IMG/VR virus record: IMGVR_UViG_3300013121_000030
Coordinates: 96,001-160,000 of that record
Strand: one strand, 5' to 3'
Source of the DNA: an uncultured virus (IMG/VR IMGVR_UViG_3300013121_000030)
Lineage: Duplodnaviria > Heunggongvirae > Uroviricota > Caudoviricetes
Length of the DNA: 64,000 nucleotides
The notes under the pieces are model-generated. The model worked only from the letters and a program-made list of their open reading frames with translations. It was not told where the DNA came from and ran no database searches. Positions 1 to 64,000 of the stretch are shown in pieces (position 1 is the first letter of the stretch; each line of letters starts with the position of its first letter). The translations under genes and the position numbers were made by a program.

Positions 1-577
1 CTCGACGACGGCGAATGGGAAGGAGAAGAAGCCCACGTGGAATATTCTCCGGGATTCCTCGGCCACGGTTTCTCCGAAGGTCTCCAAGGCCAAGGTGAAT
101 GCGGTGGATGAGTTCCAGCGCCCCATCGTGGAGGTCCTTCTGGGGATCGCTTCGGGGGATGCCGTGGACGCCCTCCAGAAGCGGATTCTGGACCTCGACG
201 TGGGGATTGATCCCGATGATGTGGATGATCTCTTCCGCTGGAGGGAGCTGGGCGAGCGGATGGACGCCAGCCTGGACATCATCGCCAGGAAGGTCCAGGC
301 TGGTCTGGAATCTCTCCAGCGCGATTACCTGGCGCCGCTGGCATTCCAGGTGGGTTCGACGGGTCTTCCTCCGGCGGAGGATCTTCAGGCCCATGATGCC
401 GAGGGTCTGAAGAAGGAGTGCCCCAGCCTCGCGGGCACGAAGATCCCTGAGGGCACGTTCTTCCTCATGGGGGAACACATCCTCGGAATCTATCCGGAAA
501 CGTGCTGGTTCTCCACGGAGAAGGGCATCGCAGAAGCTCGGGCCCTGATGGCGGGTTCCGTGGCTGAGGCTGACTGA
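1..577 (+). CDS. hypothetical protein, 5'-truncated by window edge
   Basis: Frame of ORF 95..577 is open back to position 2 (STTANGKEKKPTW...); GC3-rich codons; TGA at 575-577. Confidence 0.75.
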   Translation, partial: STTANGKEKKPTWNILRDSSATVSPKVSKAKVNAVDEFQRPIVEVLLGIASGDAVDALQKRILDLDVGIDPDDVDDLFRWRELGERMDASLDIIARKVQAGLESLQRDYLAPLAFQVGSTGLPPAEDLQAHDAEGLKKECPSLAGTKIPEGTFFLMGEHILGIYPETCWFSTEKGIAEARALMAGSVAEAD

Positions 578-585
578 AAAAGATG

Positions 586-621
586 TTGACGGCGGGGAAT
601 CTAAGAGTATGATTCCCCGCC
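586..621 (+). promoter_or_regulatory. sigma70-like promoter for tRNA-Leu overlapped by an 11-bp inverted repeat
   Basis: TTGACG 586-591, 16-nt spacer, TATGAT 608-613; GGCGGGGAATC(591-601)/GATTCCCCGCC(611-621). Confidence 0.6.
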
Positions 622-625
622 ACAA

Positions 626-710
626 GCTCAGGTGATTGGAATTGGTAGACATGCCCGACTCAAAATCGGGTGCCCTTACGGGCGTGAGGGTTCGACTCCC
701 TTCCTGAGCA
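626..710 (+). tRNA. tRNA-Leu(CAA)
   Basis: GCTCAGG acceptor pairs with CCTGAGC; anticodon arm CCCGA-CTCAAAA-TCGGG; long variable arm; GTTCGACTCC T-arm; CCA not encoded. Confidence 0.93.
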
Positions 711-807
711 AGGAAAATAAGGAGACCCGAGTATAATCCTTGGGTCAATGAAAACCGCAAAGGCCCATAATGGGCCGCCGCAAACTTCAACAACAGGACA
801 ACAACTC

Positions 808-1476
808 GTGACCACCGAATTCGCCACCGATCTCGACACCATGGTTTCCACCATCGAAAACGACACCATTGATGAGCGCGTTTCTCGCCTCGTGGAGAGA
901 ATCTCCGCAAGCGCGGACGCACTCAAAGTCAACCAGTTCTTCGCCACAATCTCTGCTACAGGGACGATTGGTGAGACTTCGCGCGTCTACCTCACCAAGG
1001 TAGGCGAGATGTCCCTCTTGGACTTCTGCACGGCGATTGTTCGTGCGGCGGGCCAGGAGGATGAGGCTGAGCCGGAGGTTCCGGTTCAGGTTGAGGCCTC
1101 AAAGGCGGCCAAGAGCAAGAAGGAGCCGAAGGCCCCCAAGGCTCCCAAGGCTGAAAAGGAGCCGAAGGCTCCCAAGGCTGGGAAGGCCCCCAAGGCTGAG
1201 GTCAAGGAAGAGGAGGAGGAGGAGGAGGCCCCCGCCAAGGCTCCGAAGACTCCGCCCAAGGCCAAGAAGACCTCTGCCGAGGAGGATCTCACGGAGGCAC
1301 GTGAGAGCATTGTCGGTCTTTTGGAGAAGGATTCCAATGGTCTTCCGGCTTCAAAGATCGTGGAGTCGTTGGGGCTCCATCGGAATGTCGTCCAGGCCAT
1401 CTTGGACGCTCTCATCGCGGATGGGAAGGCTGTCCGTGAGGGGCAAGCTCGCGGCACCAAGTACAAGCTCATTTGA
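808..1476 (+). CDS. histone H1-like (KAPK repeat) DNA-binding protein with C-terminal winged HTH
   Basis: KEPKAPKAPKA repeats, poly-E tract, C-terminal ...ASKIVESLGLHRNVVQAILDALIADGKAVREGQARGTKY; probable GTG start at 808 after AGGA (ORF track 748). Confidence 0.7.
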   Translation: MTTEFATDLDTMVSTIENDTIDERVSRLVERISASADALKVNQFFATISATGTIGETSRVYLTKVGEMSLLDFCTAIVRAAGQEDEAEPEVPVQVEASKAAKSKKEPKAPKAPKAEKEPKAPKAGKAPKAEVKEEEEEEEAPAKAPKTPPKAKKTSAEEDLTEARESIVGLLEKDSNGLPASKIVESLGLHRNVVQAILDALIADGKAVREGQARGTKYKLI

Positions 1477-1478
1477 GC

Positions 1479-1521
1479 TTATGACTCCAGGGTCCCTCTT
1501 TCTGGGACCCTGGAGTCATAA
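1479..1521. terminator. perfect 18-bp hairpin
   Basis: TTATGACTCCAGGGTCCC-TCTTTCT-GGGACCCTGGAGTCATAA directly after the stop codon. Confidence 0.75.
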
Positions 1522-1576
1522 CATCGTTCCCTAACTCATATATTGCCGCCTCCCAATTCAATGGGAGGACACGGCA

Positions 1577-1915
1577 ATGAGTTTGTTGGAGGGAAAAAGG
1601 CTTCTTCAGCATGCGGGGGGACACTTGGGTTCCTCTGTTGTTTTTGCAGCCATAATGTTTGGGGTGGTGTACTTCGCTTACGAGTTTCAAGCGAAGTACA
1701 ACGAGAGGATGCGCGCATCCTTGGCCAGGGTGTCAAGTGATGTTGTGGTTCTCCAAAGCCGTGCAGACCTTGCTGAGCGGAACTTGGCCTCTCTTTCAAT
1801 GGAGATTGCCTCACTCCAATCGCGGGTGGAGTTTTTGACAAAAAAACCTTTGGTTCCCCCAACACCTCCATCAAAGACCTCTAGGACCGGAAAGACAAAG
1901 AAACTACCCCCGTGA
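1577..1915 (+). CDS. single-TM coiled-coil protein (i-spanin-like architecture)
   Basis: GGAGG SD; TM VVFAAIMFGVVYFAY followed by a coiled coil and a Pro/Lys tail. Confidence 0.6.
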   Translation: MSLLEGKRLLQHAGGHLGSSVVFAAIMFGVVYFAYEFQAKYNERMRASLARVSSDVVVLQSRADLAERNLASLSMEIASLQSRVEFLTKKPLVPPTPPSKTSRTGKTKKLPP

Positions 1916-2418
1916 CAAAAAGCTACACTCGCTTCCTCCAGTTCCAGGTGCGAATCCGAATTGCAATCAGCCACTGGCTGAAAGATCCTGGTTCTTCTCT
2001 CCTCGTTGGTGGATGGATCGGCGGACAATCCCGATGCCCGTTGTCACTCCACGAAAAATGGCCCCATCTCGCGTCACGGGCCACAAAAGACTCGGAGGAT
2101 TTTATGGAAGACACTGCTCGACTCTGGGGGATCCTTCTGGAGGAAGCAGAAGCATTCCTGGACGGAATCGAAAATGGTCCTCAAGCTCCTCCAGAGTTAG
2201 GGTCTTTCTATGAATTCGGATTGGAGCTGAGGAGCACTCTAAAGTGGACAGAAGACCCGCATCTCCATGAGTTTGACGAAATTCGGGTATGTGAGGACGA
2301 TGCCCGCCATCGACAAAACACTCTTCATCAGGAACGTCAACGGGGTTCTGATGTGCGAGGCTGGAATCCTCGCACACCGTCACTTCGGATACAGGCAGCT
2401 CAGCCAACTCTCCCGTAA
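1912..2418 (+). CDS. hypothetical protein
   Basis: GTGA overlap with the upstream stop; C-terminus overlaps the next gene. Confidence 0.5.
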   Translation: MTKSYTRFLQFQVRIRIAISHWLKDPGSSLLVGGWIGGQSRCPLSLHEKWPHLASRATKDSEDFMEDTARLWGILLEEAEAFLDGIENGPQAPPELGSFYEFGLELRSTLKWTEDPHLHEFDEIRVCEDDARHRQNTLHQERQRGSDVRGWNPRTPSLRIQAAQPTLP

Positions 2419-2902
2419 TATTCGGACTCGGTGGTCCAACTTCCTCATTGAAGGGTTGGACTTCCGTGTGTCCTCAAGTCCAGAGGACCACCTTCTTTAC
2501 AGGAACCTGTGTTCTCAGCTGCACATTCGACCCTCGATTGCGCTGGGGAAGAAAATCTTGTGGGTGACCTATGACGGCATGGAGAAGATCGTAGACTCCA
2601 GGACTACCCCTGTGACTCCTCCTCTTCCCTTGTCCTCACCGCACACCACACACACATCACCTCACGCTCCACAGAAGTTCCCTGTTGTAGCCTTGAGCCA
2701 TTTTGAGGCACTCACGCTGATTCAAAACTCGGCAGCCAAGCGTGGAGATTGGGACATGGTGAGGTGGACTGAGAAGGTGGCCCTGCAAGCGCTTGGAATC
2801 GAAGTGGCCTCGGAAACTGCCGTGCTGTGTCAGGCACCCGAGGATCCTCCACGTGTGGATTCCTTTGGGGATCTCATTGACAACATCCGGGGGGTCCTGT
2901 GA
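2300..2902 (+). CDS. antirepressor-like DNA-binding protein (ORF6N/BRO-like N-terminus)
   Basis: ...FLIEGLDF...ILWVTYDGMEKIV pattern resembles phage antirepressor N-domains; GGGTAT motif and GAGG upstream of ATG 2300. Confidence 0.45.
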   Translation: MPAIDKTLFIRNVNGVLMCEAGILAHRHFGYRQLSQLSRNIRTRWSNFLIEGLDFRVSSSPEDHLLYRNLCSQLHIRPSIALGKKILWVTYDGMEKIVDSRTTPVTPPLPLSSPHTTHTSPHAPQKFPVVALSHFEALTLIQNSAAKRGDWDMVRWTEKVALQALGIEVASETAVLCQAPEDPPRVDSFGDLIDNIRGVL

Positions 2903-3618
2903 TCTTTGGGTCCCCAACAATTGGGGCGGCGCTTCTGTCTCCTGGCGTGAACCTTTATCTCCCCACTGGGGTGATTTTGTGGCTCTCCGTGGAAGAGGAC
3001 GAATTGGATTGGGAGGTGGTCGACGCCGGAGACGAAGCCATCGGAGAACCTCCACCATGGCTGGACATGGGGGAGATCATGGATCACATGCGCTACTCCA
3101 TGGTTGGAGGCCCAGTCATGGATTGGGCCCTCCACAAAGGTTTGTCTCCGCAACAGAGATTTGCGGTTTACTGCAGCAAACCCCACATCTCCCGATGTTC
3201 ATGGGAGTATGAGGAATACGATGTTGAATACGACATCTTTGAGGTAAAAAGAGAGCCCCCATCCCTCTCCGCACGAGAATTCGAGTGCGCTATCTCAGAA
3301 CTTTTTGAGAGGAAACGCCTCCACAAAAAGAGGATTAGGGAGTTGAAAAAGGCTCAGTGGGACAACGACCAAAGGATGAGGTTGAGGTGGTCTTTCGGGG
3401 GCGGTTATTTCGAGTCCTCAGTGGAACCTTGGTGTTCTGTGGAACTCATCTCGACATTGGCGGACCCGGATCTGCCTGAATATCACGCTCCAAACATCCT
3501 TGCATGGGGCCGATCGGACTCCAACAGTCGGGAAGATGCCTTCTTGGCACTGAAGACCATGGCGGATAGCTTCCGGCCAGACCTGGATCTAACCAAAATC
3601 CCCCAGCGATACTATTGA
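2899..3618 (+). CDS. hypothetical protein
   Basis: 239-aa ORF, GTGA-coupled to upstream gene. Confidence 0.65.
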   Translation: MIFGSPTIGAALLSPGVNLYLPTGVILWLSVEEDELDWEVVDAGDEAIGEPPPWLDMGEIMDHMRYSMVGGPVMDWALHKGLSPQQRFAVYCSKPHISRCSWEYEEYDVEYDIFEVKREPPSLSAREFECAISELFERKRLHKKRIRELKKAQWDNDQRMRLRWSFGGGYFESSVEPWCSVELISTLADPDLPEYHAPNILAWGRSDSNSREDAFLALKTMADSFRPDLDLTKIPQRYY

Positions 3619-3637
3619 GGTCGGTAATTGTTACTGC

Positions 3638-3880
3638 GTGGAGAACGACGACTTTCTCGAATATAACGGAACTGTGGTGTCCATGGCTCATGGGGATTTT
3701 CTGGTGGAAGTTCCAGAACTAGGAACTACGATTCGGGCCAAGCTCGCTGGGAGCCTCCGAAAGAACAAGATCCGTGTAATCGTCGCGGATGAAGTCAAGG
3801 TAGCGGTATCCCCCTACGATTTTGGGCGGGGGAGGATCGTGTATCGGTTGTCAAAGGGGGGACTCCCTCCCCGTCGATGA
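3638..3880 (+). CDS. infA: translation initiation factor IF-1
   Basis: GTVV...FLVE...IRAKLAGSLRKNKIRVIVADEVKVAVSPYDFGRGRIVYR matches the IF-1 consensus. Confidence 0.93.
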   Translation: MENDDFLEYNGTVVSMAHGDFLVEVPELGTTIRAKLAGSLRKNKIRVIVADEVKVAVSPYDFGRGRIVYRLSKGGLPPRR

Positions 3881-3907
3881 CAGACCTGGGAGAGAAGGGG
3901 AAGGGGA

Positions 3908-4099
3908 ATGGTGGAGACAACACAACATCCAGTGGACGCGAAGCCTTTGAAGCAGCCTCTCACACAGTGGGAGAAGGTACACAAGTTGGCTGAGGACACG
4001 AAAAGGTCTTTGCGCGAGTGCTGGAAAGCATTCAAGTCTGTGAATGGAGACTCTCTGAAGGCCAAGGATCTCCTGCGAAGGGAAGAAAATGCCCACTGA
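3908..4099 (+). CDS. EF-Ts N-terminal (UBA-like) domain protein
   Basis: VHKLAEDTKRSLRECWKAFKSVNGDSLKAKDLLR parallels EF-Ts N-terminal VKxLRxxTGxxxxxCKKALxxxxGDxxxAxxxLR. Confidence 0.65.
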   Translation: MVETTQHPVDAKPLKQPLTQWEKVHKLAEDTKRSLRECWKAFKSVNGDSLKAKDLLRREENAH

Positions 4100-4319
4100 G
4101 ATTGACCACGAGTACACCGAAGAAATCGTCTGTCGCTACTGTGGGGAGGTCCACGAGGATTCCTGGGACTTTGCGGACAGCGACTCGGATTTCGAGTGCT
4201 GGAGTTGCCTGAAGAGGTTTTCATTCACGCGCCACACGATCGTGGCCTACTCTTCGTGGAAGAATGAGCCTCAGAAGGGGCACCGTGCGGGGGAAGCAGA
4301 TTCTCCGTCTGAGGAGTAG
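4089..4319 (+). CDS. small zinc-ribbon phage protein
   Basis: CRYC...CWSC pairs. Confidence 0.65.
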   Translation: MPTEIDHEYTEEIVCRYCGEVHEDSWDFADSDSDFECWSCLKRFSFTRHTIVAYSSWKNEPQKGHRAGEADSPSEE

Positions 4320-4792
4320 GTCGTGATGACCGTGATGATGTGTTCCTGAGTCCTCTGGAACACCACCACGACCCCCAGGCGCGGATCTTCCCAAACCGTC
4401 TTGGCTCCCGCCTGGAAAGCTTCCCATCGTGGGGATCGGCCCCGTGATCGCTCCTTGTTGAGGGTGCGAAAGAAGAGGTCCAGGGAAGCTCGGATCTGAG
4501 GGACCGTTATTCCCCTCAGGTCCATGCGATACTGGGCGTGGGGGGTCAGGAACAGATTGAACTTCCAGGGGCCGCGCTCACGCTCATGGTCGTAGACTTT
4601 GTTGGCGGCAGCATTGGGCAGGTCTTCTCCGTTCTCCACAAGAGAGACGAGAGTGTCTTCAAGACGGCCGTCAGGAAGTTCATCGCGGATCCTTCGGACA
4701 ACATGACAGGTCCCCCCAGGATATCTTGCACCCAACCCAGGAGGATTCCGCACGAATGCGCTTCTGCGCAAGAATGCACTCTTGCGCAGCAA
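4271..4792 (-). CDS. DUF4258-like putative RNase/toxin-fold protein
   Basis: TPHAQYRMDLRGI...VVVVF...TVITTY motif; start codon uncertain. Confidence 0.5.
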   Translation of the reverse strand: MLRKSAFLRRSAFVRNPPGLGARYPGGTCHVVRRIRDELPDGRLEDTLVSLVENGEDLPNAAANKVYDHERERGPWKFNLFLTPHAQYRMDLRGITVPQIRASLDLFFRTLNKERSRGRSPRWEAFQAGAKTVWEDPRLGVVVVFQRTQEHIITVITTYSSDGESASPARCPF

Positions 4793-4816
4793 GGATAGCC
4801 TGTTGGAGCCTTCTAC

Positions 4817-5134
4817 TCACACCCATCCCTCCCACCGAGCCTGGAAGGTCTGGAGGTCCTCCTCCAGCTTCGTCAGGAAGGAATTTGCCTCCTCCCCATG
4901 GAGGTGGGAGTAGGTATGGAGGTCCTCATCCACGGCCATGCGAATGATCTTGGCTGCGTGGAGGGGGAGCTCGCGTAGACGATGGAACATCTCCACCGCG
5001 CCGTGGACAGCGCGGCCAGAACCGGGAATCCGCGAGTCCTCCGCGACACCCCGAGCGTTCAGAAACGCTCCCCCACGGGGATAGAGGTCCATGATGGACA
5101 GAGCGGACTGGAAGATGGTTGGGGAGTACGACAT
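4817..5134 (-). CDS. hypothetical protein (predicted leaderless)
   Basis: ATG 6 nt after the GTGCTACACT promoter element. Confidence 0.65.
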   Translation of the reverse strand: MSYSPTIFQSALSIMDLYPRGGAFLNARGVAEDSRIPGSGRAVHGAVEMFHRLRELPLHAAKIIRMAVDEDLHTYSHLHGEEANSFLTKLEEDLQTFQARWEGWV

Positions 5135-5140
5135 GAGAAG

Positions 5141-5169
5141 AGTGTAGCACCCCTCTCGCCGTTTTACAT
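5141..5169 (-). promoter_or_regulatory. class A phage promoter ATGTAA-N13-GTGCTACACT
   Basis: One of 8 copies with an identical 13-nt spacer. Confidence 0.75.
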
Positions 5170-5268
5170 GGGGTTGGTGAGGTGTGCGGCCTTGAACCTC
5201 TTACACCAATGCCTCCCCACGGCAAATGGGGATCGTGGGAGTTGAACACCCTTCCTCCTCACCAACAG

Positions 5269-5341
5269 TGCTCCAGGCAGGGATCGAACCTGCGACGCCC
5301 TCCTCTTCAGGGAGGCGCTCTGCCAACTGAGCTACCGGAGC
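5269..5341 (-). tRNA. tRNA-Phe(GAA)
   Basis: GCTCCGGTAGCTCAGTTGGCAGAGCG-CCTCC-CTGAAGA-GGAGG...GGTTCGATCCC...TGGAGCA. Confidence 0.93.
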
Positions 5342-5391
5342 TTGAGAGGTTCAGCCGGTAGCCTCTGGAGCTACCGGCTACCGAAAGCCGG

Positions 5392-5464
5392 GGTGGATGA
5401 CGGGTCTCGAACCCGCACCTCGGGAGTCACAATCCCGCACGCTGCCAGTTGCGCCACATCCACC
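5392..5464 (-). tRNA. tRNA-His(GTG)
   Basis: Encoded G-1 pairing with C73; anticodon arm CGGGA-TTGTGAC-TCCCG; GGTTCGAGACC T-arm. Confidence 0.9.
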
Positions 5465-5580
5465 GTAAGGATGGAAGGCTCCCGCCGAGGGGAGCGCAAT
5501 ATGGAGCTGGAGCAGAGACATGACGGGAACCTTCTTTCACACGTTGGTATTGGCTGTCAAGGGGGGTGGATGGAATTTTG

Positions 5581-5654
5581 TGATCGTGGCAGGAATCGAA
5601 CCTGCGGCCTCAAGATTCGGAATCTTGCGCTCTATCCAACTGAGCTACACGATC
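5581..5654 (-). tRNA. tRNA-Arg(CCG)
   Basis: GATCGTGTAGCTCAGTTGGATAGAGCG-CAAGA-TTCCGAA-TCTTG...GGTTCGATTCC...CACGATCA. Confidence 0.93.
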
Positions 5655-6411
5655 GAATGGACTGGATCTGTGTCGAACAAGTCTCCAGATACCCAGGAAC
5701 AATGTCCACGAACTTGGACTTGGGGAGCCCCATGAGAATGGGGACGAATGAGTGGGTAGCGATGATGACCTGTTTGGAGTCAGGGATTTGACTGAGGACC
5801 CTCCAAAAATCAATCTGGTTGGGGATGTCTCGGCAGTTCTCAGGCTCGTCGAGCAGGACCGTGAATCCGCGGGTCTTCTCCGCTGAGAGAACATGGCATT
5901 CTCTCCAGTTAGCATGCTCCTTTTGGAGGTATTCCGGGACCTTGCCCCCAGGGAACCTCACATTTATCTTTTCCCATTTCGCAAGAGCCGTAAACATGCG
6001 GGAGACTTTGGAATTGGTTTGTTCCCCCGCCGAAGACTTCCTCTGGAAAATGGAGCGAATTCCCTCATCAAGGAAGTCGTCCTCAAAAGCTACCCCTTTT
6101 CCAAAGAGGCCTACTTCCTCCAGTGAGTCCACATAGCCTGTTTTCGCGCCATCATGGTGGACACGGAGTCCTCGTGGAGTCTCAAAGTACCTGAGGCTCT
6201 CTCTGGTGAGAGAAGGGACCATTCCCTGCTCACACATGAGCACACGGGCCAGATTTTTGAGGATCGAGCTTTTTCCGGACCCATTGGGTCCCCAAAGGAT
6301 GTTGAGTCCTGGCTGGAAGACAAACTCTTGTCTCCCTTGAAGACACGCGATCTTCTCCCAAAAATCCACACACGTCGTATGTGGATCGGTGATTTCGAGT
6401 TTGGAAATCAT
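5632..6411 (-). CDS. ABC/AAA-type ATPase
   Basis: Walker A GPNGSGKS, signature SAGE, Walker B VLLDEPE, H-loop IATHS; TAG stop lies inside tRNA-Arg(CCG). Confidence 0.85.
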   Translation of the reverse strand: MISKLEITDPHTTCVDFWEKIACLQGRQEFVFQPGLNILWGPNGSGKSSILKNLARVLMCEQGMVPSLTRESLRYFETPRGLRVHHDGAKTGYVDSLEEVGLFGKGVAFEDDFLDEGIRSIFQRKSSAGEQTNSKVSRMFTALAKWEKINVRFPGGKVPEYLQKEHANWRECHVLSAEKTRGFTVLLDEPENCRDIPNQIDFWRVLSQIPDSKQVIIATHSFVPILMGLPKSKFVDIVPGYLETCSTQIQSIRSCSSVG

Positions 6412-6415
6412 GGAG

Positions 6416-6489
6416 TGCCCCTAGCAGGACTCGAACCTGCGACCTACGGTTTAGGAAACCGTCGCTCTATCCACCTGAGCTATAGGAGC
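6416..6489 (-). tRNA. tRNA-Arg(CCT)
   Basis: GCTCCTATAGCTCAGGTGGATAGAGCG-ACGGT-TTCCTAA-ACCGT...GGTTCGAGTCC...TAGGGGCA. Confidence 0.93.
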
Positions 6490-6591
6490 AGATGCTCTGG
6501 CAACCCTGTTCTGTATTCCCCACTACAGTCTTCCCTTGGGACTTGACTGAGGAACAGGGCCCTTACCTCGGGTTGGACCCCCCGGCCAGAG

Positions 6592-6837
6592 CTAAATTCG
6601 GGATGGGATGTTGTTGACCGCGTGGGTGATTTCCCCAAAGGGGAAGAAGAGCTTCACCAGAAAGCCTGGCTTGTTGTTCAAACGCCAATCAACGAATTTG
6701 ATGCCCTCAAACTCACCTTCGAGGTCGATGTTTCGACCAGTGAAGACAATCCCCACGACTGTCCCCACTTCTTTCTCTCCCAAAACAGGGACATGTGGAC
6801 GACCGATGTGTCGGCGAGCACGAGTGAGCTTGGACAT
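6592..6837 (-). CDS. hypothetical protein
   Basis: 81-aa ORF with AGGA SD downstream of a class A promoter. Confidence 0.6.
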   Translation of the reverse strand: MSKLTRARRHIGRPHVPVLGEKEVGTVVGIVFTGRNIDLEGEFEGIKFVDWRLNNKPGFLVKLFFPFGEITHAVNNIPSRI

Positions 6838-6852
6838 GGGGTTGGTTCCTGG

Positions 6853-6881
6853 AGGATAGCACGTGGAGTCGGAACTTACAC
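6853..6881 (-). promoter_or_regulatory. class A promoter GTGTAA-N13-GTGCTATCCT
   Basis: Near-identical to the copy at 7270-7298. Confidence 0.75.
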
Positions 6882-6924
6882 AAGTTTCTTCGTGGTCTCA
6901 GGGCGCTTGAAGCGCGGTAATGTC

Positions 6925-7014
6925 TGGCGGAGGAGGTGGGATTTGAACCCACGGGGGACTTTCATCCCCGTCCGATTTCAAGTCGGGTGCCTTAAACCGC
7001 TCGGCCACTCCTCC
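6925..7014 (-). tRNA. tRNA-Ser(TGA)
   Basis: GGAGGAGTGGCCGAGCGGTTTAAGGCA, anticodon loop CTTGAAA, long variable arm, encoded CCA. Confidence 0.93.
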
Positions 7015-7019
7015 AGTCT

Positions 7020-7093
7020 TGGACAAGGTGGGACTTGAACCCACGACCCGCCGGTTATGAGCCGGCTGCTCTAACCGACTGAGCTACTCGTCC
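7020..7093 (-). tRNA. tRNA with CAT anticodon, most like tRNA-Ile2 (lysidine); elongator Met not excluded
   Basis: GGACGAGTAGCTCAGTCGGTTAGAGCA-GCCGG-CTCATAA-CCGGC; no initiator features. Confidence 0.85.
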
Positions 7094-7263
7094 GCGCGCA
7101 CTCTACCCCGACAAGCACCCCGCTTGTCGGCCAGCTTCCGATCCTTGTGTCGGCCCCCCCGCTGGAGGAGACGACCATTCTTGGTCTGCCCCTTCATGTG
7201 GGCGTCAGCCCACACCGCGTGAGCGAGGGCGCGCAAGGGATTCGTTTGGTTCTTCTGGGGCAT
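7084..7263 (-). CDS. 59-aa basic protein (not in ORF track); stop codon inside the tRNA(CAT)
   Basis: MPQKNQTNPLRALAHAVWADAHMKGQTKNGRLLQRGGRHKDRKLADKRGACRGRVRADE*; ATG 6 nt after a class A promoter. Confidence 0.65.
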   Translation of the reverse strand: MPQKNQTNPLRALAHAVWADAHMKGQTKNGRLLQRGGRHKDRKLADKRGACRGRVRADE

Positions 7264-7269
7264 GGAAGG

Positions 7270-7339
7270 AGTGTAGCACGTCGAGTCCGAACTTACACTA
7301 ACTTTTTAGTGTGTAACTCTGGGGTTTGGGTGCTACCGT
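7270..7339. promoter_or_regulatory. back-to-back divergent class A promoters
   Basis: Minus: GTGTAA(7298-7293)-N13-GTGCTACACT(7279-7270); plus: GTGTAA(7311-7316)-N13-GTGCTACCGT(7330-7339). Confidence 0.75.
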
Positions 7340-7345
7340 ATCCCC

Positions 7346-7711
7346 ATGGGAACTGCTCCTCAGAATCTTCGCTACTCTGCGTTCTACCAGAACCTCCCCA
7401 TCGAAGGGAAATTTACGATCTCCGAGGCCCAAGAGCTGGCCAAGAAGAACAATCTTCCGCTCCGTCTTTGGAGAGACGGAACCCACATCTTCACTGTGGC
7501 TCCCCACGGGATGGCGCCGATGGTGCCCAATCTACTCCCGTGCGAATTCCGCGCGTGGGCCGAGTTTATCGTAGCTCACACAAGCTCCGCGGAACATCTG
7601 CTCCCTCTTGCGGTGGATGCGCTGCTCGCCGCCATGGACGCCAACGACACCGAAGCGATCTCTTCTCTCACCGCCACCCTCAAGATGGCACGGTCGATTC
7701 CGAAGCGGTAG
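7346..7711 (+). CDS. hypothetical protein (predicted leaderless)
   Basis: ATG 6 nt after the promoter -10 element. Confidence 0.65.
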   Translation: MGTAPQNLRYSAFYQNLPIEGKFTISEAQELAKKNNLPLRLWRDGTHIFTVAPHGMAPMVPNLLPCEFRAWAEFIVAHTSSAEHLLPLAVDALLAAMDANDTEAISSLTATLKMARSIPKR

Positions 7712-7737
7712 TTATCTTGTGTCGGAGTGGCCCACAC

Positions 7738-7977
7738 GTGGACAGAGACTTCTTTGTCCTTCTGGGCTCGGCTGGAGATTGTGTAACCATATTACATGTT
7801 CTCCAAGGACTCTCCGAACTCTGCTTCTCAGCAGGCAATTTCCCGCTCCTCCTCGTGTGCGGAAAGGCGGAGTTTACCTCCCTCACCCTGGATCAATTTC
7901 AGGACTCCTTCAAAATCATCCTGAGCTTCCCTTCCACATCCAAGAAAATCCTCTTCCACCTTGAAGGGTCTATCTGA
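7738..7977 (+). CDS. hypothetical protein
   Basis: C-terminal part of ORF 7147..7977 from GTG 7738; fills the gap between genes. Confidence 0.35.
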   Translation: MDRDFFVLLGSAGDCVTILHVLQGLSELCFSAGNFPLLLVCGKAEFTSLTLDQFQDSFKIILSFPSTSKKILFHLEGSI

Positions 7978-7980
7978 GCA

Positions 7981-8340
7981 ATGAGACGGAAAAAGATGAA
8001 GCGCCTTCGCAGGAAGGCAATGATGAGGAGCTACCGCGCGGCACTTCGAGCCCAGCCGTTGTCGATCTCCAAGATCGAGCGTGTCACGCGCGGAATCGGT
8101 CGCACCCTCTCCAGGGACTTCTCCCACGAGCATGCGTGGTATGCGACAAACCGCGATTCCTGGGCCACGTTCGACCTTGAAACGATGCGTGAGGAAGTCC
8201 GCCGCAAGCTCGACTCCGAAACGGGAATCTCACCCATGGATTGGGTCCGAATGGACCTGCAATACTACTCCGATCGGTGGAACGCTGGGCGCTATCGGCG
8301 CCTTCTTCTCCAGATCGAAGAGGTCAAGTCGCGGGTGTAA
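7981..8340 (+). CDS. hypothetical basic protein
   Basis: 119-aa ORF, GC3-rich; its TAA is part of the next promoter's TGTAA box. Confidence 0.6.
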   Translation: MRRKKMKRLRRKAMMRSYRAALRAQPLSISKIERVTRGIGRTLSRDFSHEHAWYATNRDSWATFDLETMREEVRRKLDSETGISPMDWVRMDLQYYSDRWNAGRYRRLLLQIEEVKSRV

Positions 8341-8363
8341 CTCAGCCGTCCGCGTGCTACACT
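8335..8363 (+). promoter_or_regulatory. class A promoter GTGTAA-N13-GTGCTACACT
   Basis: ATG of the nadD-like gene 6 nt downstream. Confidence 0.75.
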
Positions 8364-8369
8364 GGAGTC

Positions 8370-8903
8370 ATGCGGATTGTTGTTTACGGGGGGTCTTTCA
8401 ACCCCTTCTGCAAGAACCACTTGGATGTCGTCTCCTGGGCGACAACTCAGGGGGATGAGGTGTGGGTGATTCCCAGTTACGCCCACCCTGAGAAGTCCTT
8501 GATGATCGATTTCGAGCATCGGCTTGTCATGGCGCGGCTCGCGGTGGGTTCGGAGCTGTGGCCTGTGCCTGTGTGGGTGTCCGACATCGAAAGGACCCTC
8601 TTCCAGGAGGGGATGTCCAAGATCTTCACCTACCATCTGCTCCGCCGCCTGGCGGCCATGCATCCTGAGAACACATTCGTGTTCGCCATTGGGCCGGACA
8701 TTGATCCCAGCAAGTGGGAGCTGGGGCCTGAAGCAATGGCGGAGTTTGAGTTCATCCGGGTCCCCGACATGGGGACCCATGCGACCCAAGTGCGGGAGTG
8801 GATTCGCACTGGGGATTCCCAGTGGAGAAATTTCGTGCCCACCCAGGTGCAGCGCTACATCACGTGGAAGTCGCTCTACGGGGATTTCTCCCACGAGATT
8901 TGA
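8370..8903 (+). CDS. nadD: nicotinate/nicotinamide-nucleotide adenylyltransferase (NadD-like)
   Basis: MRIVVYGGSFNP..NH, VWVIP..HPEK, HRLVMARLA, F.F.IGPD, AT.VR, VP..V..YI....LY; HxGH appears as CKNH. Confidence 0.85.
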   Translation: MRIVVYGGSFNPFCKNHLDVVSWATTQGDEVWVIPSYAHPEKSLMIDFEHRLVMARLAVGSELWPVPVWVSDIERTLFQEGMSKIFTYHLLRRLAAMHPENTFVFAIGPDIDPSKWELGPEAMAEFEFIRVPDMGTHATQVREWIRTGDSQWRNFVPTQVQRYITWKSLYGDFSHEI

Positions 8904-8913
8904 GGGGGGTCTC

Positions 8914-9324
8914 ATGGTCCGTCAGGATGTGGAGGTGTTGTGGAGCGACCTGGAAAACTGCGGGGGTTGCATCAAGGACTTGGCCACTCGTTTGGTCGAC
9001 ACCGAAAATGGCCTCTTGTCGGCATACCTTTCGTGTCGGGAGAATCCCGACACGAAGTATCTCCGAGCGGCTTACGCTTGCGGGTTGAGGTATTCTCAGG
9101 TGGCCTCTTTCCTTGAAGAAAGAGTTGAGGAAAGAGCAACGCGCTTTGCCTATCTTTATGGAACACTGTGTGCGCAGAGGTCCCTGGACTCCGCGTGGAG
9201 GATGAGAGCTTTTGTTGCCGAAACTGAGATGACACTGTACAGGTCCATCGCACAAACCCACATCCGTGGGATTCGTGTTCTGACTGAGAAACTCCGGGTT
9301 TGTGTGGATAAGCAATCGGCATGA
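8914..9324 (+). CDS. hypothetical protein
   Basis: GAGG SD before ATG 8914. Confidence 0.55.
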   Translation: MVRQDVEVLWSDLENCGGCIKDLATRLVDTENGLLSAYLSCRENPDTKYLRAAYACGLRYSQVASFLEERVEERATRFAYLYGTLCAQRSLDSAWRMRAFVAETEMTLYRSIAQTHIRGIRVLTEKLRVCVDKQSA

Positions 9325-9347
9325 ACTCCGCGGAGTATTCTCCATCC

Positions 9348-9704
9348 ATGATGGACACCAAAATCAGAATCTTCTACTCAGAGTCCTTTGGGGACTTTGG
9401 GCGAGTCGACCTCTCCTTTGTCTCAACTTTGGGAGAGTTTCTGGCTCTTCTTCTCATGGGGGACGTTCCTGCTTCTCCTCAAGTCCTCAACCTTTTGGGG
9501 ATCCAATGTTCCCCAGAACTTCGAGCACGGTGGAAGTGTTCCCTCTCAGTAGGGACGCTTCGCTATGAGGAAGTCCCCAAGGATTCAACGCTGGAGACGA
9601 TCCCATGGGAGGTTTCGGAGCGTGTGGAGCGGCTGGTCAACAATTCGCTCAGCTTTGGTGCGGATATCCTTCGGCACCTCCATAAACGGAACTGGGACAT
9701 TTGA
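9348..9704 (+). CDS. hypothetical protein
   Basis: ORF 9321..9704; GAGTAT element 9 nt before ATG 9348. Confidence 0.55.
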   Translation: MMDTKIRIFYSESFGDFGRVDLSFVSTLGEFLALLLMGDVPASPQVLNLLGIQCSPELRARWKCSLSVGTLRYEEVPKDSTLETIPWEVSERVERLVNNSLSFGADILRHLHKRNWDI

Positions 9705-9732
9705 GGGGTATTCGCCCTTACAAAGGAATCCA

Positions 9733-11436
9733 ATGCGACACTATCTTCTGGCCACAGCAGCAATCTTTGCTTGCATCCCATCCCCTCCCACAGAGGACAC
9801 CACATCTCAGGGCAGCACCAGCGACTCTGACTCTGAGAGTTCGAGTGGGTCCTCAGGGGTGCTGACCTCCACGGTCACGACTGTTGAGCCCATTGAGTGC
9901 CTCAAGGATGCAGACTGCGGGGAACCCTCTCCATGGTGCATCCTCAGCAAGTGCCTTGGTTGTGCGGAGCTGGACTGCAAGGATGGATTGATCTGCGAGC
10001 CGTTCTCAGGGATGTGTGTCGAGTGCATGGGCAATTCGGATTGTCCTGACCATCTTGCCTGCGAGGACAATCTCTGTGTTCCGAGGACGTGCTCCACGGA
10101 TGGGGAGTGTCTGGAAGATGGGATTTGCGATGTTGCCCATGGTGTGTGCTATGCGACTGTCGTTTGGGCAAACGCTGCAACCCCCTGTGAGAAGTCGGAT
10201 GGTTCAGAGGCGTTTCCCTACTGCTCAATCGCTCAGACCTTGGAACGGGAGAAAGGTTCTTTTGGGGTGTGGCTCACGGGGAACCAGAACTTCAACCTCA
10301 TGGAGAAAACGGTCATTCAGAACCGTTCAATCGCCTTGGTGGGAGGCCCTGAAATCCCCTCGATCAAGGCGGATTTCCAAGGCACGGTTGCAGTTGAGGT
10401 CAACCACGGGAGCCTTCGGATCCGCAACATCCCCCTGGAGGCCCATAACCTGAGTGGGGTTCGTATTCTGGCGAATTCTCAGGTTGTCGTCCAGGGGAGT
10501 GTGGTTCGTGGGTTTTTCACGGGACCGCAAAATTCTGGGATCATGGTAGAGCCAGGGGCTTCGCTGACCATGGAAGGGAGCCACCTCCTCGGGTTTTTGG
10601 GGGATGGGATCCAGGTGGCAGGGAAGGCCACAATCAAGGGGTCCAGGATCTTCTCAAATGGCGAGAATGGGGTCATCGCTGGACTCGTGGAGGGTGGCAG
10701 CGGAGTTGTTCTCATCGAGAACTCCGTGATTTCCGGGAATGGCATCGGCGATTCGGCGGCCAGTTTCACAAAAGAATGTGGCCTCGTACTGGATCACGGG
10801 AGCATGGGGACCATTCAAAACAGCTTGGTCTCCTTCAACAATGCCTGCGGTATCCAGGTGGTCCACGCCAGCAGCGCCTCGATTACCAACAGCCAGATCA
10901 CCTTCAACGGAGCAGGGGAGTTTAAGTCGGGGGGAGTTGTGGTTGGTGACACTGACCATCCCTTCGACACAGACCAATCTGACGTCAACCTAATGTTGAC
11001 GACCATTCTCAACAACAATACTGGATCTGGCCTCAACGAGGCCATCGATTGCTCCGCAACCTCCACAGTGAAAATCGAAGGATCCATCCTCCTGGGGTCT
11101 GGTCAGGCAAAGAACTCCTTCCCAGCTTCGTGCGGGAAGAATGTCTTCAAGTCTGTCCTGGATTTTGATTCCGAAATCTCCCCATGCAGCAACACCAACA
11201 CCAAGGACTGCAACAATGAGACTTCCTTTGAGGCCATCTTGGGAACCGTTGTGGAACTCGTAGTCCCAGAAGTATCCCAACTTCCAGAGGCCACAGTCCC
11301 CATCTGGATCTTTCGCTCGGTGAAGAATCCAGCGATCAAGATCACCAGTGAGAAGTGGTACCCAACCTCGGATATGGACGGAGACCCACGCAAAGGACTC
11401 GATACTCCTGGATCCGATGTGTATCTTGGTGAGTGA
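9733..11436 (+). CDS. lipoprotein with Ser/Thr linker, Cys-rich repeats and right-handed beta-helix
   Basis: MRHYLLATAAIFAC lipobox; CxxDxDC repeats; DGSEAFPYCSI; parallel beta-helix repeats (I.NS.I.GN). Confidence 0.8.
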   Translation: MRHYLLATAAIFACIPSPPTEDTTSQGSTSDSDSESSSGSSGVLTSTVTTVEPIECLKDADCGEPSPWCILSKCLGCAELDCKDGLICEPFSGMCVECMGNSDCPDHLACEDNLCVPRTCSTDGECLEDGICDVAHGVCYATVVWANAATPCEKSDGSEAFPYCSIAQTLEREKGSFGVWLTGNQNFNLMEKTVIQNRSIALVGGPEIPSIKADFQGTVAVEVNHGSLRIRNIPLEAHNLSGVRILANSQVVVQGSVVRGFFTGPQNSGIMVEPGASLTMEGSHLLGFLGDGIQVAGKATIKGSRIFSNGENGVIAGLVEGGSGVVLIENSVISGNGIGDSAASFTKECGLVLDHGSMGTIQNSLVSFNNACGIQVVHASSASITNSQITFNGAGEFKSGGVVVGDTDHPFDTDQSDVNLMLTTILNNNTGSGLNEAIDCSATSTVKIEGSILLGSGQAKNSFPASCGKNVFKSVLDFDSEISPCSNTNTKDCNNETSFEAILGTVVELVVPEVSQLPEATVPIWIFRSVKNPAIKITSEKWYPTSDMDGDPRKGLDTPGSDVYLGE

Positions 11437-11534
11437 TGTCACCAAAACTCCAGAAGAAAATTTGGTGGTGATGGGTACATAAGCGGAGCAAGTGTGGTAG
11501 AAACCCACACTCACACACCATCGAAGAGCAAGCT

Positions 11535-11723
11535 ATGTCAACGATCCTTTTTGGACTTGGTATGGCGGCGTTCTTGGGGGTGGTGGTACCCCTGGCCTAC
11601 GAAGTCAGGATCCTGGTCTCTGGTGGACGGAGAGCAGGAATTCAAAGGTATCTCCACCCCGTGGTCTTCGGCGACGATCTTAATGACGCCGACCGCAGGG
11701 CCATCGACGCTGCCTCGCTGTAA
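11535..11723 (+). CDS. small membrane protein
   Basis: N-terminal TM segment, 62 aa. Confidence 0.55.
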   Translation: MSTILFGLGMAAFLGVVVPLAYEVRILVSGGRRAGIQRYLHPVVFGDDLNDADRRAIDAASL

Positions 11724-11730
11724 CTCAAAC

Positions 11731-11759
11731 CCGAGGCCCCTCACGATGAGGGGCCTCGG
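11731..11759. terminator. 13-bp hairpin
   Basis: CCGAGGCCCCTCA-CGA-TGAGGGGCCTCGG. Confidence 0.7.
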
Positions 11760-11788
11760 CCATTTAAGGTTCTGAGTACGGTGGTGGG

Positions 11789-12352
11789 GTGTTGTCTCGG
11801 CGATGTCATGTAACGGCCGATGAGATCCGTCAGAGGTATCCGCAGTGGGATCCAGCCTCCATGCGACCGACGCATCGTGTGCGGAGGTCTCACGGGGACG
11901 ATTTTGTAGAGTTGAGGCCAACGCCTGGGGAACCTGTTTGGTTTGCTTTTGAGCCCGGGGAGGAGGAGCCTTCCTATGGTTTTATTGTCGAGTCGTGTCT
12001 ATGGAAGCCTCTTCGGCGTCATGAGGGCCTCCACGTTCAGGAGATGGTGGTGGTGCAGCAACCCCGACAATCGGGGGTCTACTTTCTGAAGGACGGGGAG
12101 GGGAGGATAAAGATAGGTTGGTCTGTAGAGGTGCCACGACGCTTGAGGCAGCTCCAGACCGCTCAAGCACAACTTCTCGTCTGTCTAGGTGTGATTTGGA
12201 CCACGGATCCCGAGACTGAGAAAAGACTCCATCGTCAGTTCGCCGCACTGAAGATCCGCGGAGAATGGTTCGACGGAAAGTGTGGGACGATTGAGAGGTA
12301 CATTCTGACAGTCACTAACCATGTCCAAGCCAAAATCGCCCAAGAGCCTTAG
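11789..12352 (+). CDS. GIY-YIG (T5orf172/MUG113-type) domain protein
   Basis: GVYFL...IKIGWS...RRLRQLQT...EKRLHRQF...RGEWF; start codon uncertain. Confidence 0.8.
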   Translation: MLSRRCHVTADEIRQRYPQWDPASMRPTHRVRRSHGDDFVELRPTPGEPVWFAFEPGEEEPSYGFIVESCLWKPLRRHEGLHVQEMVVVQQPRQSGVYFLKDGEGRIKIGWSVEVPRRLRQLQTAQAQLLVCLGVIWTTDPETEKRLHRQFAALKIRGEWFDGKCGTIERYILTVTNHVQAKIAQEP

Positions 12353-12569
12353 GTTTTCGGATTCGCTGGAATCCGCACCGACCGTGAACGCCTTCAGAAT
12401 CCGATCGATCGGGGAGATCGAGGACATGTACATGGTTGAGTTTTTGGAATATTTGGGGGACCAACCTCGCTTGGTGTCAAGGATCTGTGTGCATACCAAT
12501 TTCCTATCCGTATTTCGGGAGAAGCTAGGGGAAATGTACGAGGAAGTGACTCCCCGAATTCTCCATTAG
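12321..12569 (+). CDS. hypothetical protein
   Basis: 82-aa ORF in operon context. Confidence 0.55.
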   Translation: MSKPKSPKSLRFSDSLESAPTVNAFRIRSIGEIEDMYMVEFLEYLGDQPRLVSRICVHTNFLSVFREKLGEMYEEVTPRILH

Positions 12570-12586
12570 TTAGGTATCATTCACCA

Positions 12587-13819
12587 ATGAGCTTCCAACG
12601 AGGAATTTTTCGCACTTACATTGTGACTCTCCCCGTGTTCCATGCTTCTTTGGGAGAATCGAAGACTCCGTACACGTTCAAGTCGGGAGATGTTCTCAGC
12701 TTCGACGGGACGGCGGTGGAGATTGCTGATGGCAACCGATATAACTGCACTGAGCTTCGAGGTGCCATCAAGCAAGGTTGGTTGCAACTCGCGGACTCCG
12801 CGGAGGCAATCCCAGTCCCAACCAAAACTCCTTTTGTACGGCCCATCAAACCGGCAAACATGGCCATGCATGGGACCGAGAGGTTTGTCCCGGAGATTGA
12901 GATTTCTGACGGGAGGGTTGTGGGGGATGCAGCAATGTCTCCCATGATCAACATCCTTCGGGACTTTGAGGCGGAGTTGAGGGGAGCCCCTGATGCTCAT
13001 GGAATCTCAGCTCGGACCGAAGTCCGTCCGCAATATCCGGTCCACGTGCAGGACGAATCTGACACTCACGGCCGAATCGTATCTCGGCTTTCCTCAGACG
13101 AGGATAGTCCCACCATCCGCGGGATGCGCTTCAACAGGACCAACAATGTTGTGCGGGACCTCTCTGGATTGACTCCCACGACACCCGAAGGACCTGTCGT
13201 TCGTCACAACGCCCCCATCAAGACTGCTTCTAAGTTTTCAGTCCAAGAAGAAAATGGGCAAGTCCACGCTTTTGTGTCCTCTTCAAATCGGTCCGCCTCG
13301 ATGGAAGAGTCCTCGAAAGCTCGGGTCTCTGGGGTCGCAGATGTTTCCAATCCCACTGCTTCTGTGGGAGCCGCCATTCAACGAGATGCTGCCCAGCGAA
13401 CCCCTGATGGGGACGGATTCAAGATCCGTGGGTTGTTGAGGACCTCAACACAGATGTCAGCTGTGGTCGGGGACTCCACAAACGCTGTCCAGGCCGAAGA
13501 GAATAGGCTTGCCAGGGAGATTGCCTCCAGTCGACGTGCTTCCATCCTTACGTCCGACTCGAAGCCGCAGAGCGTGGCGGCAGCAGCCCCTGAGGTTGAT
13601 GTTGAGAAGATCCGCTATGAAGTTGTCCGGATCTTTGTCCCTGACTTCAAGTGGGATCTGTCTAGGGAGGATGAGGAGAAGATTGGGGAGATCCAAGAAA
13701 TCATCACAAAGGATCTCAAATCCCCCACATTGAAGGCTATCTTCGCGGTTGAGAGCGAAGGTATCCGTCGAGAGATCACGAGTCGACTCAAGGCTAAAAT
13801 GAAAAAGTCTCCAGTGTGA
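12587..13819 (+). CDS. hypothetical protein
   Basis: 410-aa ORF; AGGTAT element 9 nt upstream. Confidence 0.75.
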   Translation: MSFQRGIFRTYIVTLPVFHASLGESKTPYTFKSGDVLSFDGTAVEIADGNRYNCTELRGAIKQGWLQLADSAEAIPVPTKTPFVRPIKPANMAMHGTERFVPEIEISDGRVVGDAAMSPMINILRDFEAELRGAPDAHGISARTEVRPQYPVHVQDESDTHGRIVSRLSSDEDSPTIRGMRFNRTNNVVRDLSGLTPTTPEGPVVRHNAPIKTASKFSVQEENGQVHAFVSSSNRSASMEESSKARVSGVADVSNPTASVGAAIQRDAAQRTPDGDGFKIRGLLRTSTQMSAVVGDSTNAVQAEENRLAREIASSRRASILTSDSKPQSVAAAAPEVDVEKIRYEVVRIFVPDFKWDLSREDEEKIGEIQEIITKDLKSPTLKAIFAVESEGIRREITSRLKAKMKKSPV

Positions 13820-13858
13820 AAGAGGAAGGGCCGCTACAGCGGCCCTTCCTCTTTCACA
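13815..13858. terminator. 21-bp perfect hairpin between convergent genes
   Basis: TGTGAAAGAGGAAGGGCCGCT-AC-AGCGGCCCTTCCTCTTTCACA. Confidence 0.8.
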
Positions 13859-13862
13859 TACC

Positions 13863-14144
13863 TCACTGAGGAATCAGTGAGGTCGTTCCAGGGGCCACCC
13901 CTGTGGTCCCAGTCTCCTCAGGGGAGGTGGTGGAAGTGGTGGTGGTGGAAGTGGTGGCGCCAGGGCAACCTGCAACGGTCCCAGTGGTTGTGGCACACCC
14001 CCCAGGAACAGGGTTGATGTGATTCCCAGTAGTCACATCCCCGGTGGTGGTGGGGTTTCCGGTGGGTTCTGGTGTTGGGTTGGATGGGCATCCCAGAGTG
14101 AGGAGGGATGCTGCCACCGCGGAGAGGATAGTGAATGTTCGCAT
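13863..14144 (-). CDS. small Thr-rich lipoprotein
   Basis: MRTFTILSAVAASLLTLGC lipobox; TTG repeats; two further Cys. Confidence 0.7.
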   Translation of the reverse strand: MRTFTILSAVAASLLTLGCPSNPTPEPTGNPTTTGDVTTGNHINPVPGGCATTTGTVAGCPGATTSTTTTSTTSPEETGTTGVAPGTTSLIPQ

Positions 14145-14211
14145 TGTGAGCACCATTACCATCCAACATCAAAAAAATATCGTGTCTGTGCCCGACCCAT
14201 TTTTAGGATGG

Positions 14212-15102
14212 TCATGGGAGACTGATCTGGCAGCCCCTGAAGGTGTTCAGGGCTCGCTGCACGTCAGCAAATTCTACGTGGTTGTGGCCAGCCACATAGG
14301 ACTCTCCAATGGCAAGCTGGGTTAGGGAGATCAGGTCTCGGATGACGCCACCTGAAGCTTCAATCAACGCTGCGCAGCTTCCAATGGGGAGCATGTCTTC
14401 TTCGGAGCGCTGGCGGAGGATCTGCATCAAGAATGCGTTTACCTCGCCACCTGGCATCGGGTCATACGCGGGTTGAGTGATGAAATAATCAAATCCCTTC
14501 TTGAGTTCCTCAGCCGCGCCGTACATCACGGCTGGGGGCCCGACGACGACCACGGCAACATGTCCCCGGATCGCAGCCAAATCGTGGGCACATAGCCCAT
14601 TGAAGACCTCGATGGGGAGGCGATCCAGCGAATCAAGGAGCAACACGGGCCGACGCTTGAGCTGATCGACGTTTTGCCTTGGGTCCTCGGGTGAATCCGA
14701 GAACAATGACGCCAAAATGTCCAGTGCGAGGAGCGTGCCTGCTTGTGGCTCGTGTATCTGAATTTTTTGGATCAAAGTGTCGACCTGTTTGGCCAGATGA
14801 TCCTTAAGCATCCCAGGGTTGTTGAGATCGACCTGGGTGGTCGCATCGAGAAAGATCGGGATGAGATCGTCAGCGTTGCTCAATTCACGCTCAAGGACAC
14901 GGAGTTGCATCGTCTTGCCAGTGCCGCTTGGACCGGCGAGGAGGTGCGAGGACTTCGGGTGCAACTTGAGGCCGATGAGCGTTTGGTGGGCAAGCGATTG
15001 ATTACGATCTTCGACATAGAGGCCGTTCTTGAGCGCCTGTCCTGGGTCTCCCGAGGGCTCGAATCGGGCCAAGGCTTCCTTGAAGTGTTCGCGCGGCTTC
15101 AT
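14212..15102 (-). CDS. P-loop NTPase (AAA-type)
   Basis: Walker A GPSGTGKT, Walker B LLLDSLD, C-terminal ASGGVIRDLI. Confidence 0.8.
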   Translation of the reverse strand: MKPREHFKEALARFEPSGDPGQALKNGLYVEDRNQSLAHQTLIGLKLHPKSSHLLAGPSGTGKTMQLRVLERELSNADDLIPIFLDATTQVDLNNPGMLKDHLAKQVDTLIQKIQIHEPQAGTLLALDILASLFSDSPEDPRQNVDQLKRRPVLLLDSLDRLPIEVFNGLCAHDLAAIRGHVAVVVVGPPAVMYGAAEELKKGFDYFITQPAYDPMPGGEVNAFLMQILRQRSEEDMLPIGSCAALIEASGGVIRDLISLTQLAIGESYVAGHNHVEFADVQRALNTFRGCQISLP

Positions 15103-15184
15103 GAGTTTGATACCCCCAAAAAGAAACGCGAGGTCTGGACTATCCCAGACCTCGCATTTCCCACGCTCTATTAGAGCGTGGCCT

Positions 15185-16063
15185 CTACCTATCCGACAAA
15201 ATGGTCTTGAAGTGTGGAGCTACAATGGTGGCTTGGCTCCAAGCTTCCGCGGAAGCGGAACCGAGCTTTCCTTTCCCTTCTCGGAGGAGGAAGCGATATG
15301 CGTCGTGATGATCACGGTGAAGGGTGGAGTAGCTCCTCCTCCGGTAAGTGGGGGAGAGGGCTTGGGAGAGCTGATCGTAGTAGCGTTGGAAGGGTGGGGT
15401 CGGAGGCACAACGGGATGTGAGGGTTGTGTACGAAGTGTCCGAACGCGAGTATGAGCTTCCGGAAACCAAAGCCGAAAGAGTCCCCAGCTGTCTGGGGGA
15501 ATAACAACAATTTCCGGACTTTGGCGAGTGAGGATAGATTTTGCCAAGACCTCAAGCCCGAAGGGAGGTCCTCCATAGGAATCCATCATATGGAGGACCC
15601 CTCCGGAGATTTTGGGATAGTCCCATGTCTCCCATGCATGGACAGCCATGAAATTGACAGGTTGGTGATCTTCTACTTGAAGTGCCCTTACCAAGTGGTG
15701 GGCCCGGAGACGTGCTGGTGGGCCCACATCGATGACCATGGTGGTCATCTTCTCTGGGGTTTCAGAAGCCGCCGCGAGATCATCCCACAGGGAGTCCTCG
15801 TATGCCTCTTCTGAGGCGGACGATATTTGAATAGGGCAGCGAGTAGGGGATATTGCACTGCCCTCGGCAATCTTCTGCCACTGGAAGACATGGACGACCA
15901 CTTTCCCTTCACGGGTCTGGAGAATGGTCACCTTTGTTCCACGAAAGGACTGAAGGTCGACGTTATTGGAGCCGATGATTTGGGCCTGCACTTCCAAGAA
16001 GTGCGGTGGGTCACTGTCCCTTGACTGGGGGAGTTTGTACTTTAGGAACGATGTCTGGGTCAT
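15185..16063 (-). CDS. hypothetical protein
   Basis: C-terminal part of ORF 15185..16348 from ATG 16063. Confidence 0.55.
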   Translation of the reverse strand: MTQTSFLKYKLPQSRDSDPPHFLEVQAQIIGSNNVDLQSFRGTKVTILQTREGKVVVHVFQWQKIAEGSAISPTRCPIQISSASEEAYEDSLWDDLAAASETPEKMTTMVIDVGPPARLRAHHLVRALQVEDHQPVNFMAVHAWETWDYPKISGGVLHMMDSYGGPPFGLEVLAKSILTRQSPEIVVIPPDSWGLFRLWFPEAHTRVRTLRTQPSHPVVPPTPPFQRYYDQLSQALSPTYRRRSYSTLHRDHHDAYRFLLREGKGKLGSASAEAWSQATIVAPHFKTILSDR

Positions 16064-16241
16064 GTTTGGAGCCTGGATCTGATGTGGTAGTGGAGGTGGT
16101 TCCTTGAGGAGGAGACTTCTCAGGACGGTCACTCTTATGGGTCGGGGGGCCCGAGTCTGCACTCTCAGTGTCATCCCCACGGGGACAACCGAAAAGAGCC
16201 ACGAAGAGCACCAAGAACACAGTTTTCTGTGGATTCTGCAT
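16011..16241 (-). CDS. small lipoprotein
   Basis: VFLVLFVALFGC lipobox followed by a low-complexity S/T/P/D tail. Confidence 0.6.
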   Translation of the reverse strand: MQNPQKTVFLVLFVALFGCPRGDDTESADSGPPTHKSDRPEKSPPQGTTSTTTSDPGSKHDPDIVPKVQTPPVKGQ

Positions 16242-16291
16242 GCCCTGGAAGGCTTATACTCTCCCAATCGAGCGCGGGTCGCGTCCCCAAG

Positions 16292-16320
16292 GTGTATCTT
16301 GGGGGATTCGGTGCTACTCT
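16292..16320 (+). promoter_or_regulatory. class A promoter variant GTGTAT-N13-GTGCTACTCT
   Basis: Same 13-nt spacer as the other copies. Confidence 0.6.
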
Positions 16321-16361
16321 CAAGGGTTGCCTCAAGGAAGAGGCTCAAGGAGCTTCTTCCA

Positions 16362-16538
16362 ATGAGCCTTCAGCAGTTCCAACAACTCCAAAACATCCTG
16401 GGACACCGCATGTCCCCCATCCAAATCGCCACTATGACCCCTGAGGAGGCCGTCGCCTTCCTCCTGAAGCCCCAGTTCACCATCCCACCCCTCCTGCGGA
16501 GTTTCCGCACATCCTGTCCGACACAGACTGGCGTGTAA
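16362..16538 (+). CDS. small hypothetical protein
   Basis: AAGGAG SD then ATG 16362 (MSLQQFQQLQ...). Confidence 0.5.
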   Translation: MSLQQFQQLQNILGHRMSPIQIATMTPEEAVAFLLKPQFTIPPLLRSFRTSCPTQTGV

Positions 16539-16561
16539 CAAGGGGCTCTGTGTGTTACTCT
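16533..16561 (+). promoter_or_regulatory. class A promoter GTGTAA-N13-GTGTTACTCT
   Basis: TGTAA box doubles as the upstream stop codon. Confidence 0.65.
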
Positions 16562-16579
16562 CCGGGAGAGGAGGAAGAG

Positions 16580-17047
16580 ATGGATAAGTCACAGATCTAC
16601 GACTCAAAGCCAGAGTCCCCCACTCGGGACCCGGCGTTCTACCTGGAGAGGCACAAGCGCCGCCAGGGACGTGGTGGTCCGGGTGGGGGGAAGATGGAGC
16701 GCTTTGCGCGAATCGCAGCCCACGTACCTGTCTCTGTGGCTCAGGTGGTCCAGGGGGATATCCCGGATTATGTCGTCAACGAGTACCACTGGATGAACCG
16801 TGTCCATGGGGCTGTGAGTCCGGCAAGCACTGCCGGGATCATTCTGTGTGTGTATTGCAACCGAAACCTTCGGGAGTTTCGGCCTGACGATCGCACAGAG
16901 GACCACGTCCACCCACGATTCTTGGGGGGCGCGGACTTGGGCAGGGACAACCTGGTGCCAGCCTGCGGCCCATGCAACCGGGCCAAGGCAAATCACCCAC
17001 TTCTCATGTTCCTTGCACGTCGTCGTGAGGGGAAGCCCTCTCAATGA
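16580..17047 (+). CDS. HNH endonuclease
   Basis: CVYC...TEDHVHPRFLGG...NLVPACGPCNRAK; GAGGAGG SD. Confidence 0.88.
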   Translation: MDKSQIYDSKPESPTRDPAFYLERHKRRQGRGGPGGGKMERFARIAAHVPVSVAQVVQGDIPDYVVNEYHWMNRVHGAVSPASTAGIILCVYCNRNLREFRPDDRTEDHVHPRFLGGADLGRDNLVPACGPCNRAKANHPLLMFLARRREGKPSQ

Positions 17048-17122
17048 CCCAGTGAATTAACAACCTGGACTCCCAAAAGGGTCCAGAGAGGGAAGGGAGA
17101 GGTTCATCTTTCTCCCTTCCCT

Positions 17123-17476
17123 CTACTTGGTCTGGAAGCGTCTCTTGAAGAGATAGTAGTTCCAGTATTTGAGGAGAGAGTTGTAGGCCTTTTGGGAAAC
17201 CTCCATCCCTTTTGGATCGGCGATCGATTTGTAATGATCGTGCTTTTTGGTCCATTCCTCCATCAAGTCCCGGACCTTCTCTCGGTACTTGGTGAAGTCT
17301 TGAGAAGAGAGGTTCTGGATGTCAATCCCGCCCAAGACCTGGGGCTTGATCAGCTTCTCCAGAGTCGCTCGTTGATCCCGATACGCCAAGGGATCCCCCC
17401 CTTGTTGAGGCATGAGATAGTAGAGATTAGGTTTTGCCGAGAACTTCAGCATTTTGTCACGAAAGGAGCTGCTCAT
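17123..17476 (-). CDS. hypothetical protein
   Basis: 117-aa ORF, ATGA-coupled to the peptidase gene. Confidence 0.65.
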   Translation of the reverse strand: MSSSFRDKMLKFSAKPNLYYLMPQQGGDPLAYRDQRATLEKLIKPQVLGGIDIQNLSSQDFTKYREKVRDLMEEWTKKHDHYKSIADPKGMEVSQKAYNSLLKYWNYYLFKRRFQTK

Positions 17477-18309
17477 TTTTTCTTCTCCAGGATGGGCAGA
17501 ACTGTGGCTTGAAAGAATGGCTCCCTCTCTACTACCTTGTAGAAATCAGTGGGCGCCTTTGACGTGTCGTTGGGCAGGGGGCCATGATGGATCAGAAAGA
17601 TCTCGTCCAGTTGTGTCAACCCAGTCCTCACCAACCATCCAAACCCAATCTTCTCGTTGGAAGGGAACACCCGCAACATCTTGTGGACAACCGCAGCGCT
17701 CACCAGGAGCCCAGCGTCGGTCTCCACGATCTTCTCGGGTCCCTTGGACGGAGGTGGGGGCAGGAGTCCAGTGGCAAACCGCTGGAGGCCATTGGAAGTG
17801 ATCTCCCGCTCAATAGCACATGCGGGTCGGCGCACGAGATATCGTGGCCACTTCTCATACCATTTTTTGTAAAAGTCATCCTTGGAGACCACACGAACAG
17901 TCTCTTCGGGGTCGGGGATGTTGGGATCCGCAACGTAGACATTCAGTTGATCATCCACGTCAAAGACAACGCTCGCATGAGACCACTCCCGACCCTCAGG
18001 ATTCCAGGCGATGATGACTGGGACTCCGCGGTCTGTCCACTCTTTGAGCTGACGGACTGTGGAGGGACACACCAGTGTCGCTCTCATCCCATAATGTTGG
18101 GCACAAGCCAGTACATTCTCCCAGCTCGCCCCTCGCATGGGCTGAGCACCCAACACCTCATTGACCTGATCCTCGTCACACTTCACCCCAAGTGCTTGGA
18201 GGCACATCATGGTCGAGCAGGCGACGCATGAGTATTGCGTCCTCTGCCGCACTGGGACCACATCCGCTTTTGCCGTACGATTTGTCATGGACATTGTTGT
18301 CCATGACAT
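17473..18309 (-). CDS. C39-family cysteine peptidase
   Basis: QRTQYSCVAC (Q..C), WSHASVV, VYVADP; start codon uncertain. Confidence 0.85.
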   Translation of the reverse strand: MSWTTMSMTNRTAKADVVPVRQRTQYSCVACSTMMCLQALGVKCDEDQVNEVLGAQPMRGASWENVLACAQHYGMRATLVCPSTVRQLKEWTDRGVPVIIAWNPEGREWSHASVVFDVDDQLNVYVADPNIPDPEETVRVVSKDDFYKKWYEKWPRYLVRRPACAIEREITSNGLQRFATGLLPPPPSKGPEKIVETDAGLLVSAAVVHKMLRVFPSNEKIGFGWLVRTGLTQLDEIFLIHHGPLPNDTSKAPTDFYKVVEREPFFQATVLPILEKKK

Positions 18310-18316
18310 AGGGAAT

Positions 18317-18514
18317 TCAATGGAGAGGATGGGAAGGCAACCCAGCCGCACCGGATCCCATCAGCTCTTCCAAGATATCCTGAACTCCACGCCAGTACCC
18401 ACACCCGAAATCATGGGTGTCTCCTTCAAAGGAACGCTCAGATCGCATAAATCGATCCTCAAGGCGTTTTTGGAGCAACGCATCTTCCAAAGACTTACGG
18501 GATGGGGCATTCAT
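18317..18514 (-). CDS. small hypothetical protein
   Basis: ATGA-coupled to the upstream gene. Confidence 0.45.
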   Translation of the reverse strand: MNAPSRKSLEDALLQKRLEDRFMRSERSFEGDTHDFGCGYWRGVQDILEELMGSGAAGLPSHPLH

Positions 18515-18894
18515 GGGATATTCTCTGAATGTTGGCGGAGGAAGGCTTCGCAAGTGCCTTGGACAATCCTCGTGAGGACTTCCTTCTGGAGTTTGGAGAG
18601 AACTCCTTCAACAGCAGATTGAACCTTCTCTTCGTCCAGAATACCCGAATGCTCGGAAGCGTACAAAATTGTTTGGAGGAGGGCCTCTTGACGGAGAGCC
18701 TCCATCAAGAGGCCCATGGAGGCTTCCTCCATTCCCATGCTATCCCCCAATCCCTGAACGACCTGAAGGTCTTCAGGGCCTTGGAGGCGTCGCATCGAGT
18801 GGACAGACCCATCGTGGTCTTTGCGGACCCACACCTCCATCACAAACACAGAGTGATCTGGGTGATCACCCTTTTTCCACTGAGACGCAGACAC
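18511..18894 (-). CDS. hypothetical protein
   Basis: 127-aa ORF abutting its neighbours. Confidence 0.65.
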   Translation of the reverse strand: MSASQWKKGDHPDHSVFVMEVWVRKDHDGSVHSMRRLQGPEDLQVVQGLGDSMGMEEASMGLLMEALRQEALLQTILYASEHSGILDEEKVQSAVEGVLSKLQKEVLTRIVQGTCEAFLRQHSENIP

Positions 18895-19368
18895 TCAGCG
18901 CTCCTCACTTCTCCACGACTTCCCCTCAACATGATCACGGAGGGAGGCGCAGAAGGCACCTGGATCGTCCACCTTGCCGTCCATCTTTCGCATACATGCA
19001 GTCACTTTGTGCTTTGCGTCTCCTGAGAGAGAGTCCCAAAACTTCTTGACAGATTGCTCTGTCCATCCTTTGGGGAGTGAGGTCCAGGCTGCCTTTTTCT
19101 TCAGGCCCAAGATCGATGCGACTTTGGATCGATACTTCGGGTGTTTGATGGCAACCCGGGCCAGGGCTCTGACAAGATGCTTTTCTGAGATTGCAGACGC
19201 CTTCTTGGGGGCGATCTCCTCAATCCGTCCGTCGTACTTCTCCCACTCCTCTGCCGCATCCGGATTTCCATGGTCGCGGAGATACTCCGCGACATCAACC
19301 TTCTCCCCTTCAGAGAATTTGGCTTCGGGGTTGTGGGATGCTGTGTGGGACTTCTTCTGCATTACCAT
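18895..19368 (-). CDS. probable virion-associated protein with KKxA motifs
   Basis: KKASA, KKKAA, W..LPKGWT..SVKKFW, DPGAFCASL; GAGGAG SD. Confidence 0.6.
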   Translation of the reverse strand: MVMQKKSHTASHNPEAKFSEGEKVDVAEYLRDHGNPDAAEEWEKYDGRIEEIAPKKASAISEKHLVRALARVAIKHPKYRSKVASILGLKKKAAWTSLPKGWTEQSVKKFWDSLSGDAKHKVTACMRKMDGKVDDPGAFCASLRDHVEGKSWRSEER

Positions 19369-19401
19369 GTGGTTCTCCTCTGAGAGGAGTCCTGGGATAG
19401 G

Positions 19402-21432
19402 TTACCTATTCCGAGAAGGCGCACACATGATGTCACGAAGAAGTTTGACCATGGGGACAGGCAAATCCTGGGCCCTGGGCACGACCACCACATCGTGGAA
19501 AAGAGTCTCCACCCCAGTCATATAGTCTCCAATCCCCACACCAATGATCCTGATGTGGTTTTCTTCGGCGACCCTGATGAGGTGACGTATCACTTTCACA
19601 TCGTTGTGGTTGGGGAGACCATCGGTGATGACTACCAGGAATCTGTGGGATTCCTGTCTCTGCAAGATCTGCAGCAAGCCAAAGTAAATGCCGTCCGCGA
19701 GAGGAGTCCCTCCTCCCCCTGTTTTGTAGTTCCCCAAGGAGTCCAAGCATCCCCGTACAGTCTGCTCCCAAGTTTTGTAGATCCTGTAGAGAACCGCATA
19801 ATTGCGATGGTGATCGCGTGTAGCTCCATGCGAATAAGGAGCCTTGTCCTGGATCCCAACCACAAGGGATTTGCCTCCGATGGACTCCAAAGGCTCAATG
19901 AAAGCCAGAGTCCCCCCCACAGTCCCCTCCAGGGACCCGTCCATGGAAGGGGACTCATCCAAAACAATGACTGCAGCTGCTGAAATGTCGCGGCCCTCTG
20001 TAACCTCAAAGAATGCGGACGTTGGAGCCTCCCCCATCCAGAGGGCCGCCCCAGTTTCCGCAATACGAAGTGGAGACAACATGGGTCCTTGGCGCAACCC
20101 ATGGTGCTCTTCGACATGCCATTGTTGAGCGAGCAAAATGTTTCGGAGCTGAGCCCTCGCATATCCAATCGTCTGCATGATTGAACGGTGGATAGGTTGG
20201 GCCACCCCCTGTCTCGGGCGCACAGAGACAGTCGTGTCGTTAGCGACACTGACCGGATTCCACATCATCTCCCCAGCCACAGGGGTCACACGCATGACCT
20301 CTGGGCGATGGCTGCGGCTGCGGTTTGACGCAGGACCAGAGGTCACAGGATTGGTGTCGTTGAGGCTCCCATAGGCCTCCTTCCCAAGGACCATTTTATC
20401 GACCAGGTTTTTGTCGAGGACCTTGAGAAGGTCCTCTAAGGTCCCACCACCACCTTTTTTGTCTTTCTTGCCCGAGTTTAAAGTCAGGATTGCCTGGATC
20501 ATCTCTTCCAGAAAGGTCTCAGCTTCCTTTTTCTTCTGGATCTTTTCCAGAAGAGCCTTTTCAGCCTCCTCGTACTCTGGGAGGGCTTGGACGGCCTCCA
20601 CGACTTCCAGCGAAGCCCACATAGCAGCCATATCTTGGTAAGCTTGGTTGCGGAGGCGAGTGAGGATTTTCTTCACCTCCCCCTCAAAAAGAGGGATCAG
20701 AGTTGGGAACTCCCGATGTATCTCTCCTCTGGTTAGTCTTGTGGTTTGGGTTGGGTAGTCAAATCCTTCCACATGGAGAAAGATTTCGACAGCCTCCAGA
20801 AGGCCAAAGTTTCCCGTAATCTCCGGCTTGAGGCGATTATTCAGGATCCAGTCATGGATGTCATGGAGGGACTGGCGTGTTCCCGGAAAGCTTTCCCCCC
20901 CGAGGATCTCGATTCTCACGTCCTCCAGAATCCCCAAAATCGAACTCAGGAGTCCTGCCGAAACCTCGTTGTGGCGGATCCTCGACTCGACTGCACGAGA
21001 ATAATCCTCAATGTCCTGCCACTCCAAGGTCTCGCGTGGAGTGTACATGGTGTGGAAAGCCTCATGGTTACACCCACCCAAAAACGCGACCCCCAAGGAG
21101 GTATCGTTGTCGGCAATTGGGGCGACGACAATCCTGGGGGTTTTTGTCTTGAGGGAAAAATCAATGGCCTTCTGGAGGGAAGTGTGGAGAGTCCCCCAAG
21201 AGACTGGGATTTGCTCCGTTTCTGAAAGATTCAGATTGGTTTTCCCCACCATGAGCTGGGTGAGGATCCCCAGGAGGAGAAGAGTGCCCCAGGTGTCTAC
21301 ATTGTAGAACGACGTTCCCTCCTCCAGAACCACTGGACGGTGGATCTTCTTCGTCCCAAGGATCGAGGTAACCGCATGCTGCGCAAGTGCGTAGAAGCGT
21401 GTTCCTGGGGCGATGTAGGAGGAAACGAGCAT
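19402..21432 (-). CDS. CobT-like metallopeptidase-fold + vWA domain protein
   Basis: HEAFH, LEDVRIE, MIDAS DESPS, GGTP, VITDG. Confidence 0.85.
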   Translation of the reverse strand: MLVSSYIAPGTRFYALAQHAVTSILGTKKIHRPVVLEEGTSFYNVDTWGTLLLLGILTQLMVGKTNLNLSETEQIPVSWGTLHTSLQKAIDFSLKTKTPRIVVAPIADNDTSLGVAFLGGCNHEAFHTMYTPRETLEWQDIEDYSRAVESRIRHNEVSAGLLSSILGILEDVRIEILGGESFPGTRQSLHDIHDWILNNRLKPEITGNFGLLEAVEIFLHVEGFDYPTQTTRLTRGEIHREFPTLIPLFEGEVKKILTRLRNQAYQDMAAMWASLEVVEAVQALPEYEEAEKALLEKIQKKKEAETFLEEMIQAILTLNSGKKDKKGGGGTLEDLLKVLDKNLVDKMVLGKEAYGSLNDTNPVTSGPASNRSRSHRPEVMRVTPVAGEMMWNPVSVANDTTVSVRPRQGVAQPIHRSIMQTIGYARAQLRNILLAQQWHVEEHHGLRQGPMLSPLRIAETGAALWMGEAPTSAFFEVTEGRDISAAAVIVLDESPSMDGSLEGTVGGTLAFIEPLESIGGKSLVVGIQDKAPYSHGATRDHHRNYAVLYRIYKTWEQTVRGCLDSLGNYKTGGGGTPLADGIYFGLLQILQRQESHRFLVVITDGLPNHNDVKVIRHLIRVAEENHIRIIGVGIGDYMTGVETLFHDVVVVPRAQDLPVPMVKLLRDIMCAPSRNR

Positions 21433-21447
21433 GGTGGAGATACCCGA

Positions 21448-22134
21448 TCACACCCTGATCGCAGGCGGGGGACAGAACGTAGTCTCACGCCACCAGCCAT
21501 CCCGAATCAATGCCTCCCTGGTGTCGTACCTCCAGTGGAAGCGGGCACATGAGAGGGACCTGTTGAACATTGTGGTGCTCATTGGGTTCGGAATCGCGCG
21601 CCCGAATCCCGTCCCAACAGAGCAGGTGATGGAACGATCCAGATCCAGGTAATCCCCCGGTCCGGAACCTGCCATGGGATAGGTACGGAGAGGATCCGGA
21701 AGCCCGGGGATCCACCTCTGCGGCGAATACTTCTTCCAATCTGGGGGATCCTTCTTCTTCGGAATGGATTCCTCGAAGACCCGAAGATCAATCTCACCAA
21801 CGTGTCCTGGAATGCCCCTTTGGGAGGCATAGCTCAGCGAGACATCCACGAACTTGAAGGCCGCGACAGTGTCCTTGTCCTCCCTCCATCCTCGGATCTG
21901 GATGGAGTGTAGGGGACGAACCACATAGCCGGCGTCCGCATCGGACGACGCCTTGCCAGAGATGACATCCACACCATCAACAGAAAGAATGGCCTCGATG
22001 GAACGATCCAAAAATGGGTTGCGGATGGTGATGTACCACTCACTCCCAATTTTTGAAATGAGTGAGTTATTCTGTCTGGGGATCTTCTTACCATCCCCAT
22101 AAAAAAAGGAAACGTTTTCGGCGAGGTTTGGCAT
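21448..22134 (-). CDS. hypothetical protein of a bacterial-type family
   Basis: SVDGVDVISGK...GYVV.P...I.GWR...F.F...SYA pattern. Confidence 0.65.
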   Translation of the reverse strand: MPNLAENVSFFYGDGKKIPRQNNSLISKIGSEWYITIRNPFLDRSIEAILSVDGVDVISGKASSDADAGYVVRPLHSIQIRGWREDKDTVAAFKFVDVSLSYASQRGIPGHVGEIDLRVFEESIPKKKDPPDWKKYSPQRWIPGLPDPLRTYPMAGSGPGDYLDLDRSITCSVGTGFGRAIPNPMSTTMFNRSLSCARFHWRYDTREALIRDGWWRETTFCPPPAIRV

Positions 22135-22175
22135 GGTGACTGATACCCATTCTATCAGTCCACTCCAGATAGATT

Positions 22176-23174
22176 ATGCGACGGCACGCCTTTCAGACCA
22201 AACTCTCGCTCTTCCACCTCCTGAGCCGGTTCAAGTCGATTGACGAAATCATTCGAGCCTCAGCGCTGGAGGGATATCTAGGTATCCCCCCCAACTCTAT
22301 CATCAACCGTGGGTGGAAGGACCTCCCACTGGAGATTGATGGAGTCAACCCCAACATGTTGACCCCAGGCCCCAGTGGAGTTGAGAGAAGCCTCAGAATT
22401 GCCATTGCCCAACTCCTCCGCAAGTATTACCCAAAGGTCTCGGGCGATAATTTGGAGTCCTACCTGCCCGACTTCAGCCTCGCCAACATGCTCTATCGAA
22501 AGGAAGGAAAGCCACTTCCGTACAAAGTTGGGGAGTGGGCCAAAAGAGAAATCCCACTCTTTACGGTTGGCCATCTCGTCCAAGCGCTGAAGAAATACAT
22601 CCTCAAATCTCCAGGCATGGTCTCCAATAGTTGGCGTGCTCTCGTGGAGAAACGTCACCCCACGTCTCAGCCATTCTTGCAGGAGAATCCCTCTCGGGAG
22701 CAAGAGGATGAGCGCGACGAATCGGTGGACTTCGAGAAGACGGTGCGGACCAAAGGCTTGACTCGCTACGAAGAGAAAGTAGCTCCTCCGGTCCTAAACC
22801 GCCTCCATACGATCATCGAGCGCAACCCCGCCTTGGGAGGAGAAATCCGGGAATACATTAAGAGCCACCCACCAAAAGCTCTGTATCCCAAGGAAAAGAA
22901 CATCTGGATCCGTGCCATGATTGGGATCTTGCTGGAAGGTGAGACCCTCAGTGAAATCCGATCACAGTTCCAGCAGGAAGGCATCAGTGCTCAGCAGTTG
23001 AGCAATCTAATCTCAGCATCTAAGCTCGTGGGATTCGCCTCGAATCCCGAGTTTTTGGATGGGCTCCAAAAAATCTTGGGGGCTGGAGCAGAGTCTCTCG
23101 GTGTGGGCTACTCCAGGTTAGCCCGCAAACGCTCTAGGAATCCAGAGCGTCAATCACCTCTCCGTCGTGCATGA
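22176..23174 (+). CDS. hypothetical protein with C-terminal HTH (possibly sigma-like)
   Basis: EGETLSEIRSQF...ISAQQLSNLIS HTH-like segment; RRHA and SRLARKR termini. Confidence 0.55.
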   Translation: MRRHAFQTKLSLFHLLSRFKSIDEIIRASALEGYLGIPPNSIINRGWKDLPLEIDGVNPNMLTPGPSGVERSLRIAIAQLLRKYYPKVSGDNLESYLPDFSLANMLYRKEGKPLPYKVGEWAKREIPLFTVGHLVQALKKYILKSPGMVSNSWRALVEKRHPTSQPFLQENPSREQEDERDESVDFEKTVRTKGLTRYEEKVAPPVLNRLHTIIERNPALGGEIREYIKSHPPKALYPKEKNIWIRAMIGILLEGETLSEIRSQFQQEGISAQQLSNLISASKLVGFASNPEFLDGLQKILGAGAESLGVGYSRLARKRSRNPERQSPLRRA

Positions 23175-23934
23175 ACGTCTCCTCAAGAGACGGAACAAGG
23201 TACTGATTCCTCAAGGTCGTGGGCTCGTGGCCCACGGCCTTTGCCGTTTCTTCTAGGGCCTTCTGGAATTCTTTCTTGAGGATCTCGTCCTTTTTCTTTC
23301 GCTCCTTGGGCAGCTTGGGTCCCTTGGACCGGATCTTGGCGAGCCTCTCTTTCATGGATTCGTTGGCGTGGAATCCGCGAATGTCCTTGGCCGTGATCCC
23401 AAACTCCTTGAGGTAGGCGTTTACTTCCTCTGCGGAGGCGTCCACGATCTCATCGTCGGGGTCCTTGCCCTTGACGGCTTTCTTGAGGGCGGAGAGGAGA
23501 CGAGCATCCGTGACGTCCTTCTCTTGCTCCACCCCAGACTTGCCCACGTACTCCAGAGTGGCCTTGCCCTTGCTGAAGCGCACATGGTCGACCCTCCACC
23601 CCGTGACTCCAAAATGGCCCTTGTCAGCGGACTCCGAGTTCCCCACGCGCTCGTAGGTGTGGTCCATGAGGGCCACCGCCAAGGCCACCGAACACGTCTC
23701 AGGATCGTCGCAGGAGAGGTCCTCGTACACCTGGTCTCGCATCTCATCGATGGAGTGCCGAAGCTCCTCCAGCCTCTCTGCTTTCTCCTGGTGGCGACGT
23801 TGGACCTGGCGTGGGCCGTACTCGTAGATCACCCGTTCTTCTCCATCCTTGGTCTTGACCTTCTTTTTGCTCTTGTATTTCGCCAAGAACCTACGACAGA
23901 CCTTAGCAGCAATCCGAGCGAGTTCGCCTTCCAT
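23134..23934 (-). CDS. DNA topoisomerase IB (poxvirus/bacterial type)
   Basis: Catalytic set ERVGN, YVGKSG, AKDIRGFHAN, GHEPTTLRNQY. Confidence 0.9.
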   Translation of the reverse strand: MEGELARIAAKVCRRFLAKYKSKKKVKTKDGEERVIYEYGPRQVQRRHQEKAERLEELRHSIDEMRDQVYEDLSCDDPETCSVALAVALMDHTYERVGNSESADKGHFGVTGWRVDHVRFSKGKATLEYVGKSGVEQEKDVTDARLLSALKKAVKGKDPDDEIVDASAEEVNAYLKEFGITAKDIRGFHANESMKERLAKIRSKGPKLPKERKKKDEILKKEFQKALEETAKAVGHEPTTLRNQYLVPSLEETFMHDGEVIDALDS

Positions 23935-24065
23935 ACGGAAGACTCCAGGACATCGATAATTCACCGTTCCCACCAAAAAACTCTGACTTGACGCGGATGC
24001 TCCTCACCCGGTAGGGTGTCCGAGCTGTCTCCTGGAGGACTTCCTCCAGCGCAGAACGTCCACTC

Positions 24066-24713
24066 ATGACTCTAACCTCTGCAATCCAGCGTAGGACGAC
24101 TCCCCGAAGGGGAGTCTGTCAGACCGTGGAGGGAGTTCATGGAGTGGGTGGGGACGTCCAGGGAAACCTGGAGAGGGTTGACGACGCCTCCGAGACAGCT
24201 CTTCGAGGACACTCCCCTGAGTCTCTTCAGGGGAGAGAAGACAAGGGTGCAATGAAGACCTGGAGCCTACAGGGAGTTCTCTCCCCATGGTTCCTGGACA
24301 ACCGGAGGACCTCCCAATCTTGGGATCCACAAATTGAGACTGTGGATCTTGGTCGACTCCTTCAAGGCGGGGGTCTCAAGGAGACCCCCTCTCCCTCCTT
24401 CTCTGGATCGAAGGGGGAGGGAGAGGTTAATGAATTCAATGTTAATGAATTGAATTCAGAGTCTTGTGTCTTCCCAATTCAAAATGAACAAACTGATAAC
24501 AACACTGAAAACGAACTACTTCAACTACTTCTCGTTCAAAACCTACTAACACCTGAGCTACTCGACACACTGAAACTCCTCGACACACTGATGAAGCTAC
24601 AAGAGCTAGTAGACCTGATGAACAACATGGATGAGATGACAAGGAACTATGAGTCCTGGGTGTCCTTTGTGGGAAGTGGGGAAGTGTTCCCCTGGGAGGT
24701 GGAGTTGAGATAA
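24066..24713 (+). CDS. hypothetical protein spanning the origin-like repeats (coding status doubtful)
   Basis: 215-aa ORF; low-complexity N/E/L second half; weak TTGACG-N18-TAGGGT promoter at 23988-24017. Confidence 0.35.
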   Translation: MTLTSAIQRRTTPRRGVCQTVEGVHGVGGDVQGNLERVDDASETALRGHSPESLQGREDKGAMKTWSLQGVLSPWFLDNRRTSQSWDPQIETVDLGRLLQGGGLKETPSPSFSGSKGEGEVNEFNVNELNSESCVFPIQNEQTDNNTENELLQLLLVQNLLTPELLDTLKLLDTLMKLQELVDLMNNMDEMTRNYESWVSFVGSGEVFPWEVELR

Positions 24714-24780
24714 CCTGGAGTAAGTTTCTCCTTGGGAGGAGAAATTCCTCTTATGGGTTCTCTCCTCTTGGGAGGAGAAG
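24426..24780. repeat. AT-rich direct-repeat tract and tandem hairpins; candidate replication origin
   Basis: GTTAATGAATT x2, AACTACTTC x2, CTCGACACACTGA x2, two TCTCC..TTGGGAGGAGAA hairpins; strand composition appears to switch here. Confidence 0.55.
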
Positions 24781-24786
24781 AACTTC

Positions 24787-25191
24787 ATGATTGGTCTGGG
24801 ATATGGTTACCATAGGACTGGGAGAGCACCTCTCAGAACTCCACTGGAAGCAAAGAAGGAACTAGCTCTTCCTGTGTATGCTCTTCTCTTGGGTAGAGCA
24901 TCGACAGTGTATCCTGGGACTTCCTTGGCTGGACCTTCAAGGGTGGTTGGGATATTCAAAAATCCTGGGAGTGGTGGAGATATTTCCCTGGTGGGAGTTC
25001 TTCCAGTCTGGGTGGATGGGGTTCAGTGGCAACAGGGAGTTCTTCCGGTGCTGAAGGATCCTCGTTGGAGTCCCCAGAGGCTTGTGTGGTTGAAGTTTTT
25101 GGGAACTGATCCATGGAGACCTGTGGGTTACATTGGGACGGCCCTTGAGGAGTCCTTTGTACAAGCTGGGTATGGTCCCAGGGTTCCTTGA
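24787..25191 (+). CDS. hypothetical protein
   Basis: GGAGG SD; 134 aa. Confidence 0.6.
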   Translation: MIGLGYGYHRTGRAPLRTPLEAKKELALPVYALLLGRASTVYPGTSLAGPSRVVGIFKNPGSGGDISLVGVLPVWVDGVQWQQGVLPVLKDPRWSPQRLVWLKFLGTDPWRPVGYIGTALEESFVQAGYGPRVP

Positions 25192-25203
25192 ACGGAGGAT
25201 TCT

Positions 25204-25428
25204 ATGGTTGATTGGAAGAAGCCAAGTGTTGGGAGTGTTGCTTCCTTGGCAGACCCTGTGAAACCTCAGATTGGGGATCTGGTGGATATTCGGTGTCGGG
25301 AAGAACGGTGTGACTCAACCTCCATGAGGTTTATTGGTGAGGAGAAGCATGACTACTTGGATGGTGGGGGTACTACCTTCAAGTATCAATGCTCCCAATG
25401 TCAGAAGATCCTCACGGTGAGAATGTAA
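25204..25428 (+). CDS. small zinc-finger protein
   Basis: CxxxxC...CSQC; GGAGG SD. Confidence 0.65.
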   Translation: MVDWKKPSVGSVASLADPVKPQIGDLVDIRCREERCDSTSMRFIGEEKHDYLDGGGTTFKYQCSQCQKILTVRM

Positions 25429-25988
25429 TTTTTCCTGTGCTTTGTCATGGAGCAGCAGCTCATGACAGGGCAGTACAACTGGCTAACCAGTTTGGACCCC
25501 TCCGGTTGGACTCCTCTCTCACAGTAGAGTCCGCGAGGCAGATTAAGGCTTGGATTGGTGAGGGGGACTTTTCCCTTCCTCATTGGTCGTGGGTCCTTGG
25601 ACCCGCAGACGAAGCAGATCCCGCGGCAGTCGATGCACTCTTGAAGCTCCTGGAAGAGCGTGGAGAAGAGTTTGAGGATGGGCCCGTTGTGTGGGCCCAG
25701 GATGATGGAGAGGTCCCTGGGACTCTCCGTTCGCGGTGTTCCATGGTGTGGTGTCCTGCACCTGGGACACCGAAGTCTTCCTTGGCCCTCTTGGGGACAG
25801 AAGAGGGGTGGAAGAGTCTTCGAGCTTCTGAAGACCCACGCCAGATTGCCGAGACCCTTGCTGGGGCATTGTCGCTGGAGAATAGTTGGGGTGTTCGGGA
25901 GGTGGAGTTGTGGGGTCAAACACGCCGGGTATTGGCCCGGCGTCACCCTTCCATCCTGGATGTTGGGTGGATGTGGAGGAAGTTCTGA
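25389..25988 (+). CDS. holB: DNA polymerase III delta-prime-like clamp loader subunit
   Basis: DEADPAAVDALLKLLEE and TLRSRC (SRC) motifs; start codon uncertain. Confidence 0.7.
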   Translation: MLPMSEDPHGENVIFPVLCHGAAAHDRAVQLANQFGPLRLDSSLTVESARQIKAWIGEGDFSLPHWSWVLGPADEADPAAVDALLKLLEERGEEFEDGPVVWAQDDGEVPGTLRSRCSMVWCPAPGTPKSSLALLGTEEGWKSLRASEDPRQIAETLAGALSLENSWGVREVELWGQTRRVLARRHPSILDVGWMWRKF

Positions 25989-26911
25989 TGTCCTACGAGA
26001 ACCTTCGCGTGCTAGAGGGGGACGATGAACAAATCCGTCTCTTTTTGAGAGGGATCGAGGAGGGTGTTGTGGATAGTGGGGGAGTCGTCATGCGAATGAC
26101 TCCCGAGATGTTTTTTTCGGTGACGAGAGTGGACCCAATTTTTGGTGCTACGTCCAAACCGTTGCGACGGACGGTTTACATTTTGGACGGAGACCCGGGG
26201 GAAGACATCTTGAAGACCACCGAAGAAGCCCTGGTGGTTATGGGCTCAACCCCCAAGTGGGGGGGGAAGCTCCCAAAGTCCTTTGTGTTGACATTTTCCC
26301 GGGGACGGCCCTGGGAAACCACCGAGCGAGCTATAACTTTTTGTCAAAATGAGGCGGTCCGAAGAGGGTTCGTGTTTCCTCAGCCTCTCGCCCAAGCACT
26401 GGTGGCACTCGTGGGGCCTCAACCTGGAGTTCTCTGGTTCGAGGTCCTAAAATTGTCTCATTTGGTGGGATCCTCCAAGGCAGTTGAGCCCACGTTCCTT
26501 CGAGAGTCCGCAGTAGGACTAGGTGGAGCGGAAGCGGCCCCCGCGATTGTTGAGGCGTTGAGCAAGAAATCCCGATTTGCGATGGCCAAGGCGTTGGTGG
26601 ACCTCCAACGGAGTGCAGAATCAAAGCCCCTTTTGGCACTTGTGGGATATTTACGGTCTACGCTGCTCACGTGGGTCGATGTGTCCAGGTATCGAGACCG
26701 CGGGTGGGGGTCAGAGGACATTGCATCGCAGATGGGAATGCATCCTTATCGCTACAAGATGCAGATAATCCCAATGCTGATGGGGTGGTCGACTCAAGAG
26801 CTGTCAGATCTTATGGAGGATCTGGGTTCAGTGGAGTTTGGGTGTAAAGAGGGAGGAGCTGTGTCACCATTGGTGATGCTTGAGGCTGTCCTTTTGTTGG
26901 TGTGTCAGTGA
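25988..26911 (+). CDS. holA: DNA polymerase III delta-like clamp loader subunit
   Basis: A.ALVALVG...[17 protein letters not shown]...P...LE HolA-like C-terminus. Confidence 0.7.
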
Positions 26912-26914
26912 TGC

Positions 26915-27016
26915 ACCTATAGCCGAGGCCTGGCTACCAGTGGAGGGTAGCCGCGAGGCTCCAAAAGGTTTGAAGCTTGTCCAATGTGTTTCAGAGGCGC
27001 ATTGGGCATTTTTTTT
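26915..27016 (+). promoter_or_regulatory. structured leader ending in an intrinsic-terminator-like hairpin upstream of nrdJ
   Basis: GGCTACC/GGTAGCC stem; GTCCAATGTGTT/GGCGCATTGGGC stem followed by a T-run. Confidence 0.55.
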
Positions 27017-27032
27017 CTGGAGAAGGGGATTC

Positions 27033-30000
27033 ATGAAGTTCGCACGCAGGTTCACGTTGGATGCCAAACCGACCCAGTACGAGAAGAGGACTTCCAGGAT
27101 CACGAATCCTGACGGTTCGGTGGTGTTTGAGGCGGCAGGGATCCTGATCCCTGAGGGATGGTCTCAGGTTGCGGTGGATATCTTGGCTCAGAAGTATTTC
27201 CGAAAAGCCGGGTGTCCTGTAGCGGTCCGAGAGGTGGAGGAGGAGGGAGTACCAACGTGGCTTCGGCGATCCGAAGCAGACGTGGAGGTTCTCAAGAACC
27301 TTCCGGAATCCCAACGATTTGGCGGAGAGACAGATGCTCGCCAAGTTTTTCGGAGGCTGGCGGGGTGTTGGACATATTGGGGATGGAAGTACAGGTACTT
27401 CGACACCGAAGAGGATGCGAAGATTTTTTATGAGGAAATCTTCGTGATGCTGGAGCGCCAAATGGTGGCTCCCAACAGTCCACAATGGTTTAACACGGGC
27501 CTCCATTGGGCCTATGGGATCACGGGACCAGCACAGGGGCACTACTTCTGGGACTTCGAGACAGAGCAGGTCCGTCGTTCCGAGAATGCCTATGAGCGAC
27601 CGCAGCCTTCGGCATGCTTCATCCAGTCCGTGGCGGATGACCTGGTGGGGGATGGTGGGATTATGGACCTCTGGGTCCGAGAAGCTCGCCTCTTCAAGTA
27701 CGGGTCTGGAACGGGGAGCAACGTGTCCATGGTCCGAGGGGCGAAGGAGTCCCTCTCGGGGGGCGGAAAATCCAGCGGATTGATGAGCTTCCTGCGTGTG
27801 GGGGATCGGGCGGCGGGGGCGATCAAGTCTGGGGGGACGACACGCCGCGCAGCGAAGATGGTCGTGGTGGATGTGGACCACCCTGACATCGAAGATTTTG
27901 TCACGTGGAAGGTGAAGGAAGAGCGAAAGGTCGCTGCACTCGTCGCAGGTTCTAAGACATGCAAAAAGGCACTTCAGAAGTTGCTGGAGGCGGTGCTGTC
28001 TGTTGAGGGGGAAGACGGCTACGACCCCAAAAAGAATTCATCTCTCCGGGCGGCTCTTCGGGAAGCTCGTGCGGCTGGCATTCCTGAGTCGTACCTGCAA
28101 AAGGTAATGCAGTCTCGGGACTTTGAGACGTTCGAGGAGTACACGACAGATTGGGACGCAGAGGCGTATAACACGGTTTCAGGCCAGAACTCGAACAACT
28201 CTGTTCGAGTGACCAATGATTTCATGGTGGCCGCAGAGAATGGACTACCGTGGCATTTGCGGTTCAGGACCACAGGCAAGGTCTCCTCGACTCTCGAAGC
28301 CAGGAAGCTGTGGGGTCTGATTGCAGAGGCCGCATGGTCATGTGCTGATCCTGGGATTCAGTTCCACTCCACCATCAATGAGTGGCACACGTGTCCAAAG
28401 GATGGGGAGATCCGGGCATCCAACCCCTGTGTGACAGGAGATACGTTGGTGGCTGTTGGAGACCAAGGGTGGCGTCCAATTCGGAGTCTTTGTGAAGAGG
28501 ATTTTTCCGTCATTGGCAGCGACGGTGAGGCCCACCAAATCTGGCCTGCATATTGTACGGGACGCAAAGAAGTGTTTCGTCTGCGGACAAGGGCAGGGTA
28601 CGAAGTCAAAGTCACCGCGGACCACAAATTCCTCACGAAAAATCGTGGGGATGTGAGGGCGGATGAGTTGAGTAAAGATGACATCCTCCTTTTGGGGCCC
28701 TCCAAATTTTGGGGGAGGGAAAGGGAGAGGATTCGGGACCTTTTCTCCCGAGAAGGCTTTGTGGAGACTGACAATGGTTATGTTGGTCTCGGGGGTGTGT
28801 CTCCCAACCAACTTCAGCAAACTCAAATCCACCTCTTGTCGTTCGGGATCCGGTCGGACATCCCCCGGGGGGAGAATGTGTTGTGCATTCGCGGGGGATC
28901 TCGGCATCTCTTTGAGCAAGAGATTGGGTTTGCTGCGGATAGCCCGCAGGCAGTAAGCCTCCAACAGATGAATCGTCTGGATGCAGAGTGGTCGCCAGAG
29001 CCTCTGGAGGACACTGTGGATGAATTTGTGTTTGTTGGGGAGGAGGATGTCTTTGACCTCACGGAGCCCGCGACACACCATTTCATTGCCAATGGGTTTG
29101 TAGTCCACAACTGCTCCGAATACATGTTCTTGGATGACACTGCTTGCAATTTGGCGTCCCTGAACCTGATGAAGTTTTTGGGGAAAGATGGCAAGTTGGA
29201 CCCGCGAGCGGTGGAGAGCGCGTGTCGAACTTGGACAGTCGTGTTGGATATTTCGGTTCTCATGGCCCAATATCCAAGCCAGGAGATCGCCCTTCGGTCG
29301 CACCTCTACAAGACCTTGGGGTTGGGCTACGCGAACCTGGGGACGTACTTCATGGTTCGCGGTATCCCGTACGATTCAGTGGCCGCTCAAGCGATCTGCG
29401 GCTACGTGACCGCGATCATGACGGGAGTGGCCTATGCGACTTCTGCGGAGTTGGCCGAATCTCTGGGCGCTTTCCCGAGGTACTCAGAAAATGCCGAATC
29501 CATGCTTCGGGTGATGCGGAATCACCGCCGCGTGGCCATGGGGATGGAGGATTTTGAGGGGGTCTCGAAGAAACCCCCACGGCTTCGGTCCAAGGATTGT
29601 CCGGACCCTGAGTTGGTGGATGCTGCTCAGGCTGTGTGGAAGAAGGCGGTGAGGTTGGGGGAGAAGCACGGCTACCGCAACGCCCAGGTCACGGTGATCG
29701 CCCCGACAGGGTGTGTTCTCCCAGAGACGATGGTGCCCACAAGCAAGGGACTTATTGGGCTTGGGGCCTTGGGGGATGTTGCTGGGCCTACCTGGCAAGA
29801 TTTGGGCGTTGAGGTGTCAACGCATGAAGGCCCCCGAACGGCGACAAAATTCTACATCAACTCAATCGAGAATGTTGTGGCTGTAAAAACAGCCCGAGGG
29901 TTTGAGGTGAGTGGAACTCCCCAGCACCGGATTAAACGAGTTGTTGGTGGTGTTTGGGAATGGGCTCGGCTTAGTGACCTCAAAAATGGAGACGTAGTTC

Positions 30001-32411
30001 CATTGGCCTTGGGGTCTAACACTCTGGACAAGGTGCGGGAGGTTTCTCTTCCTGTGTTGGGAGAGCCCTATTTTGGAAGTGTGAAGACCCTCAGGGTGCC
30101 CCACAAGATGACCCTTGAGTTGGCAGAGCTGGTGGGCTATTTCATGGGAGATGGCTCCCTCCACTCAAAGGGGTTGAGGTTTTGTGTCTCGAACAAGGAC
30201 CTTGATGTGGTGGAATATTTGAAGGGCCAAGTGAGGGCCCTCTTTGGGGTTGAGGCAACCGAACAAAAGCGCTCTGGATACACAGAGATTGGCGTCAACT
30301 CGACTGGGTTGGCTTCGTGGTGGGAGGCTGCGGGGTTTTCAAAATCTCGTCCTCACCCTGAGCATCAAGGGAAGGGGTGGACGCCCCATGTCCCGCATGC
30401 TGTGCTGGCTACTAACAGTAGTGAGGTGTACGCAGCATTTTGCCGGGGCCTTTTTGAGGCAGACGGCTCAGTTGCAGGAGGCTCTCCGAACTGGGGAACA
30501 AGCTCACCCTCTTTTGCTGCTCAAATCCGCACAATCTTACTGTCTCTTGGAATCCCCACGACTACAAGGACATGGATCAGTGGACTTGGCTCGGAGATGA
30601 GGTCCTTGCGTCCATGGAACAGAAGGTTTGCGGTCTCCTTTGCGAAAAAAGTGGGTTTTCTATCCCTTCGGAAGAAGAAGCTCCTTTGGGATTCGCAGGG
30701 AAAGGACTCCAAAAAGGATGGAATTTATGTAACATCAAAGATGGTGTCCAAAATTCCGAAGGGACATCCGCGACGAGCTGCGGCCATGATGTCATTCGGC
30801 AAGCATGGGTTTATTTCACGGGAAGTGTTTGAGGACCTGGCCCAAGACATTTGGGCTGACGAGAAGTGGCGCAGTGGATTTGTCTATGACAAGGTGGAGT
30901 CTTCTCTCCTGGGAGAGGAGGCTGCGACCTACGATCTTTCTGTGCCTGACAATGTTTCTTACGTGGCCAATGGGTTTGTTTCCCACAACACCATCGGCCT
31001 CCTGATGGACTGCGACACCACTGGCATCGAGCCCGACTTCGCCCTGGTGAAGTTCAAGAAGCTAGCTGGTGGTGGATACTTCAAGATCATCAATTCCTCA
31101 GTCCCGATGGCTCTGGACCGCTTGGGATATACAGATGTCGAGATCAACGACATCATTCGTTATTGCCGAGGCACTGGGACTCTCGTGGGGTCCCCCGCGA
31201 TCACTCCCCTGGACCTCCAACGCAAAGGATTCACAGAAGAGGTCCTTGCGCGCGTGGAGGCAGAGCTGCCCACGACATTTGACATTGGATTTGCCTTCAA
31301 CATCCACGTTTTGGGGGCAGAGTTCTGCAAAAATGTTTTGGGGATTTCTCAGGACCAATGGGGTCAACCTGGATTTTCTGCGCTTCGCGCTCTGGGGTTT
31401 ACCTCTGAGGAGGTACGGAAGGCAAACGATTACGTTTGCGGAACCATGACCGTCGAGGGGGCACCCCACCTCCGTCCAGAGCACTTGCCAGTATTTGACT
31501 GCGCCAACAAGTGCGGCCGCTATGGCAATCGCTTCATTGCGCCGATGGCCCACGTGCGGATGATGGCAGCCGCCCAGCCCTTCCTCTCTGGCGCGATCTC
31601 CAAGACGATCAACATGCCGCGCGAGGCGACCATTGAGGACGTCAAGGCGGTCTACCAGGCAGCCTGGGAAGTGGGCCTTAAGGCGCTCGCTCTCTACCGT
31701 GATGGTTCCAAGCTCAGCCAGCCACTCTCCTCGTCCTTGCTGCTGGACGACGATGTGCCTGAAGAGGCCACAACTCAACCCCAAATGATTGAAAAGGTGG
31801 TTGAGAGGGTGATTGAGCGTCGACAGGGAGAGCGTAGGACGCTGCCTTCACGGAGGCGGGGTTACACTCAGAAGGCTATGGTTGGCGGCCACAAAATCTA
31901 CGTCCACACAGGCGAATACGCCGATGGATCGGTGGGCGAGATCTTCGTGGACATGCACAAGGAGGGAGCCGCCTTCCGCTCTCTCATGAACTGTTTTGCC
32001 ATCGCAGTGAGCCTGGGCCTCCAGTACGGAGTGCCTTTGGAGGAGTACGTTGAGGCGTTTTGCTTCACTCGCTTTGAGCCCAATGGGCCGGTCTTCGGGC
32101 ACCCCCACATCAAGATGTCGACGAGCATCATCGACTACATCTTCCGTGAGCTGGCAGTTACCTATTTGGAGAGGCACGATTTGGCACAAGTTCCGCCTTC
32201 GGAGGATTTGAGGTCTTCCGCGGTGGAGATCGTCAAAGAGCTTCGGACTCCGGTTTTTGAGGTAGAAGATCGGAGTGTAGATACAATCCACATGGCTCGC
32301 CTTCAGGGATATGAAGGCGAGGCATGTACTTCCTGCGGTTCCTTCACCATGGTCCGCAACGGGTCCTGTCTGAAATGTGTGAGCTGCGGAAATACTAGTG
32401 GGTGCTCTTAG
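27033..32411 (+). CDS. nrdJ: class II (AdoCbl-dependent) ribonucleotide reductase with two inteins
   Basis: [28 protein letters not shown]|CSEY, APTG|TIG, DTTGIEP, AISKTIN, YRDGSK, C-terminal TSCPD and Zn-ribbon (C..C...C..C.NTSGCS). Confidence 0.95.
28428..29111 (+). mobile_element. intein 1 (228 aa, degenerate homing endonuclease) at the active-site NP|C
   Basis: Begins CVTGDT, block B TADHKF, ends FVVHN|C; only a remnant LAGLIDADG (DLFSREG). Confidence 0.9.
29712..30989 (+). mobile_element. intein 2 (426 aa) with LAGLIDADG homing endonuclease at APTG|T
   Basis: Begins [22 protein letters not shown] and [11 protein letters not shown], ends FVSHN|T. Confidence 0.92.
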
Positions 32412-32457
32412 TGAGAGACCATGAGGGGCCTCCATGAGGCCCCTCATGGTCTCTCAC
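32411..32457. terminator. 22-bp perfect hairpin
   Basis: GTGAGAGACCATGAGGGGCCTC-CAT-GAGGCCCCTCATGGTCTCTCAC. Confidence 0.8.
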
Positions 32458-32485
32458 AGACTACGCAAAATGGGTATTTTAGCCC

Positions 32486-34732
32486 ATGGCAAACAGGATC
32501 TACAGAGGAATTGTCCGTAAGGTCGTTTTGGCGGGTTCGGACAATTTCTTCATTCTCAAAATGGACCTTGAGGATGAGGGGGAGGTGACCGTTGCGGGTT
32601 CGGTGTTTGGGGTGTCAGTGGTTCGGGGGATGTCGTTGGCATTTGAGGGCGTACCCGATACTCACCCAAAATATGGTCCTCAGATCCGCATTGTGAGGGC
32701 TCCTCTGACTCTTGCCGAGTGGTCATCGGGAGATGTCATAGAATTCTTGAGGGCATATGGGGCCGGAGATTTACTCCTCAAGAAAGTACGAGACTTCGCC
32801 AGGGACAACCCTAATCAGTCCCTCTCGGAGGTCCTTGAAAAGGAGGAGCTTTCCCGGGAGAAGCTTGGGGAGGATGGTCCTCAACTCCACAGGATGTGGA
32901 AGGTGTTGTCTGCGACAATCCAGGGGCATCAATTTCTCCATGGGATGGGGCTGACAGTTCCCCAGATTCAGGAGGTGTGGCGACGGTTGGGGGAGAAGAC
33001 TGTGGAGGTGGTGACTGAGGATCCTTGGGTTCTGTATGAGGCGGGGGTCCCGTTTGGGGTTGTGGATGAGATCACAACCAAGACAAAGACCAAGGCTTCT
33101 CCCACCTCCCCAAAGAGGATCGCCGCGAGCATGGCAGCAGTTGTGGGAAGGGGAGCGACAGAAGGACATTTGTTTTTGCCTGCCAGTTATGTGTTGGGGG
33201 CTGCCCAAGTCATGTGCCCGGAAGCCACACCAGAAGACCTGAAGAAGGGCATCCTGGCAGCTACAGAGGCAAAAATGCTGGTGGTCTCCAAGGACATGGG
33301 GGTGCCATTGATTTATCGGCATATGGCCTTTCAGGCCGAAGACCAGTCAGCGCGGTGGCTTGTGCGCCGTCTTTCCTCGGCGAAGCACTCCATGGTCAAT
33401 ATCCCCAAGGGGGAGGAACCACACCAGTGGGTGGAGCAATGGACAGCCCCCACGGGGATATCCTTGACGAGCGATCAGAAGACCGCAGTGGTCCGGGCTC
33501 TAGTTGAGCCCGTTTCAATTCTGACGGGTCTCCCTGGAACGGGGAAGACGATGACGCTTCGCATTGTCGTGAAAATCCTCAAGGATTTGGGGGAAAAATT
33601 TGCCCTCATGGCCCCCACAGGAATTGCCGCTAAGCGCATGGAAATCCTCACTGGATCCCCCGCAACCACAATCCATCGAGCTTTTCAGGCATCTCGTGTG
33701 GGACGTGTGGACAACGAGAGAGACTCTGATTACGCGGGGATTGTGGGTTCGTCGGTGGGGGTGGAGTGGGATGATGTGGATCAAGATTGGTCCAGAATGT
33801 TCGATGTTCGTCTCATCATTGTGGATGAGTGCAGCATGATGGACCAGGTGCTCCTGTGGAAGATCTTGGAGAACACTCCGGACACCTGTCGATTGATGTT
33901 TGTGGGAGATGCGGCGCAGCTCCCCTCCGTGGGCCCTGGGCAAGTCCTACATGAGATGATCCGCTCTGGCGCTTTTCCCGTCACGGACCTCAAAGACATT
34001 TTTCGTCAAAAACAGACCTCCCCAATTGTTTTTGCCTCTCATGCGATCCATCGAGGTGTCGACCCTATCCCCGGGGGAGACTTCGATTTCCGCCCCATTG
34101 CGTCCGAGGCGGATGTCGTGTCAGCGATTGAAGAGGAGGCAGTCCGTCTTTTTGAGAGAGCGGAATCGTTTCAGGTGTTGTCGCCTCGCCATAATGGGGA
34201 TGTGGGGGTGACTGAGCTAAATCGCAGATTGAGGATGAAAATCAATCCGGCGACGACTTCATCGCGGGAGGCCAAAATCGGGGGTGAGACCATCCGGGAG
34301 GGGGATCGGGTGATGGTCTGCAAAAACAATTACAGACTGTCAATCTACAATGGGGATATTGGCAAGGTTGTAGCAATTCAGTACGTTGCAGACAAAAGCA
34401 CAACAGTGATTGAGGTCAAGATCTTTGGAGCTGTGCCTACCTATGTCACATTGACTTTGGAGGAGGCAAGGACTTTGCTGCGGTTGGCCTATGCAATGAC
34501 GGTCCACAAGAGTCAAGGGCAGGAATACGAGAATATCCTCATGCCATGGACAATGTCGATGGGGAGGCAGCTCCAACGGACTCTTCTCTACACAGCGATA
34601 ACACGGGCCAAGCGACGGGTGGTTATTTTTGGTCACTGGGAGGCGGTCCAGCGTGCAGTGACAAATGCCGAGCAGGCGTCACGGAACACGTTTTTGGCGA
34701 AGCGCATCTCGGGGTATATGGGCTCGTTGTGA
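32486..34732 (+). CDS. recD2: RecD2-like SF1B helicase
   Basis: HPKYGPQ N-domain, GLPGTGKT, APTGIAAKR, IVDECSM, GDAAQLPSV, YAMTVHKSQGQE, YTAITRAK. Confidence 0.93.
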   Translation: MANRIYRGIVRKVVLAGSDNFFILKMDLEDEGEVTVAGSVFGVSVVRGMSLAFEGVPDTHPKYGPQIRIVRAPLTLAEWSSGDVIEFLRAYGAGDLLLKKVRDFARDNPNQSLSEVLEKEELSREKLGEDGPQLHRMWKVLSATIQGHQFLHGMGLTVPQIQEVWRRLGEKTVEVVTEDPWVLYEAGVPFGVVDEITTKTKTKASPTSPKRIAASMAAVVGRGATEGHLFLPASYVLGAAQVMCPEATPEDLKKGILAATEAKMLVVSKDMGVPLIYRHMAFQAEDQSARWLVRRLSSAKHSMVNIPKGEEPHQWVEQWTAPTGISLTSDQKTAVVRALVEPVSILTGLPGTGKTMTLRIVVKILKDLGEKFALMAPTGIAAKRMEILTGSPATTIHRAFQASRVGRVDNERDSDYAGIVGSSVGVEWDDVDQDWSRMFDVRLIIVDECSMMDQVLLWKILENTPDTCRLMFVGDAAQLPSVGPGQVLHEMIRSGAFPVTDLKDIFRQKQTSPIVFASHAIHRGVDPIPGGDFDFRPIASEADVVSAIEEEAVRLFERAESFQVLSPRHNGDVGVTELNRRLRMKINPATTSSREAKIGGETIREGDRVMVCKNNYRLSIYNGDIGKVVAIQYVADKSTTVIEVKIFGAVPTYVTLTLEEARTLLRLAYAMTVHKSQGQEYENILMPWTMSMGRQLQRTLLYTAITRAKRRVVIFGHWEAVQRAVTNAEQASRNTFLAKRISGYMGSL

Positions 34733-34739
34733 GGTGTGG

Positions 34740-35168
34740 ATGGTAGACACGAAGCAGAAGATGAACCCCGTACGCAGGGTGGCCCAAAACCTACGGATTA
34801 CAAAGGTTGTGGTGACGAGGAGTCTGTCCACTCCCTCGGGCAGTTTTTTTGTAGCCTTCTCCGCAGCCTCCTCGTCAACCCAGTGTGATTTTGGGGGGGA
34901 AGGCGCAGATGCTCTCCCCACGAAGGAAGAGGATGACGCTTATGCTTCCCAAGGGTTGACATTGGCGGAGGCTGACATCGCCAGAACAATTCTGGCCCGC
35001 AACGTTGAACTTGCGGTTTTGAGTGACGCACGATTGGCAGGGGCAATCACAGAAGAGATGTTTGCAGACTCCGTTGTGGGAGTGAAAAATTCCTTCAATG
35101 CGGCGTTGGCGCGAATGATGACGGACCCCAAGGCCGCTGCCTCAACTCAGGAAAGCGACGGAAAATGA
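34740..35168 (+). CDS. hypothetical protein
   Basis: GAGGTG SD; operon context. Confidence 0.65.
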   Translation: MVDTKQKMNPVRRVAQNLRITKVVVTRSLSTPSGSFFVAFSAASSSTQCDFGGEGADALPTKEEDDAYASQGLTLAEADIARTILARNVELAVLSDARLAGAITEEMFADSVVGVKNSFNAALARMMTDPKAAASTQESDGK

Positions 35169-35842
35169 CAACTGTACTTGATTTGACTCCAGAGGAAGCA
35201 ACCAAGCTTCTGGTGGTGGATGAGGATTGGCTTGATCGGAGCTACAAGAGCATGGAGGGGTTCACAGTGGAGTTGGACCCAAACCCCATCGAATTTGGTC
35301 CTGGGAGGATTGTAGAGAAGATCCACCAGCTGCGCAATTTCCAGAATCGGGTGCGAGACATGGACCTTCAGGCATCCCGGGATTTGTCTCGTGTCCGCCG
35401 CCTCAAGTCTCACTTGGAGGCATCCTATAATGCGCACAGGGACCACCTGTTGTCGACCAATCTGAATGTTAGGGTTCAGAAGTCCGCTGGGGACCGTGTG
35501 GCAATGGTCAACGTCCATCTTCCAAATCTGGTCCAGGCGTTGGAGGGGCTCAAGATCCAGGAGCAGCAGTTGGTGGGGTTCCTGGCGGCCGTCAAGACGA
35601 CGACGAGCAACCTCAGGGACACGGACCGCCAAATCAATGCCCAGATTCGCCTCGTGGGACAGGAGATTAGTCTGGGGGCTCAGTGGATGAGTGGGGGGAT
35701 GATAGACCCCAAGACCAGGGGGGTTCAGGACAAGATTGAGTTTGACATGGATTTCAGCGCCTTTGAAGAGGCACTGACAGACACTCCAAAAACACCCAAA
35801 GAAAAGTTCGTCGACGAGATCGACAAGGTTTTGGCGTCTTGA
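35165..35842 (+). CDS. coiled-coil protein (possible recombination mediator)
   Basis: Helical coiled-coil pattern; located before SSB-like/RecA genes. Confidence 0.6.
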   Translation: MTTVLDLTPEEATKLLVVDEDWLDRSYKSMEGFTVELDPNPIEFGPGRIVEKIHQLRNFQNRVRDMDLQASRDLSRVRRLKSHLEASYNAHRDHLLSTNLNVRVQKSAGDRVAMVNVHLPNLVQALEGLKIQEQQLVGFLAAVKTTTSNLRDTDRQINAQIRLVGQEISLGAQWMSGGMIDPKTRGVQDKIEFDMDFSAFEEALTDTPKTPKEKFVDEIDKVLAS

Positions 35843-35945
35843 TCTGGACGAGATCAAGGGGTTGGTGTAGTATATATTCACTCGGGTGGCATCCGGCCAT
35901 TCAAGGAAATCCGAACGCCCGTAGGGCAAAGAGGAATTGAAACCA

Positions 35946-36896
35946 ATGGCGAAGTTCAGTATTCCGAAATCAACGGATGGTGTAGGCAACATCAACAACT
36001 TCCAAACCCACAGGTTGGGGAAGTTTGAGGTTTCCAAGCTCAATGAGCCTTATCGGCTGAGTTTGGTGTGGTGGCCGGTGATGTTCGCGGACTACAAGGG
36101 ACCCATGTCCGTAGACATGTTCCTGGACGCTTACCGAGAGTTTCGGGAGGCGCAGGCGCAATTTGCGTCCACAGGTGAGAAGTCGGACGCACTGGATTAT
36201 TTCAGTGCTCCACAGGTGGTGGCTCGGTATCAAGGCTACGACAAAAACCCCAATGGGGCCAAGTATATCGTCGCTCGCTCAGAGAGCGAAGTTGAGAAGC
36301 TTGGAAAGGTCTATGACTCGCTGGGTTTGGTCCGTCCTGAGATGAAGGAGAGGATCAACACCTACGTGGTCCAGTGGCAGATCTCAAACAAGCTGACCCC
36401 AGTTTGGTCCGCTATTTTTGAGGATGACTACGAGCCAGAGGTGATCCGGCTGAGCATGACCAAAAACACAAACAGCCATCTTGCAACGCTGATGCAAGCT
36501 GGAAAGTCGTTTGTGGATCATGATGTTTTGATCAAGGCGACCACGAACAAGTGGATCTACAACCCCACGGATGCGAAGGACAGCACATTCTTCAAGATGG
36601 CGGATGTGCTTCTTCGGGACCCTCAGGGTGAGAAGGCAGAGAAAATCCGGAAGGTTCTCCAGAAGATCCTGGATGTGGTGGCTGATCACACAGAAGGGAA
36701 GCGTTCCGCGGTGGACGTTATCCTGGACGAATTGGGCAAGCCCTACACTCCAGAGGCACTCAAGGCCAAACTGAAGGGGTCCGCTGGAGCAGCAGCCTCG
36801 CCCGCCTTTGGCGAGGCGTCGGGAATCTCAGTCCCAGATCCAACAGAGATGGTCCCAGACATCGACGTGGATTCGATTTTGTCAGACATTGTCTGA
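35946..36896 (+). CDS. putative single-stranded DNA-binding protein (gp32-like)
   Basis: Acidic/hydrophobic C-tail DIDVDSILSDIV after an Ala-rich linker; replication-module position. Confidence 0.5.
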   Translation: MAKFSIPKSTDGVGNINNFQTHRLGKFEVSKLNEPYRLSLVWWPVMFADYKGPMSVDMFLDAYREFREAQAQFASTGEKSDALDYFSAPQVVARYQGYDKNPNGAKYIVARSESEVEKLGKVYDSLGLVRPEMKERINTYVVQWQISNKLTPVWSAIFEDDYEPEVIRLSMTKNTNSHLATLMQAGKSFVDHDVLIKATTNKWIYNPTDAKDSTFFKMADVLLRDPQGEKAEKIRKVLQKILDVVADHTEGKRSAVDVILDELGKPYTPEALKAKLKGSAGAAASPAFGEASGISVPDPTEMVPDIDVDSILSDIV

Positions 36897-36955
36897 CGTC
36901 CGGTCGGGAGTAAATCGCGCAGCTCTCTCGGGGGTAATTCCTCAAAGGGGGCTGC

Positions 36956-37762
36956 GTGATTTACTTGGGGTTGGATCCGTCATTGACAAATTTTGGGTGG
37001 GCTCTTGTGGAGAGCTTGGATGGTGAAGTTCTTCGGGTGCGGGATCGCGGGAGATTTCAAACGGGCCCAGATGAATTTCCCGATTTTGTGGCAAGGTACT
37101 GCCACATCCGGGCTTGTGTTTTGCGTCTCCTTCGCAAAACACGTCCTACCGCAGTAGGGATTGAGCACAGCATCTTCAGCGGCTATTTCACCGAGGGCAT
37201 GTATGGCCTTTTCCTTTTTACAATGGAAGCCATCCGGGAGTCCCGCAAAGATGTGGTGATGTTCTCACCAGACCAAGTGAAGTTGTTTGCGAGGGAGAAA
37301 TTGGGGAGACCGCGATGGTGGAAGATGAAGAAGTCGGACATGGTGGAGGCTGCGCAGGCTTACCAAGTGCCTGACTACTCAAAGCCAGATCGGGGTACAA
37401 AGTCCCGACGATGGGACCACAACGAGGCGGATGCGTTTCACGTTGCAGCAGCATCCGCAAGGTTTTGGCAGACCTTCCACAAAATCATCCCTCCGTCGTC
37501 ATTGACGGAGGACGAATTGCGGATCTTTTTGGGCGGAAAGCGCACAAACAAGGGGATCAAGACTTCTCCAAAAGGGTTTGTGTACCGTCCCAACGATCGG
37601 TTTTACAAGTGGGGTCAATCCTCAACACTGACGGAAATCGTCAGGGAATTTGAGCGGGAAATTCATGGCACGACCGAAAAAGACCAGCGAGACCATTCAG
37701 CCAACTCAGAGCGCTCTTCAACGAACGAGGGAAGCTCTGGAGAAGGTTCTGAACAAGGATGA
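36956..37762 (+). CDS. ruvC: RuvC-like Holliday junction resolvase
   Basis: YLGLDPSLTNFGWA, VGIE, K..M, HNEADA. Confidence 0.82.
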   Translation: MIYLGLDPSLTNFGWALVESLDGEVLRVRDRGRFQTGPDEFPDFVARYCHIRACVLRLLRKTRPTAVGIEHSIFSGYFTEGMYGLFLFTMEAIRESRKDVVMFSPDQVKLFAREKLGRPRWWKMKKSDMVEAAQAYQVPDYSKPDRGTKSRRWDHNEADAFHVAAASARFWQTFHKIIPPSSLTEDELRIFLGGKRTNKGIKTSPKGFVYRPNDRFYKWGQSSTLTEIVREFEREIHGTTEKDQRDHSANSERSSTNEGSSGEGSEQG

Positions 37763-38882
37763 CCAAGACTACGAGGTGGAGCTGGACCCCTCAAAATTCA
37801 AGGTAGTCCAACCCGTTCTCAAGACGGGATCTATCATCGTGGACAACTTCCTGGGGGGATCCCCCAATACATATGGGGTGGTGCCATTTCCTGGCATCCC
37901 CAAGGGGAGGGTCATGAATCTTTATGGTCATGAGTCTTCTGGGAAGACCACCCTGGCTCTCACAATCGCGGCTCAGACGATTCGTGATGGCGGGACGGTG
38001 GCATATATTGACTGGGAGCAGGAGATCAACCCCACTTACGCCGAGACCATTGGGATCCCCATTGGGGACAAGTCGAAGTTCATGCTGACCCAGCCCAACA
38101 CCCTGGAGCAGGGGTGTAAGATTGCAGCAACGGCAATGGCTGCTGGGGTGTCTCTGATCGTCCTGGACTCAGTGGGTTCAGCTCAGCCCCAGAAGCTCAA
38201 GGAGCAGAAGATCGGCGACCTGGGAGAGCCCCAGAGAATCGGGTTGGCCAATCAGTTTTGGTCCAACGCCTTCTTTCCGAAGGTGAAACCCATCCTCAAC
38301 AAGACCGGGACGGTGCTCCTCGGCATCTCCCAAACCCGCGCGAATATTCAGACGACGGGCTACGGAGGGGACACCATAACGGTTCAAGGAGGGAACCCGT
38401 GGAAGTTCTATTCAGCGCTTCGGCTCCGTCTCCAGAGGATTCAAACGGATAAGGGAAAGAAGTTCAACCCCATCAAAAATGAATGGGAGGACGCTCCTGT
38501 TGGGATGTTTGTCAAGATCAAGGCAGACAAGATCAAGTTCTCGAACCAGCAGGGAAACGAAGAGGTCATCTACATCCGTTTTGGCCAGGGGGTAGACAAC
38601 CTTCGCTCCATCATTGAGGTGGCCATTCGCTATGGTGTGGTGAGCAAGGGAGGGGCGTGGTATGTGTGGCATCAGCCACAGGGTGAGGATGTCAAATTCC
38701 AGGGGGTTGACAAGCTTCAGGCATTTGTGGCTTCAGATGCAGCACGTACGGCGGCTATGTTTGGGCAAGTGCAGAAGAAGATGCAAGAGGCGTTCTCATC
38801 TTCAACGCAAGTTGCTGTAGCCGACGATATCGCGGCGGAGCTGGCCGGCGAACTCGACGGCATGTTCGCTGAGTTCGACTGA
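37665..38882 (+). CDS. recA: RecA/UvsX recombinase
   Basis: YGHESSGKTTL, IVLDSV, ISQTR, GGNPWKFYS, GGAWY. Confidence 0.93.
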   Translation: MARPKKTSETIQPTQSALQRTREALEKVLNKDDQDYEVELDPSKFKVVQPVLKTGSIIVDNFLGGSPNTYGVVPFPGIPKGRVMNLYGHESSGKTTLALTIAAQTIRDGGTVAYIDWEQEINPTYAETIGIPIGDKSKFMLTQPNTLEQGCKIAATAMAAGVSLIVLDSVGSAQPQKLKEQKIGDLGEPQRIGLANQFWSNAFFPKVKPILNKTGTVLLGISQTRANIQTTGYGGDTITVQGGNPWKFYSALRLRLQRIQTDKGKKFNPIKNEWEDAPVGMFVKIKADKIKFSNQQGNEEVIYIRFGQGVDNLRSIIEVAIRYGVVSKGGAWYVWHQPQGEDVKFQGVDKLQAFVASDAARTAAMFGQVQKKMQEAFSSSTQVAVADDIAAELAGELDGMFAEFD

Positions 38883-38895
38883 TCACAGGAGCCCC

Positions 38896-40002
38896 ATGCC
38901 ATTCAGTGTCCGAGTCAAAAACTTTCAGTCTCTCAAAGATGTGAAAATTGAGGTGGAGGGGTTGACTGTGGTGACCGGAACCAATAATGCGGGTAAGTCT
39001 GCTTTGGTTCGGGCACTCCACGGAGCCTTCTCCAACACCCGTGGCTCGGATTTTGTTCGGCATGGGGAGTCCTCCTCTTCGGTGGAAGTCCTTTTCAAAG
39101 ATGGGCATTCTGTTCTTTGGGAGAAGGGACCCAAGACAAATCGATATGTAGTGGATGGCCAGGTTTTGGATCGTGCCGAACGAGGGCCCCCAACCGATGT
39201 GCAAAATCTTGGTGTCCGAGCGATTCAGGCAGGAGGGATGGATCTGTGGCCACAGGTTGCACGTCAGTTAGACGGAGTGGTCTTCCTTTTTGACCAGCAA
39301 GGCCATGTCATGGCCGAGGCGGTGTCGGATGCAGAGAGGGTCACAGTCCTCACGAAGGCTCTCCGGCTGTCTGAATCCGAGTCCAGGCAAACCAACTCCG
39401 AGGTAAAAATCAGAAAGAGGGATTTGGAGGAAATCCGGGCCAGAGAGGCTATCTTTGTGGGCCTCGGTCCTCTCCAGGAGGAGTTCAAGATCCTTCGAGC
39501 GCGTGAGGATGCGTGTCGGGCGAGGGAAGCGAGCCTGGAGAAATGGAAGGGAGTCCTGGAGAGATGGCAGCACTGCAAGAAAGAGATCCGTCTCCTTGCT
39601 GACGTGGATCGAGTTTCCAGTCTCCTACCTCGACCAGAAGCTGTTGGGGCCATTCCTTCAAAACTAAAGAGCATTGACTCCCTGAAGAATCTCCAAGCCT
39701 CTTACCAGGCAAAAAAGGTCCAGGCCCAACGGTGGCATGGGGTGAGTTTTTCGGAGGTGGCCGATGCCGCGGAGGACATCAAAGGTGGACTGGAAAAAGT
39801 TCGCCAGCGACACCAAACGCTGATCTCTCTTCGAGAGATTCATCAGAAAATCAAGGACAGCGAGAGGGTTGCCGAATCCATCCGTAAGGATGAGGGCAAC
39901 CTTCTGAAAACCATCCAGGAAGTCCACGAAGCTCTGGAACGCCTAGTTCAGGCAGGGGAAAGGTGCCCGACCTGTAGCCAGGAGATCAAAGGACTGCCAT
40001 GA
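38896..40002 (+). CDS. SbcC/Rad50 N-terminal half (Walker A, Q-loop, coiled coil, terminal Zn hook)
   Basis: VKNFQS, GTNNAGKS, C-terminal CPTC; no Walker B. Confidence 0.85.
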   Translation: MPFSVRVKNFQSLKDVKIEVEGLTVVTGTNNAGKSALVRALHGAFSNTRGSDFVRHGESSSSVEVLFKDGHSVLWEKGPKTNRYVVDGQVLDRAERGPPTDVQNLGVRAIQAGGMDLWPQVARQLDGVVFLFDQQGHVMAEAVSDAERVTVLTKALRLSESESRQTNSEVKIRKRDLEEIRAREAIFVGLGPLQEEFKILRAREDACRAREASLEKWKGVLERWQHCKKEIRLLADVDRVSSLLPRPEAVGAIPSKLKSIDSLKNLQASYQAKKVQAQRWHGVSFSEVADAAEDIKGGLEKVRQRHQTLISLREIHQKIKDSERVAESIRKDEGNLLKTIQEVHEALERLVQAGERCPTCSQEIKGLP

Positions 40003-40976
40003 TTTCTCTGTTGTGGAGGACAGACGTTCATATCTCAGATCATACGCCCGTATCTCGCAAGGATGTATGGTCCGAAACGGTGTTGTCAAAGCTGATCCAA
40101 ATTGGGGAGCTGTGTCGACAACATCGGGTGGATGCAGTTTTGGATGGTGGGGACTTCTTCAGTGATAAGACCCCATCGAGGGTGAGCCATGAGCTGGTGA
40201 CGAGGATTTCCCGTGTTCACGCGGGCTATCCGTGCCCCATCTTGGCGAATGTTGGGAACCACGATGTTCCCTATGCAAAGCTATCCAAACTTCCAGAATC
40301 CCCTCTGGAAACGTTGTTTGTCGCTGGGGTTTTCCGGAGGTGCTATGAGGAGTACGAGTCGATCCTTGAGAAGGATGGGGTAAAGGTTCGGGTGGTGGGG
40401 ATTCCTTACCATGGGACGAAGTACGATCTGGAGAGGTTTCAAGTCAAAAAGAAGGATGAGGACTATCTCGTGGTCATGGCCCATGTACTTGCGAGCCCTG
40501 TTAAGACCACAATGTTCGAGAGAGAGGACATCGTTCAATATGCACTTCTGGAGGAGTTGGGGCCGGAAGTGAATGTGTGGTGTTTTGGCCATTGGCACTT
40601 GGACCAAGGGGTGACTCGTCTTCCGGGAGGTTCCTACGTTGTGAACGTGGGGAGCCTGACTCGTGGGAGTCTTGTAGAGGATTCCCTTAGCCGCATTCCC
40701 AAAGTGGTTTTGCTTCAATTCGGAGACGACTTAAAGGTCCAGGAGGTACCGTTGGTGGTGGTTCCTGGAATGGATGTTTTCGATGTCCACCGGAGGATCA
40801 CGGAAGAGACAGATGAGGTGATGCTATCAATCTTTTCCAGGTCGTTGACCGCATCCCTGAGCGCGGTGGACCAGAGCGTTTCCCTGGAGGACCAAGTTAG
40901 GCAGACAGTCCAACAGGGAGATGTTCGGGACCTAGTTCTGGATTTTATCGGTCGTGCTCGCCACGACATGAAGTAG
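39999..40976 (+). CDS. SbcD/Mre11-like metallophosphoesterase nuclease
   Basis: TDVH, GGDFF, GNHD, GHWH, NVGSLTR. Confidence 0.9.
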   Translation: MISLLWRTDVHISDHTPVSRKDVWSETVLSKLIQIGELCRQHRVDAVLDGGDFFSDKTPSRVSHELVTRISRVHAGYPCPILANVGNHDVPYAKLSKLPESPLETLFVAGVFRRCYEEYESILEKDGVKVRVVGIPYHGTKYDLERFQVKKKDEDYLVVMAHVLASPVKTTMFEREDIVQYALLEELGPEVNVWCFGHWHLDQGVTRLPGGSYVVNVGSLTRGSLVEDSLSRIPKVVLLQFGDDLKVQEVPLVVVPGMDVFDVHRRITEETDEVMLSIFSRSLTASLSAVDQSVSLEDQVRQTVQQGDVRDLVLDFIGRARHDMK

Positions 40977-40982
40977 GTTCAT

Positions 40983-41849
40983 ATGAGTGCCTCAGTCCTT
41001 TCGTGGTCGGATGTCTCAACTTATTCGACCTGCCCCAGAAAATTTTTGTGGTCGATGGGGTGGCCTGGGATTGATGTGGGAGGAGGACCAGGCCGAAGGA
41101 AGCCCTGTCCAATCCACGTTGAAAAGAAGCATGCCTTGATGGGGCAAGCAATCCAGCAGGTCTTGGAGGACTTCTACAATTTTCGTATTTGGGAGAGGTT
41201 CCCTGAGGAGGATCGCTTAGCATCTGCACTGACGAAGCTGACGGAGGCTAGAGTCCGCCAAGCCTATTTGCGGAGAAAAGGGCCTCCCGACCCCATAATC
41301 TTCACCGAGATGCTCGACACCTGCACACAAGGAGTGTTGGGGTTTGTCCCAACACTGAAGGGGTCTGGGTTCTGGGGGATGGAGATGAAGCCGGAAGTCC
41401 CACTGGAGATGGACGTGGGAGATGGGGTGAAAATTGGTGGGAGAGTGGACTTTTTGGTGGAGCCCCAAGATGGGGGGATGATTCTTGATGGAAAGAACTC
41501 CCAGTCCAAGAAAAACGTGGATCCGGACCAGCTGAGGTGGTATGGGGTTCTCTTCAAGAGCCATTATGGGATCCCACCCAAGTCGTTGGGGTTTGTCTGG
41601 TATCGACATCCCTATGTCTCAGGGACCCCCGAGACTGGGATTACGTGGCACACCATGACTCCCCAGGATGAGTCCAGGATGGTAGAGAAGGCGAAGAAAG
41701 TGAGATTTAGGATGGACGATCACCAATTTGATCCGCAACCCTCAGCCGCAAACTGCAGATTTTGCGATTATGCTTCGGTTTGTTCGGAACGTTTTACATC
41801 GGCATCATCGGGTGACTTTCCAGAAGGGCCCATGAGCCTCGGAGGATGA
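40983..41849 (+). CDS. PD-(D/E)xK RecB/Cas4-like exonuclease
   Basis: CPRKF, GRVDF, ILDGK, QL.WY, C..C.Y...C Fe-S Cys cluster. Confidence 0.85.
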   Translation: MSASVLSWSDVSTYSTCPRKFLWSMGWPGIDVGGGPGRRKPCPIHVEKKHALMGQAIQQVLEDFYNFRIWERFPEEDRLASALTKLTEARVRQAYLRRKGPPDPIIFTEMLDTCTQGVLGFVPTLKGSGFWGMEMKPEVPLEMDVGDGVKIGGRVDFLVEPQDGGMILDGKNSQSKKNVDPDQLRWYGVLFKSHYGIPPKSLGFVWYRHPYVSGTPETGITWHTMTPQDESRMVEKAKKVRFRMDDHQFDPQPSAANCRFCDYASVCSERFTSASSGDFPEGPMSLGG

Positions 41850-41853
41850 GATT

Positions 41854-42126
41854 ATGTCTGCAACATTTGAGGTATTGCTCCGCAGGTACAACACTCTCCA
41901 GAGTGAACTCCAACGGATCCAGGGCCGCAAGGAAGAGGCCGAGCGTCAGCTTGAGTCCTTGCGAACAGCATGCATAGCGAAGCAAATTGATCCTGAGACT
42001 CTGGGGGAAAGAATCCAAAATATGGAGAGCGACTTGGCACGTGAGATGGCTTCTTTGGAGGGGGACCTGACACGTGTTGAAAAGGAAGCCTCAGTGCTAT
42101 TGAAGCAGGCAATGGAAGGTGCTTGA
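41854..42126 (+). CDS. small coiled-coil protein (candidate middle piece of split SbcC)
   Basis: 90 aa of near-continuous heptads. Confidence 0.6.
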   Translation: MSATFEVLLRRYNTLQSELQRIQGRKEEAERQLESLRTACIAKQIDPETLGERIQNMESDLAREMASLEGDLTRVEKEASVLLKQAMEGA

Positions 42127-43334
42127 TGGAAATCGCAGTTGGCAGGAGAGATTTGGAGAAGGCAATGGCGTTGGCCTCCCTTGCACTGGGGCCGTCGTCG
42201 GCTGACGACTTCACTCGTTTGGTGCTCGTTCGGGTTTCAGAATCTGGTCCTTCGGGTCGGATTGATCTGATAACGTCCACGGGGAAATTGGGATCTCGGG
42301 TCCCGATCCTTGTGGAGACAGACTTGCCTGTGGGTCACCAATTTGCAATCGAAGGCTGGCGTCTGAAGCAATGGGTGGCTTCGGCGACGGAGGAGGTGAT
42401 TAGGTTTCGGGTGGAGGATAAATCCCCTGTTCGAGCCTCCACTTCACGGGGGAGTGTTATGCTTCCAGCTTTTGACCCAGGGGGGTTCAAAAACTGGGAG
42501 ACAATGGCATCTCCGATGCCTGTTCCTTCATCCAAAGTTGACGCCAAGAAGCTCCACAGTGCTCTCTCCTATGCCAAGTCGTTTGTTGGGGAGTCAAACC
42601 CAACAAACCCCGGAACAGCGGTTCTGGAAGTCAGCCAGGGAACCTTGCGGGCTACGGATCTTAAGGCCCTTGCGATCATTGAGGTTGAGGAGATTTCTCG
42701 ACGCAACCTCCGCATCCACGGGAAGGACGTTGGGGCCTTCTTGTCCTTCTTGGCAGCGGTAGAGGGTGAGGTTGAACTCCAGGACCACGCCCTATTTCTT
42801 GTAGCAGAGACGGAGGCGGGAGAAGTTTTTGTTGTTATACGACCTTCTTCCGACTATGAGTTCCCGACAATCAACATCTCGACCAACACAAATGATCCCT
42901 ACTGGGTTGAGATCGACCCGTCCGAGTTGAGGTCGTCAATTACCAGCTTGATTGCTGGGGCGGAGCGAGAGGATCACCTGGTAAACCTCAAGCTCCGGAA
43001 AAGTGAAGATCTTACGCAAGAGATTGGGCTCGTGGTGGGGATGAGGCCCGTTGTTCCTTCACAGGGAGTCCTCAACGAGGTCCGAGTGGGGTGTTTCTCG
43101 TCTGGCGGGACCCCAGATGCGGTCCCTTTCCCTAAGTCTGGAGTTGAGGTGGACTACCACTACCTCAATAAGTTGGTTGCGGGCCGGAAGGAGCGGATCC
43201 GACTTGGGTTTCATGTGATGATTGGAGCAGAGGCTCACCGAAAGAACGGTTGGGTTCAAATGCGCGAGGAGAGGGACGGGTACCGATCTTTTACGTTGGT
43301 GAAGTGGGCCCGTTCAGTTGAGGATTTGGGATGA
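42126..43334 (+). CDS. dnaN: DNA polymerase III beta sliding clamp-like
   Basis: About 400 aa; LRATD, ..YEFP, V.VDY.YL patterns; clamp-loader genes in the same module. Confidence 0.6.
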   Translation: MEIAVGRRDLEKAMALASLALGPSSADDFTRLVLVRVSESGPSGRIDLITSTGKLGSRVPILVETDLPVGHQFAIEGWRLKQWVASATEEVIRFRVEDKSPVRASTSRGSVMLPAFDPGGFKNWETMASPMPVPSSKVDAKKLHSALSYAKSFVGESNPTNPGTAVLEVSQGTLRATDLKALAIIEVEEISRRNLRIHGKDVGAFLSFLAAVEGEVELQDHALFLVAETEAGEVFVVIRPSSDYEFPTINISTNTNDPYWVEIDPSELRSSITSLIAGAEREDHLVNLKLRKSEDLTQEIGLVVGMRPVVPSQGVLNEVRVGCFSSGGTPDAVPFPKSGVEVDYHYLNKLVAGRKERIRLGFHVMIGAEAHRKNGWVQMREERDGYRSFTLVKWARSVEDLG

Positions 43335-43975
43335 CTCTTTCGTCACGAATGGTGAATCTTGGGGGTGTCATCTCCAAGATTGAGGGTCTCAGTGAGGCTA
43401 CGAGGCTCCAGCGTCAATCGGTGGAGGTGCGCTTGGCGCACCTCCAAAACCATTCACGACTCTTGGTCCTCTCAGGCGAGATATTGAGGCATATGATCGA
43501 TGCTTCTATCTCATCGGCGGTGACTTCGGCCGCAGCCCTTCAAACCGAGGGGTTGCGGGAGATATTTTTTGACCAGAAGCTTCTTGTTAAACATGAAGTG
43601 GAGGAGGTTCGGGGGAAGATCTCGGTTCGATTTCCTATCGAAAACTCGTCGGGGGGGATTGTGGTCGTTGGGGACAGCCTGGACACATTTGGCGGCTCCA
43701 TTTTGACTGTCCAATCGATCCTCTTGAGGATCACAGTGATGTTCCGTAGGGGGTTGAGACCAGTTTTGCTGCTGGACGAGACGTTGGCGGCTGTGGCGGA
43801 CAAGTATGTTGAAAGGACTGGGAAGTTTTTGTCTCTTCTGTGCAACCGACTGGGCATGGACATCTTGATGGTCACCCACGATGATGCCGTCGTGAAGATG
43901 GCCGATCGGGCTTACAATGTGACCAAGGTGGCTGGGGAGGCGGTCTTCAAGCCGCTCTTGACCTCACCTCGATAG
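43331..43975 (+). CDS. SbcC/Rad50 C-terminal half
   Basis: Short coiled coil, signature FGGS, Walker B LLLDE, H-loop VTH, ADRAY. Confidence 0.85.
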   Translation: MTLSSRMVNLGGVISKIEGLSEATRLQRQSVEVRLAHLQNHSRLLVLSGEILRHMIDASISSAVTSAAALQTEGLREIFFDQKLLVKHEVEEVRGKISVRFPIENSSGGIVVVGDSLDTFGGSILTVQSILLRITVMFRRGLRPVLLLDETLAAVADKYVERTGKFLSLLCNRLGMDILMVTHDDAVVKMADRAYNVTKVAGEAVFKPLLTSPR

Positions 43976-43986
43976 TAGATTGTGAC

Positions 43987-44484
43987 ATGAAGACTGAGGG
44001 AGCAATCCGACATCGTTTGGGGCAGGTCATTTTCCGGTACCGGAAGAGATTTGTCGAGCAGAGCAGTCTCCCTTCCCCCCTCAACTGTAAACATAATGGA
44101 GAGGTGCGATTGCCGATCCTTCCTTCCCAAGGGGGGTCGTCTGCCATCCATGTCTGCCGCTATCATTCTCAGGACGGGGACTGGAATAATGTCGTCTGTG
44201 ACCTGATGTTTGGAGGTCTCAGCACAGCACGATCATGCCCCCTCTTCGAGGCACTCTTTTCTCCAGAGCAGCTCAAGCAACAGTTCAACGAAGAAGTTCG
44301 CAAGGTGATGGCCAATGCTCAAGGGGAAGATCCGAAGGCACAGGAGGTGGCGAGGATGGTCTTGAGCCGAAAATTCCCGGATGCAGCCATGCTTTTGTGG
44401 GTTCTTGGGTCTGGAGAAGACCTGGAGGACATTCAGGAAGAACCACCAGCTCCTGAAGAGGCCAAAGATGTCGACAATCTTTGA
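43987..44484 (+). CDS. hypothetical Cys-containing protein
   Basis: NCKHN...C...CD...CPLF. Confidence 0.65.
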   Translation: MKTEGAIRHRLGQVIFRYRKRFVEQSSLPSPLNCKHNGEVRLPILPSQGGSSAIHVCRYHSQDGDWNNVVCDLMFGGLSTARSCPLFEALFSPEQLKQQFNEEVRKVMANAQGEDPKAQEVARMVLSRKFPDAAMLLWVLGSGEDLEDIQEEPPAPEEAKDVDNL

Positions 44485-45034
44485 TGTGCAAGAGTTTGGC
44501 TCCTTGGTGGGGAACTCCTCAACAAGGAGTCTCCAGTTCATGGAATTCACAGTGGACCCTCTTTATGGTCCGTTTTTGGCCTCTGGGACGAGAAAGCTTC
44601 TGTGGGTGGATAAGCTTCGCCCGGGAAACCGTTTGCGGGTCGCGCTTTGCGACTTGGACAAGCTTACCGATTTTGCAGTTCTCAAGTCTATCTTGATCCG
44701 AGCTGAATATTCGGGGTGGGGATCTGTGTTCCCGTGGTCTCCGGAGGGCCTGAAGGCCTCCGAGGATAGGTTTCGGATGTATGGGATGGCTGGGACGAGA
44801 GTCCTGGCTCCCGCAGAGGATGTCGAGGAACTCAAGTTGTGGGGTGCTCCTGTGGAGGCCCATACAGGCCTCCACGGAGGGTGGTCGGTGATGATCTCAG
44901 GTTCGGGGCCACTTGGGGTACTTGGGCTTGTAGGTTCAAATCGAGCTTTTTTGATGGCTCAAAATACATCGAGGGCCGTCAATTTTCTGAGGAAGCCCAA
45001 TGATCTCCGAAGCAGGCATGGCATGGATGGGTGA
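44468..45034 (+). CDS. hypothetical protein
   Basis: ORF 44381..45034, probable ATG 44468. Confidence 0.55.
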   Translation: MSTIFDVQEFGSLVGNSSTRSLQFMEFTVDPLYGPFLASGTRKLLWVDKLRPGNRLRVALCDLDKLTDFAVLKSILIRAEYSGWGSVFPWSPEGLKASEDRFRMYGMAGTRVLAPAEDVEELKLWGAPVEAHTGLHGGWSVMISGSGPLGVLGLVGSNRAFLMAQNTSRAVNFLRKPNDLRSRHGMDG

Positions 45035-45692
45035 AGCTCTTCGAGAACTTGTTCTCGACAGCTTCTCTGAAATGTATGTGCAAAGCCGGGGTGTCAACAC
45101 CCAGTTGATTCAGAAGCTGGGGCTGGTGACGTGGCAGTGCCCATCAACCCCGTGTCCAGACGACACGGGGAGGTTCCTCTATGGCCCATATGGGGAGAGG
45201 TTGGAGGGGCGTTTGATGATGCCCTGGTTCTCTCCTTCGGGGTCCCTGGTCAGTTTCGAGTCTCGTCCTCCATTTGAGAAGGATCTTTTAAAGATCCAGG
45301 GCCCTTCTGCACGTTGGATCCCCGTGTGGGCAGGGATGCCTTTTTCAATGCCAGAGATCGCACGACAGCGTCGCGTTGTTCTTGTGGAAGGGTTCTTTGA
45401 TGCAGTCCCTTTTTGGAGGAATTTTCCTACGACGCCTGTCTTGGCATGTGGCACCTCAAAGCTGTCATGGAACCAGAGAAGATTTTTGCTCCGGTGGGTG
45501 AGGGAGGTGATCGTGATTTTTGACCATGACGATGCGGGTATCTCTGGGGTTGAGCAGGTTCGCAAGGCGATGGGACAAGAAGTTGCGGTTCGCCCCTTTT
45601 GCACGTTCGGGCAGGTTGGGGAGGATCCTTCGTCTTTCTGGGCAAGAGTTGGGGATCATGGGTTTCTCCAAGAATTTGCGATGGTAGCGTAG
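45000..45692 (+). CDS. DnaG-like primase catalytic/Toprim domain lacking the Zn-binding domain
   Basis: Y..SRG, RLMMP, LVEGFFDA, GT, FDHDDAG, EDP. Confidence 0.8.
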   Translation: MISEAGMAWMGEALRELVLDSFSEMYVQSRGVNTQLIQKLGLVTWQCPSTPCPDDTGRFLYGPYGERLEGRLMMPWFSPSGSLVSFESRPPFEKDLLKIQGPSARWIPVWAGMPFSMPEIARQRRVVLVEGFFDAVPFWRNFPTTPVLACGTSKLSWNQRRFLLRWVREVIVIFDHDDAGISGVEQVRKAMGQEVAVRPFCTFGQVGEDPSSFWARVGDHGFLQEFAMVA

Positions 45693-45707
45693 TCCGGGAG
45701 TAAAAAA

Positions 45708-46277
45708 ATGGTAGACCGATTCAAGGCAGGATCCAAGTCAGACGCTCTTAAAATCCTCGTGGAACTTATCCACGAGGCACATCCACATCTGTCTCTCATC
45801 CAGGACCAGATCGTGATTATGTTCCGTGAGGATGTGAAGGTCCCTCTGGGGAAGGTCTCGAAGGTCTCTCCGAAGCTGTCTGAGTGGACAGAGCAGGCAT
45901 TCACCTACCTCGTCGAGATTGAGTTGCCAGCCCCACTGTGGAACACCTGGGATGAAAACACCAGGCGAGCTGTGATGGACCACTGGATGTGCGCAATCGC
46001 CGTCAAGGAAGACGAGGAGTCAGACAAGATCTCGGTGAAGATCCGAGAACCCGAGATTTGCTACTATGCGGATGAAATGTCGAGGTATGGGGAGTACCTC
46101 CCTGTGGACGACGGTGCATGGCTGGCGTTTGAGAAGATTGTAGAGTCCAAGAACAACATGAGGGCGTCTATGCCTCCTCCTGTGGTCAAAGGTCCCAAAT
46201 TGCCACCCCCCAAGAAGGGTGCTTCACCTAAGAAGGGGACAGAGACCGCAGAGGATGACTCCGAGTCCTCGAACTAA
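45708..46277 (+). CDS. phage metallopeptidase-like protein (degenerate HExxH)
   Basis: LGKVSK...W......RAVMDHWMCA...F/Y..E..RYG pattern. Confidence 0.5.
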   Translation: MVDRFKAGSKSDALKILVELIHEAHPHLSLIQDQIVIMFREDVKVPLGKVSKVSPKLSEWTEQAFTYLVEIELPAPLWNTWDENTRRAVMDHWMCAIAVKEDEESDKISVKIREPEICYYADEMSRYGEYLPVDDGAWLAFEKIVESKNNMRASMPPPVVKGPKLPPPKKGASPKKGTETAEDDSESSN

Positions 46278-46306
46278 GGGAGAGCCACCATGGGTATGAG
46301 AGACCC

Positions 46307-47734
46307 ATGGGGTTGGATACCAAGTACAGGCCGAGAAGCTACGGGGATGTCCTAGGCCAGGAGGGGACAATCAAAATTTGCCGTGGGATTGTTGAGCGCG
46401 GACAGCGATTTCAACAATCCTATGTTTTTTATGGTCCGTGGGGGTCTGGCAAGACTACCTTGGCGAGGATCTTCGCTCGGGCGCTGCTGTGCTCCTCCCC
46501 TCAAAGGGGGGAACCCTGCGATCAATGTCCCTCATGCATATCGATTTTGAGGGGGTCGAGTGAGACCTTGGTGGAAATTGATGCTGCTACCTCCTCGGGG
46601 AAGGAGGATATCCGAAAGATCCGTGAAGATGCAGAATACGGGGCTTTTGGGGGATCCAGAAAGATCTACCTCATTGACGAGAGCCATGAGCTGAGCCGTC
46701 AAGCGATGGATGCTCTTCTCAAGCCTCTGGAAGACACATTCTTGGGATCGTTGGATAAGCGGCTCGTGTGCATTTTCTGCACTACGGAGCCCGCTAAGAT
46801 GAGATCTGCGATTATGTCAAGGTGTGCCCCTGCCTTCCGGATTCACCCCAATTCTCCCAAGCAGATCCGCGAGCGCCTGGAGAAGATTTGTGCGGCAGAG
46901 GGAATATCTGCGGATCCCGCGGCTCTGGAACTGATCGCGGAGGTCAAAGAGTCTCATATTCGTGACTGCCTCAAGGCAGTCGAAGCTCTTGCAACAAGAG
47001 GAGATATTGGGCTGGAGGGAGTCCGAGAATATCTCCATTTGGGTGCCTCAGAGTGGGTTTTGGAGGCGTTGGGGAAGGTAGGGGTTGACTGTACAGGGAT
47101 TTCTGCGCCCCTGAAGAAGTTGGAGGAAACTACATCTTCTTCAGTTGCGTATGAGAAGTTTGCGTCCTTGAGTCTGTTGGCATATTTGGTGTCCACGAAC
47201 AAGCAAACCCCAGTTCCGACATTTTTGAGTAGGACAAGGCTCCAAGAAATTGGAGATCGGTTGGGGGTCTTCCTGGTTAAGTGTGCTCGGACGTTCTCGG
47301 AACGTCCCTATCGGTCCACTTATACGATGCTGGTCTGCGATTTGTTGTACTTGGATGCCATGCAACGCGGACTGTGGGTGGAAGGCGGGTCCCCGAAGTT
47401 CCATGTGTCTCTTCCACCGGCACAGGGTGCCACAGAGACCACATCTCCGATGGATGTTCCCAACACCCCATTTGTGACAGAGACAGGGGTCAGCATCGAC
47501 CCCATCGCACGGAAGAGACCCACCGGGCACAAAGCCACTCCCGTGGAGGAATCGAAGGCGATGAAGGGCACTGAGATCAGCGCGGAATCGTTTTCGGTGG
47601 TATTGGTGGAGAAGGTTTTAGGAGCCACCAACCAGGAACAAAAGAGTGGATCGAAGGGACACACACTCATGGGTGACTCTCGAACTGACGCAAATCGGGA
47701 TCAACCTCATCGAGGAGAAGCGTCTGGAGAGTGA
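46307..47734 (+). CDS. dnaX: DNA polymerase III gamma/tau clamp loader ATPase
   Basis: KYRPRSY.DVLGQ, GPWGSGKTTLAR, PCDQCPSC, EIDAA, IDESH, ALLK.LE, SRC. Confidence 0.92.
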   Translation: MGLDTKYRPRSYGDVLGQEGTIKICRGIVERGQRFQQSYVFYGPWGSGKTTLARIFARALLCSSPQRGEPCDQCPSCISILRGSSETLVEIDAATSSGKEDIRKIREDAEYGAFGGSRKIYLIDESHELSRQAMDALLKPLEDTFLGSLDKRLVCIFCTTEPAKMRSAIMSRCAPAFRIHPNSPKQIRERLEKICAAEGISADPAALELIAEVKESHIRDCLKAVEALATRGDIGLEGVREYLHLGASEWVLEALGKVGVDCTGISAPLKKLEETTSSSVAYEKFASLSLLAYLVSTNKQTPVPTFLSRTRLQEIGDRLGVFLVKCARTFSERPYRSTYTMLVCDLLYLDAMQRGLWVEGGSPKFHVSLPPAQGATETTSPMDVPNTPFVTETGVSIDPIARKRPTGHKATPVEESKAMKGTEISAESFSVVLVEKVLGATNQEQKSGSKGHTLMGDSRTDANRDQPHRGEASGE

Positions 47735-48209
47735 GATTCGTCGTCTTCTGAACGTGGATGCGTCGTGGCCGATTTTTGTTCCGGTTCGATTGTACGAAAA
47801 GAATGGACGAACCATAGCCCTCCATCTCATGGAGGGCTATGTGTTTGTAGCTGCTGGACTGGATGAGATCCGCTATTTTAGGTTGGAGAGGACTAAAATT
47901 GTGGAGAGAGTCCTCTCCAGCAAGGACCCCAACTCTGGGGTCAAAGTCCTTAAGGTCCTCCCCGATTCCGAGATCCAAATTTTACGTTCCCAGTTGTGCG
48001 AGCGAGTAACGGAGGATCTCGCAGAGGGAACCCCTGTGGTGATCACACAGGGAGTGTATGCGAGGTTGGAGGGGAGAGTCGTAGATTCACTTGGGGAAGA
48101 CCCCAATAATATCTTGGTTCTCTTCAACTTCAGGTCGATGAGTCGGATCTCGAAGATACCCAGGGAATTTGTTGAAGTGGTATCAGGGGAGTCACAGCAT
48201 GTGGTATGA
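47646..48209 (+). CDS. NusG/RfaH-family transcription elongation/antitermination factor
   Basis: NGN-like IFVP...LMEGYVFV and KOW GTPVVITQGVYARLEGRVV. Confidence 0.8.
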   Translation: MDRRDTHSWVTLELTQIGINLIEEKRLESEIRRLLNVDASWPIFVPVRLYEKNGRTIALHLMEGYVFVAAGLDEIRYFRLERTKIVERVLSSKDPNSGVKVLKVLPDSEIQILRSQLCERVTEDLAEGTPVVITQGVYARLEGRVVDSLGEDPNNILVLFNFRSMSRISKIPREFVEVVSGESQHVV

Positions 48210-49083
48210 CTCCCAATTTACAAGTTTGGCGGATATAGCTTCGAGAATTCCGGACCATTCTGCTTTGGAGCAGATGGAGGCCCTGATTCAGGGGTTGGGG
48301 GATGATCCATCGGAGTCGGCGCAGAAGATGCTGGAGAGGGTACGGGAGTCAATCTCACAGCTCCCAGAGCGGGAGGCCGACTTCGTTGAGCTGTACTATT
48401 TTTTGTTCAAGACTCAGACAGAGATCGCCTACCTCTTTCGAGTTAGCCAGCCGACCGTTTGTTATCGTCTCCAAAGGGCAGCCAGGAGGATCCGATTTCT
48501 GTTGTCCCTGCCGACACTCTCGGACGATGATTTGCACAAAATGGGTGAGGATCTGAACAAGGTCTTGAAGGACCCCATAAACGACCCGAAAATTCTCATT
48601 CGGATGTACCACACCTCTTGTCAAAGTGTGGTAGCCAAGGAGATGGGGGTGTCCCAAGGGAAGATCCGCCATCGTTTGATGCGGTCGATTGATATTCTGA
48701 GTAGGCTCAAAAACAGGTCCGAGGACTTCAAAAAATACTATGACCTTTTTGTTCTGATTGTTGAAGCCTCGAACATCCGAAGAGAGGTTCAGAGGCCCTC
48801 CTCTGGGTCCAAGATGAGGTACATCCTGGATTGTGACCCTGATCCTAATATCTCCTCCTTTGCTGTCTTTGAAGATGAGGATCTTCTTCTAAGTGAAGTT
48901 GGGAAGGCTTCGGGAGAAGTGAGCCTTGTCTGGAGGGAGGTTCAGAAGTTATTGGTGTGGGCAGAAGTGGACATGGTTTGGGGTGATATTCAGGTTCAAA
49001 TCTCTGCGAGGGAACAATCAGAAGGGTCCTTTGAGGCGGACTTCATTGCCCGAGAAGTCCTTGGGGTTGTGTTAGGGGCTTGA
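48199..49083 (+). CDS. protein with tandem sigma70 region-4-like HTH domains
   Basis: LPEREADFVELYY...TQTEIAYLFRVSQPTVCYRLQRA and a second CQSVVAKEMGVSQGKIRHRLMR. Confidence 0.75.
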   Translation: MWYDSQFTSLADIASRIPDHSALEQMEALIQGLGDDPSESAQKMLERVRESISQLPEREADFVELYYFLFKTQTEIAYLFRVSQPTVCYRLQRAARRIRFLLSLPTLSDDDLHKMGEDLNKVLKDPINDPKILIRMYHTSCQSVVAKEMGVSQGKIRHRLMRSIDILSRLKNRSEDFKKYYDLFVLIVEASNIRREVQRPSSGSKMRYILDCDPDPNISSFAVFEDEDLLLSEVGKASGEVSLVWREVQKLLVWAEVDMVWGDIQVQISAREQSEGSFEADFIAREVLGVVLGA

Positions 49084-49131
49084 GTACAGCGCTTTTCCTA
49101 TTATGGAAAAGGGGGAGGTAGAGCCCTTCTT

Positions 49132-49446
49132 ATGCCCCGACCCCCCAACAAGACTAAGATTGTACGCTCCATTGTGATGGCCAAGAGTGTGGCTTCATCG
49201 TGGCTGGAGAAAAAGTCCAAGCCCGAATATCGTTTTTTTGTGATGGCCTCACCCAAGTTCTTCGCATCATATCTCCGGGCTTTTCGAGATGGGAAAGTGC
49301 GAATTGCCAGCCTCACGAGGATTCCGGACCTGGGGGTCCAGGAGTCCGGACATGGATTCTATGTCTGGTCCTCAGACGTAAACTCTCTTCGGTCTCTGAA
49401 GGAATACTTCTCGGTCAAGGGCATCGAGACTTCATGGATCTGGTGA
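49132..49446 (+). CDS. hypothetical (virion-like) protein
   Basis: AKSVASSWL, VRIA motifs. Confidence 0.6.
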   Translation: MPRPPNKTKIVRSIVMAKSVASSWLEKKSKPEYRFFVMASPKFFASYLRAFRDGKVRIASLTRIPDLGVQESGHGFYVWSSDVNSLRSLKEYFSVKGIETSWIW

Positions 49447-49447
49447 T

Positions 49448-49888
49448 ATGGCAACGACGACTCTCAAGGAGGCGTGTTTCACTTACATCGTCCGCACAAG
49501 CAATCGGTGCGAACCACCATGGCTTTTTACAGTCGTTCGTAATCAAGATGGGACTCTGGGAGTCCGGAATATCATCGGCCCTTATGGGCCTCTGTGCAAC
49601 ACAGGGGCTCAAATCCCGGAAGAAGTTCTGGAGGCAATTCAGGACTCCAAAAATCAGGTGGAGGATATCTTGTCCCACACTGGCCAGCTCTCAGGAACCC
49701 TGACGTTTACAAACCAAACGAGCGCATCGATTACATTTTCTGCGCCGTTCACGAGTACGAATTACATCGTCCTGGTGTCTCTTCAGGAGTTCGTTCCCTG
49801 GAAAATCTCCAACAAAACCACAACAGGATTCGACATCGAGCTGGGGGTCACCTTCACAGGCACAGTCCAGTACATCGTCTTTGTTTGA
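49448..49888 (+). CDS. putative structural protein
   Basis: C-terminal beta domain ..NKTTTGF.I.. typical of tail/fibre accessory proteins. Confidence 0.6.
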   Translation: MATTTLKEACFTYIVRTSNRCEPPWLFTVVRNQDGTLGVRNIIGPYGPLCNTGAQIPEEVLEAIQDSKNQVEDILSHTGQLSGTLTFTNQTSASITFSAPFTSTNYIVLVSLQEFVPWKISNKTTTGFDIELGVTFTGTVQYIVFV

Positions 49889-49899
49889 GGTAGTCTGCC

Positions 49900-51492
49900 A
49901 TGGCTCAATCTCCATTTCGCTCTGACCAGTTCCAGATTGAAGGGGATTCGTCTCCTTCCTTGGGTAGCCGACTCATCCTGGATGATCCCCTGGATGGATC
50001 CCTCCGCTTTGTTGATCCTAGAATCCCTGGGGGAGTCAACCTCACAGCCTTGGCTGGGCTCCAGCAAGTGGCTCGGGTTCTGGTGGTTTCCCCTTCGGGA
50101 ATTGGGGCTTCCAAGGATAGTGATGGGGACCCAATCACCACAATCCAGGCAGCCCTGGATGCGGTCCCAGACACCTCTGGGCCCACAGATCCATGGGTGA
50201 TTTTGGTGGGCCCAGGTGTCTATCAGGAAGACATCATCCTCACGAAGACCTATGTTTGGCTTGTTGGGTTGGGGGGTGTGACGCTCCGCCCTGCAACAGC
50301 TACGAGCACGGTTCGAGTGGTAGCTGGGCCCTCAACGGTGCCACAGAGGGTGACACTTCAAAATTTGACGATCGAGTGCCCAAATGCCAATCAGGCGTGC
50401 GTGGATGTCCTTTCGTCGACGTTTGCCATGGCAACAATTACGTTGGCGTCCAACCCAAACGTTGGGGACTCCCTGACAATCAATGGGATCGTGCTGACCG
50501 CAATCGCAGTCGGGGGCATCCCTGCACCATTCGAGTTTGCACTTGGGGCGACGACCACAGCGACGGCTTCTAATATTGTGGAAGCAGTCCAGGACCCCCT
50601 TAATCTGCTTGTAGGGGTGGTGGTGGCGACTTCATCTGCGGCAGTGGTAACACTTCGGGCTCAAGATCCTGGCGCTGCAGGAAACGCGCTAACTTTGTCC
50701 ACTTCAGTCCCTTTGGTGATGGTGTTGTCGGGAGCTACTTTTGCTGGGGGGCAAGACGAATCCTCCAACTCTCTTGTTGGTCTGGAGTCCATCCTGATCA
50801 CAGAGTGCGTTTTGGCAGCATCTACCACGCCTTGTTACCAAGTTCGGGCCAAAGCAATTAATGTGGTCCGTTGCACTCGATGCAGCGCGTTGGGGTCTAG
50901 CACAGGAAGCTATGTGGATGTGCGAGAGTGTGCAGAGGCCTCCCTGACTGATGTTAGGGGCCTATATCGCCTGGAGATGCACTATGACGCTGCTGCAGCT
51001 TTTCTTCCCTCTGTTCCAACCAGCGCCTATTCCCTGACTCAGGTTGAGGCTTCTGAAGATTTCAATTCAGCTCTTTCAGGACAGGGATCGCTGACAATGC
51101 TGTCCTCTGCGGCTGGGAATACCGCGTTCTCGGGGGATCGGATGTGGGTTGTGCGGGATTCATACCTGGGGAACCTCCAGGTAGGGATCCCATCTCCAAC
51201 GGTGACCCTTAGTCAGAGTGTTCGTGGGTCTCTGACTGGGTTTGGAGTGGGAACTTTCGAGGAGACGATGGTTGCGGGGTCCGCGACATTTGTGGCTTCT
51301 TCCTTTGAAGACGTTGTGTTTCAGGTGCCGCAACCTGACACGAGCTACATTGTGATGTTGGAGAGCAGTCTTGTTCCAGCTGCGGTGACTGATATCCCAA
51401 CGATCACAAACAAGGCGGCGACGGGGTTCCGTATCGAATTTGGGGCTCCTCAGTCCGTTACGATTCGTTATGCCGTATATCGAGACGTATGA
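49900..51492 (+). CDS. putative structural protein (beta-helix plus sheath-like insert)
   Basis: TTIQAALDA...PGVYQE, GDSLTINGIVLTA...GAAGNALTL, C-terminal NKAATGF. Confidence 0.65.
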   Translation: MAQSPFRSDQFQIEGDSSPSLGSRLILDDPLDGSLRFVDPRIPGGVNLTALAGLQQVARVLVVSPSGIGASKDSDGDPITTIQAALDAVPDTSGPTDPWVILVGPGVYQEDIILTKTYVWLVGLGGVTLRPATATSTVRVVAGPSTVPQRVTLQNLTIECPNANQACVDVLSSTFAMATITLASNPNVGDSLTINGIVLTAIAVGGIPAPFEFALGATTTATASNIVEAVQDPLNLLVGVVVATSSAAVVTLRAQDPGAAGNALTLSTSVPLVMVLSGATFAGGQDESSNSLVGLESILITECVLAASTTPCYQVRAKAINVVRCTRCSALGSSTGSYVDVRECAEASLTDVRGLYRLEMHYDAAAAFLPSVPTSAYSLTQVEASEDFNSALSGQGSLTMLSSAAGNTAFSGDRMWVVRDSYLGNLQVGIPSPTVTLSQSVRGSLTGFGVGTFEETMVAGSATFVASSFEDVVFQVPQPDTSYIVMLESSLVPAAVTDIPTITNKAATGFRIEFGAPQSVTIRYAVYRDV

Positions 51493-51504
51493 TACGGAGG
51501 AACC

Positions 51505-52050
51505 ATGTCCGAAGATTTTTGGAAGAGATTCAATGTGATCCCAATTACCACAACAGGTTCGGGGGCGATTGACCATTTCTTTGCATCCAACTCGGCGAGA
51601 GTTCCTTCTGAACTTGTGACGGCCCTGCAGGGGGTTCCAGCACTCGTGGCTGGGACGCGGGTGGCAATGGCAGCGAGCCTGGAGGCCACCTTGGCCTATT
51701 CTGGGGGGCCAGCCTCTGGTTCGGAGGGGACTGTGGTTCTTGTGAGGACGGCCTCTGGGGATACAACAACTGCGGGAAACACGGTTTTTGTGAAGTGGGA
51801 CTCTGGAGGATTTTTCCCAGTCTCTATTCACCACCTTGTGCCTGCGGCAAAGAATCGGAAGACGGCTGCGAACTTTGTGCGAGTGTCAGCAGGGATGGGG
51901 GATTTGGATGATTTCTTCCGTACCTCAGCGGATTCCCAGGACCTCGTGCATAAGGCGACCCAGGACTTGTGGTCATTGAAGACCACGACCAAGGGGGAGA
52001 TTTATCTTGCACGTCTCTTCAACGAGGCAGGGGACCCCCTGAAGGTATAA
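51505..52050 (+). CDS. putative virion protein
   Basis: VRTASG, RKTAA, DLVHKATQDLWSL. Confidence 0.6.
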   Translation: MSEDFWKRFNVIPITTTGSGAIDHFFASNSARVPSELVTALQGVPALVAGTRVAMAASLEATLAYSGGPASGSEGTVVLVRTASGDTTTAGNTVFVKWDSGGFFPVSIHHLVPAAKNRKTAANFVRVSAGMGDLDDFFRTSADSQDLVHKATQDLWSLKTTTKGEIYLARLFNEAGDPLKV

Positions 52051-52051
52051 G

Positions 52052-52624
52052 ATGGCCCTGTCCAAGCAACAGCGAATGGCTCGGAAGGTCGCTCTTACTT
52101 ACATGTCAAGGGTGACTAAGGAGACAACTCCCCGCCGGAAAACTGCGGGGGAGGTCATCTTCCGCAAGGATACTTCGGGGGATGCTGGGGCCTGGGCGTA
52201 TGGGATTCCAGGGGGTAGCCAACGTAATCTCCCACCTGACTTCCAATTTTTGCCTAAGCACGTCAAACCCCTCGCCAAAGTCCTCAAAGCAACATTGGCG
52301 GCTCTTGGGCATTCCTTGTCGGCACAAGGAAAGTTTGCCAAGATCAAGTCGGCTCAGGTGAGCCCAGATGGGTTTTTGGGGGGCCGAGGTTACATCCAGA
52401 AAATCTCGGACATCCGTAGGCAATATATGAACATTGTGGAGGCACTCTCCGCAATTTCCGATACGTTGTACGATGAGATCGTGGTCGGTCCACATTGGTC
52501 GGCCGTACAGCGTCAAAAGAATCCTGCGGTGCAGAAGGAAGTGGGAGAGCTTCTGGCTGAGGCGGAGGGCATCCGTGAGGACCCTGAGGGTTGGGCTGAA
52601 AAGGCCGAAGAGGGAGATGAGTGA
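52052..52624 (+). CDS. putative virion protein
   Basis: ARKVALTY, RKTAGEV motifs. Confidence 0.6.
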   Translation: MALSKQQRMARKVALTYMSRVTKETTPRRKTAGEVIFRKDTSGDAGAWAYGIPGGSQRNLPPDFQFLPKHVKPLAKVLKATLAALGHSLSAQGKFAKIKSAQVSPDGFLGGRGYIQKISDIRRQYMNIVEALSAISDTLYDEIVVGPHWSAVQRQKNPAVQKEVGELLAEAEGIREDPEGWAEKAEEGDE

Positions 52625-54678
52625 TGGCTTCCAACATGCCCAAAGAATTGAATGAGGGGTGGGCTAGCAACCTCCTCCTGGACGGATTTCAGCACGATAT
52701 GGACTACGGAGCTGGCATCCGAGAGCGATACTTGACAGAGATGTCTTCATCTGTGGATAATCTTCCGGATGGGATTGTGACAGACACCTCGGAGCCACAA
52801 GAAGATGTCCACATGGGGGGAGTGTTGGAGGATCTGACGGCTCTCAATATTGTGGCTTCGGCATTGGAAACTCCTCTCCTCCCAACGGAGGGGGTGGTAG
52901 ACCACACATGGCTCTCGGATGCCACTCAGGACCCAAATCGTCTCCCACATCAAATGGATGTGTTGACACAGCTTCAGCACTTGTGGGGGACTCGAACGGA
53001 TGGAATTTTTAGGGTCCCGGCGCAAGAGAGAGTCATTGTTGAGACTCAAGAAGACCCTCCCACAAACATTGTAGAGCCTTCCTATGATGTTGCTGTTCAA
53101 GCCATTGAGCCGCTCCTGCGGTCCGCAATGAGATTGGCAAGCAGTGGCAAATCAGTGGCTGCTGTGCTTCAGCCCAGGGTTGGGGAGAAGATTTGGGAGA
53201 AGTTGAGGCCTCTCGTTGCAGCCCTGGAGAAAGAGAAGGGTCTCCTGGGGACTGTTTATTTGTACGCCTCGGCGTACCCGAGGCTCCATCTTGGACAGTG
53301 GTCCAAGAGTCTTAAGACTCATTCACGTAATGCGACCTTTTTGGTCAGCCCCTCGACTCGCCCCGAGGATGTGGCGAGGATTGAGGGTGCAACGGGATTG
53401 CGGGTTGTTTCTTCGGTGAAGGAAATCCCGTGGGTGGAGGAGTGCTGGCGTCGGACTGGTGTGGAAGTGGCTTCGGTGGGTGAGGCCAAACGAGCTATAA
53501 AGGCTCACTACGAACCCAAGACCGTTTCAACGGTCTATCATGATGGGATTCGGCTTCCTCAAACACACCCCATGGATAGGGTGACCCGTAAAGAGGCAGA
53601 GGAGGCTCTTCAGAATTATCGGGTTCCCGCAGTTGAAATTCGGACGATTGCGGATCGGGTCAAGTCTCGGATGGCTCAGGAATCTCTCTTTACCTTGAAG
53701 AGGTGGGTCAAGGCAGGGCAGATTGCTCCAGAACTGGCTGAGTCCTTGTCAAAGTTGGGCCCTCAAGAGGCTTTGCGTCGTGCTGCTCAGATGATGGTGG
53801 AGGTTCAAAAGAGGCAGTACAAAGGCTTTTCACAACCACAGCGGCAATCCTCGCTGTCCGATGAGGCTCTCCGAGCACACCTCCAAGAGGCTCGGGATGT
53901 GCTCCGCAACGGTTGGGCACAACAAGCTCAAATCAGGTTGGCCAAAGAAGCGCAACGAGATTTTTCCCGGCGTTCAGGTGAACTCACCCGCATGGTCCGC
54001 CAACGGATGTTGCCCCCACACGAGGCAGAGCGTTTGATGGGGGATTCTCGCTCAACACGAGAGGTGTTGAGGGAGGCGGCCGAGATTGCCGCACAGCCTT
54101 CTCGTGCAGGATCGTTTACTGGGTCTTCTCAAGTCGTGAAGGCCCGAGAAGTTTCTCATGCGCAAATTGGGCACGTTCTTCGGAGGTCTGAGGAACGAAC
54201 AGCTCAGCAGAAAAAGGTTGTGGAGGGTCGTGTCCTCTCCAAGGAGTTGAAGCAGAAGGCTCTTTGGGTGCAAAGAGTTGCAGAGCGTGGTCTTTGGGGC
54301 AAAGAATTCGTCGCCAAGGTGGCGTCGCAATTGACTCCAGAAGACACCAAAGCCTTGTGGCCCTACATCGGAGAGCTGGTGAAGAAACAGGCGGCCTTGT
54401 CATCTTCCCCCTCGCAGGGGGGGGAATATTCGGGGCACAGAAATACGGGACATGTTCTTCAGAGCCGAGCTTCTGAGGTTTTGCAACGCGAGGCTAAGTC
54501 GTTCAAGCGGCGGGCAAGCGACGGAGAATCGAAGCTCAAGAAGACAATCCAGGACTCAACGTGTGCTCCAGTGCGCAATGAGGCTGAGGAGCTGCAACTT
54601 CACAACCCACTGGAGAGGATCCCAGAGCAGCAAGTTCGCAAACCTCGTCCAATGCAGGATGTGGAGTTCGATCAGTAA
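52624..54678 (+). CDS. large putative virion/internal head protein
   Basis: About 684 aa, acidic N-terminus, repeated helical units. Confidence 0.6.
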   Translation: MASNMPKELNEGWASNLLLDGFQHDMDYGAGIRERYLTEMSSSVDNLPDGIVTDTSEPQEDVHMGGVLEDLTALNIVASALETPLLPTEGVVDHTWLSDATQDPNRLPHQMDVLTQLQHLWGTRTDGIFRVPAQERVIVETQEDPPTNIVEPSYDVAVQAIEPLLRSAMRLASSGKSVAAVLQPRVGEKIWEKLRPLVAALEKEKGLLGTVYLYASAYPRLHLGQWSKSLKTHSRNATFLVSPSTRPEDVARIEGATGLRVVSSVKEIPWVEECWRRTGVEVASVGEAKRAIKAHYEPKTVSTVYHDGIRLPQTHPMDRVTRKEAEEALQNYRVPAVEIRTIADRVKSRMAQESLFTLKRWVKAGQIAPELAESLSKLGPQEALRRAAQMMVEVQKRQYKGFSQPQRQSSLSDEALRAHLQEARDVLRNGWAQQAQIRLAKEAQRDFSRRSGELTRMVRQRMLPPHEAERLMGDSRSTREVLREAAEIAAQPSRAGSFTGSSQVVKAREVSHAQIGHVLRRSEERTAQQKKVVEGRVLSKELKQKALWVQRVAERGLWGKEFVAKVASQLTPEDTKALWPYIGELVKKQAALSSSPSQGGEYSGHRNTGHVLQSRASEVLQREAKSFKRRASDGESKLKKTIQDSTCAPVRNEAEELQLHNPLERIPEQQVRKPRPMQDVEFDQ

Positions 54679-54710
54679 TCATCCATTCCACGGATGGAGA
54701 TGGAGGACAC

Positions 54711-55187
54711 ATGAAGAAGAAAGCCGCAGTAGTTGGTCCTTGTGATACTGAGAAGGCACCGGAGGTGATCCAGTCTCTCCAGTGGCTCCTTGCTCTTCTC
54801 CGGGCGATGTTCACGAACTATCAGGAATCCCACTGGATTTTCAGAGGGTACGACAATCACCTCCTCTTTCAGCGCCTCTATGAGGCTGTGGATGGAGAGA
54901 TTGATGCACTTGGTGAGAAGATGGTGGGCTACTGTGGCGATGCAGTGGTCAACCCGGTCCTTGACCGGCAGATGCAAATGTATTGGACGTCTCGGTGGAC
55001 AAAGGTGGAGTGCCCTTTCCATCGCGGGCTTGAGGCCGAGGGAGACTTCCAAAATGTTGTCTCGGACCTCTACGACCAACTGGATGAGGCTGGGATCATG
55101 CTCATGGGGATGGATGACATGCTCATGAGTATGAGCAACACCCACGACACCCACCAATACCTCCTCAAGAGGGTGGCTGGACAATAA
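54711..55187 (+). CDS. Dps/ferritin-like protein
   Basis: YQESHW...HLLFQRLYE...EIDALGEK; C-terminal H....Y.L. Confidence 0.8.
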   Translation: MKKKAAVVGPCDTEKAPEVIQSLQWLLALLRAMFTNYQESHWIFRGYDNHLLFQRLYEAVDGEIDALGEKMVGYCGDAVVNPVLDRQMQMYWTSRWTKVECPFHRGLEAEGDFQNVVSDLYDQLDEAGIMLMGMDDMLMSMSNTHDTHQYLLKRVAGQ

Positions 55188-55750
55188 TGCCCTCAACGAC
55201 TCAGCCTCCATATCGATTGATTGCTCCGGGCTTTGAGAGATCTGGTGAGCCCGACCTGGGCTACAATCGGATCATCACTCGTTATGGAATGCAGGAGCAG
55301 TTGATTCAGTTTTTGGGTATCTCCCCAGCTCTCGGGTTCCAGGCAGCTAACCAAGTTACGAGTTCTTTTTTTGCCCTGACTGACCCGCAGGCTGCGGTAG
55401 GTCCCTCGGCGGTGGTGACGGTCTCCAACACCACCTTTGTGGGACAGTCCGCGAGTCTCTTTGTGGGCCCCTACGAGCTGGTTTCAGAGATCGATTTTGT
55501 GATCGCGGGCGGAGCCGCTGCAATCGCCGCCTCGATCGCCACTGCAGTTTCTGCGCTACCGGGGTTCACAGGAACGCCTGTGGGTGCCGCAGTCACGGTG
55601 ACCAGGAAGGGAGGGATCGCCCCAGACGAGCTGAGGTTCTCTGCTTCCTACCGTGGGGGGAATGTGAACTTTACGTTCACATGGCCCACCAATGTGGGGT
55701 ACCTGGGCTACACCACGAACATCGTGCAGCCCATGCAGCCCTTCATGTAA
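55187..55750 (+). CDS. putative structural protein
   Basis: DF.I.G....AASIATAVSALPGF...GA.VTVT pattern like the insert in 49900..51492. Confidence 0.55.
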   Translation: MPSTTQPPYRLIAPGFERSGEPDLGYNRIITRYGMQEQLIQFLGISPALGFQAANQVTSSFFALTDPQAAVGPSAVVTVSNTTFVGQSASLFVGPYELVSEIDFVIAGGAAAIAASIATAVSALPGFTGTPVGAAVTVTRKGGIAPDELRFSASYRGGNVNFTFTWPTNVGYLGYTTNIVQPMQPFM

Positions 55751-55773
55751 GTTCGCTCGTGGCGTGCTACACT
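55745..55773 (+). promoter_or_regulatory. class A promoter ATGTAA-N13-GTGCTACACT
   Basis: ATG 7 nt downstream; TGTAA includes the upstream stop codon. Confidence 0.75.
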
Positions 55774-55780
55774 CGGGGTC

Positions 55781-56110
55781 ATGGTTACCCCCATCACCCC
55801 CCAAGAACTGAAGGCAAGGCGTTCGCAAATCCCTGACTTCGTGATCGACGTCTTCAATGACCTCATTGCGGAGAATTTCGACGGCAGGAGTGCGGTTATC
55901 CTTCAGGAAGATGTTGTGAAGCGGCTGTTGCCTCTTGTTCAGGTCCATGAGGGCCAATCGATATCCCCCAACGCTCGTCGAGAGATGGTGTTCAAGAAGG
56001 GGTGGCTGAATGTGGAGGCCCTGTTTGAGAAGCAGGGATGGAAGGTGGCTTACTACAAGCCCGACTATAGAGAGGATGGGTATCCCAGCTTCACCTTCAC
56101 GGCACCGTAG
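55781..56110 (+). CDS. phage hypothetical protein (predicted leaderless)
   Basis: PITP...IPDFVI..FN.LI...WL..E..F...GWKV.Y.KP pattern. Confidence 0.7.
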   Translation: MVTPITPQELKARRSQIPDFVIDVFNDLIAENFDGRSAVILQEDVVKRLLPLVQVHEGQSISPNARREMVFKKGWLNVEALFEKQGWKVAYYKPDYREDGYPSFTFTAP

Positions 56111-56113
56111 TCC

Positions 56114-56575
56114 ATGATCCTCACCTACCCAGACCCCATCCTGGGGAAAAAGATGCCGACGCGAACCCCTCAGGACTTGGGGGGTCTCTCGTCGCGCATG
56201 CTCTTGGAAATGTTCAGGTCAGGAGGGGTGGGCCTTGCGGCTCCTCAAGTTGGGGAGGAGTACCGTCTCTTCGTGGCAGATCCAGAAGTCGTGGGCCGGG
56301 GGGTGTTCTTCAATCCCGTTCTGATCGAGCAGTCTCCCGCGGGATTGATTGGGTCCGAAGGATGTCTCTCACTGCCCGGGGTTTGTCTGGAGGTGAAGCG
56401 CCCAGAGTGGATTGTCGTCCGCTTCATGGACGACAAGGGAACTGAGTCTGAAGAGAGATTCCACGGGTTCCCAGCCAGGGTGATTCTCCATGAGATGGAC
56501 CATCTGGATGGGGTCCTCATCTTGGATCGGGTCCACGCACTCAAGAGGCAGCGAGTTCTGCGCAAGCTTCGCTAG
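56114..56575 (+). CDS. def: peptide deformylase
   Basis: GVGLAAPQ, EGCLS, HEMDHL.G motifs. Confidence 0.95.
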   Translation: MILTYPDPILGKKMPTRTPQDLGGLSSRMLLEMFRSGGVGLAAPQVGEEYRLFVADPEVVGRGVFFNPVLIEQSPAGLIGSEGCLSLPGVCLEVKRPEWIVVRFMDDKGTESEERFHGFPARVILHEMDHLDGVLILDRVHALKRQRVLRKLR

Positions 56576-59500
56576 GTCTTTGTTCCAGGTGCCTTGGACA
56601 CGGAGTCCAGGCGAGTGGCCTGCGTCGATTCCGCGGTGACAAACAGCTCCGAGCTGTAGGCATTGCCCGGATCCTCGGGATTGATCCCTTCCACTGCAAT
56701 AAAGTCCGTCCTGGAGTAGGCTTCCAGGAGGACGTCTGCGAGGGATCCTCGGCATACACAGGAGGTGCCATCGGCACTATGGATGTGCCCTGTGATGTCT
56801 GAGAGTTGGTAGGCGACGTTTGCGATGGTCGTCTTGAAAGCTCCGCTGAGGGCGTAGTTGGCTGCAAAGTTCGAGAAGTTGTTCTCAAACTGCGTATTGG
56901 ACACATCCCATCCAGCAGCCTGGATGAGATTGGGGTTGTCGCCATTGACGGACAGGAGTTCATTGAGCGCCTGTTGGCCACGAGGATTGCGAGACAATTC
57001 CTCAGCCACACGTCGGATCTCAGCGAAGGATTCCGCTTCGGAAGTTTGGCGCCTCTTGAACTCTTCGGGGACTTCCGCTCCCACAAGGGCCTCACCCGTC
57101 AAGCTCTCTTGGATAGCTCGTGCTGCAGCAGTTGCGGCCTGTTCGGCGGTTTGCGCAATCCCACGTAGCGGAGCAAAGGCTGCCCTCTCAGATTTGACTG
57201 TGGTGAGAGCTTGGAGGAACAGTTCTGCTGTTTGAGCACTTACCCCCGAGAATGGGTCCCCGCCTTCGTGGACAAAAGAGAAGGTCCCTCCTGGGTCCAC
57301 ACTCAGCCCACGGCCGTAGCGGTATGCCCCATAGTGTTCGTAGCCCTTCTCGTCAGAGACTGGGAACACGGGCACATGAATAGGACGTTCGATCTTCCCG
57401 GGATACGAAGTCTTCTCCAGGGTGGCATCGGCTTCTACTTGGAGAGTTCCTGGGGATCCCGTGGAGATCTCGATAAGTTGATTGAAGACCTGAGTTAGCT
57501 CCCCCAGCCTGGATTGCTTGTTTTCCGCGGGAGTGGAGGCTTCCTGCAAGCTCAATGTGAACCCTGAGCTGATAACGCTTGTGATGGCCTGAGCATAACC
57601 TGAGGCGACCTTTTCGTAGGTCGCAGAGAGACTTTGTCCGTCCGCAGCAGAGCGTCCTGTGGATCCGTATCCTGGAACTGAGGACAAAAGGGAGAATGAT
57701 GTTGTGGATATTGGGATAGCGGTGATGCCGGGAAAGACAGGAGCTAGGAAATCAGGAACAGCGGGAGAATCAATTGCAGCAGAAAAGCTGGGGATTTTGA
57801 GTGTGCGAGTCCCAGTCTGTAGACCTTGCCTCCACACAGGGATTTCGATGGACTCCAGACGAGTCTTTTTTTCTTCGTAGAGAGATTTGAAGACATCAGA
57901 CGGCGTTTGGGAGGGGTCCTGAACAGCCTGCCCAGCTTCCATGAAGGAAGCCACTGTGCTCGTAAAAAGCGCCTGTGCGTCCAAGGTCAGTCGACCCGAT
58001 CCCACTGAATTTCCCAGCACATCGGAGAATTTTGAGGCACTGAATCGAGCAAAGGAGAGAGTCTGGATCTGATCCGTGGAGATGGGGCGGGGAGGGTGTC
58101 CAGGCCCCTGGGCGATGTTGATCCCCGATGTGCAGGAACCTAATCCCAACTCTGCCTCTGGAAACCTAAGTTTGGGGCTGGGGCGGGAAACTGTGGGTTT
58201 GAATTGGATGACTGTTCGAGGAGGGATTGTGATGTCCTGAGTTTTGATGCTGGGAGATGTCGAAGCTTCAGGGGGAGTGGAGATTGTTTTGGGGGTTGAG
58301 GGAGGCGCGGGAGGTGGCACTTCCTGAGTGGGATCCACACCAAAGAGCTTCTGAACAAGGCTGTCCACCTTGGTCCCTGGGAGCTGAAGAAGAGATTGTT
58401 CGGGGACCAAGGAGTTCATAAATGACACTCCTTGGTCCAGACTGAGCCCGGCCCCATTGATAAGGCCACGGAGGAATCTGCCTGCCTGGTTTAGTCCTTG
58501 CCCCTTGATCTGATCGACCGAGAAATTCTCAGTAAAGCGGAGCTTGGCGGGTCGTGTGGAATCGTCAACAAGGATGGATCGGGCTTCGTCAGAACTCCAC
58601 TTTTTGGAGGCATATTTCTTTTTGATTGCGGCTTGCAGAAGATTTAGTCCACCCACAGCACGCCGGAAGTTGAGCCATGTTCGGTCCTGAGCGGGCAGCT
58701 TCTTCCAGAGTGGGCTCTGAAGAGTTCTTTTCGCGGCCGCGGCGAATGCCGCAGTGGCGAAGGTGGGGTCCAACTGGGATTGTTGGGGATCCATAGAGGT
58801 GTATTGGCCCTTGGCATAGGCCGACATGGAGGAGGTGGCTACGAGCTGGTACCACCCAGCGGCACCCAATTCGCCCCAATGCTCCGGATCTCCAATGTAG
58901 GGGTTGTCGCCGAACTTCTTCTTGAACTGTGCAGAGACCTTTTTGGCCCGATCTGGTTTGATGTTCTTGGTACCTGTGCCCCCAATGAGAGCAGCGACAT
59001 CCTTCCCGAGGGCAGGATTGGATGCATTTGAGTTGAAGTTGGACTCCTCCTGGATGAAGGCTAGGGCAAAAATAGTCCAACCCTGGATGTTGTAGGCAGT
59101 TTCAATGGCTCCATTGAGAGCTTCCGCAAGCTTCTTCAGTGCGCTCTTTCTGCTCGGAGTAGGCTTGGTGGTGGCTTTTGTCCCTGAGGTGACAGGCTCT
59201 CCAATGGATGCTGGGGTTGGGGCAGGTCGTTCGCCGTCATCCCAGATGAGGATCGGTTGACCTTGCATGGTGGGGTCTGGGTGAGCTGAGGAGTAGTAGC
59301 GGTACCTCCCAGGCAAGCCCTCTGCCAGGTATTGGGACTTGAGATGCATGAGGGACTCGAAGTATGCCGCAGTGACATCGGCCCCATCTGCCCCTGCCAG
59401 CTTGCGTCGTTGGGGACTTCCCTTGAAGCGCTGGAGTGCTGAGAAGAGTTGGAGGAGGAGGTTGCGGTTGCTCCCCTCGGAACTTGTGAAGGTGTCCAGA

Positions 59501-61830
59501 TCACCCTGGCTTGATTCCAGGCTTCGCGCCAAGAGGTTTTCCTCTTGACGGAGAGAATCGATTGTCTGGTTTGTGGAGATGGTTCCTGTGGTCTTGGATT
59601 CCACCGTTGCGAACTTGTTGTCACGTTCAATCGCCGTTGCGACCTCTGCACGCTTCTGGGACAGATCACGCTCCAAGTTTTGGACGCGGTTTCTCAAGGA
59701 CTGGAGGTCCGAGAAACTGGCGTAGAGATCATCCAGTCCAAATTCCAGAAAATCTTCAGGGTTGGGCCCTGTCTGGAGGCGGTAGCGGATCTCCTCTGTG
59801 GGGACAGTTGCTCGGATTTTCCCATCCGGGTCCGCGAAGGTTGGCGCTACCTGAAGCACTGCAGGAGTGAGGTTGGCGATGTCCTCACGAAGGGAGTTGA
59901 AGAGAATCCGAACGTCCTCAATGCTCCCCAAATAGTCGATGCCTGCCCCCACAGGGAAGAAGGAAGGGTTGGCCTTGGTGGGGTCAAGCGCCATTACGAC
60001 ATTGGGGAATCCCACATAGCGAAGGATGTTGTTTTCGTATACTTCAAGGGGCCTGGAAGGTAGGTCAGGGCGATCCAACCGGATCTTCCAGATGGCGCTC
60101 TCACCAGGTTTGGGTTTTTCAGAGAATCCAGGGGCGAAGAACTTGCTCCGGCGGCATGTCAGGGTCAGGGAGGTGGTGCAGGAGCCACCAAATGAGAAGC
60201 TGTGGCTGATCTGAGTGATGTAGTAGTAGGTGTCGATGAAAGGGATGTAGACTGGATATCCGGGACGCAGCTCCGGCCGGATGGGGATTGTGCAGGTTGC
60301 GCTGAAGACATCGATATTCAACAAGTCTAGCCTCGCCATGCCAATATAAAAGAGCATGCGCGGGTCTGTGGTGTAGGAGATGTCCAAGCTTGCTTGGCGC
60401 CACCCAAAGCGGGACACGAGCTTGTAGTCCACATAAACGGATCGTTTGGCCGTTGCTCCATCATTGGGGACGATATCAGTCCACCCCTTGAACCATGTGC
60501 CGCGGACGTTGATATAGGTTGCCTGAGGCTCCTTCTCTGAAGGAGCGAAGGAGATGATCTCTTGGTCTTCGAGGCGGTATATGGGATTGGTGCTCGTATC
60601 CAGGTTGTAGAATGGGGGCTTGAAGACCAGGTCTCCGTCAACATCTTGGTAGAACTCGTAGCCAGTTATCTCCGTGACTGCATTGACGATGTCCAATTTG
60701 GTCTGGTAGGTGGTCTCAAAAAGATTGATGGTGCCAACTTCACCCATGCTCTGGTTGAAGGCAAACATGTCCAACATGTTGAGGCCTACAAGTTCTGTTC
60801 CTTCCGTAGCAAAATTTGCATAGGTGACGTCGATTCCTCCTCCAGACAACCCCAGCGACTTGGCGATGGAGAAGTTTGTTGAGAATGGGTCAGTCTCAGA
60901 TCTCTGCCCTTTGGGGTCCCCGTATTGGGTGCTGGGCAATAGGTTCTGGAGGTCTCGGTTGGAAGCTGACCCTAGATAGGCTTGTTGGACGCTGTTGAAA
61001 ATACGCCCATTGACACCATACATGCGGAGGTTTTGGACCCTGGTCTTGAATCTCTGCTCCCAGTACAGAGCCACAGCATCATAGAGCTGGCGTCCTCCGT
61101 CAGAGGCAGCAGCCGCCAGTCCTCCAGCAGAGGCATCCACATTGGATTGTCCCGAGAGGGCGAATTCCACCCCCGCTGCGGCACCTGCGGTGTCACGATA
61201 GAGGGTGTACATGATCCCGAAGGGATGCATGTTGTTGAAGGTATGGCCAAAAAGAGTGGGTCGACTGGGGTCGTTGGTGGGTTTTTGGGCGAGGTGGGCA
61301 GCGGATGTAGAAATGTTGACGTACTGCCAGAAGTGCAAGAGGCTACTGCACGAGAAGCTCCCCGTGTAATTCCCGTCCGAATACTCAGGGCCCGAGACGT
61401 TGGTGATGACCCCGTGAAATACGGGGTAGTATGGGTAGGTCACCCATTTTGTGGGATCCGTTTCTGGGGAGCCGAGGTCTTCGGCTTGGAAACGGTCGAA
61501 AGCACCACGGAGGGGGAAATATCCCCTCATGTAGATGTTGACCTCAAGCCCCGGACGGATGATGAAGTGCCCGTCCCGGAAGAGCTGTTGGCCTTGTGTC
61601 CTTGGCAGGGACAGACTCACATTGGCGGTGTGGCTTGTAGCATCGGTCCCAGCATCCACACTTATGGATGTGATGAAGCGTTGGATTTCAATCCGGCCTC
61701 GACAGTTGACGCAACCAGGTAGAGAGGTATCTCCGTTGAGGAACACCAAAGCGTCTGGGGTGTACTTGACAGCAGGTTTGAGGTTGAAGCGCCAATTACC
61801 GCTGTACGCGCTCTGGTCAATGGAACTCAT
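56572..61830 (-). CDS. baseplate hub/tail-associated protein with inserted lysozyme/SLT-like domain
   Basis: GYEFYQDVDGDLVFKPP, TIPIRPELRPGYPVY...YYI..ISH hub motifs; central EESNFN...G.YQL...DP. Confidence 0.7.
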   Translation of the reverse strand: MSSIDQSAYSGNWRFNLKPAVKYTPDALVFLNGDTSLPGCVNCRGRIEIQRFITSISVDAGTDATSHTANVSLSLPRTQGQQLFRDGHFIIRPGLEVNIYMRGYFPLRGAFDRFQAEDLGSPETDPTKWVTYPYYPVFHGVITNVSGPEYSDGNYTGSFSCSSLLHFWQYVNISTSAAHLAQKPTNDPSRPTLFGHTFNNMHPFGIMYTLYRDTAGAAAGVEFALSGQSNVDASAGGLAAAASDGGRQLYDAVALYWEQRFKTRVQNLRMYGVNGRIFNSVQQAYLGSASNRDLQNLLPSTQYGDPKGQRSETDPFSTNFSIAKSLGLSGGGIDVTYANFATEGTELVGLNMLDMFAFNQSMGEVGTINLFETTYQTKLDIVNAVTEITGYEFYQDVDGDLVFKPPFYNLDTSTNPIYRLEDQEIISFAPSEKEPQATYINVRGTWFKGWTDIVPNDGATAKRSVYVDYKLVSRFGWRQASLDISYTTDPRMLFYIGMARLDLLNIDVFSATCTIPIRPELRPGYPVYIPFIDTYYYITQISHSFSFGGSCTTSLTLTCRRSKFFAPGFSEKPKPGESAIWKIRLDRPDLPSRPLEVYENNILRYVGFPNVVMALDPTKANPSFFPVGAGIDYLGSIEDVRILFNSLREDIANLTPAVLQVAPTFADPDGKIRATVPTEEIRYRLQTGPNPEDFLEFGLDDLYASFSDLQSLRNRVQNLERDLSQKRAEVATAIERDNKFATVESKTTGTISTNQTIDSLRQEENLLARSLESSQGDLDTFTSSEGSNRNLLLQLFSALQRFKGSPQRRKLAGADGADVTAAYFESLMHLKSQYLAEGLPGRYRYYSSAHPDPTMQGQPILIWDDGERPAPTPASIGEPVTSGTKATTKPTPSRKSALKKLAEALNGAIETAYNIQGWTIFALAFIQEESNFNSNASNPALGKDVAALIGGTGTKNIKPDRAKKVSAQFKKKFGDNPYIGDPEHWGELGAAGWYQLVATSSMSAYAKGQYTSMDPQQSQLDPTFATAAFAAAAKRTLQSPLWKKLPAQDRTWLNFRRAVGGLNLLQAAIKKKYASKKWSSDEARSILVDDSTRPAKLRFTENFSVDQIKGQGLNQAGRFLRGLINGAGLSLDQGVSFMNSLVPEQSLLQLPGTKVDSLVQKLFGVDPTQEVPPPAPPSTPKTISTPPEASTSPSIKTQDITIPPRTVIQFKPTVSRPSPKLRFPEAELGLGSCTSGINIAQGPGHPPRPISTDQIQTLSFARFSASKFSDVLGNSVGSGRLTLDAQALFTSTVASFMEAGQAVQDPSQTPSDVFKSLYEEKKTRLESIEIPVWRQGLQTGTRTLKIPSFSAAIDSPAVPDFLAPVFPGITAIPISTTSFSLLSSVPGYGSTGRSAADGQSLSATYEKVASGYAQAITSVISSGFTLSLQEASTPAENKQSRLGELTQVFNQLIEISTGSPGTLQVEADATLEKTSYPGKIERPIHVPVFPVSDEKGYEHYGAYRYGRGLSVDPGGTFSFVHEGGDPFSGVSAQTAELFLQALTTVKSERAAFAPLRGIAQTAEQAATAAARAIQESLTGEALVGAEVPEEFKRRQTSEAESFAEIRRVAEELSRNPRGQQALNELLSVNGDNPNLIQAAGWDVSNTQFENNFSNFAANYALSGAFKTTIANVAYQLSDITGHIHSADGTSCVCRGSLADVLLEAYSRTDFIAVEGINPEDPGNAYSSELFVTAESTQATRLDSVSKAPGTKT

Positions 61831-61882
61831 GTGGGCACTCTACAAAGGAGGTGCGGTATAGAGTGTTTGGGGAGGTCCTTAC

Positions 61883-62512
61883 GTGTTCCGCAGCGCCTTC
61901 AACTCGCCCGCAGATGAATTTTTGGGTCAAGGGAAACGACCCGTGGTGTTCGATGTCGTGTCTTCAGACCGGGTTACCTCGGTCCTTCCTGAGGGCTTAA
62001 AAATGGTCCTCCACGTCAACCCTAAAACCATGTCTTTTTCCTACTCCAAACAGATCGAGAGGGTGGCGACGCGGGGTGGGTTTGTGGAGTTTCACTGGGG
62101 GGATGCCTCAGAACAAATCACTTTTGACATGGCGACCGGCGGGTTTATGCGCTTGTACAGCGGCTTGTCCAACGTCACCGCCCCTCAGGGACGCAGACAG
62201 ACATTGGCGTACCAAAAATTTGTGGACTTTTTGGCCCTGTTCCACTGCAACGGGGCGTTGTTTGATAGCCGGGGGAACATCATCCATCAAAACTACATCA
62301 AGTGCTCCTTTGATGGAGGTGTTTACGTAGGTTGGTTTGATGGGGGCCTGACTGTCACAGAAGCAGCCGACTCCCCTTACCAATTCACAGTCTCTGCGAC
62401 CTTCATCATCGACAAGGAGGAGATGGTGTTCCGGTCATCGGTGGCTCCGTCCTCGCCAGGGGTAAACACAGAGGGACCTCCTTCAGGGGCCCAAAAGTTC
62501 CTGGGCCCATAA
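61883..62512 (+). CDS. putative baseplate/tail-tube-initiator-like protein
   Basis: LHVNP.TM..SY.K.I....TRGG.VE.HWG...FDGG.Y.G.F...E.ADSPYQF pattern. Confidence 0.6.
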   Translation: MFRSAFNSPADEFLGQGKRPVVFDVVSSDRVTSVLPEGLKMVLHVNPKTMSFSYSKQIERVATRGGFVEFHWGDASEQITFDMATGGFMRLYSGLSNVTAPQGRRQTLAYQKFVDFLALFHCNGALFDSRGNIIHQNYIKCSFDGGVYVGWFDGGLTVTEAADSPYQFTVSATFIIDKEEMVFRSSVAPSSPGVNTEGPPSGAQKFLGP

Positions 62513-62536
62513 GTCTTCAATAGATAAGGCAGGACG

Positions 62537-63586
62537 ATGCCTGTTTCACGACGATTTACCCAACCTGCGATTTCGATTCTCCGTCGTATGGAGACGGAGA
62601 GATTTTTTGAAGATGTGTCTTATGCGGAGCTGCTACGTGCGGTTGGGGAGATCGGAGCGAGCCTCCACATCTCATCTCCAGAGTTGTTTCGATTGGCAGA
62701 CAAAGTTGAGGGTTCTCGTGGGGGCCATGAAAGGGAGGAGCACGACGATGTGCGGTCTCTCTACGCACGTGTCGAAGCCAATCTGGCCCATCGCTATCTG
62801 TGCGAGCAGGTAGCTCGGGGCACTTCTCCGAGAGGGCAGGGGAGGGTAGCTTCAGGACAACAGCATCGATTGGTCGTGTCCTTTCTGGAGGCTATGCCTC
62901 ACCAGGCGGGATTAGGGACCCTGATTCAGAAGGCCAGGGATCTGTGGGCCTTGGTACGAAGTGCGCCTCGGCTGTGGGAAGCACTGAAGAAATCCCTCGG
63001 GGCGGAGTCCCTGGAAGAGCTGCCGGCAATACTCAAGGAGTGGGCAGCAAAGGGCATGGCAGTGTTGAGGAGAGGGGTGGATAAGTTATCCAAATCCTTC
63101 CCGGCAGCGCTATACTTGGTCCCGAAGGACAAGATGCCTTCAATTTCGGATCTTCTCCAGAGGATCCTTGGGTCTTCTCCAAAGGTTGAGGCCGCCTTCA
63201 GGACCTTGAACACCAAAGTGGTTGCCCCTTTGGATACGTGGATGGCAAAGGCAATCCCCAACCTCTCCCGGCCCTTGAAAGCCGCTGTCTTCATTTGGAT
63301 CTGGCTGAATGTGGCGGAAGTCTCATGGGACTTCAAGTCTATCATGGAGGGCTTTACGGGAGCGATGTCATTGGGTGACATTCTCTCATCGTTACCTGAG
63401 AGTGGTGTAGGGGCGATTCTGGCTGCCTTCGGTGTTGGGTATCACCTTCTTCCAGTTGCGGTTGTGGCTCGAATCTTGTGGCTTGTGGCTTCCAAGTTTG
63501 TGTCCTGGAAGGATGGGAAGCTGGTTGTTCACTGGAGCCGGATTTCCGGAGAGAAGAAGGCAGACGAAGCCTTGGCTGTTCTGTAG
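62537..63586 (+). CDS. putative virion protein with hydrophobic C-terminus
   Basis: NLAHRYL and GRVASG motifs; C-terminal TM-like segments. Confidence 0.6.
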   Translation: MPVSRRFTQPAISILRRMETERFFEDVSYAELLRAVGEIGASLHISSPELFRLADKVEGSRGGHEREEHDDVRSLYARVEANLAHRYLCEQVARGTSPRGQGRVASGQQHRLVVSFLEAMPHQAGLGTLIQKARDLWALVRSAPRLWEALKKSLGAESLEELPAILKEWAAKGMAVLRRGVDKLSKSFPAALYLVPKDKMPSISDLLQRILGSSPKVEAAFRTLNTKVVAPLDTWMAKAIPNLSRPLKAAVFIWIWLNVAEVSWDFKSIMEGFTGAMSLGDILSSLPESGVGAILAAFGVGYHLLPVAVVARILWLVASKFVSWKDGKLVVHWSRISGEKKADEALAVL

Positions 63587-63603
63587 GGGTATAAGGGTGC
63601 GTT

Positions 63604-64000
63604 ATGCGCTATCGTTGGCAGGTGAAGGTTCAGCTTTCGGGGCAAACCTGGTGGCTCCTAGACAAGAGTGCGGAAGAGGTGGGCCCAGAAGTTGAGGGAA
63701 AGCCTTATGCGCTGCCCAGCCTCAAGACTCCGCATTCATTCAAAGTGGTAGACCTTGAGACTGGTCTGCCAGTCCTCCAAGGAGAGATGCCTCCCGCCAA
63801 GGGTGTGGGAGGTTTCCGATTTTTGGAGTTTGTGTTGTCAGAGGGCAACTTTAGCTTGAAGATTTTTCGTCTCACTGGGTGGACCCTTCGGGAGGTAGGA
63901 GACTTCCGACTGGAGCCGAGGACCCCACGTCCCATTGTAACGGTCTCCAAGATCGTGGGGGAGGAAGGGACCCCAGCTCCAACAAAGACTCCTATTCCAT
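63604..64000 (+). CDS. hypothetical protein, 3'-truncated by window edge
   Basis: Open frame MRYRWQVKV... to the window end; GGGTAT 11 nt upstream. Confidence 0.55.
   Translation, partial: MRYRWQVKVQLSGQTWWLLDKSAEEVGPEVEGKPYALPSLKTPHSFKVVDLETGLPVLQGEMPPAKGVGGFRFLEFVLSEGNFSLKIFRLTGWTLREVGDFRLEPRTPRPIVTVSKIVGEEGTPAPTKTPIP

Follow-up and report, generated by a model that had tools for sequence, protein, structure and literature searches.

Known accounts of leaderless transcription in phages centre on phiYS40, a large phage of Thermus thermophilus, for which the work of Sevostyanova et al. 2007 (through the summary in PMC3594737; PMC12340547 also cites it) describes transcripts that largely begin at the start codon. 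As outlined in PMC3594737, its middle and late promoters are dominated by the -10 element and have no -35, its middle and late mRNAs are leaderless, and a tilt of the initiation-factor balance towards leaderless mRNAs was proposed; the phage is also reported to alter host IF2 and IF3 levels. In cellular genomes, namely for ORFs of Deinococcus-Thermus (PMC12340547) and for leaderless genes of Actinobacteria and Deinococcus-Thermus (PMC3160421), a TAnnnT-type -10 lies directly ahead of the ATG and is both the promoter and the reason for the missing 5'-UTR. Huge phages commonly carry IF1, peptide deformylase (PDF) and tRNAs (Al-Shayeb et al. 2020, PMC7162821); in that study such sets, with large tRNA arrays in phages of more than 200 kb, are read as redirecting host translation, and the word "leaderless" has 0 occurrences. 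A cyanophage peptide deformylase, as cited there (Frank et al. 2013), also has intact metal-binding and catalytic motifs, and a link to photosystem protein turnover was proposed for it.

Here we analysed a wastewater jumbo phage with a genome of 234 kb, the middle of which is the window (the whole stretch of 64,000 nucleotides examined). The most fitting reading is a variation on two known themes, the phiYS40-type leaderless programme and the huge-phage translation gene set. Compared with phiYS40, its early-looking promoter class has a strongly conserved and unusual -35 (GTGTAAC), known here from sequence alone, and it carries IF-1 and an initiator-type tRNA but no IF2 or IF3. Unlike the cellular examples, this is a phage, whose two motif classes are distinct and sharply defined, and whereas the huge phages of PMC7162821 mostly have canonical Shine-Dalgarno (SD) sites, this genome is SD-poor, with about 40 promoter-adjacent genes.

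In the mechanism that we propose, two promoter families, a sigma-70-like class A and a -35-less class B, would start transcription at, or a few nt from, the A of the ATG, as expected from motifs lying so near to it, and the head genes of many operons would consequently be read from leaderless mRNA. Downstream genes, mostly without SD sites, would have to be reached by coupling or re-initiation. Independently of this, the phage would, as many huge phages do, add to the host translation supply, with 42 tRNAs (including the initiator-type tRNA), a canonical IF-1 and, judging by its motifs, an active peptide deformylase; a small protein with a putative EF-Ts N-terminal-type helical domain adjoins infA. 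The translation genes would then be general capacity boosters suiting a leaderless, SD-poor genome and not a dedicated switch, and we lean slightly towards this account as a whole.

Putative promoter motifs at start codons

Class A has the consensus GTGTAAC-N12-GTGCTACACT (-35 GTGTAAC, 17-bp spacer and TG-extended -10 TACACT, with invariant spacing), and class B is GGGTAT without a -35. Genome-wide, an ATG ORF lies 5-8 nt beyond the -10 at 18 of the 33 class A copies (0.9 expected, p 5e-20) and nearby downstream at 21 of the 64 class B copies (2.2 expected, p 2e-15), counting ORFs of at least 40 aa; ATG proximity of control hexamers was at expectation. In the window, five complete class A composites run into an ATG (shuffles predict 0), and there are seven GGGTAT-N7-11-ATG sites (1.1 expected), a number reached by 0 of 100 shuffles. 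From this geometry we infer that the following are promoters.

5132..5168, minus strand: putative class A promoter ending in ATG 5134, predicted leaderless gene 4817-5134
6838..6862, minus strand: class A -10 core GTGCTATCCT, 15-nt SD-less leader to ATG 6837 of gene 6592-6837, not leaderless
7261..7348, both strands: putative divergent class A pair, predicted leaderless ATGs 7263 (minus) and 7346 (plus)
8336..8372, plus strand: putative class A promoter ending in ATG 8370, gene 8370-8903
55746..55783, plus strand: putative class A promoter ending in ATG 55781, predicted leaderless 109-aa gene 55781-56110
2285..2302, plus strand: putative class B, GGGTAT-9 nt-ATG 2300, probable head of the infA operon
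15100..15115, minus strand: putative class B, GGGTAT-N7-ATG, gene 14212-15102
21430..21445, minus strand: putative class B, GGGTAT-N7-ATG, 676-aa VWA-domain protein, 19402-21432
22132..22148, minus strand: putative class B, GGGTAT-N8-ATG, gene 21448-22134
32472..32488, plus strand: putative class B, GGGTAT-N8-ATG, precedes RecD2-type helicase gene, 32486-34732
46292..46309, plus strand: putative class B, GGGTAT-N9-ATG, precedes clamp-loader (dnaX-like) gene, 46307-47734
63587..63606, plus strand: putative class B, GGGTAT-N11-ATG, gene from 63604 that runs off the window

Not every copy would give a leaderless message: 12-15 class A copies have a leader or serve tRNA genes, and the element also precedes tRNA genes at a promoter-like distance (genome positions 207880 and 224648). 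With 7-11 nt after GGGTAT, class B leaders could be anything from 0 to 4 nt long and need not be absent. The initial annotation had proposed two classes with the start codon at about +1; the proximity of motif and ATG is statistically solid genome-wide. Among promoter-adjacent called genes, 32 of 34 start with ATG (127 of 225 for the other calls), a near-exclusive usage that fits because leaderless mRNAs require AUG (PMC4611024). The SD core is barely enriched, being found at 65 of 259 starts and at 44 of 259 internal controls.

The infA operon

3638-3880, plus strand: infA, IF-1, 80 aa, GTG start
3908..4099, plus strand: 63-aa ORFan, EF-Ts-N-like
4089..4319, plus strand: 76-aa CxxC...CxxC protein, PHROG 14328 and 6504 (both of unknown function)

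The operon order is 2300-2902, 2899-3618, infA, ORF 3908 and ORF 4089, the start of the last overlapping the end of ORF 3908. The presence of infA, as first annotated, is borne out by curated cut-offs (48.9 bits to Pfam eIF-1a, cut-off 30.2; 62.3 bits to NCBIfam TIGR00008, cut-off 61.15) and by alignment with bacterial IF-1, in which the RKNxIR, SPYD and GRIxYR blocks are retained and the only visible departures are an 8-residue C-terminal extension and "VADEV" where "GDxV" is usual. Exact RNA-library contigs (3626-3897 and 3728-3961) cover the region. There is no further class A or class B site between 2300 and 3638, and the operon most likely starts at the class B promoter at 2285 and not at one of class A.

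ORF 3908, which starts 27 nt after infA behind a purine-rich SD-like stretch, had been called an EF-Ts N-terminal-domain mimic. In a library-wide scan its only family match is NCBIfam TIGR00116 (EF-Ts; E 3e-5), with residues 20-59 aligning ungapped to profile positions 5-44, within the UBA-like TS-N domain (positions 1-50; Pfam PF25025). Against EF-Ts N-domains, hhalign returns a probability of 56-67%, with 34-35% identity across 37-38 columns without gaps, and Smith-Waterman z-scores against shuffles are 6-9.5; the V..L.E.T, (D/E)C.KA, NGD and A..LR positions are retained, i.e. the NGD turn and its flanking helices. Structure neighbours in the ESM Atlas are EF-Ts-N, UBA, NAC, HYPK and DUF4342. 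Where EF-Ts has its best-conserved block, TGAGMM, the ORF has TKRSLR, so that the GAGMM motif is absent, and AlphaFold models two helices instead of three (pLDDT 75), with no PDB fold match. There was no Pfam, PHROG or PDB sequence match (the Pfam EF-Ts_N and UBA models included) and no homologue in two large protein searches. Unlike EF-Ts, the protein stands alone, with no EF-Ts core or dimerisation domain in it or in the genome. Since profile, hhalign, shuffle and structure-neighbour results agree in direction, "EF-Ts-N-like" is a fair description of residues 20-59, though not proven, and an EF-Ts-N-type fold is putative.

Deformylase and tRNAs

586-613, plus strand: canonical sigma-70-like promoter TTGACG-16-TATGAT (promoter scan), precedes tRNA-Leu(CAA)
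626..710, plus strand: tRNA-Leu(CAA)
5268..7093, minus strand: six tRNA genes (Phe, His, Arg-CCG, Arg-CCT, Ser-UGA, Met-CAU), with class A units interspersed
56114-56575, plus strand: def, peptide deformylase (Pfam 129 bits; TIGR00079 111.7 bits, cut-off 103.95)

Placement of def under class A was correct, in that it is the second cistron of a predicted leaderless operon (promoter 55746-55773, ATG 55781), beginning 3 nt past the preceding gene's stop without an SD. It retains the three catalytic motifs GVGLAAPQVG, EGCLS and HEMDH. Both this deformylase and the cyanophage one, as far as the latter is described in the citing paper, are phage-borne with intact motifs; here the operon is leaderless and the context non-cyanophage, and the photosystem link is inapplicable. 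ARAGORN found all seven tRNAs previously listed for the window, out of 42 in the genome. The window tRNA-Met(CAU) is not an initiator because it has a G1:C72 pair; an initiator-type tRNA lies outside the window, at genome positions 210138-210213 (C1xA72 mismatch, A11:U24 pair, two of the three anticodon-stem G:C pairs). No IF2, IF3, fmt, translational GTPases or EF-Ts core was found genome-wide.

IF-1 and start-proximal motifs in related phages

The statement that large phages often carry IF-1 and tRNAs agrees with PMC7162821 and with the 34 phage records in which we found IF-1, from varied hosts (phages of Prevotella, Bacteroides and Sinorhizobium among them; Lak megaphages also have it). Its presence in Bacteroidota and Sinorhizobium phages means that IF-1 carriage is not specific to leaderless phages. 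Two IF-1-bearing relatives also show start-proximal promoter motifs: GGGTATAATgcccATG stands at the head of the IF-1 operon of L002, and G006 has GTGTA-N8-11-ATG at 21 of 203 sites (4.4 expected), but the closest record in the phage collection, LR745208, shows similar start-proximal motifs by eye and no IF-1 was found in it. The gene after infA is not conserved, the relatives carrying different genes there.

Alternative explanations

The motifs might not be promoters firing at the ATG; transcription could start further upstream, e.g. at GTGTAA, giving mRNAs with a short leader that contains GTGCTACACT or GGGTAT as an element acting in the RNA or in regulation. GTGTA(A) is itself start-proximal in G006 and LR745208 (GTGTAA lies 8-11 nt before start codons in relatives) and 29-30 nt ahead of ATG in the phage itself, and assembled RNA-library contigs bridge some promoters (7135-7487 and 5007-5344), which points to read-through RNA or DNA carry-over there. 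We consider leadered messages very improbable, given the textbook sigma-70 geometry of class A (hexamers 17 bp apart with a TG extension), a -10 that keeps A at position 2 and T at position 6 with the ATG 6-7 nt beyond, the promoter-like distance to tRNA genes, and ATG usage fitting 5'-terminal start codons. For ORF 3908 the choice is closer, and it is quite possible, if somewhat less than even, that it has nothing to do with translation control, being a generic helical adaptor of the UBA-like kind seen in DUF4342 or NAC/HYPK-type domains, a defence or toxin decoy directed at EF-Tu/EF-Ts, or a small helical ORFan with a chance resemblance. The missing homologues and Pfam matches, the replaced TGAGMM block, the two-helix model, the mixed Atlas neighbours and the different genes after infA in relatives would all suit this; the sole library-wide match being exactly to the N-terminal 40 positions of EF-Ts, the ungapped identity with its retained positions, and the location in the infA operon argue against it.

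The initial annotation went further and proposed a translation takeover coupled to leaderless transcription: IF-1, perhaps with the EF-Ts-N-like protein, initiator tRNA and deformylase, would act as a coordinated programme by which ribosomes are drawn selectively into 70S-type initiation on leaderless phage mRNAs, to the detriment of the host's leadered messages. The parts list and promoter geometry hold, but the coupling has no direct support; cooperation of the parts to favour phage messages is an inference. In its favour are the statistics for the leaderless architecture, the phiYS40 precedent as outlined in PMC3594737, the two IF-1-bearing relatives with start-proximal motifs, and the phage's own IF-1 and initiator-type tRNA, as leaderless translation is stimulated by IF1, IF2 and fMet-tRNA, the last reported to boost it most (PMC9031893). 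However, in E. coli IF1 stimulates canonical and 70S-scanning initiation just as it does leaderless initiation, the known discriminators being IF2, IF3 and fMet-tRNA supply (PMC9031893, PMC4611024); the phage encodes neither IF2 nor IF3, and its IF-1 keeps the canonical blocks. Moreover, infA is internal and GTG-started in a class B operon, so that class A genes would be translated without phage IF-1 if class A is the earlier class. Nor do the parts lie together, being spread across 56 kb in different transcription units under two promoter classes, and the occurrence of IF-1 in other phages, its absence from LR745208 and the variable gene after infA also speak against a dedicated programme, which we judge unlikely. 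Under the preferred reading of general capacity boosters, IF-1 and initiator tRNA, by analogy with their known aid to 70S and leaderless initiation, probably benefit the phage's own messages.

Candidate transcription factors

47646..49083, plus strand: NusG/LoaP-like protein, then sigma-70 region 4 protein, candidate transcription reprogrammers

The class A -35 differs from the canonical TTGACG ahead of tRNA-Leu, so that a phage factor may be needed for class A. GGGTAT is presumably nearer to what SigB/SigF-type sigmas use as a -10, but class B sites lack the -35 that would go with it. The sigma region 4 protein has no detectable region 2, nor was Sigma70_r2 found anywhere in the genome. Class B is reminiscent of the late and middle promoters of T4, which are -35-less and dependent on phage factors; the phage here encodes the region 4-only protein together with a NusG paralogue.

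Predicted promoters abutting start codons

Two classes of predicted promoters recur in the phage genome (a single contig of 234,244 bp, 55.5% GC and about 90% complete according to IMG/VR, of which the window covers bases 96001-160000), and in both of them a -10-to-ATG gap that leaves no room for a Shine-Dalgarno (SD) sequence is enriched 10-20-fold over expectation. Class A has the consensus GTGTAAC-N12-GTGCTACACT, whose spacing is invariant across 33 copies (the exact 10-mer GTGCTACACT has 4 copies in the window, and a slightly relaxed form of it has 33 in the genome). Its geometry is of the sigma-70 type, with a -35 TGTAAC, a 17-bp spacer and a TG-extended -10 TACACT, the -35 word being non-canonical. 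With two hexamers 16-18 bp apart, one of them TAnnnT with the TG extension, placed ahead of genes and tRNAs, class A qualifies as a predicted promoter of this type. In 18 of the 33 copies, the -10 is followed 5-8 nt later (mode 6) by the ATG of an ORF that has at least 40 codons (0.9 expected, p = 5e-20); other copies have leaders with an SD or are upstream of tRNA genes. Class B is a bare GGGTAT, with no conserved -35; 21 of its 64 copies have such an ATG 7-11 nt downstream (2.2 expected, p = 2e-15). ATG proximity was at expectation for control hexamers. Shuffles of the window gave the same picture (5 class A composites versus 0 expected, and 7 class B sites versus 1.1 expected). Such ATGs in the window include 5134 (-), 7263 (-), 7346 (+), 8370 (+) and 55781 (+) for class A, and 2300 (+), 15102 (-), 21432 (-), 22134 (-), 32486 (+) and 46307 (+) for class B.

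The called genes next to these promoters start almost exclusively with ATG (32/34, as compared to 127/225 of the other calls), in line with the need of leaderless mRNAs for an AUG (PMC4611024). At starts, SD cores are hardly more frequent than at internal controls (65/259 versus 44/259). The initial annotation had described two promoter classes that place the start codon at about +1, and the predicted geometry bears this out.

Promoter-related features of the window include the following:

586-613 (+), near-consensus sigma-70 promoter TTGACG-16-TATGAT directly upstream of tRNA-Leu, unlike classes A and B
7261-7348, divergent class A pair with -35 words 14 nt apart, each ending in a predicted leaderless ATG
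16311-16320 (+), class A-like core GTGCTACTCT with a TGTAT -35-like word, usable ORF absent within 8 nt
47646-49083 (+), a gene for a NusG/LoaP-like protein, overlapped by the gene of a 304-aa protein (48169-49083) that has region 4 of sigma-70 alone

At positions 1-9000, scanning for generic sigma-70 promoters and for terminators found no more than chance would give, except for the tRNA-Leu promoter. The core at 16311 was dropped as a leaderless class A site (the TTG 6 nt downstream opens a frame of just 12 codons); a leadered gene (16550-17047) or a small RNA may be transcribed from it. The best subfamily matches of the 304-aa protein are region 4 of ECF and SigB/F/G factors, and this protein could be a candidate reader of the unusual -35 GTGTAAC. 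By gene content class A looks early, and class B promoters other than that of the infA operon head replication and recombination genes (recD2, dnaX). The -35 of class A, however, differs from that of the canonical tRNA-Leu promoter, and the phage-encoded region-4-only protein could read it.

Translation genes encoded by the phage

The translation-related features considered here are as follows:

2285, GGGTAT of a class B promoter with its ATG at 2300, the only recognisable promoter of the operon in which infA is gene 3
3638-3880 (+), infA
3908-4099 (+), ORF 3908, a 63-aa ORFan resembling the EF-Ts N-terminal domain, followed by a zinc-ribbon-like ORF
7020-7093, tRNA-Met
55746-55773, class A promoter with its ATG at 55781, heading the unit in which def is the second cistron
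56114-56575 (+), def, starting 3 nt past the preceding stop and without an SD

Judged by its sequence, the infA product corresponds to IF-1 over the full length. Against NCBIfam TIGR00008 it reaches 62.3 bits, just over the equivalog cut-off of 61.15 and covering profile positions 2-69 of 69, and against Pfam PF01176 it reaches 48.9 bits (cut-off 30.2). Aligned to two bacterial IF-1 sequences and four of the phage type, it keeps the blocks G.V, RKNxIR, (S/T)PYD and GRIxYR of the single S1/OB domain; the only oddities are a GTG start, a C-terminal tail of 8 residues, and 'VADEV' where other IF-1 sequences read 'GDxV'. Short exact metatranscriptome contigs cover parts of window positions 1-20000, including 3626-3897 (infA) and 3728-3961; they come from three wastewater metatranscriptome runs of two studies, as assembled contigs of depth 2-5 without 5' ends or strand, and DNA carry-over is possible.

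The def product scores 111.7 bits against TIGR00079 (cut-off 103.95) and 129.1 bits against PF01327 (cut-off 22.8), and its translation carries all three catalytic or metal-binding motifs of peptide deformylase (GVGLAAPQVG, EGCLS and HEMDH for the patterns GxGxAAxQ, EGCLS and HExxH). Its best matches are 38-47% identical and scattered over many phyla, so it gives no clue to the host.

The window has seven tRNA genes and the whole genome 42, the majority belonging to an array some 50 kb past the window end; the six minus-strand tRNAs of the window are interleaved with class A units. Bacterial initiator tRNAs are marked by a C1xA72 mismatch, an A11:U24 pair and three G:C pairs at 29-31/39-41. 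The tRNA-Met of the window has a G1:C72 pair and is therefore not an initiator. A second tRNA-Met, in the large array outside the window (genome 210138-210213), has the C1xA72 mismatch and A11:U24 in the sequence reported by ARAGORN, together with two of the three anticodon-stem G:C pairs (the third pair is A29:U41), and we count this predicted tRNA as initiator-type. A search of the whole genome found no gene for IF2, IF3, fmt, EF-Tu, EF-G, the EF-Ts core or sigma region 2.

The infA gene, the def gene under a class A promoter and the seven tRNAs of the initial annotation were all recovered. The earlier observation stands confirmed; the genome-wide statistics, the 42 tRNAs and the initiator-type tRNA add to it.

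Resemblance of ORF 3908 to the EF-Ts N-terminal domain

ORF 3908, located 27 nt 3' of infA, had been noticed as a stand-alone EF-Ts N-terminal-like domain, and profile comparisons take this resemblance beyond an impression. Among all 18,950 NCBIfam models, the only match is TIGR00116 (EF-Ts) with an E-value of 3e-5; residues 20-59 of ORF 3908 match its positions 5-44, so that the similarity is confined to the N-terminal ~50 positions of EF-Ts. Using EF-Ts genes from five bacterial genomes as reference (four yielded clean N-terminal domains), hhalign gave a probability of 66.8% with 4 sequences and 55.6% with 35; identity to EF-Ts N-domains is 34-35% over 37-38 ungapped columns, and Smith-Waterman scores against EF-Ts were above those of all 2000 composition-preserving shuffles (z 6-9.5). 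The neighbours of its ESM Atlas model include EF-Ts N-terminal fragments, small 'EF-Ts family' proteins, NAC/HYPK UBA domains and DUF4342, with TM scores of 0.59-0.71 over 40-49 residues of the predicted model.

Other results weigh against this assignment. ORF 3908 has no sequence matches in Pfam, PHROG or PDB; PF25025 (EF-Ts_N) and PF00627 (UBA) gave none at E-values up to 10 in the Pfam search and none in a six-frame search of the genome, and database-wide phmmer searches did not detect the EF-Ts resemblance. Across 35 EF-Ts N-domains, G17, A18, M20 and M21 vary hardly or not at all (block TGAGMM(D/E)CKKAL), and this block is not kept in ORF 3908 (TKRSLRECWKAF), which retains the T, E/C and KA positions alone and reads TKRSLR at TGAGMM, the most conserved part. 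AlphaFold2 without an alignment predicted two helices (20-46 and 50-62, pLDDT 75), as compared to the three helices of a UBA-like fold; this model has no Foldseek match in PDB, and a wide VIA-align search returned just generic helical hairpins (Z up to 3.9), with no solved fold prominent. A predicted complex of the ORF 3908 product with the G domain of E. coli EF-Tu (score 0.02, mark 0.34) speaks neither for nor against binding.

Homologues were sought widely. A word-indexed search of 5.8 billion clustered proteins returned only ORF 3908 itself, as did an exhaustive HMMER search of 1.84 billion representatives, apart from a spurious repeat protein (P0008); a scan of IMG/VR gave a 29-aa motif within a UDG-like gene (L091), also rejected as spurious, and tblastn against the phage collection found nothing. 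In a profile search for short stand-alone TS-N proteins, partial EF-Ts fragments dominated the matches. We lean towards a true TS-N/UBA-like domain in ORF 3908, with considerable reservation. It is certainly not EF-Ts, because the protein has only 63 aa and PF00889, for the core and dimerisation domains by which EF-Ts drives nucleotide exchange, is unmatched in the protein and throughout the genome.

IF-1 and start-proximal motifs in relatives

The closest IF-1 sequences (43-54% identity) are on other phage-like contigs. The pairing of infA with ORF 3908 is not conserved, because a different gene lies 3' of infA on each of these contigs. One of them is the phage-like Logan contig SRR17165180_631419 (L002), with an IF-1 52% identical to that of the window; the infA operon of L002 begins with GGGTATAATgcccATG. 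Other genes on this contig include those for a peptidyl-tRNA hydrolase of the PTH2 type and for a 174-aa protein resembling release factors (PCRF and RF-1 domains).

Another relative, G006 (IMGVR_UViG_3300028920_000027, loci L094-L103), is a 182-kb phage record of 59% GC with 46 tRNAs and an IF-1 of 43% identity. Classes A and B are absent from G006. It has GTGTA(A), often with TG before it, 7-11 nt upstream of ATG far beyond expectation (7/36 and 21/203 sites; for GTGTA-N8-11-ATG, 21/203 versus 4.4 expected). The word is thus start-proximal in G006, yet it forms the -35 of class A in the genome studied here. In LR745208, the closest record of the phage collection, IF-1 was not found, yet similar examples of GTGTAA-N8-start were seen by eye. 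Among cultured or curated phages, IF-1 is present in 34 records, mostly of Lak/Prevotella and Bacteroides phages, plus a Sinorhizobium jumbo phage. Taken together, in this small and phylogenetically clumped sample, start-proximal promoters do not appear to require IF-1 carriage, nor does IF-1 carriage appear confined to phages that have them.

A dedicated system or a general translation supply

The initial annotation had put these parts together as a single programme, in which the phage would shift initiation towards its own leaderless mRNAs. The parts themselves and the predicted promoter geometry are borne out, and a precedent is available in phiYS40, whose middle and late mRNAs are leaderless and in which, according to the account in PMC3594737, IF2 is reportedly raised and IF3 lowered. 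Coupling of transcription and translation control is, by analogy with phiYS40, a reasonable hypothesis. Judged by its gene content, the present phage differs in having IF-1 and an initiator-type tRNA and in lacking IF2 and IF3. For leaderless translation IF2 is needed and IF3 is an antagonist; the mRNA must have a 5' AUG, and fMet-tRNA is a strong enhancer (PMC4611024, PMC9031893). IF1 promotes both leaderless translation and 70S scanning, and canonical initiation requires it too (PMC9031893); as it acts in all three modes alike, IF-1 is no obvious discriminator, and its carriage among relatives is not specific either. A dedicated system that discriminates between mRNA classes is best described as unlikely. 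In its fullest form, nearly all operons would start with a leaderless AUG, and the phage IF-1, initiator tRNA, deformylase and stand-alone EF-Ts N-domain protein would jointly channel host ribosomes to phage mRNAs, with ORF 3908 possibly keeping EF-Tu or the ribosome in a condition conducive to initiation on 70S particles; we consider this quite improbable.

IF1, IF3, peptide deformylase and tRNAs are common in huge phages (PMC7162821). The most likely reading is a leaderless, SD-poor genome that also carries a general translation-supply set of the huge-phage type, which would suit leaderless initiation incidentally.

The wider interest lies in why huge phages carry initiation factors. To our knowledge, no role has been demonstrated for any phage IF-1. 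A dedicated system, if true, would be the first phage initiation-factor set shown to tell mRNA classes apart. The present genome is a clean test case, with about 40 genes that have sharp ATG-abutting predicted promoters, low SD use, a canonical IF-1 and an initiator-type tRNA. If the phage IF-1 or ORF 3908 shifts the ratio of leaderless to leadered translation, transcription architecture would be tied to translational takeover, a link of which phiYS40 has so far given no more than a hint. Even without such coupling, the two promoter consensus sequences can be used directly in annotation and in efforts to identify the host RNA polymerase or sigma factor.

Other features of the genome

The gene set of the window is of the jumbo-phage type (an intein-interrupted class II ribonucleotide reductase, a RecD2-type helicase, RecA, a clamp loader, a NusG paralogue and the sigma-region-4-only protein). 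No relative of the phage genome was found at the DNA level, and a search of IMG/VR with the clamp-loader gene found no close relatives; the clamp-loader protein is 52% identical to that of the nearest record in the phage collection, an unannotated uncultured phage of 485 kb. Further features of the window are:

11720-11760 and 32405-32455, perfect palindromes, rich in GC and based on GAGGCCCCTCA/TGAGGGGCCTC, where convergent or tandem units end
26880-32411 (+), class II (B12-dependent) ribonucleotide reductase of 1843 aa, with intein splicing and LAGLIDADG endonuclease domains inside and a C-terminal TSCPD domain
56572-61830 (-), ORF of 1752 aa with no Pfam match, its ATG 6 nt 3' of a TAGAGT -10-like hexamer

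The TAGAGT ahead of the 1752-aa ORF may represent a third kind of start-proximal promoter, and the GAGGCCCCTCA/TGAGGGGCCTC palindromes are likely bidirectional terminators.
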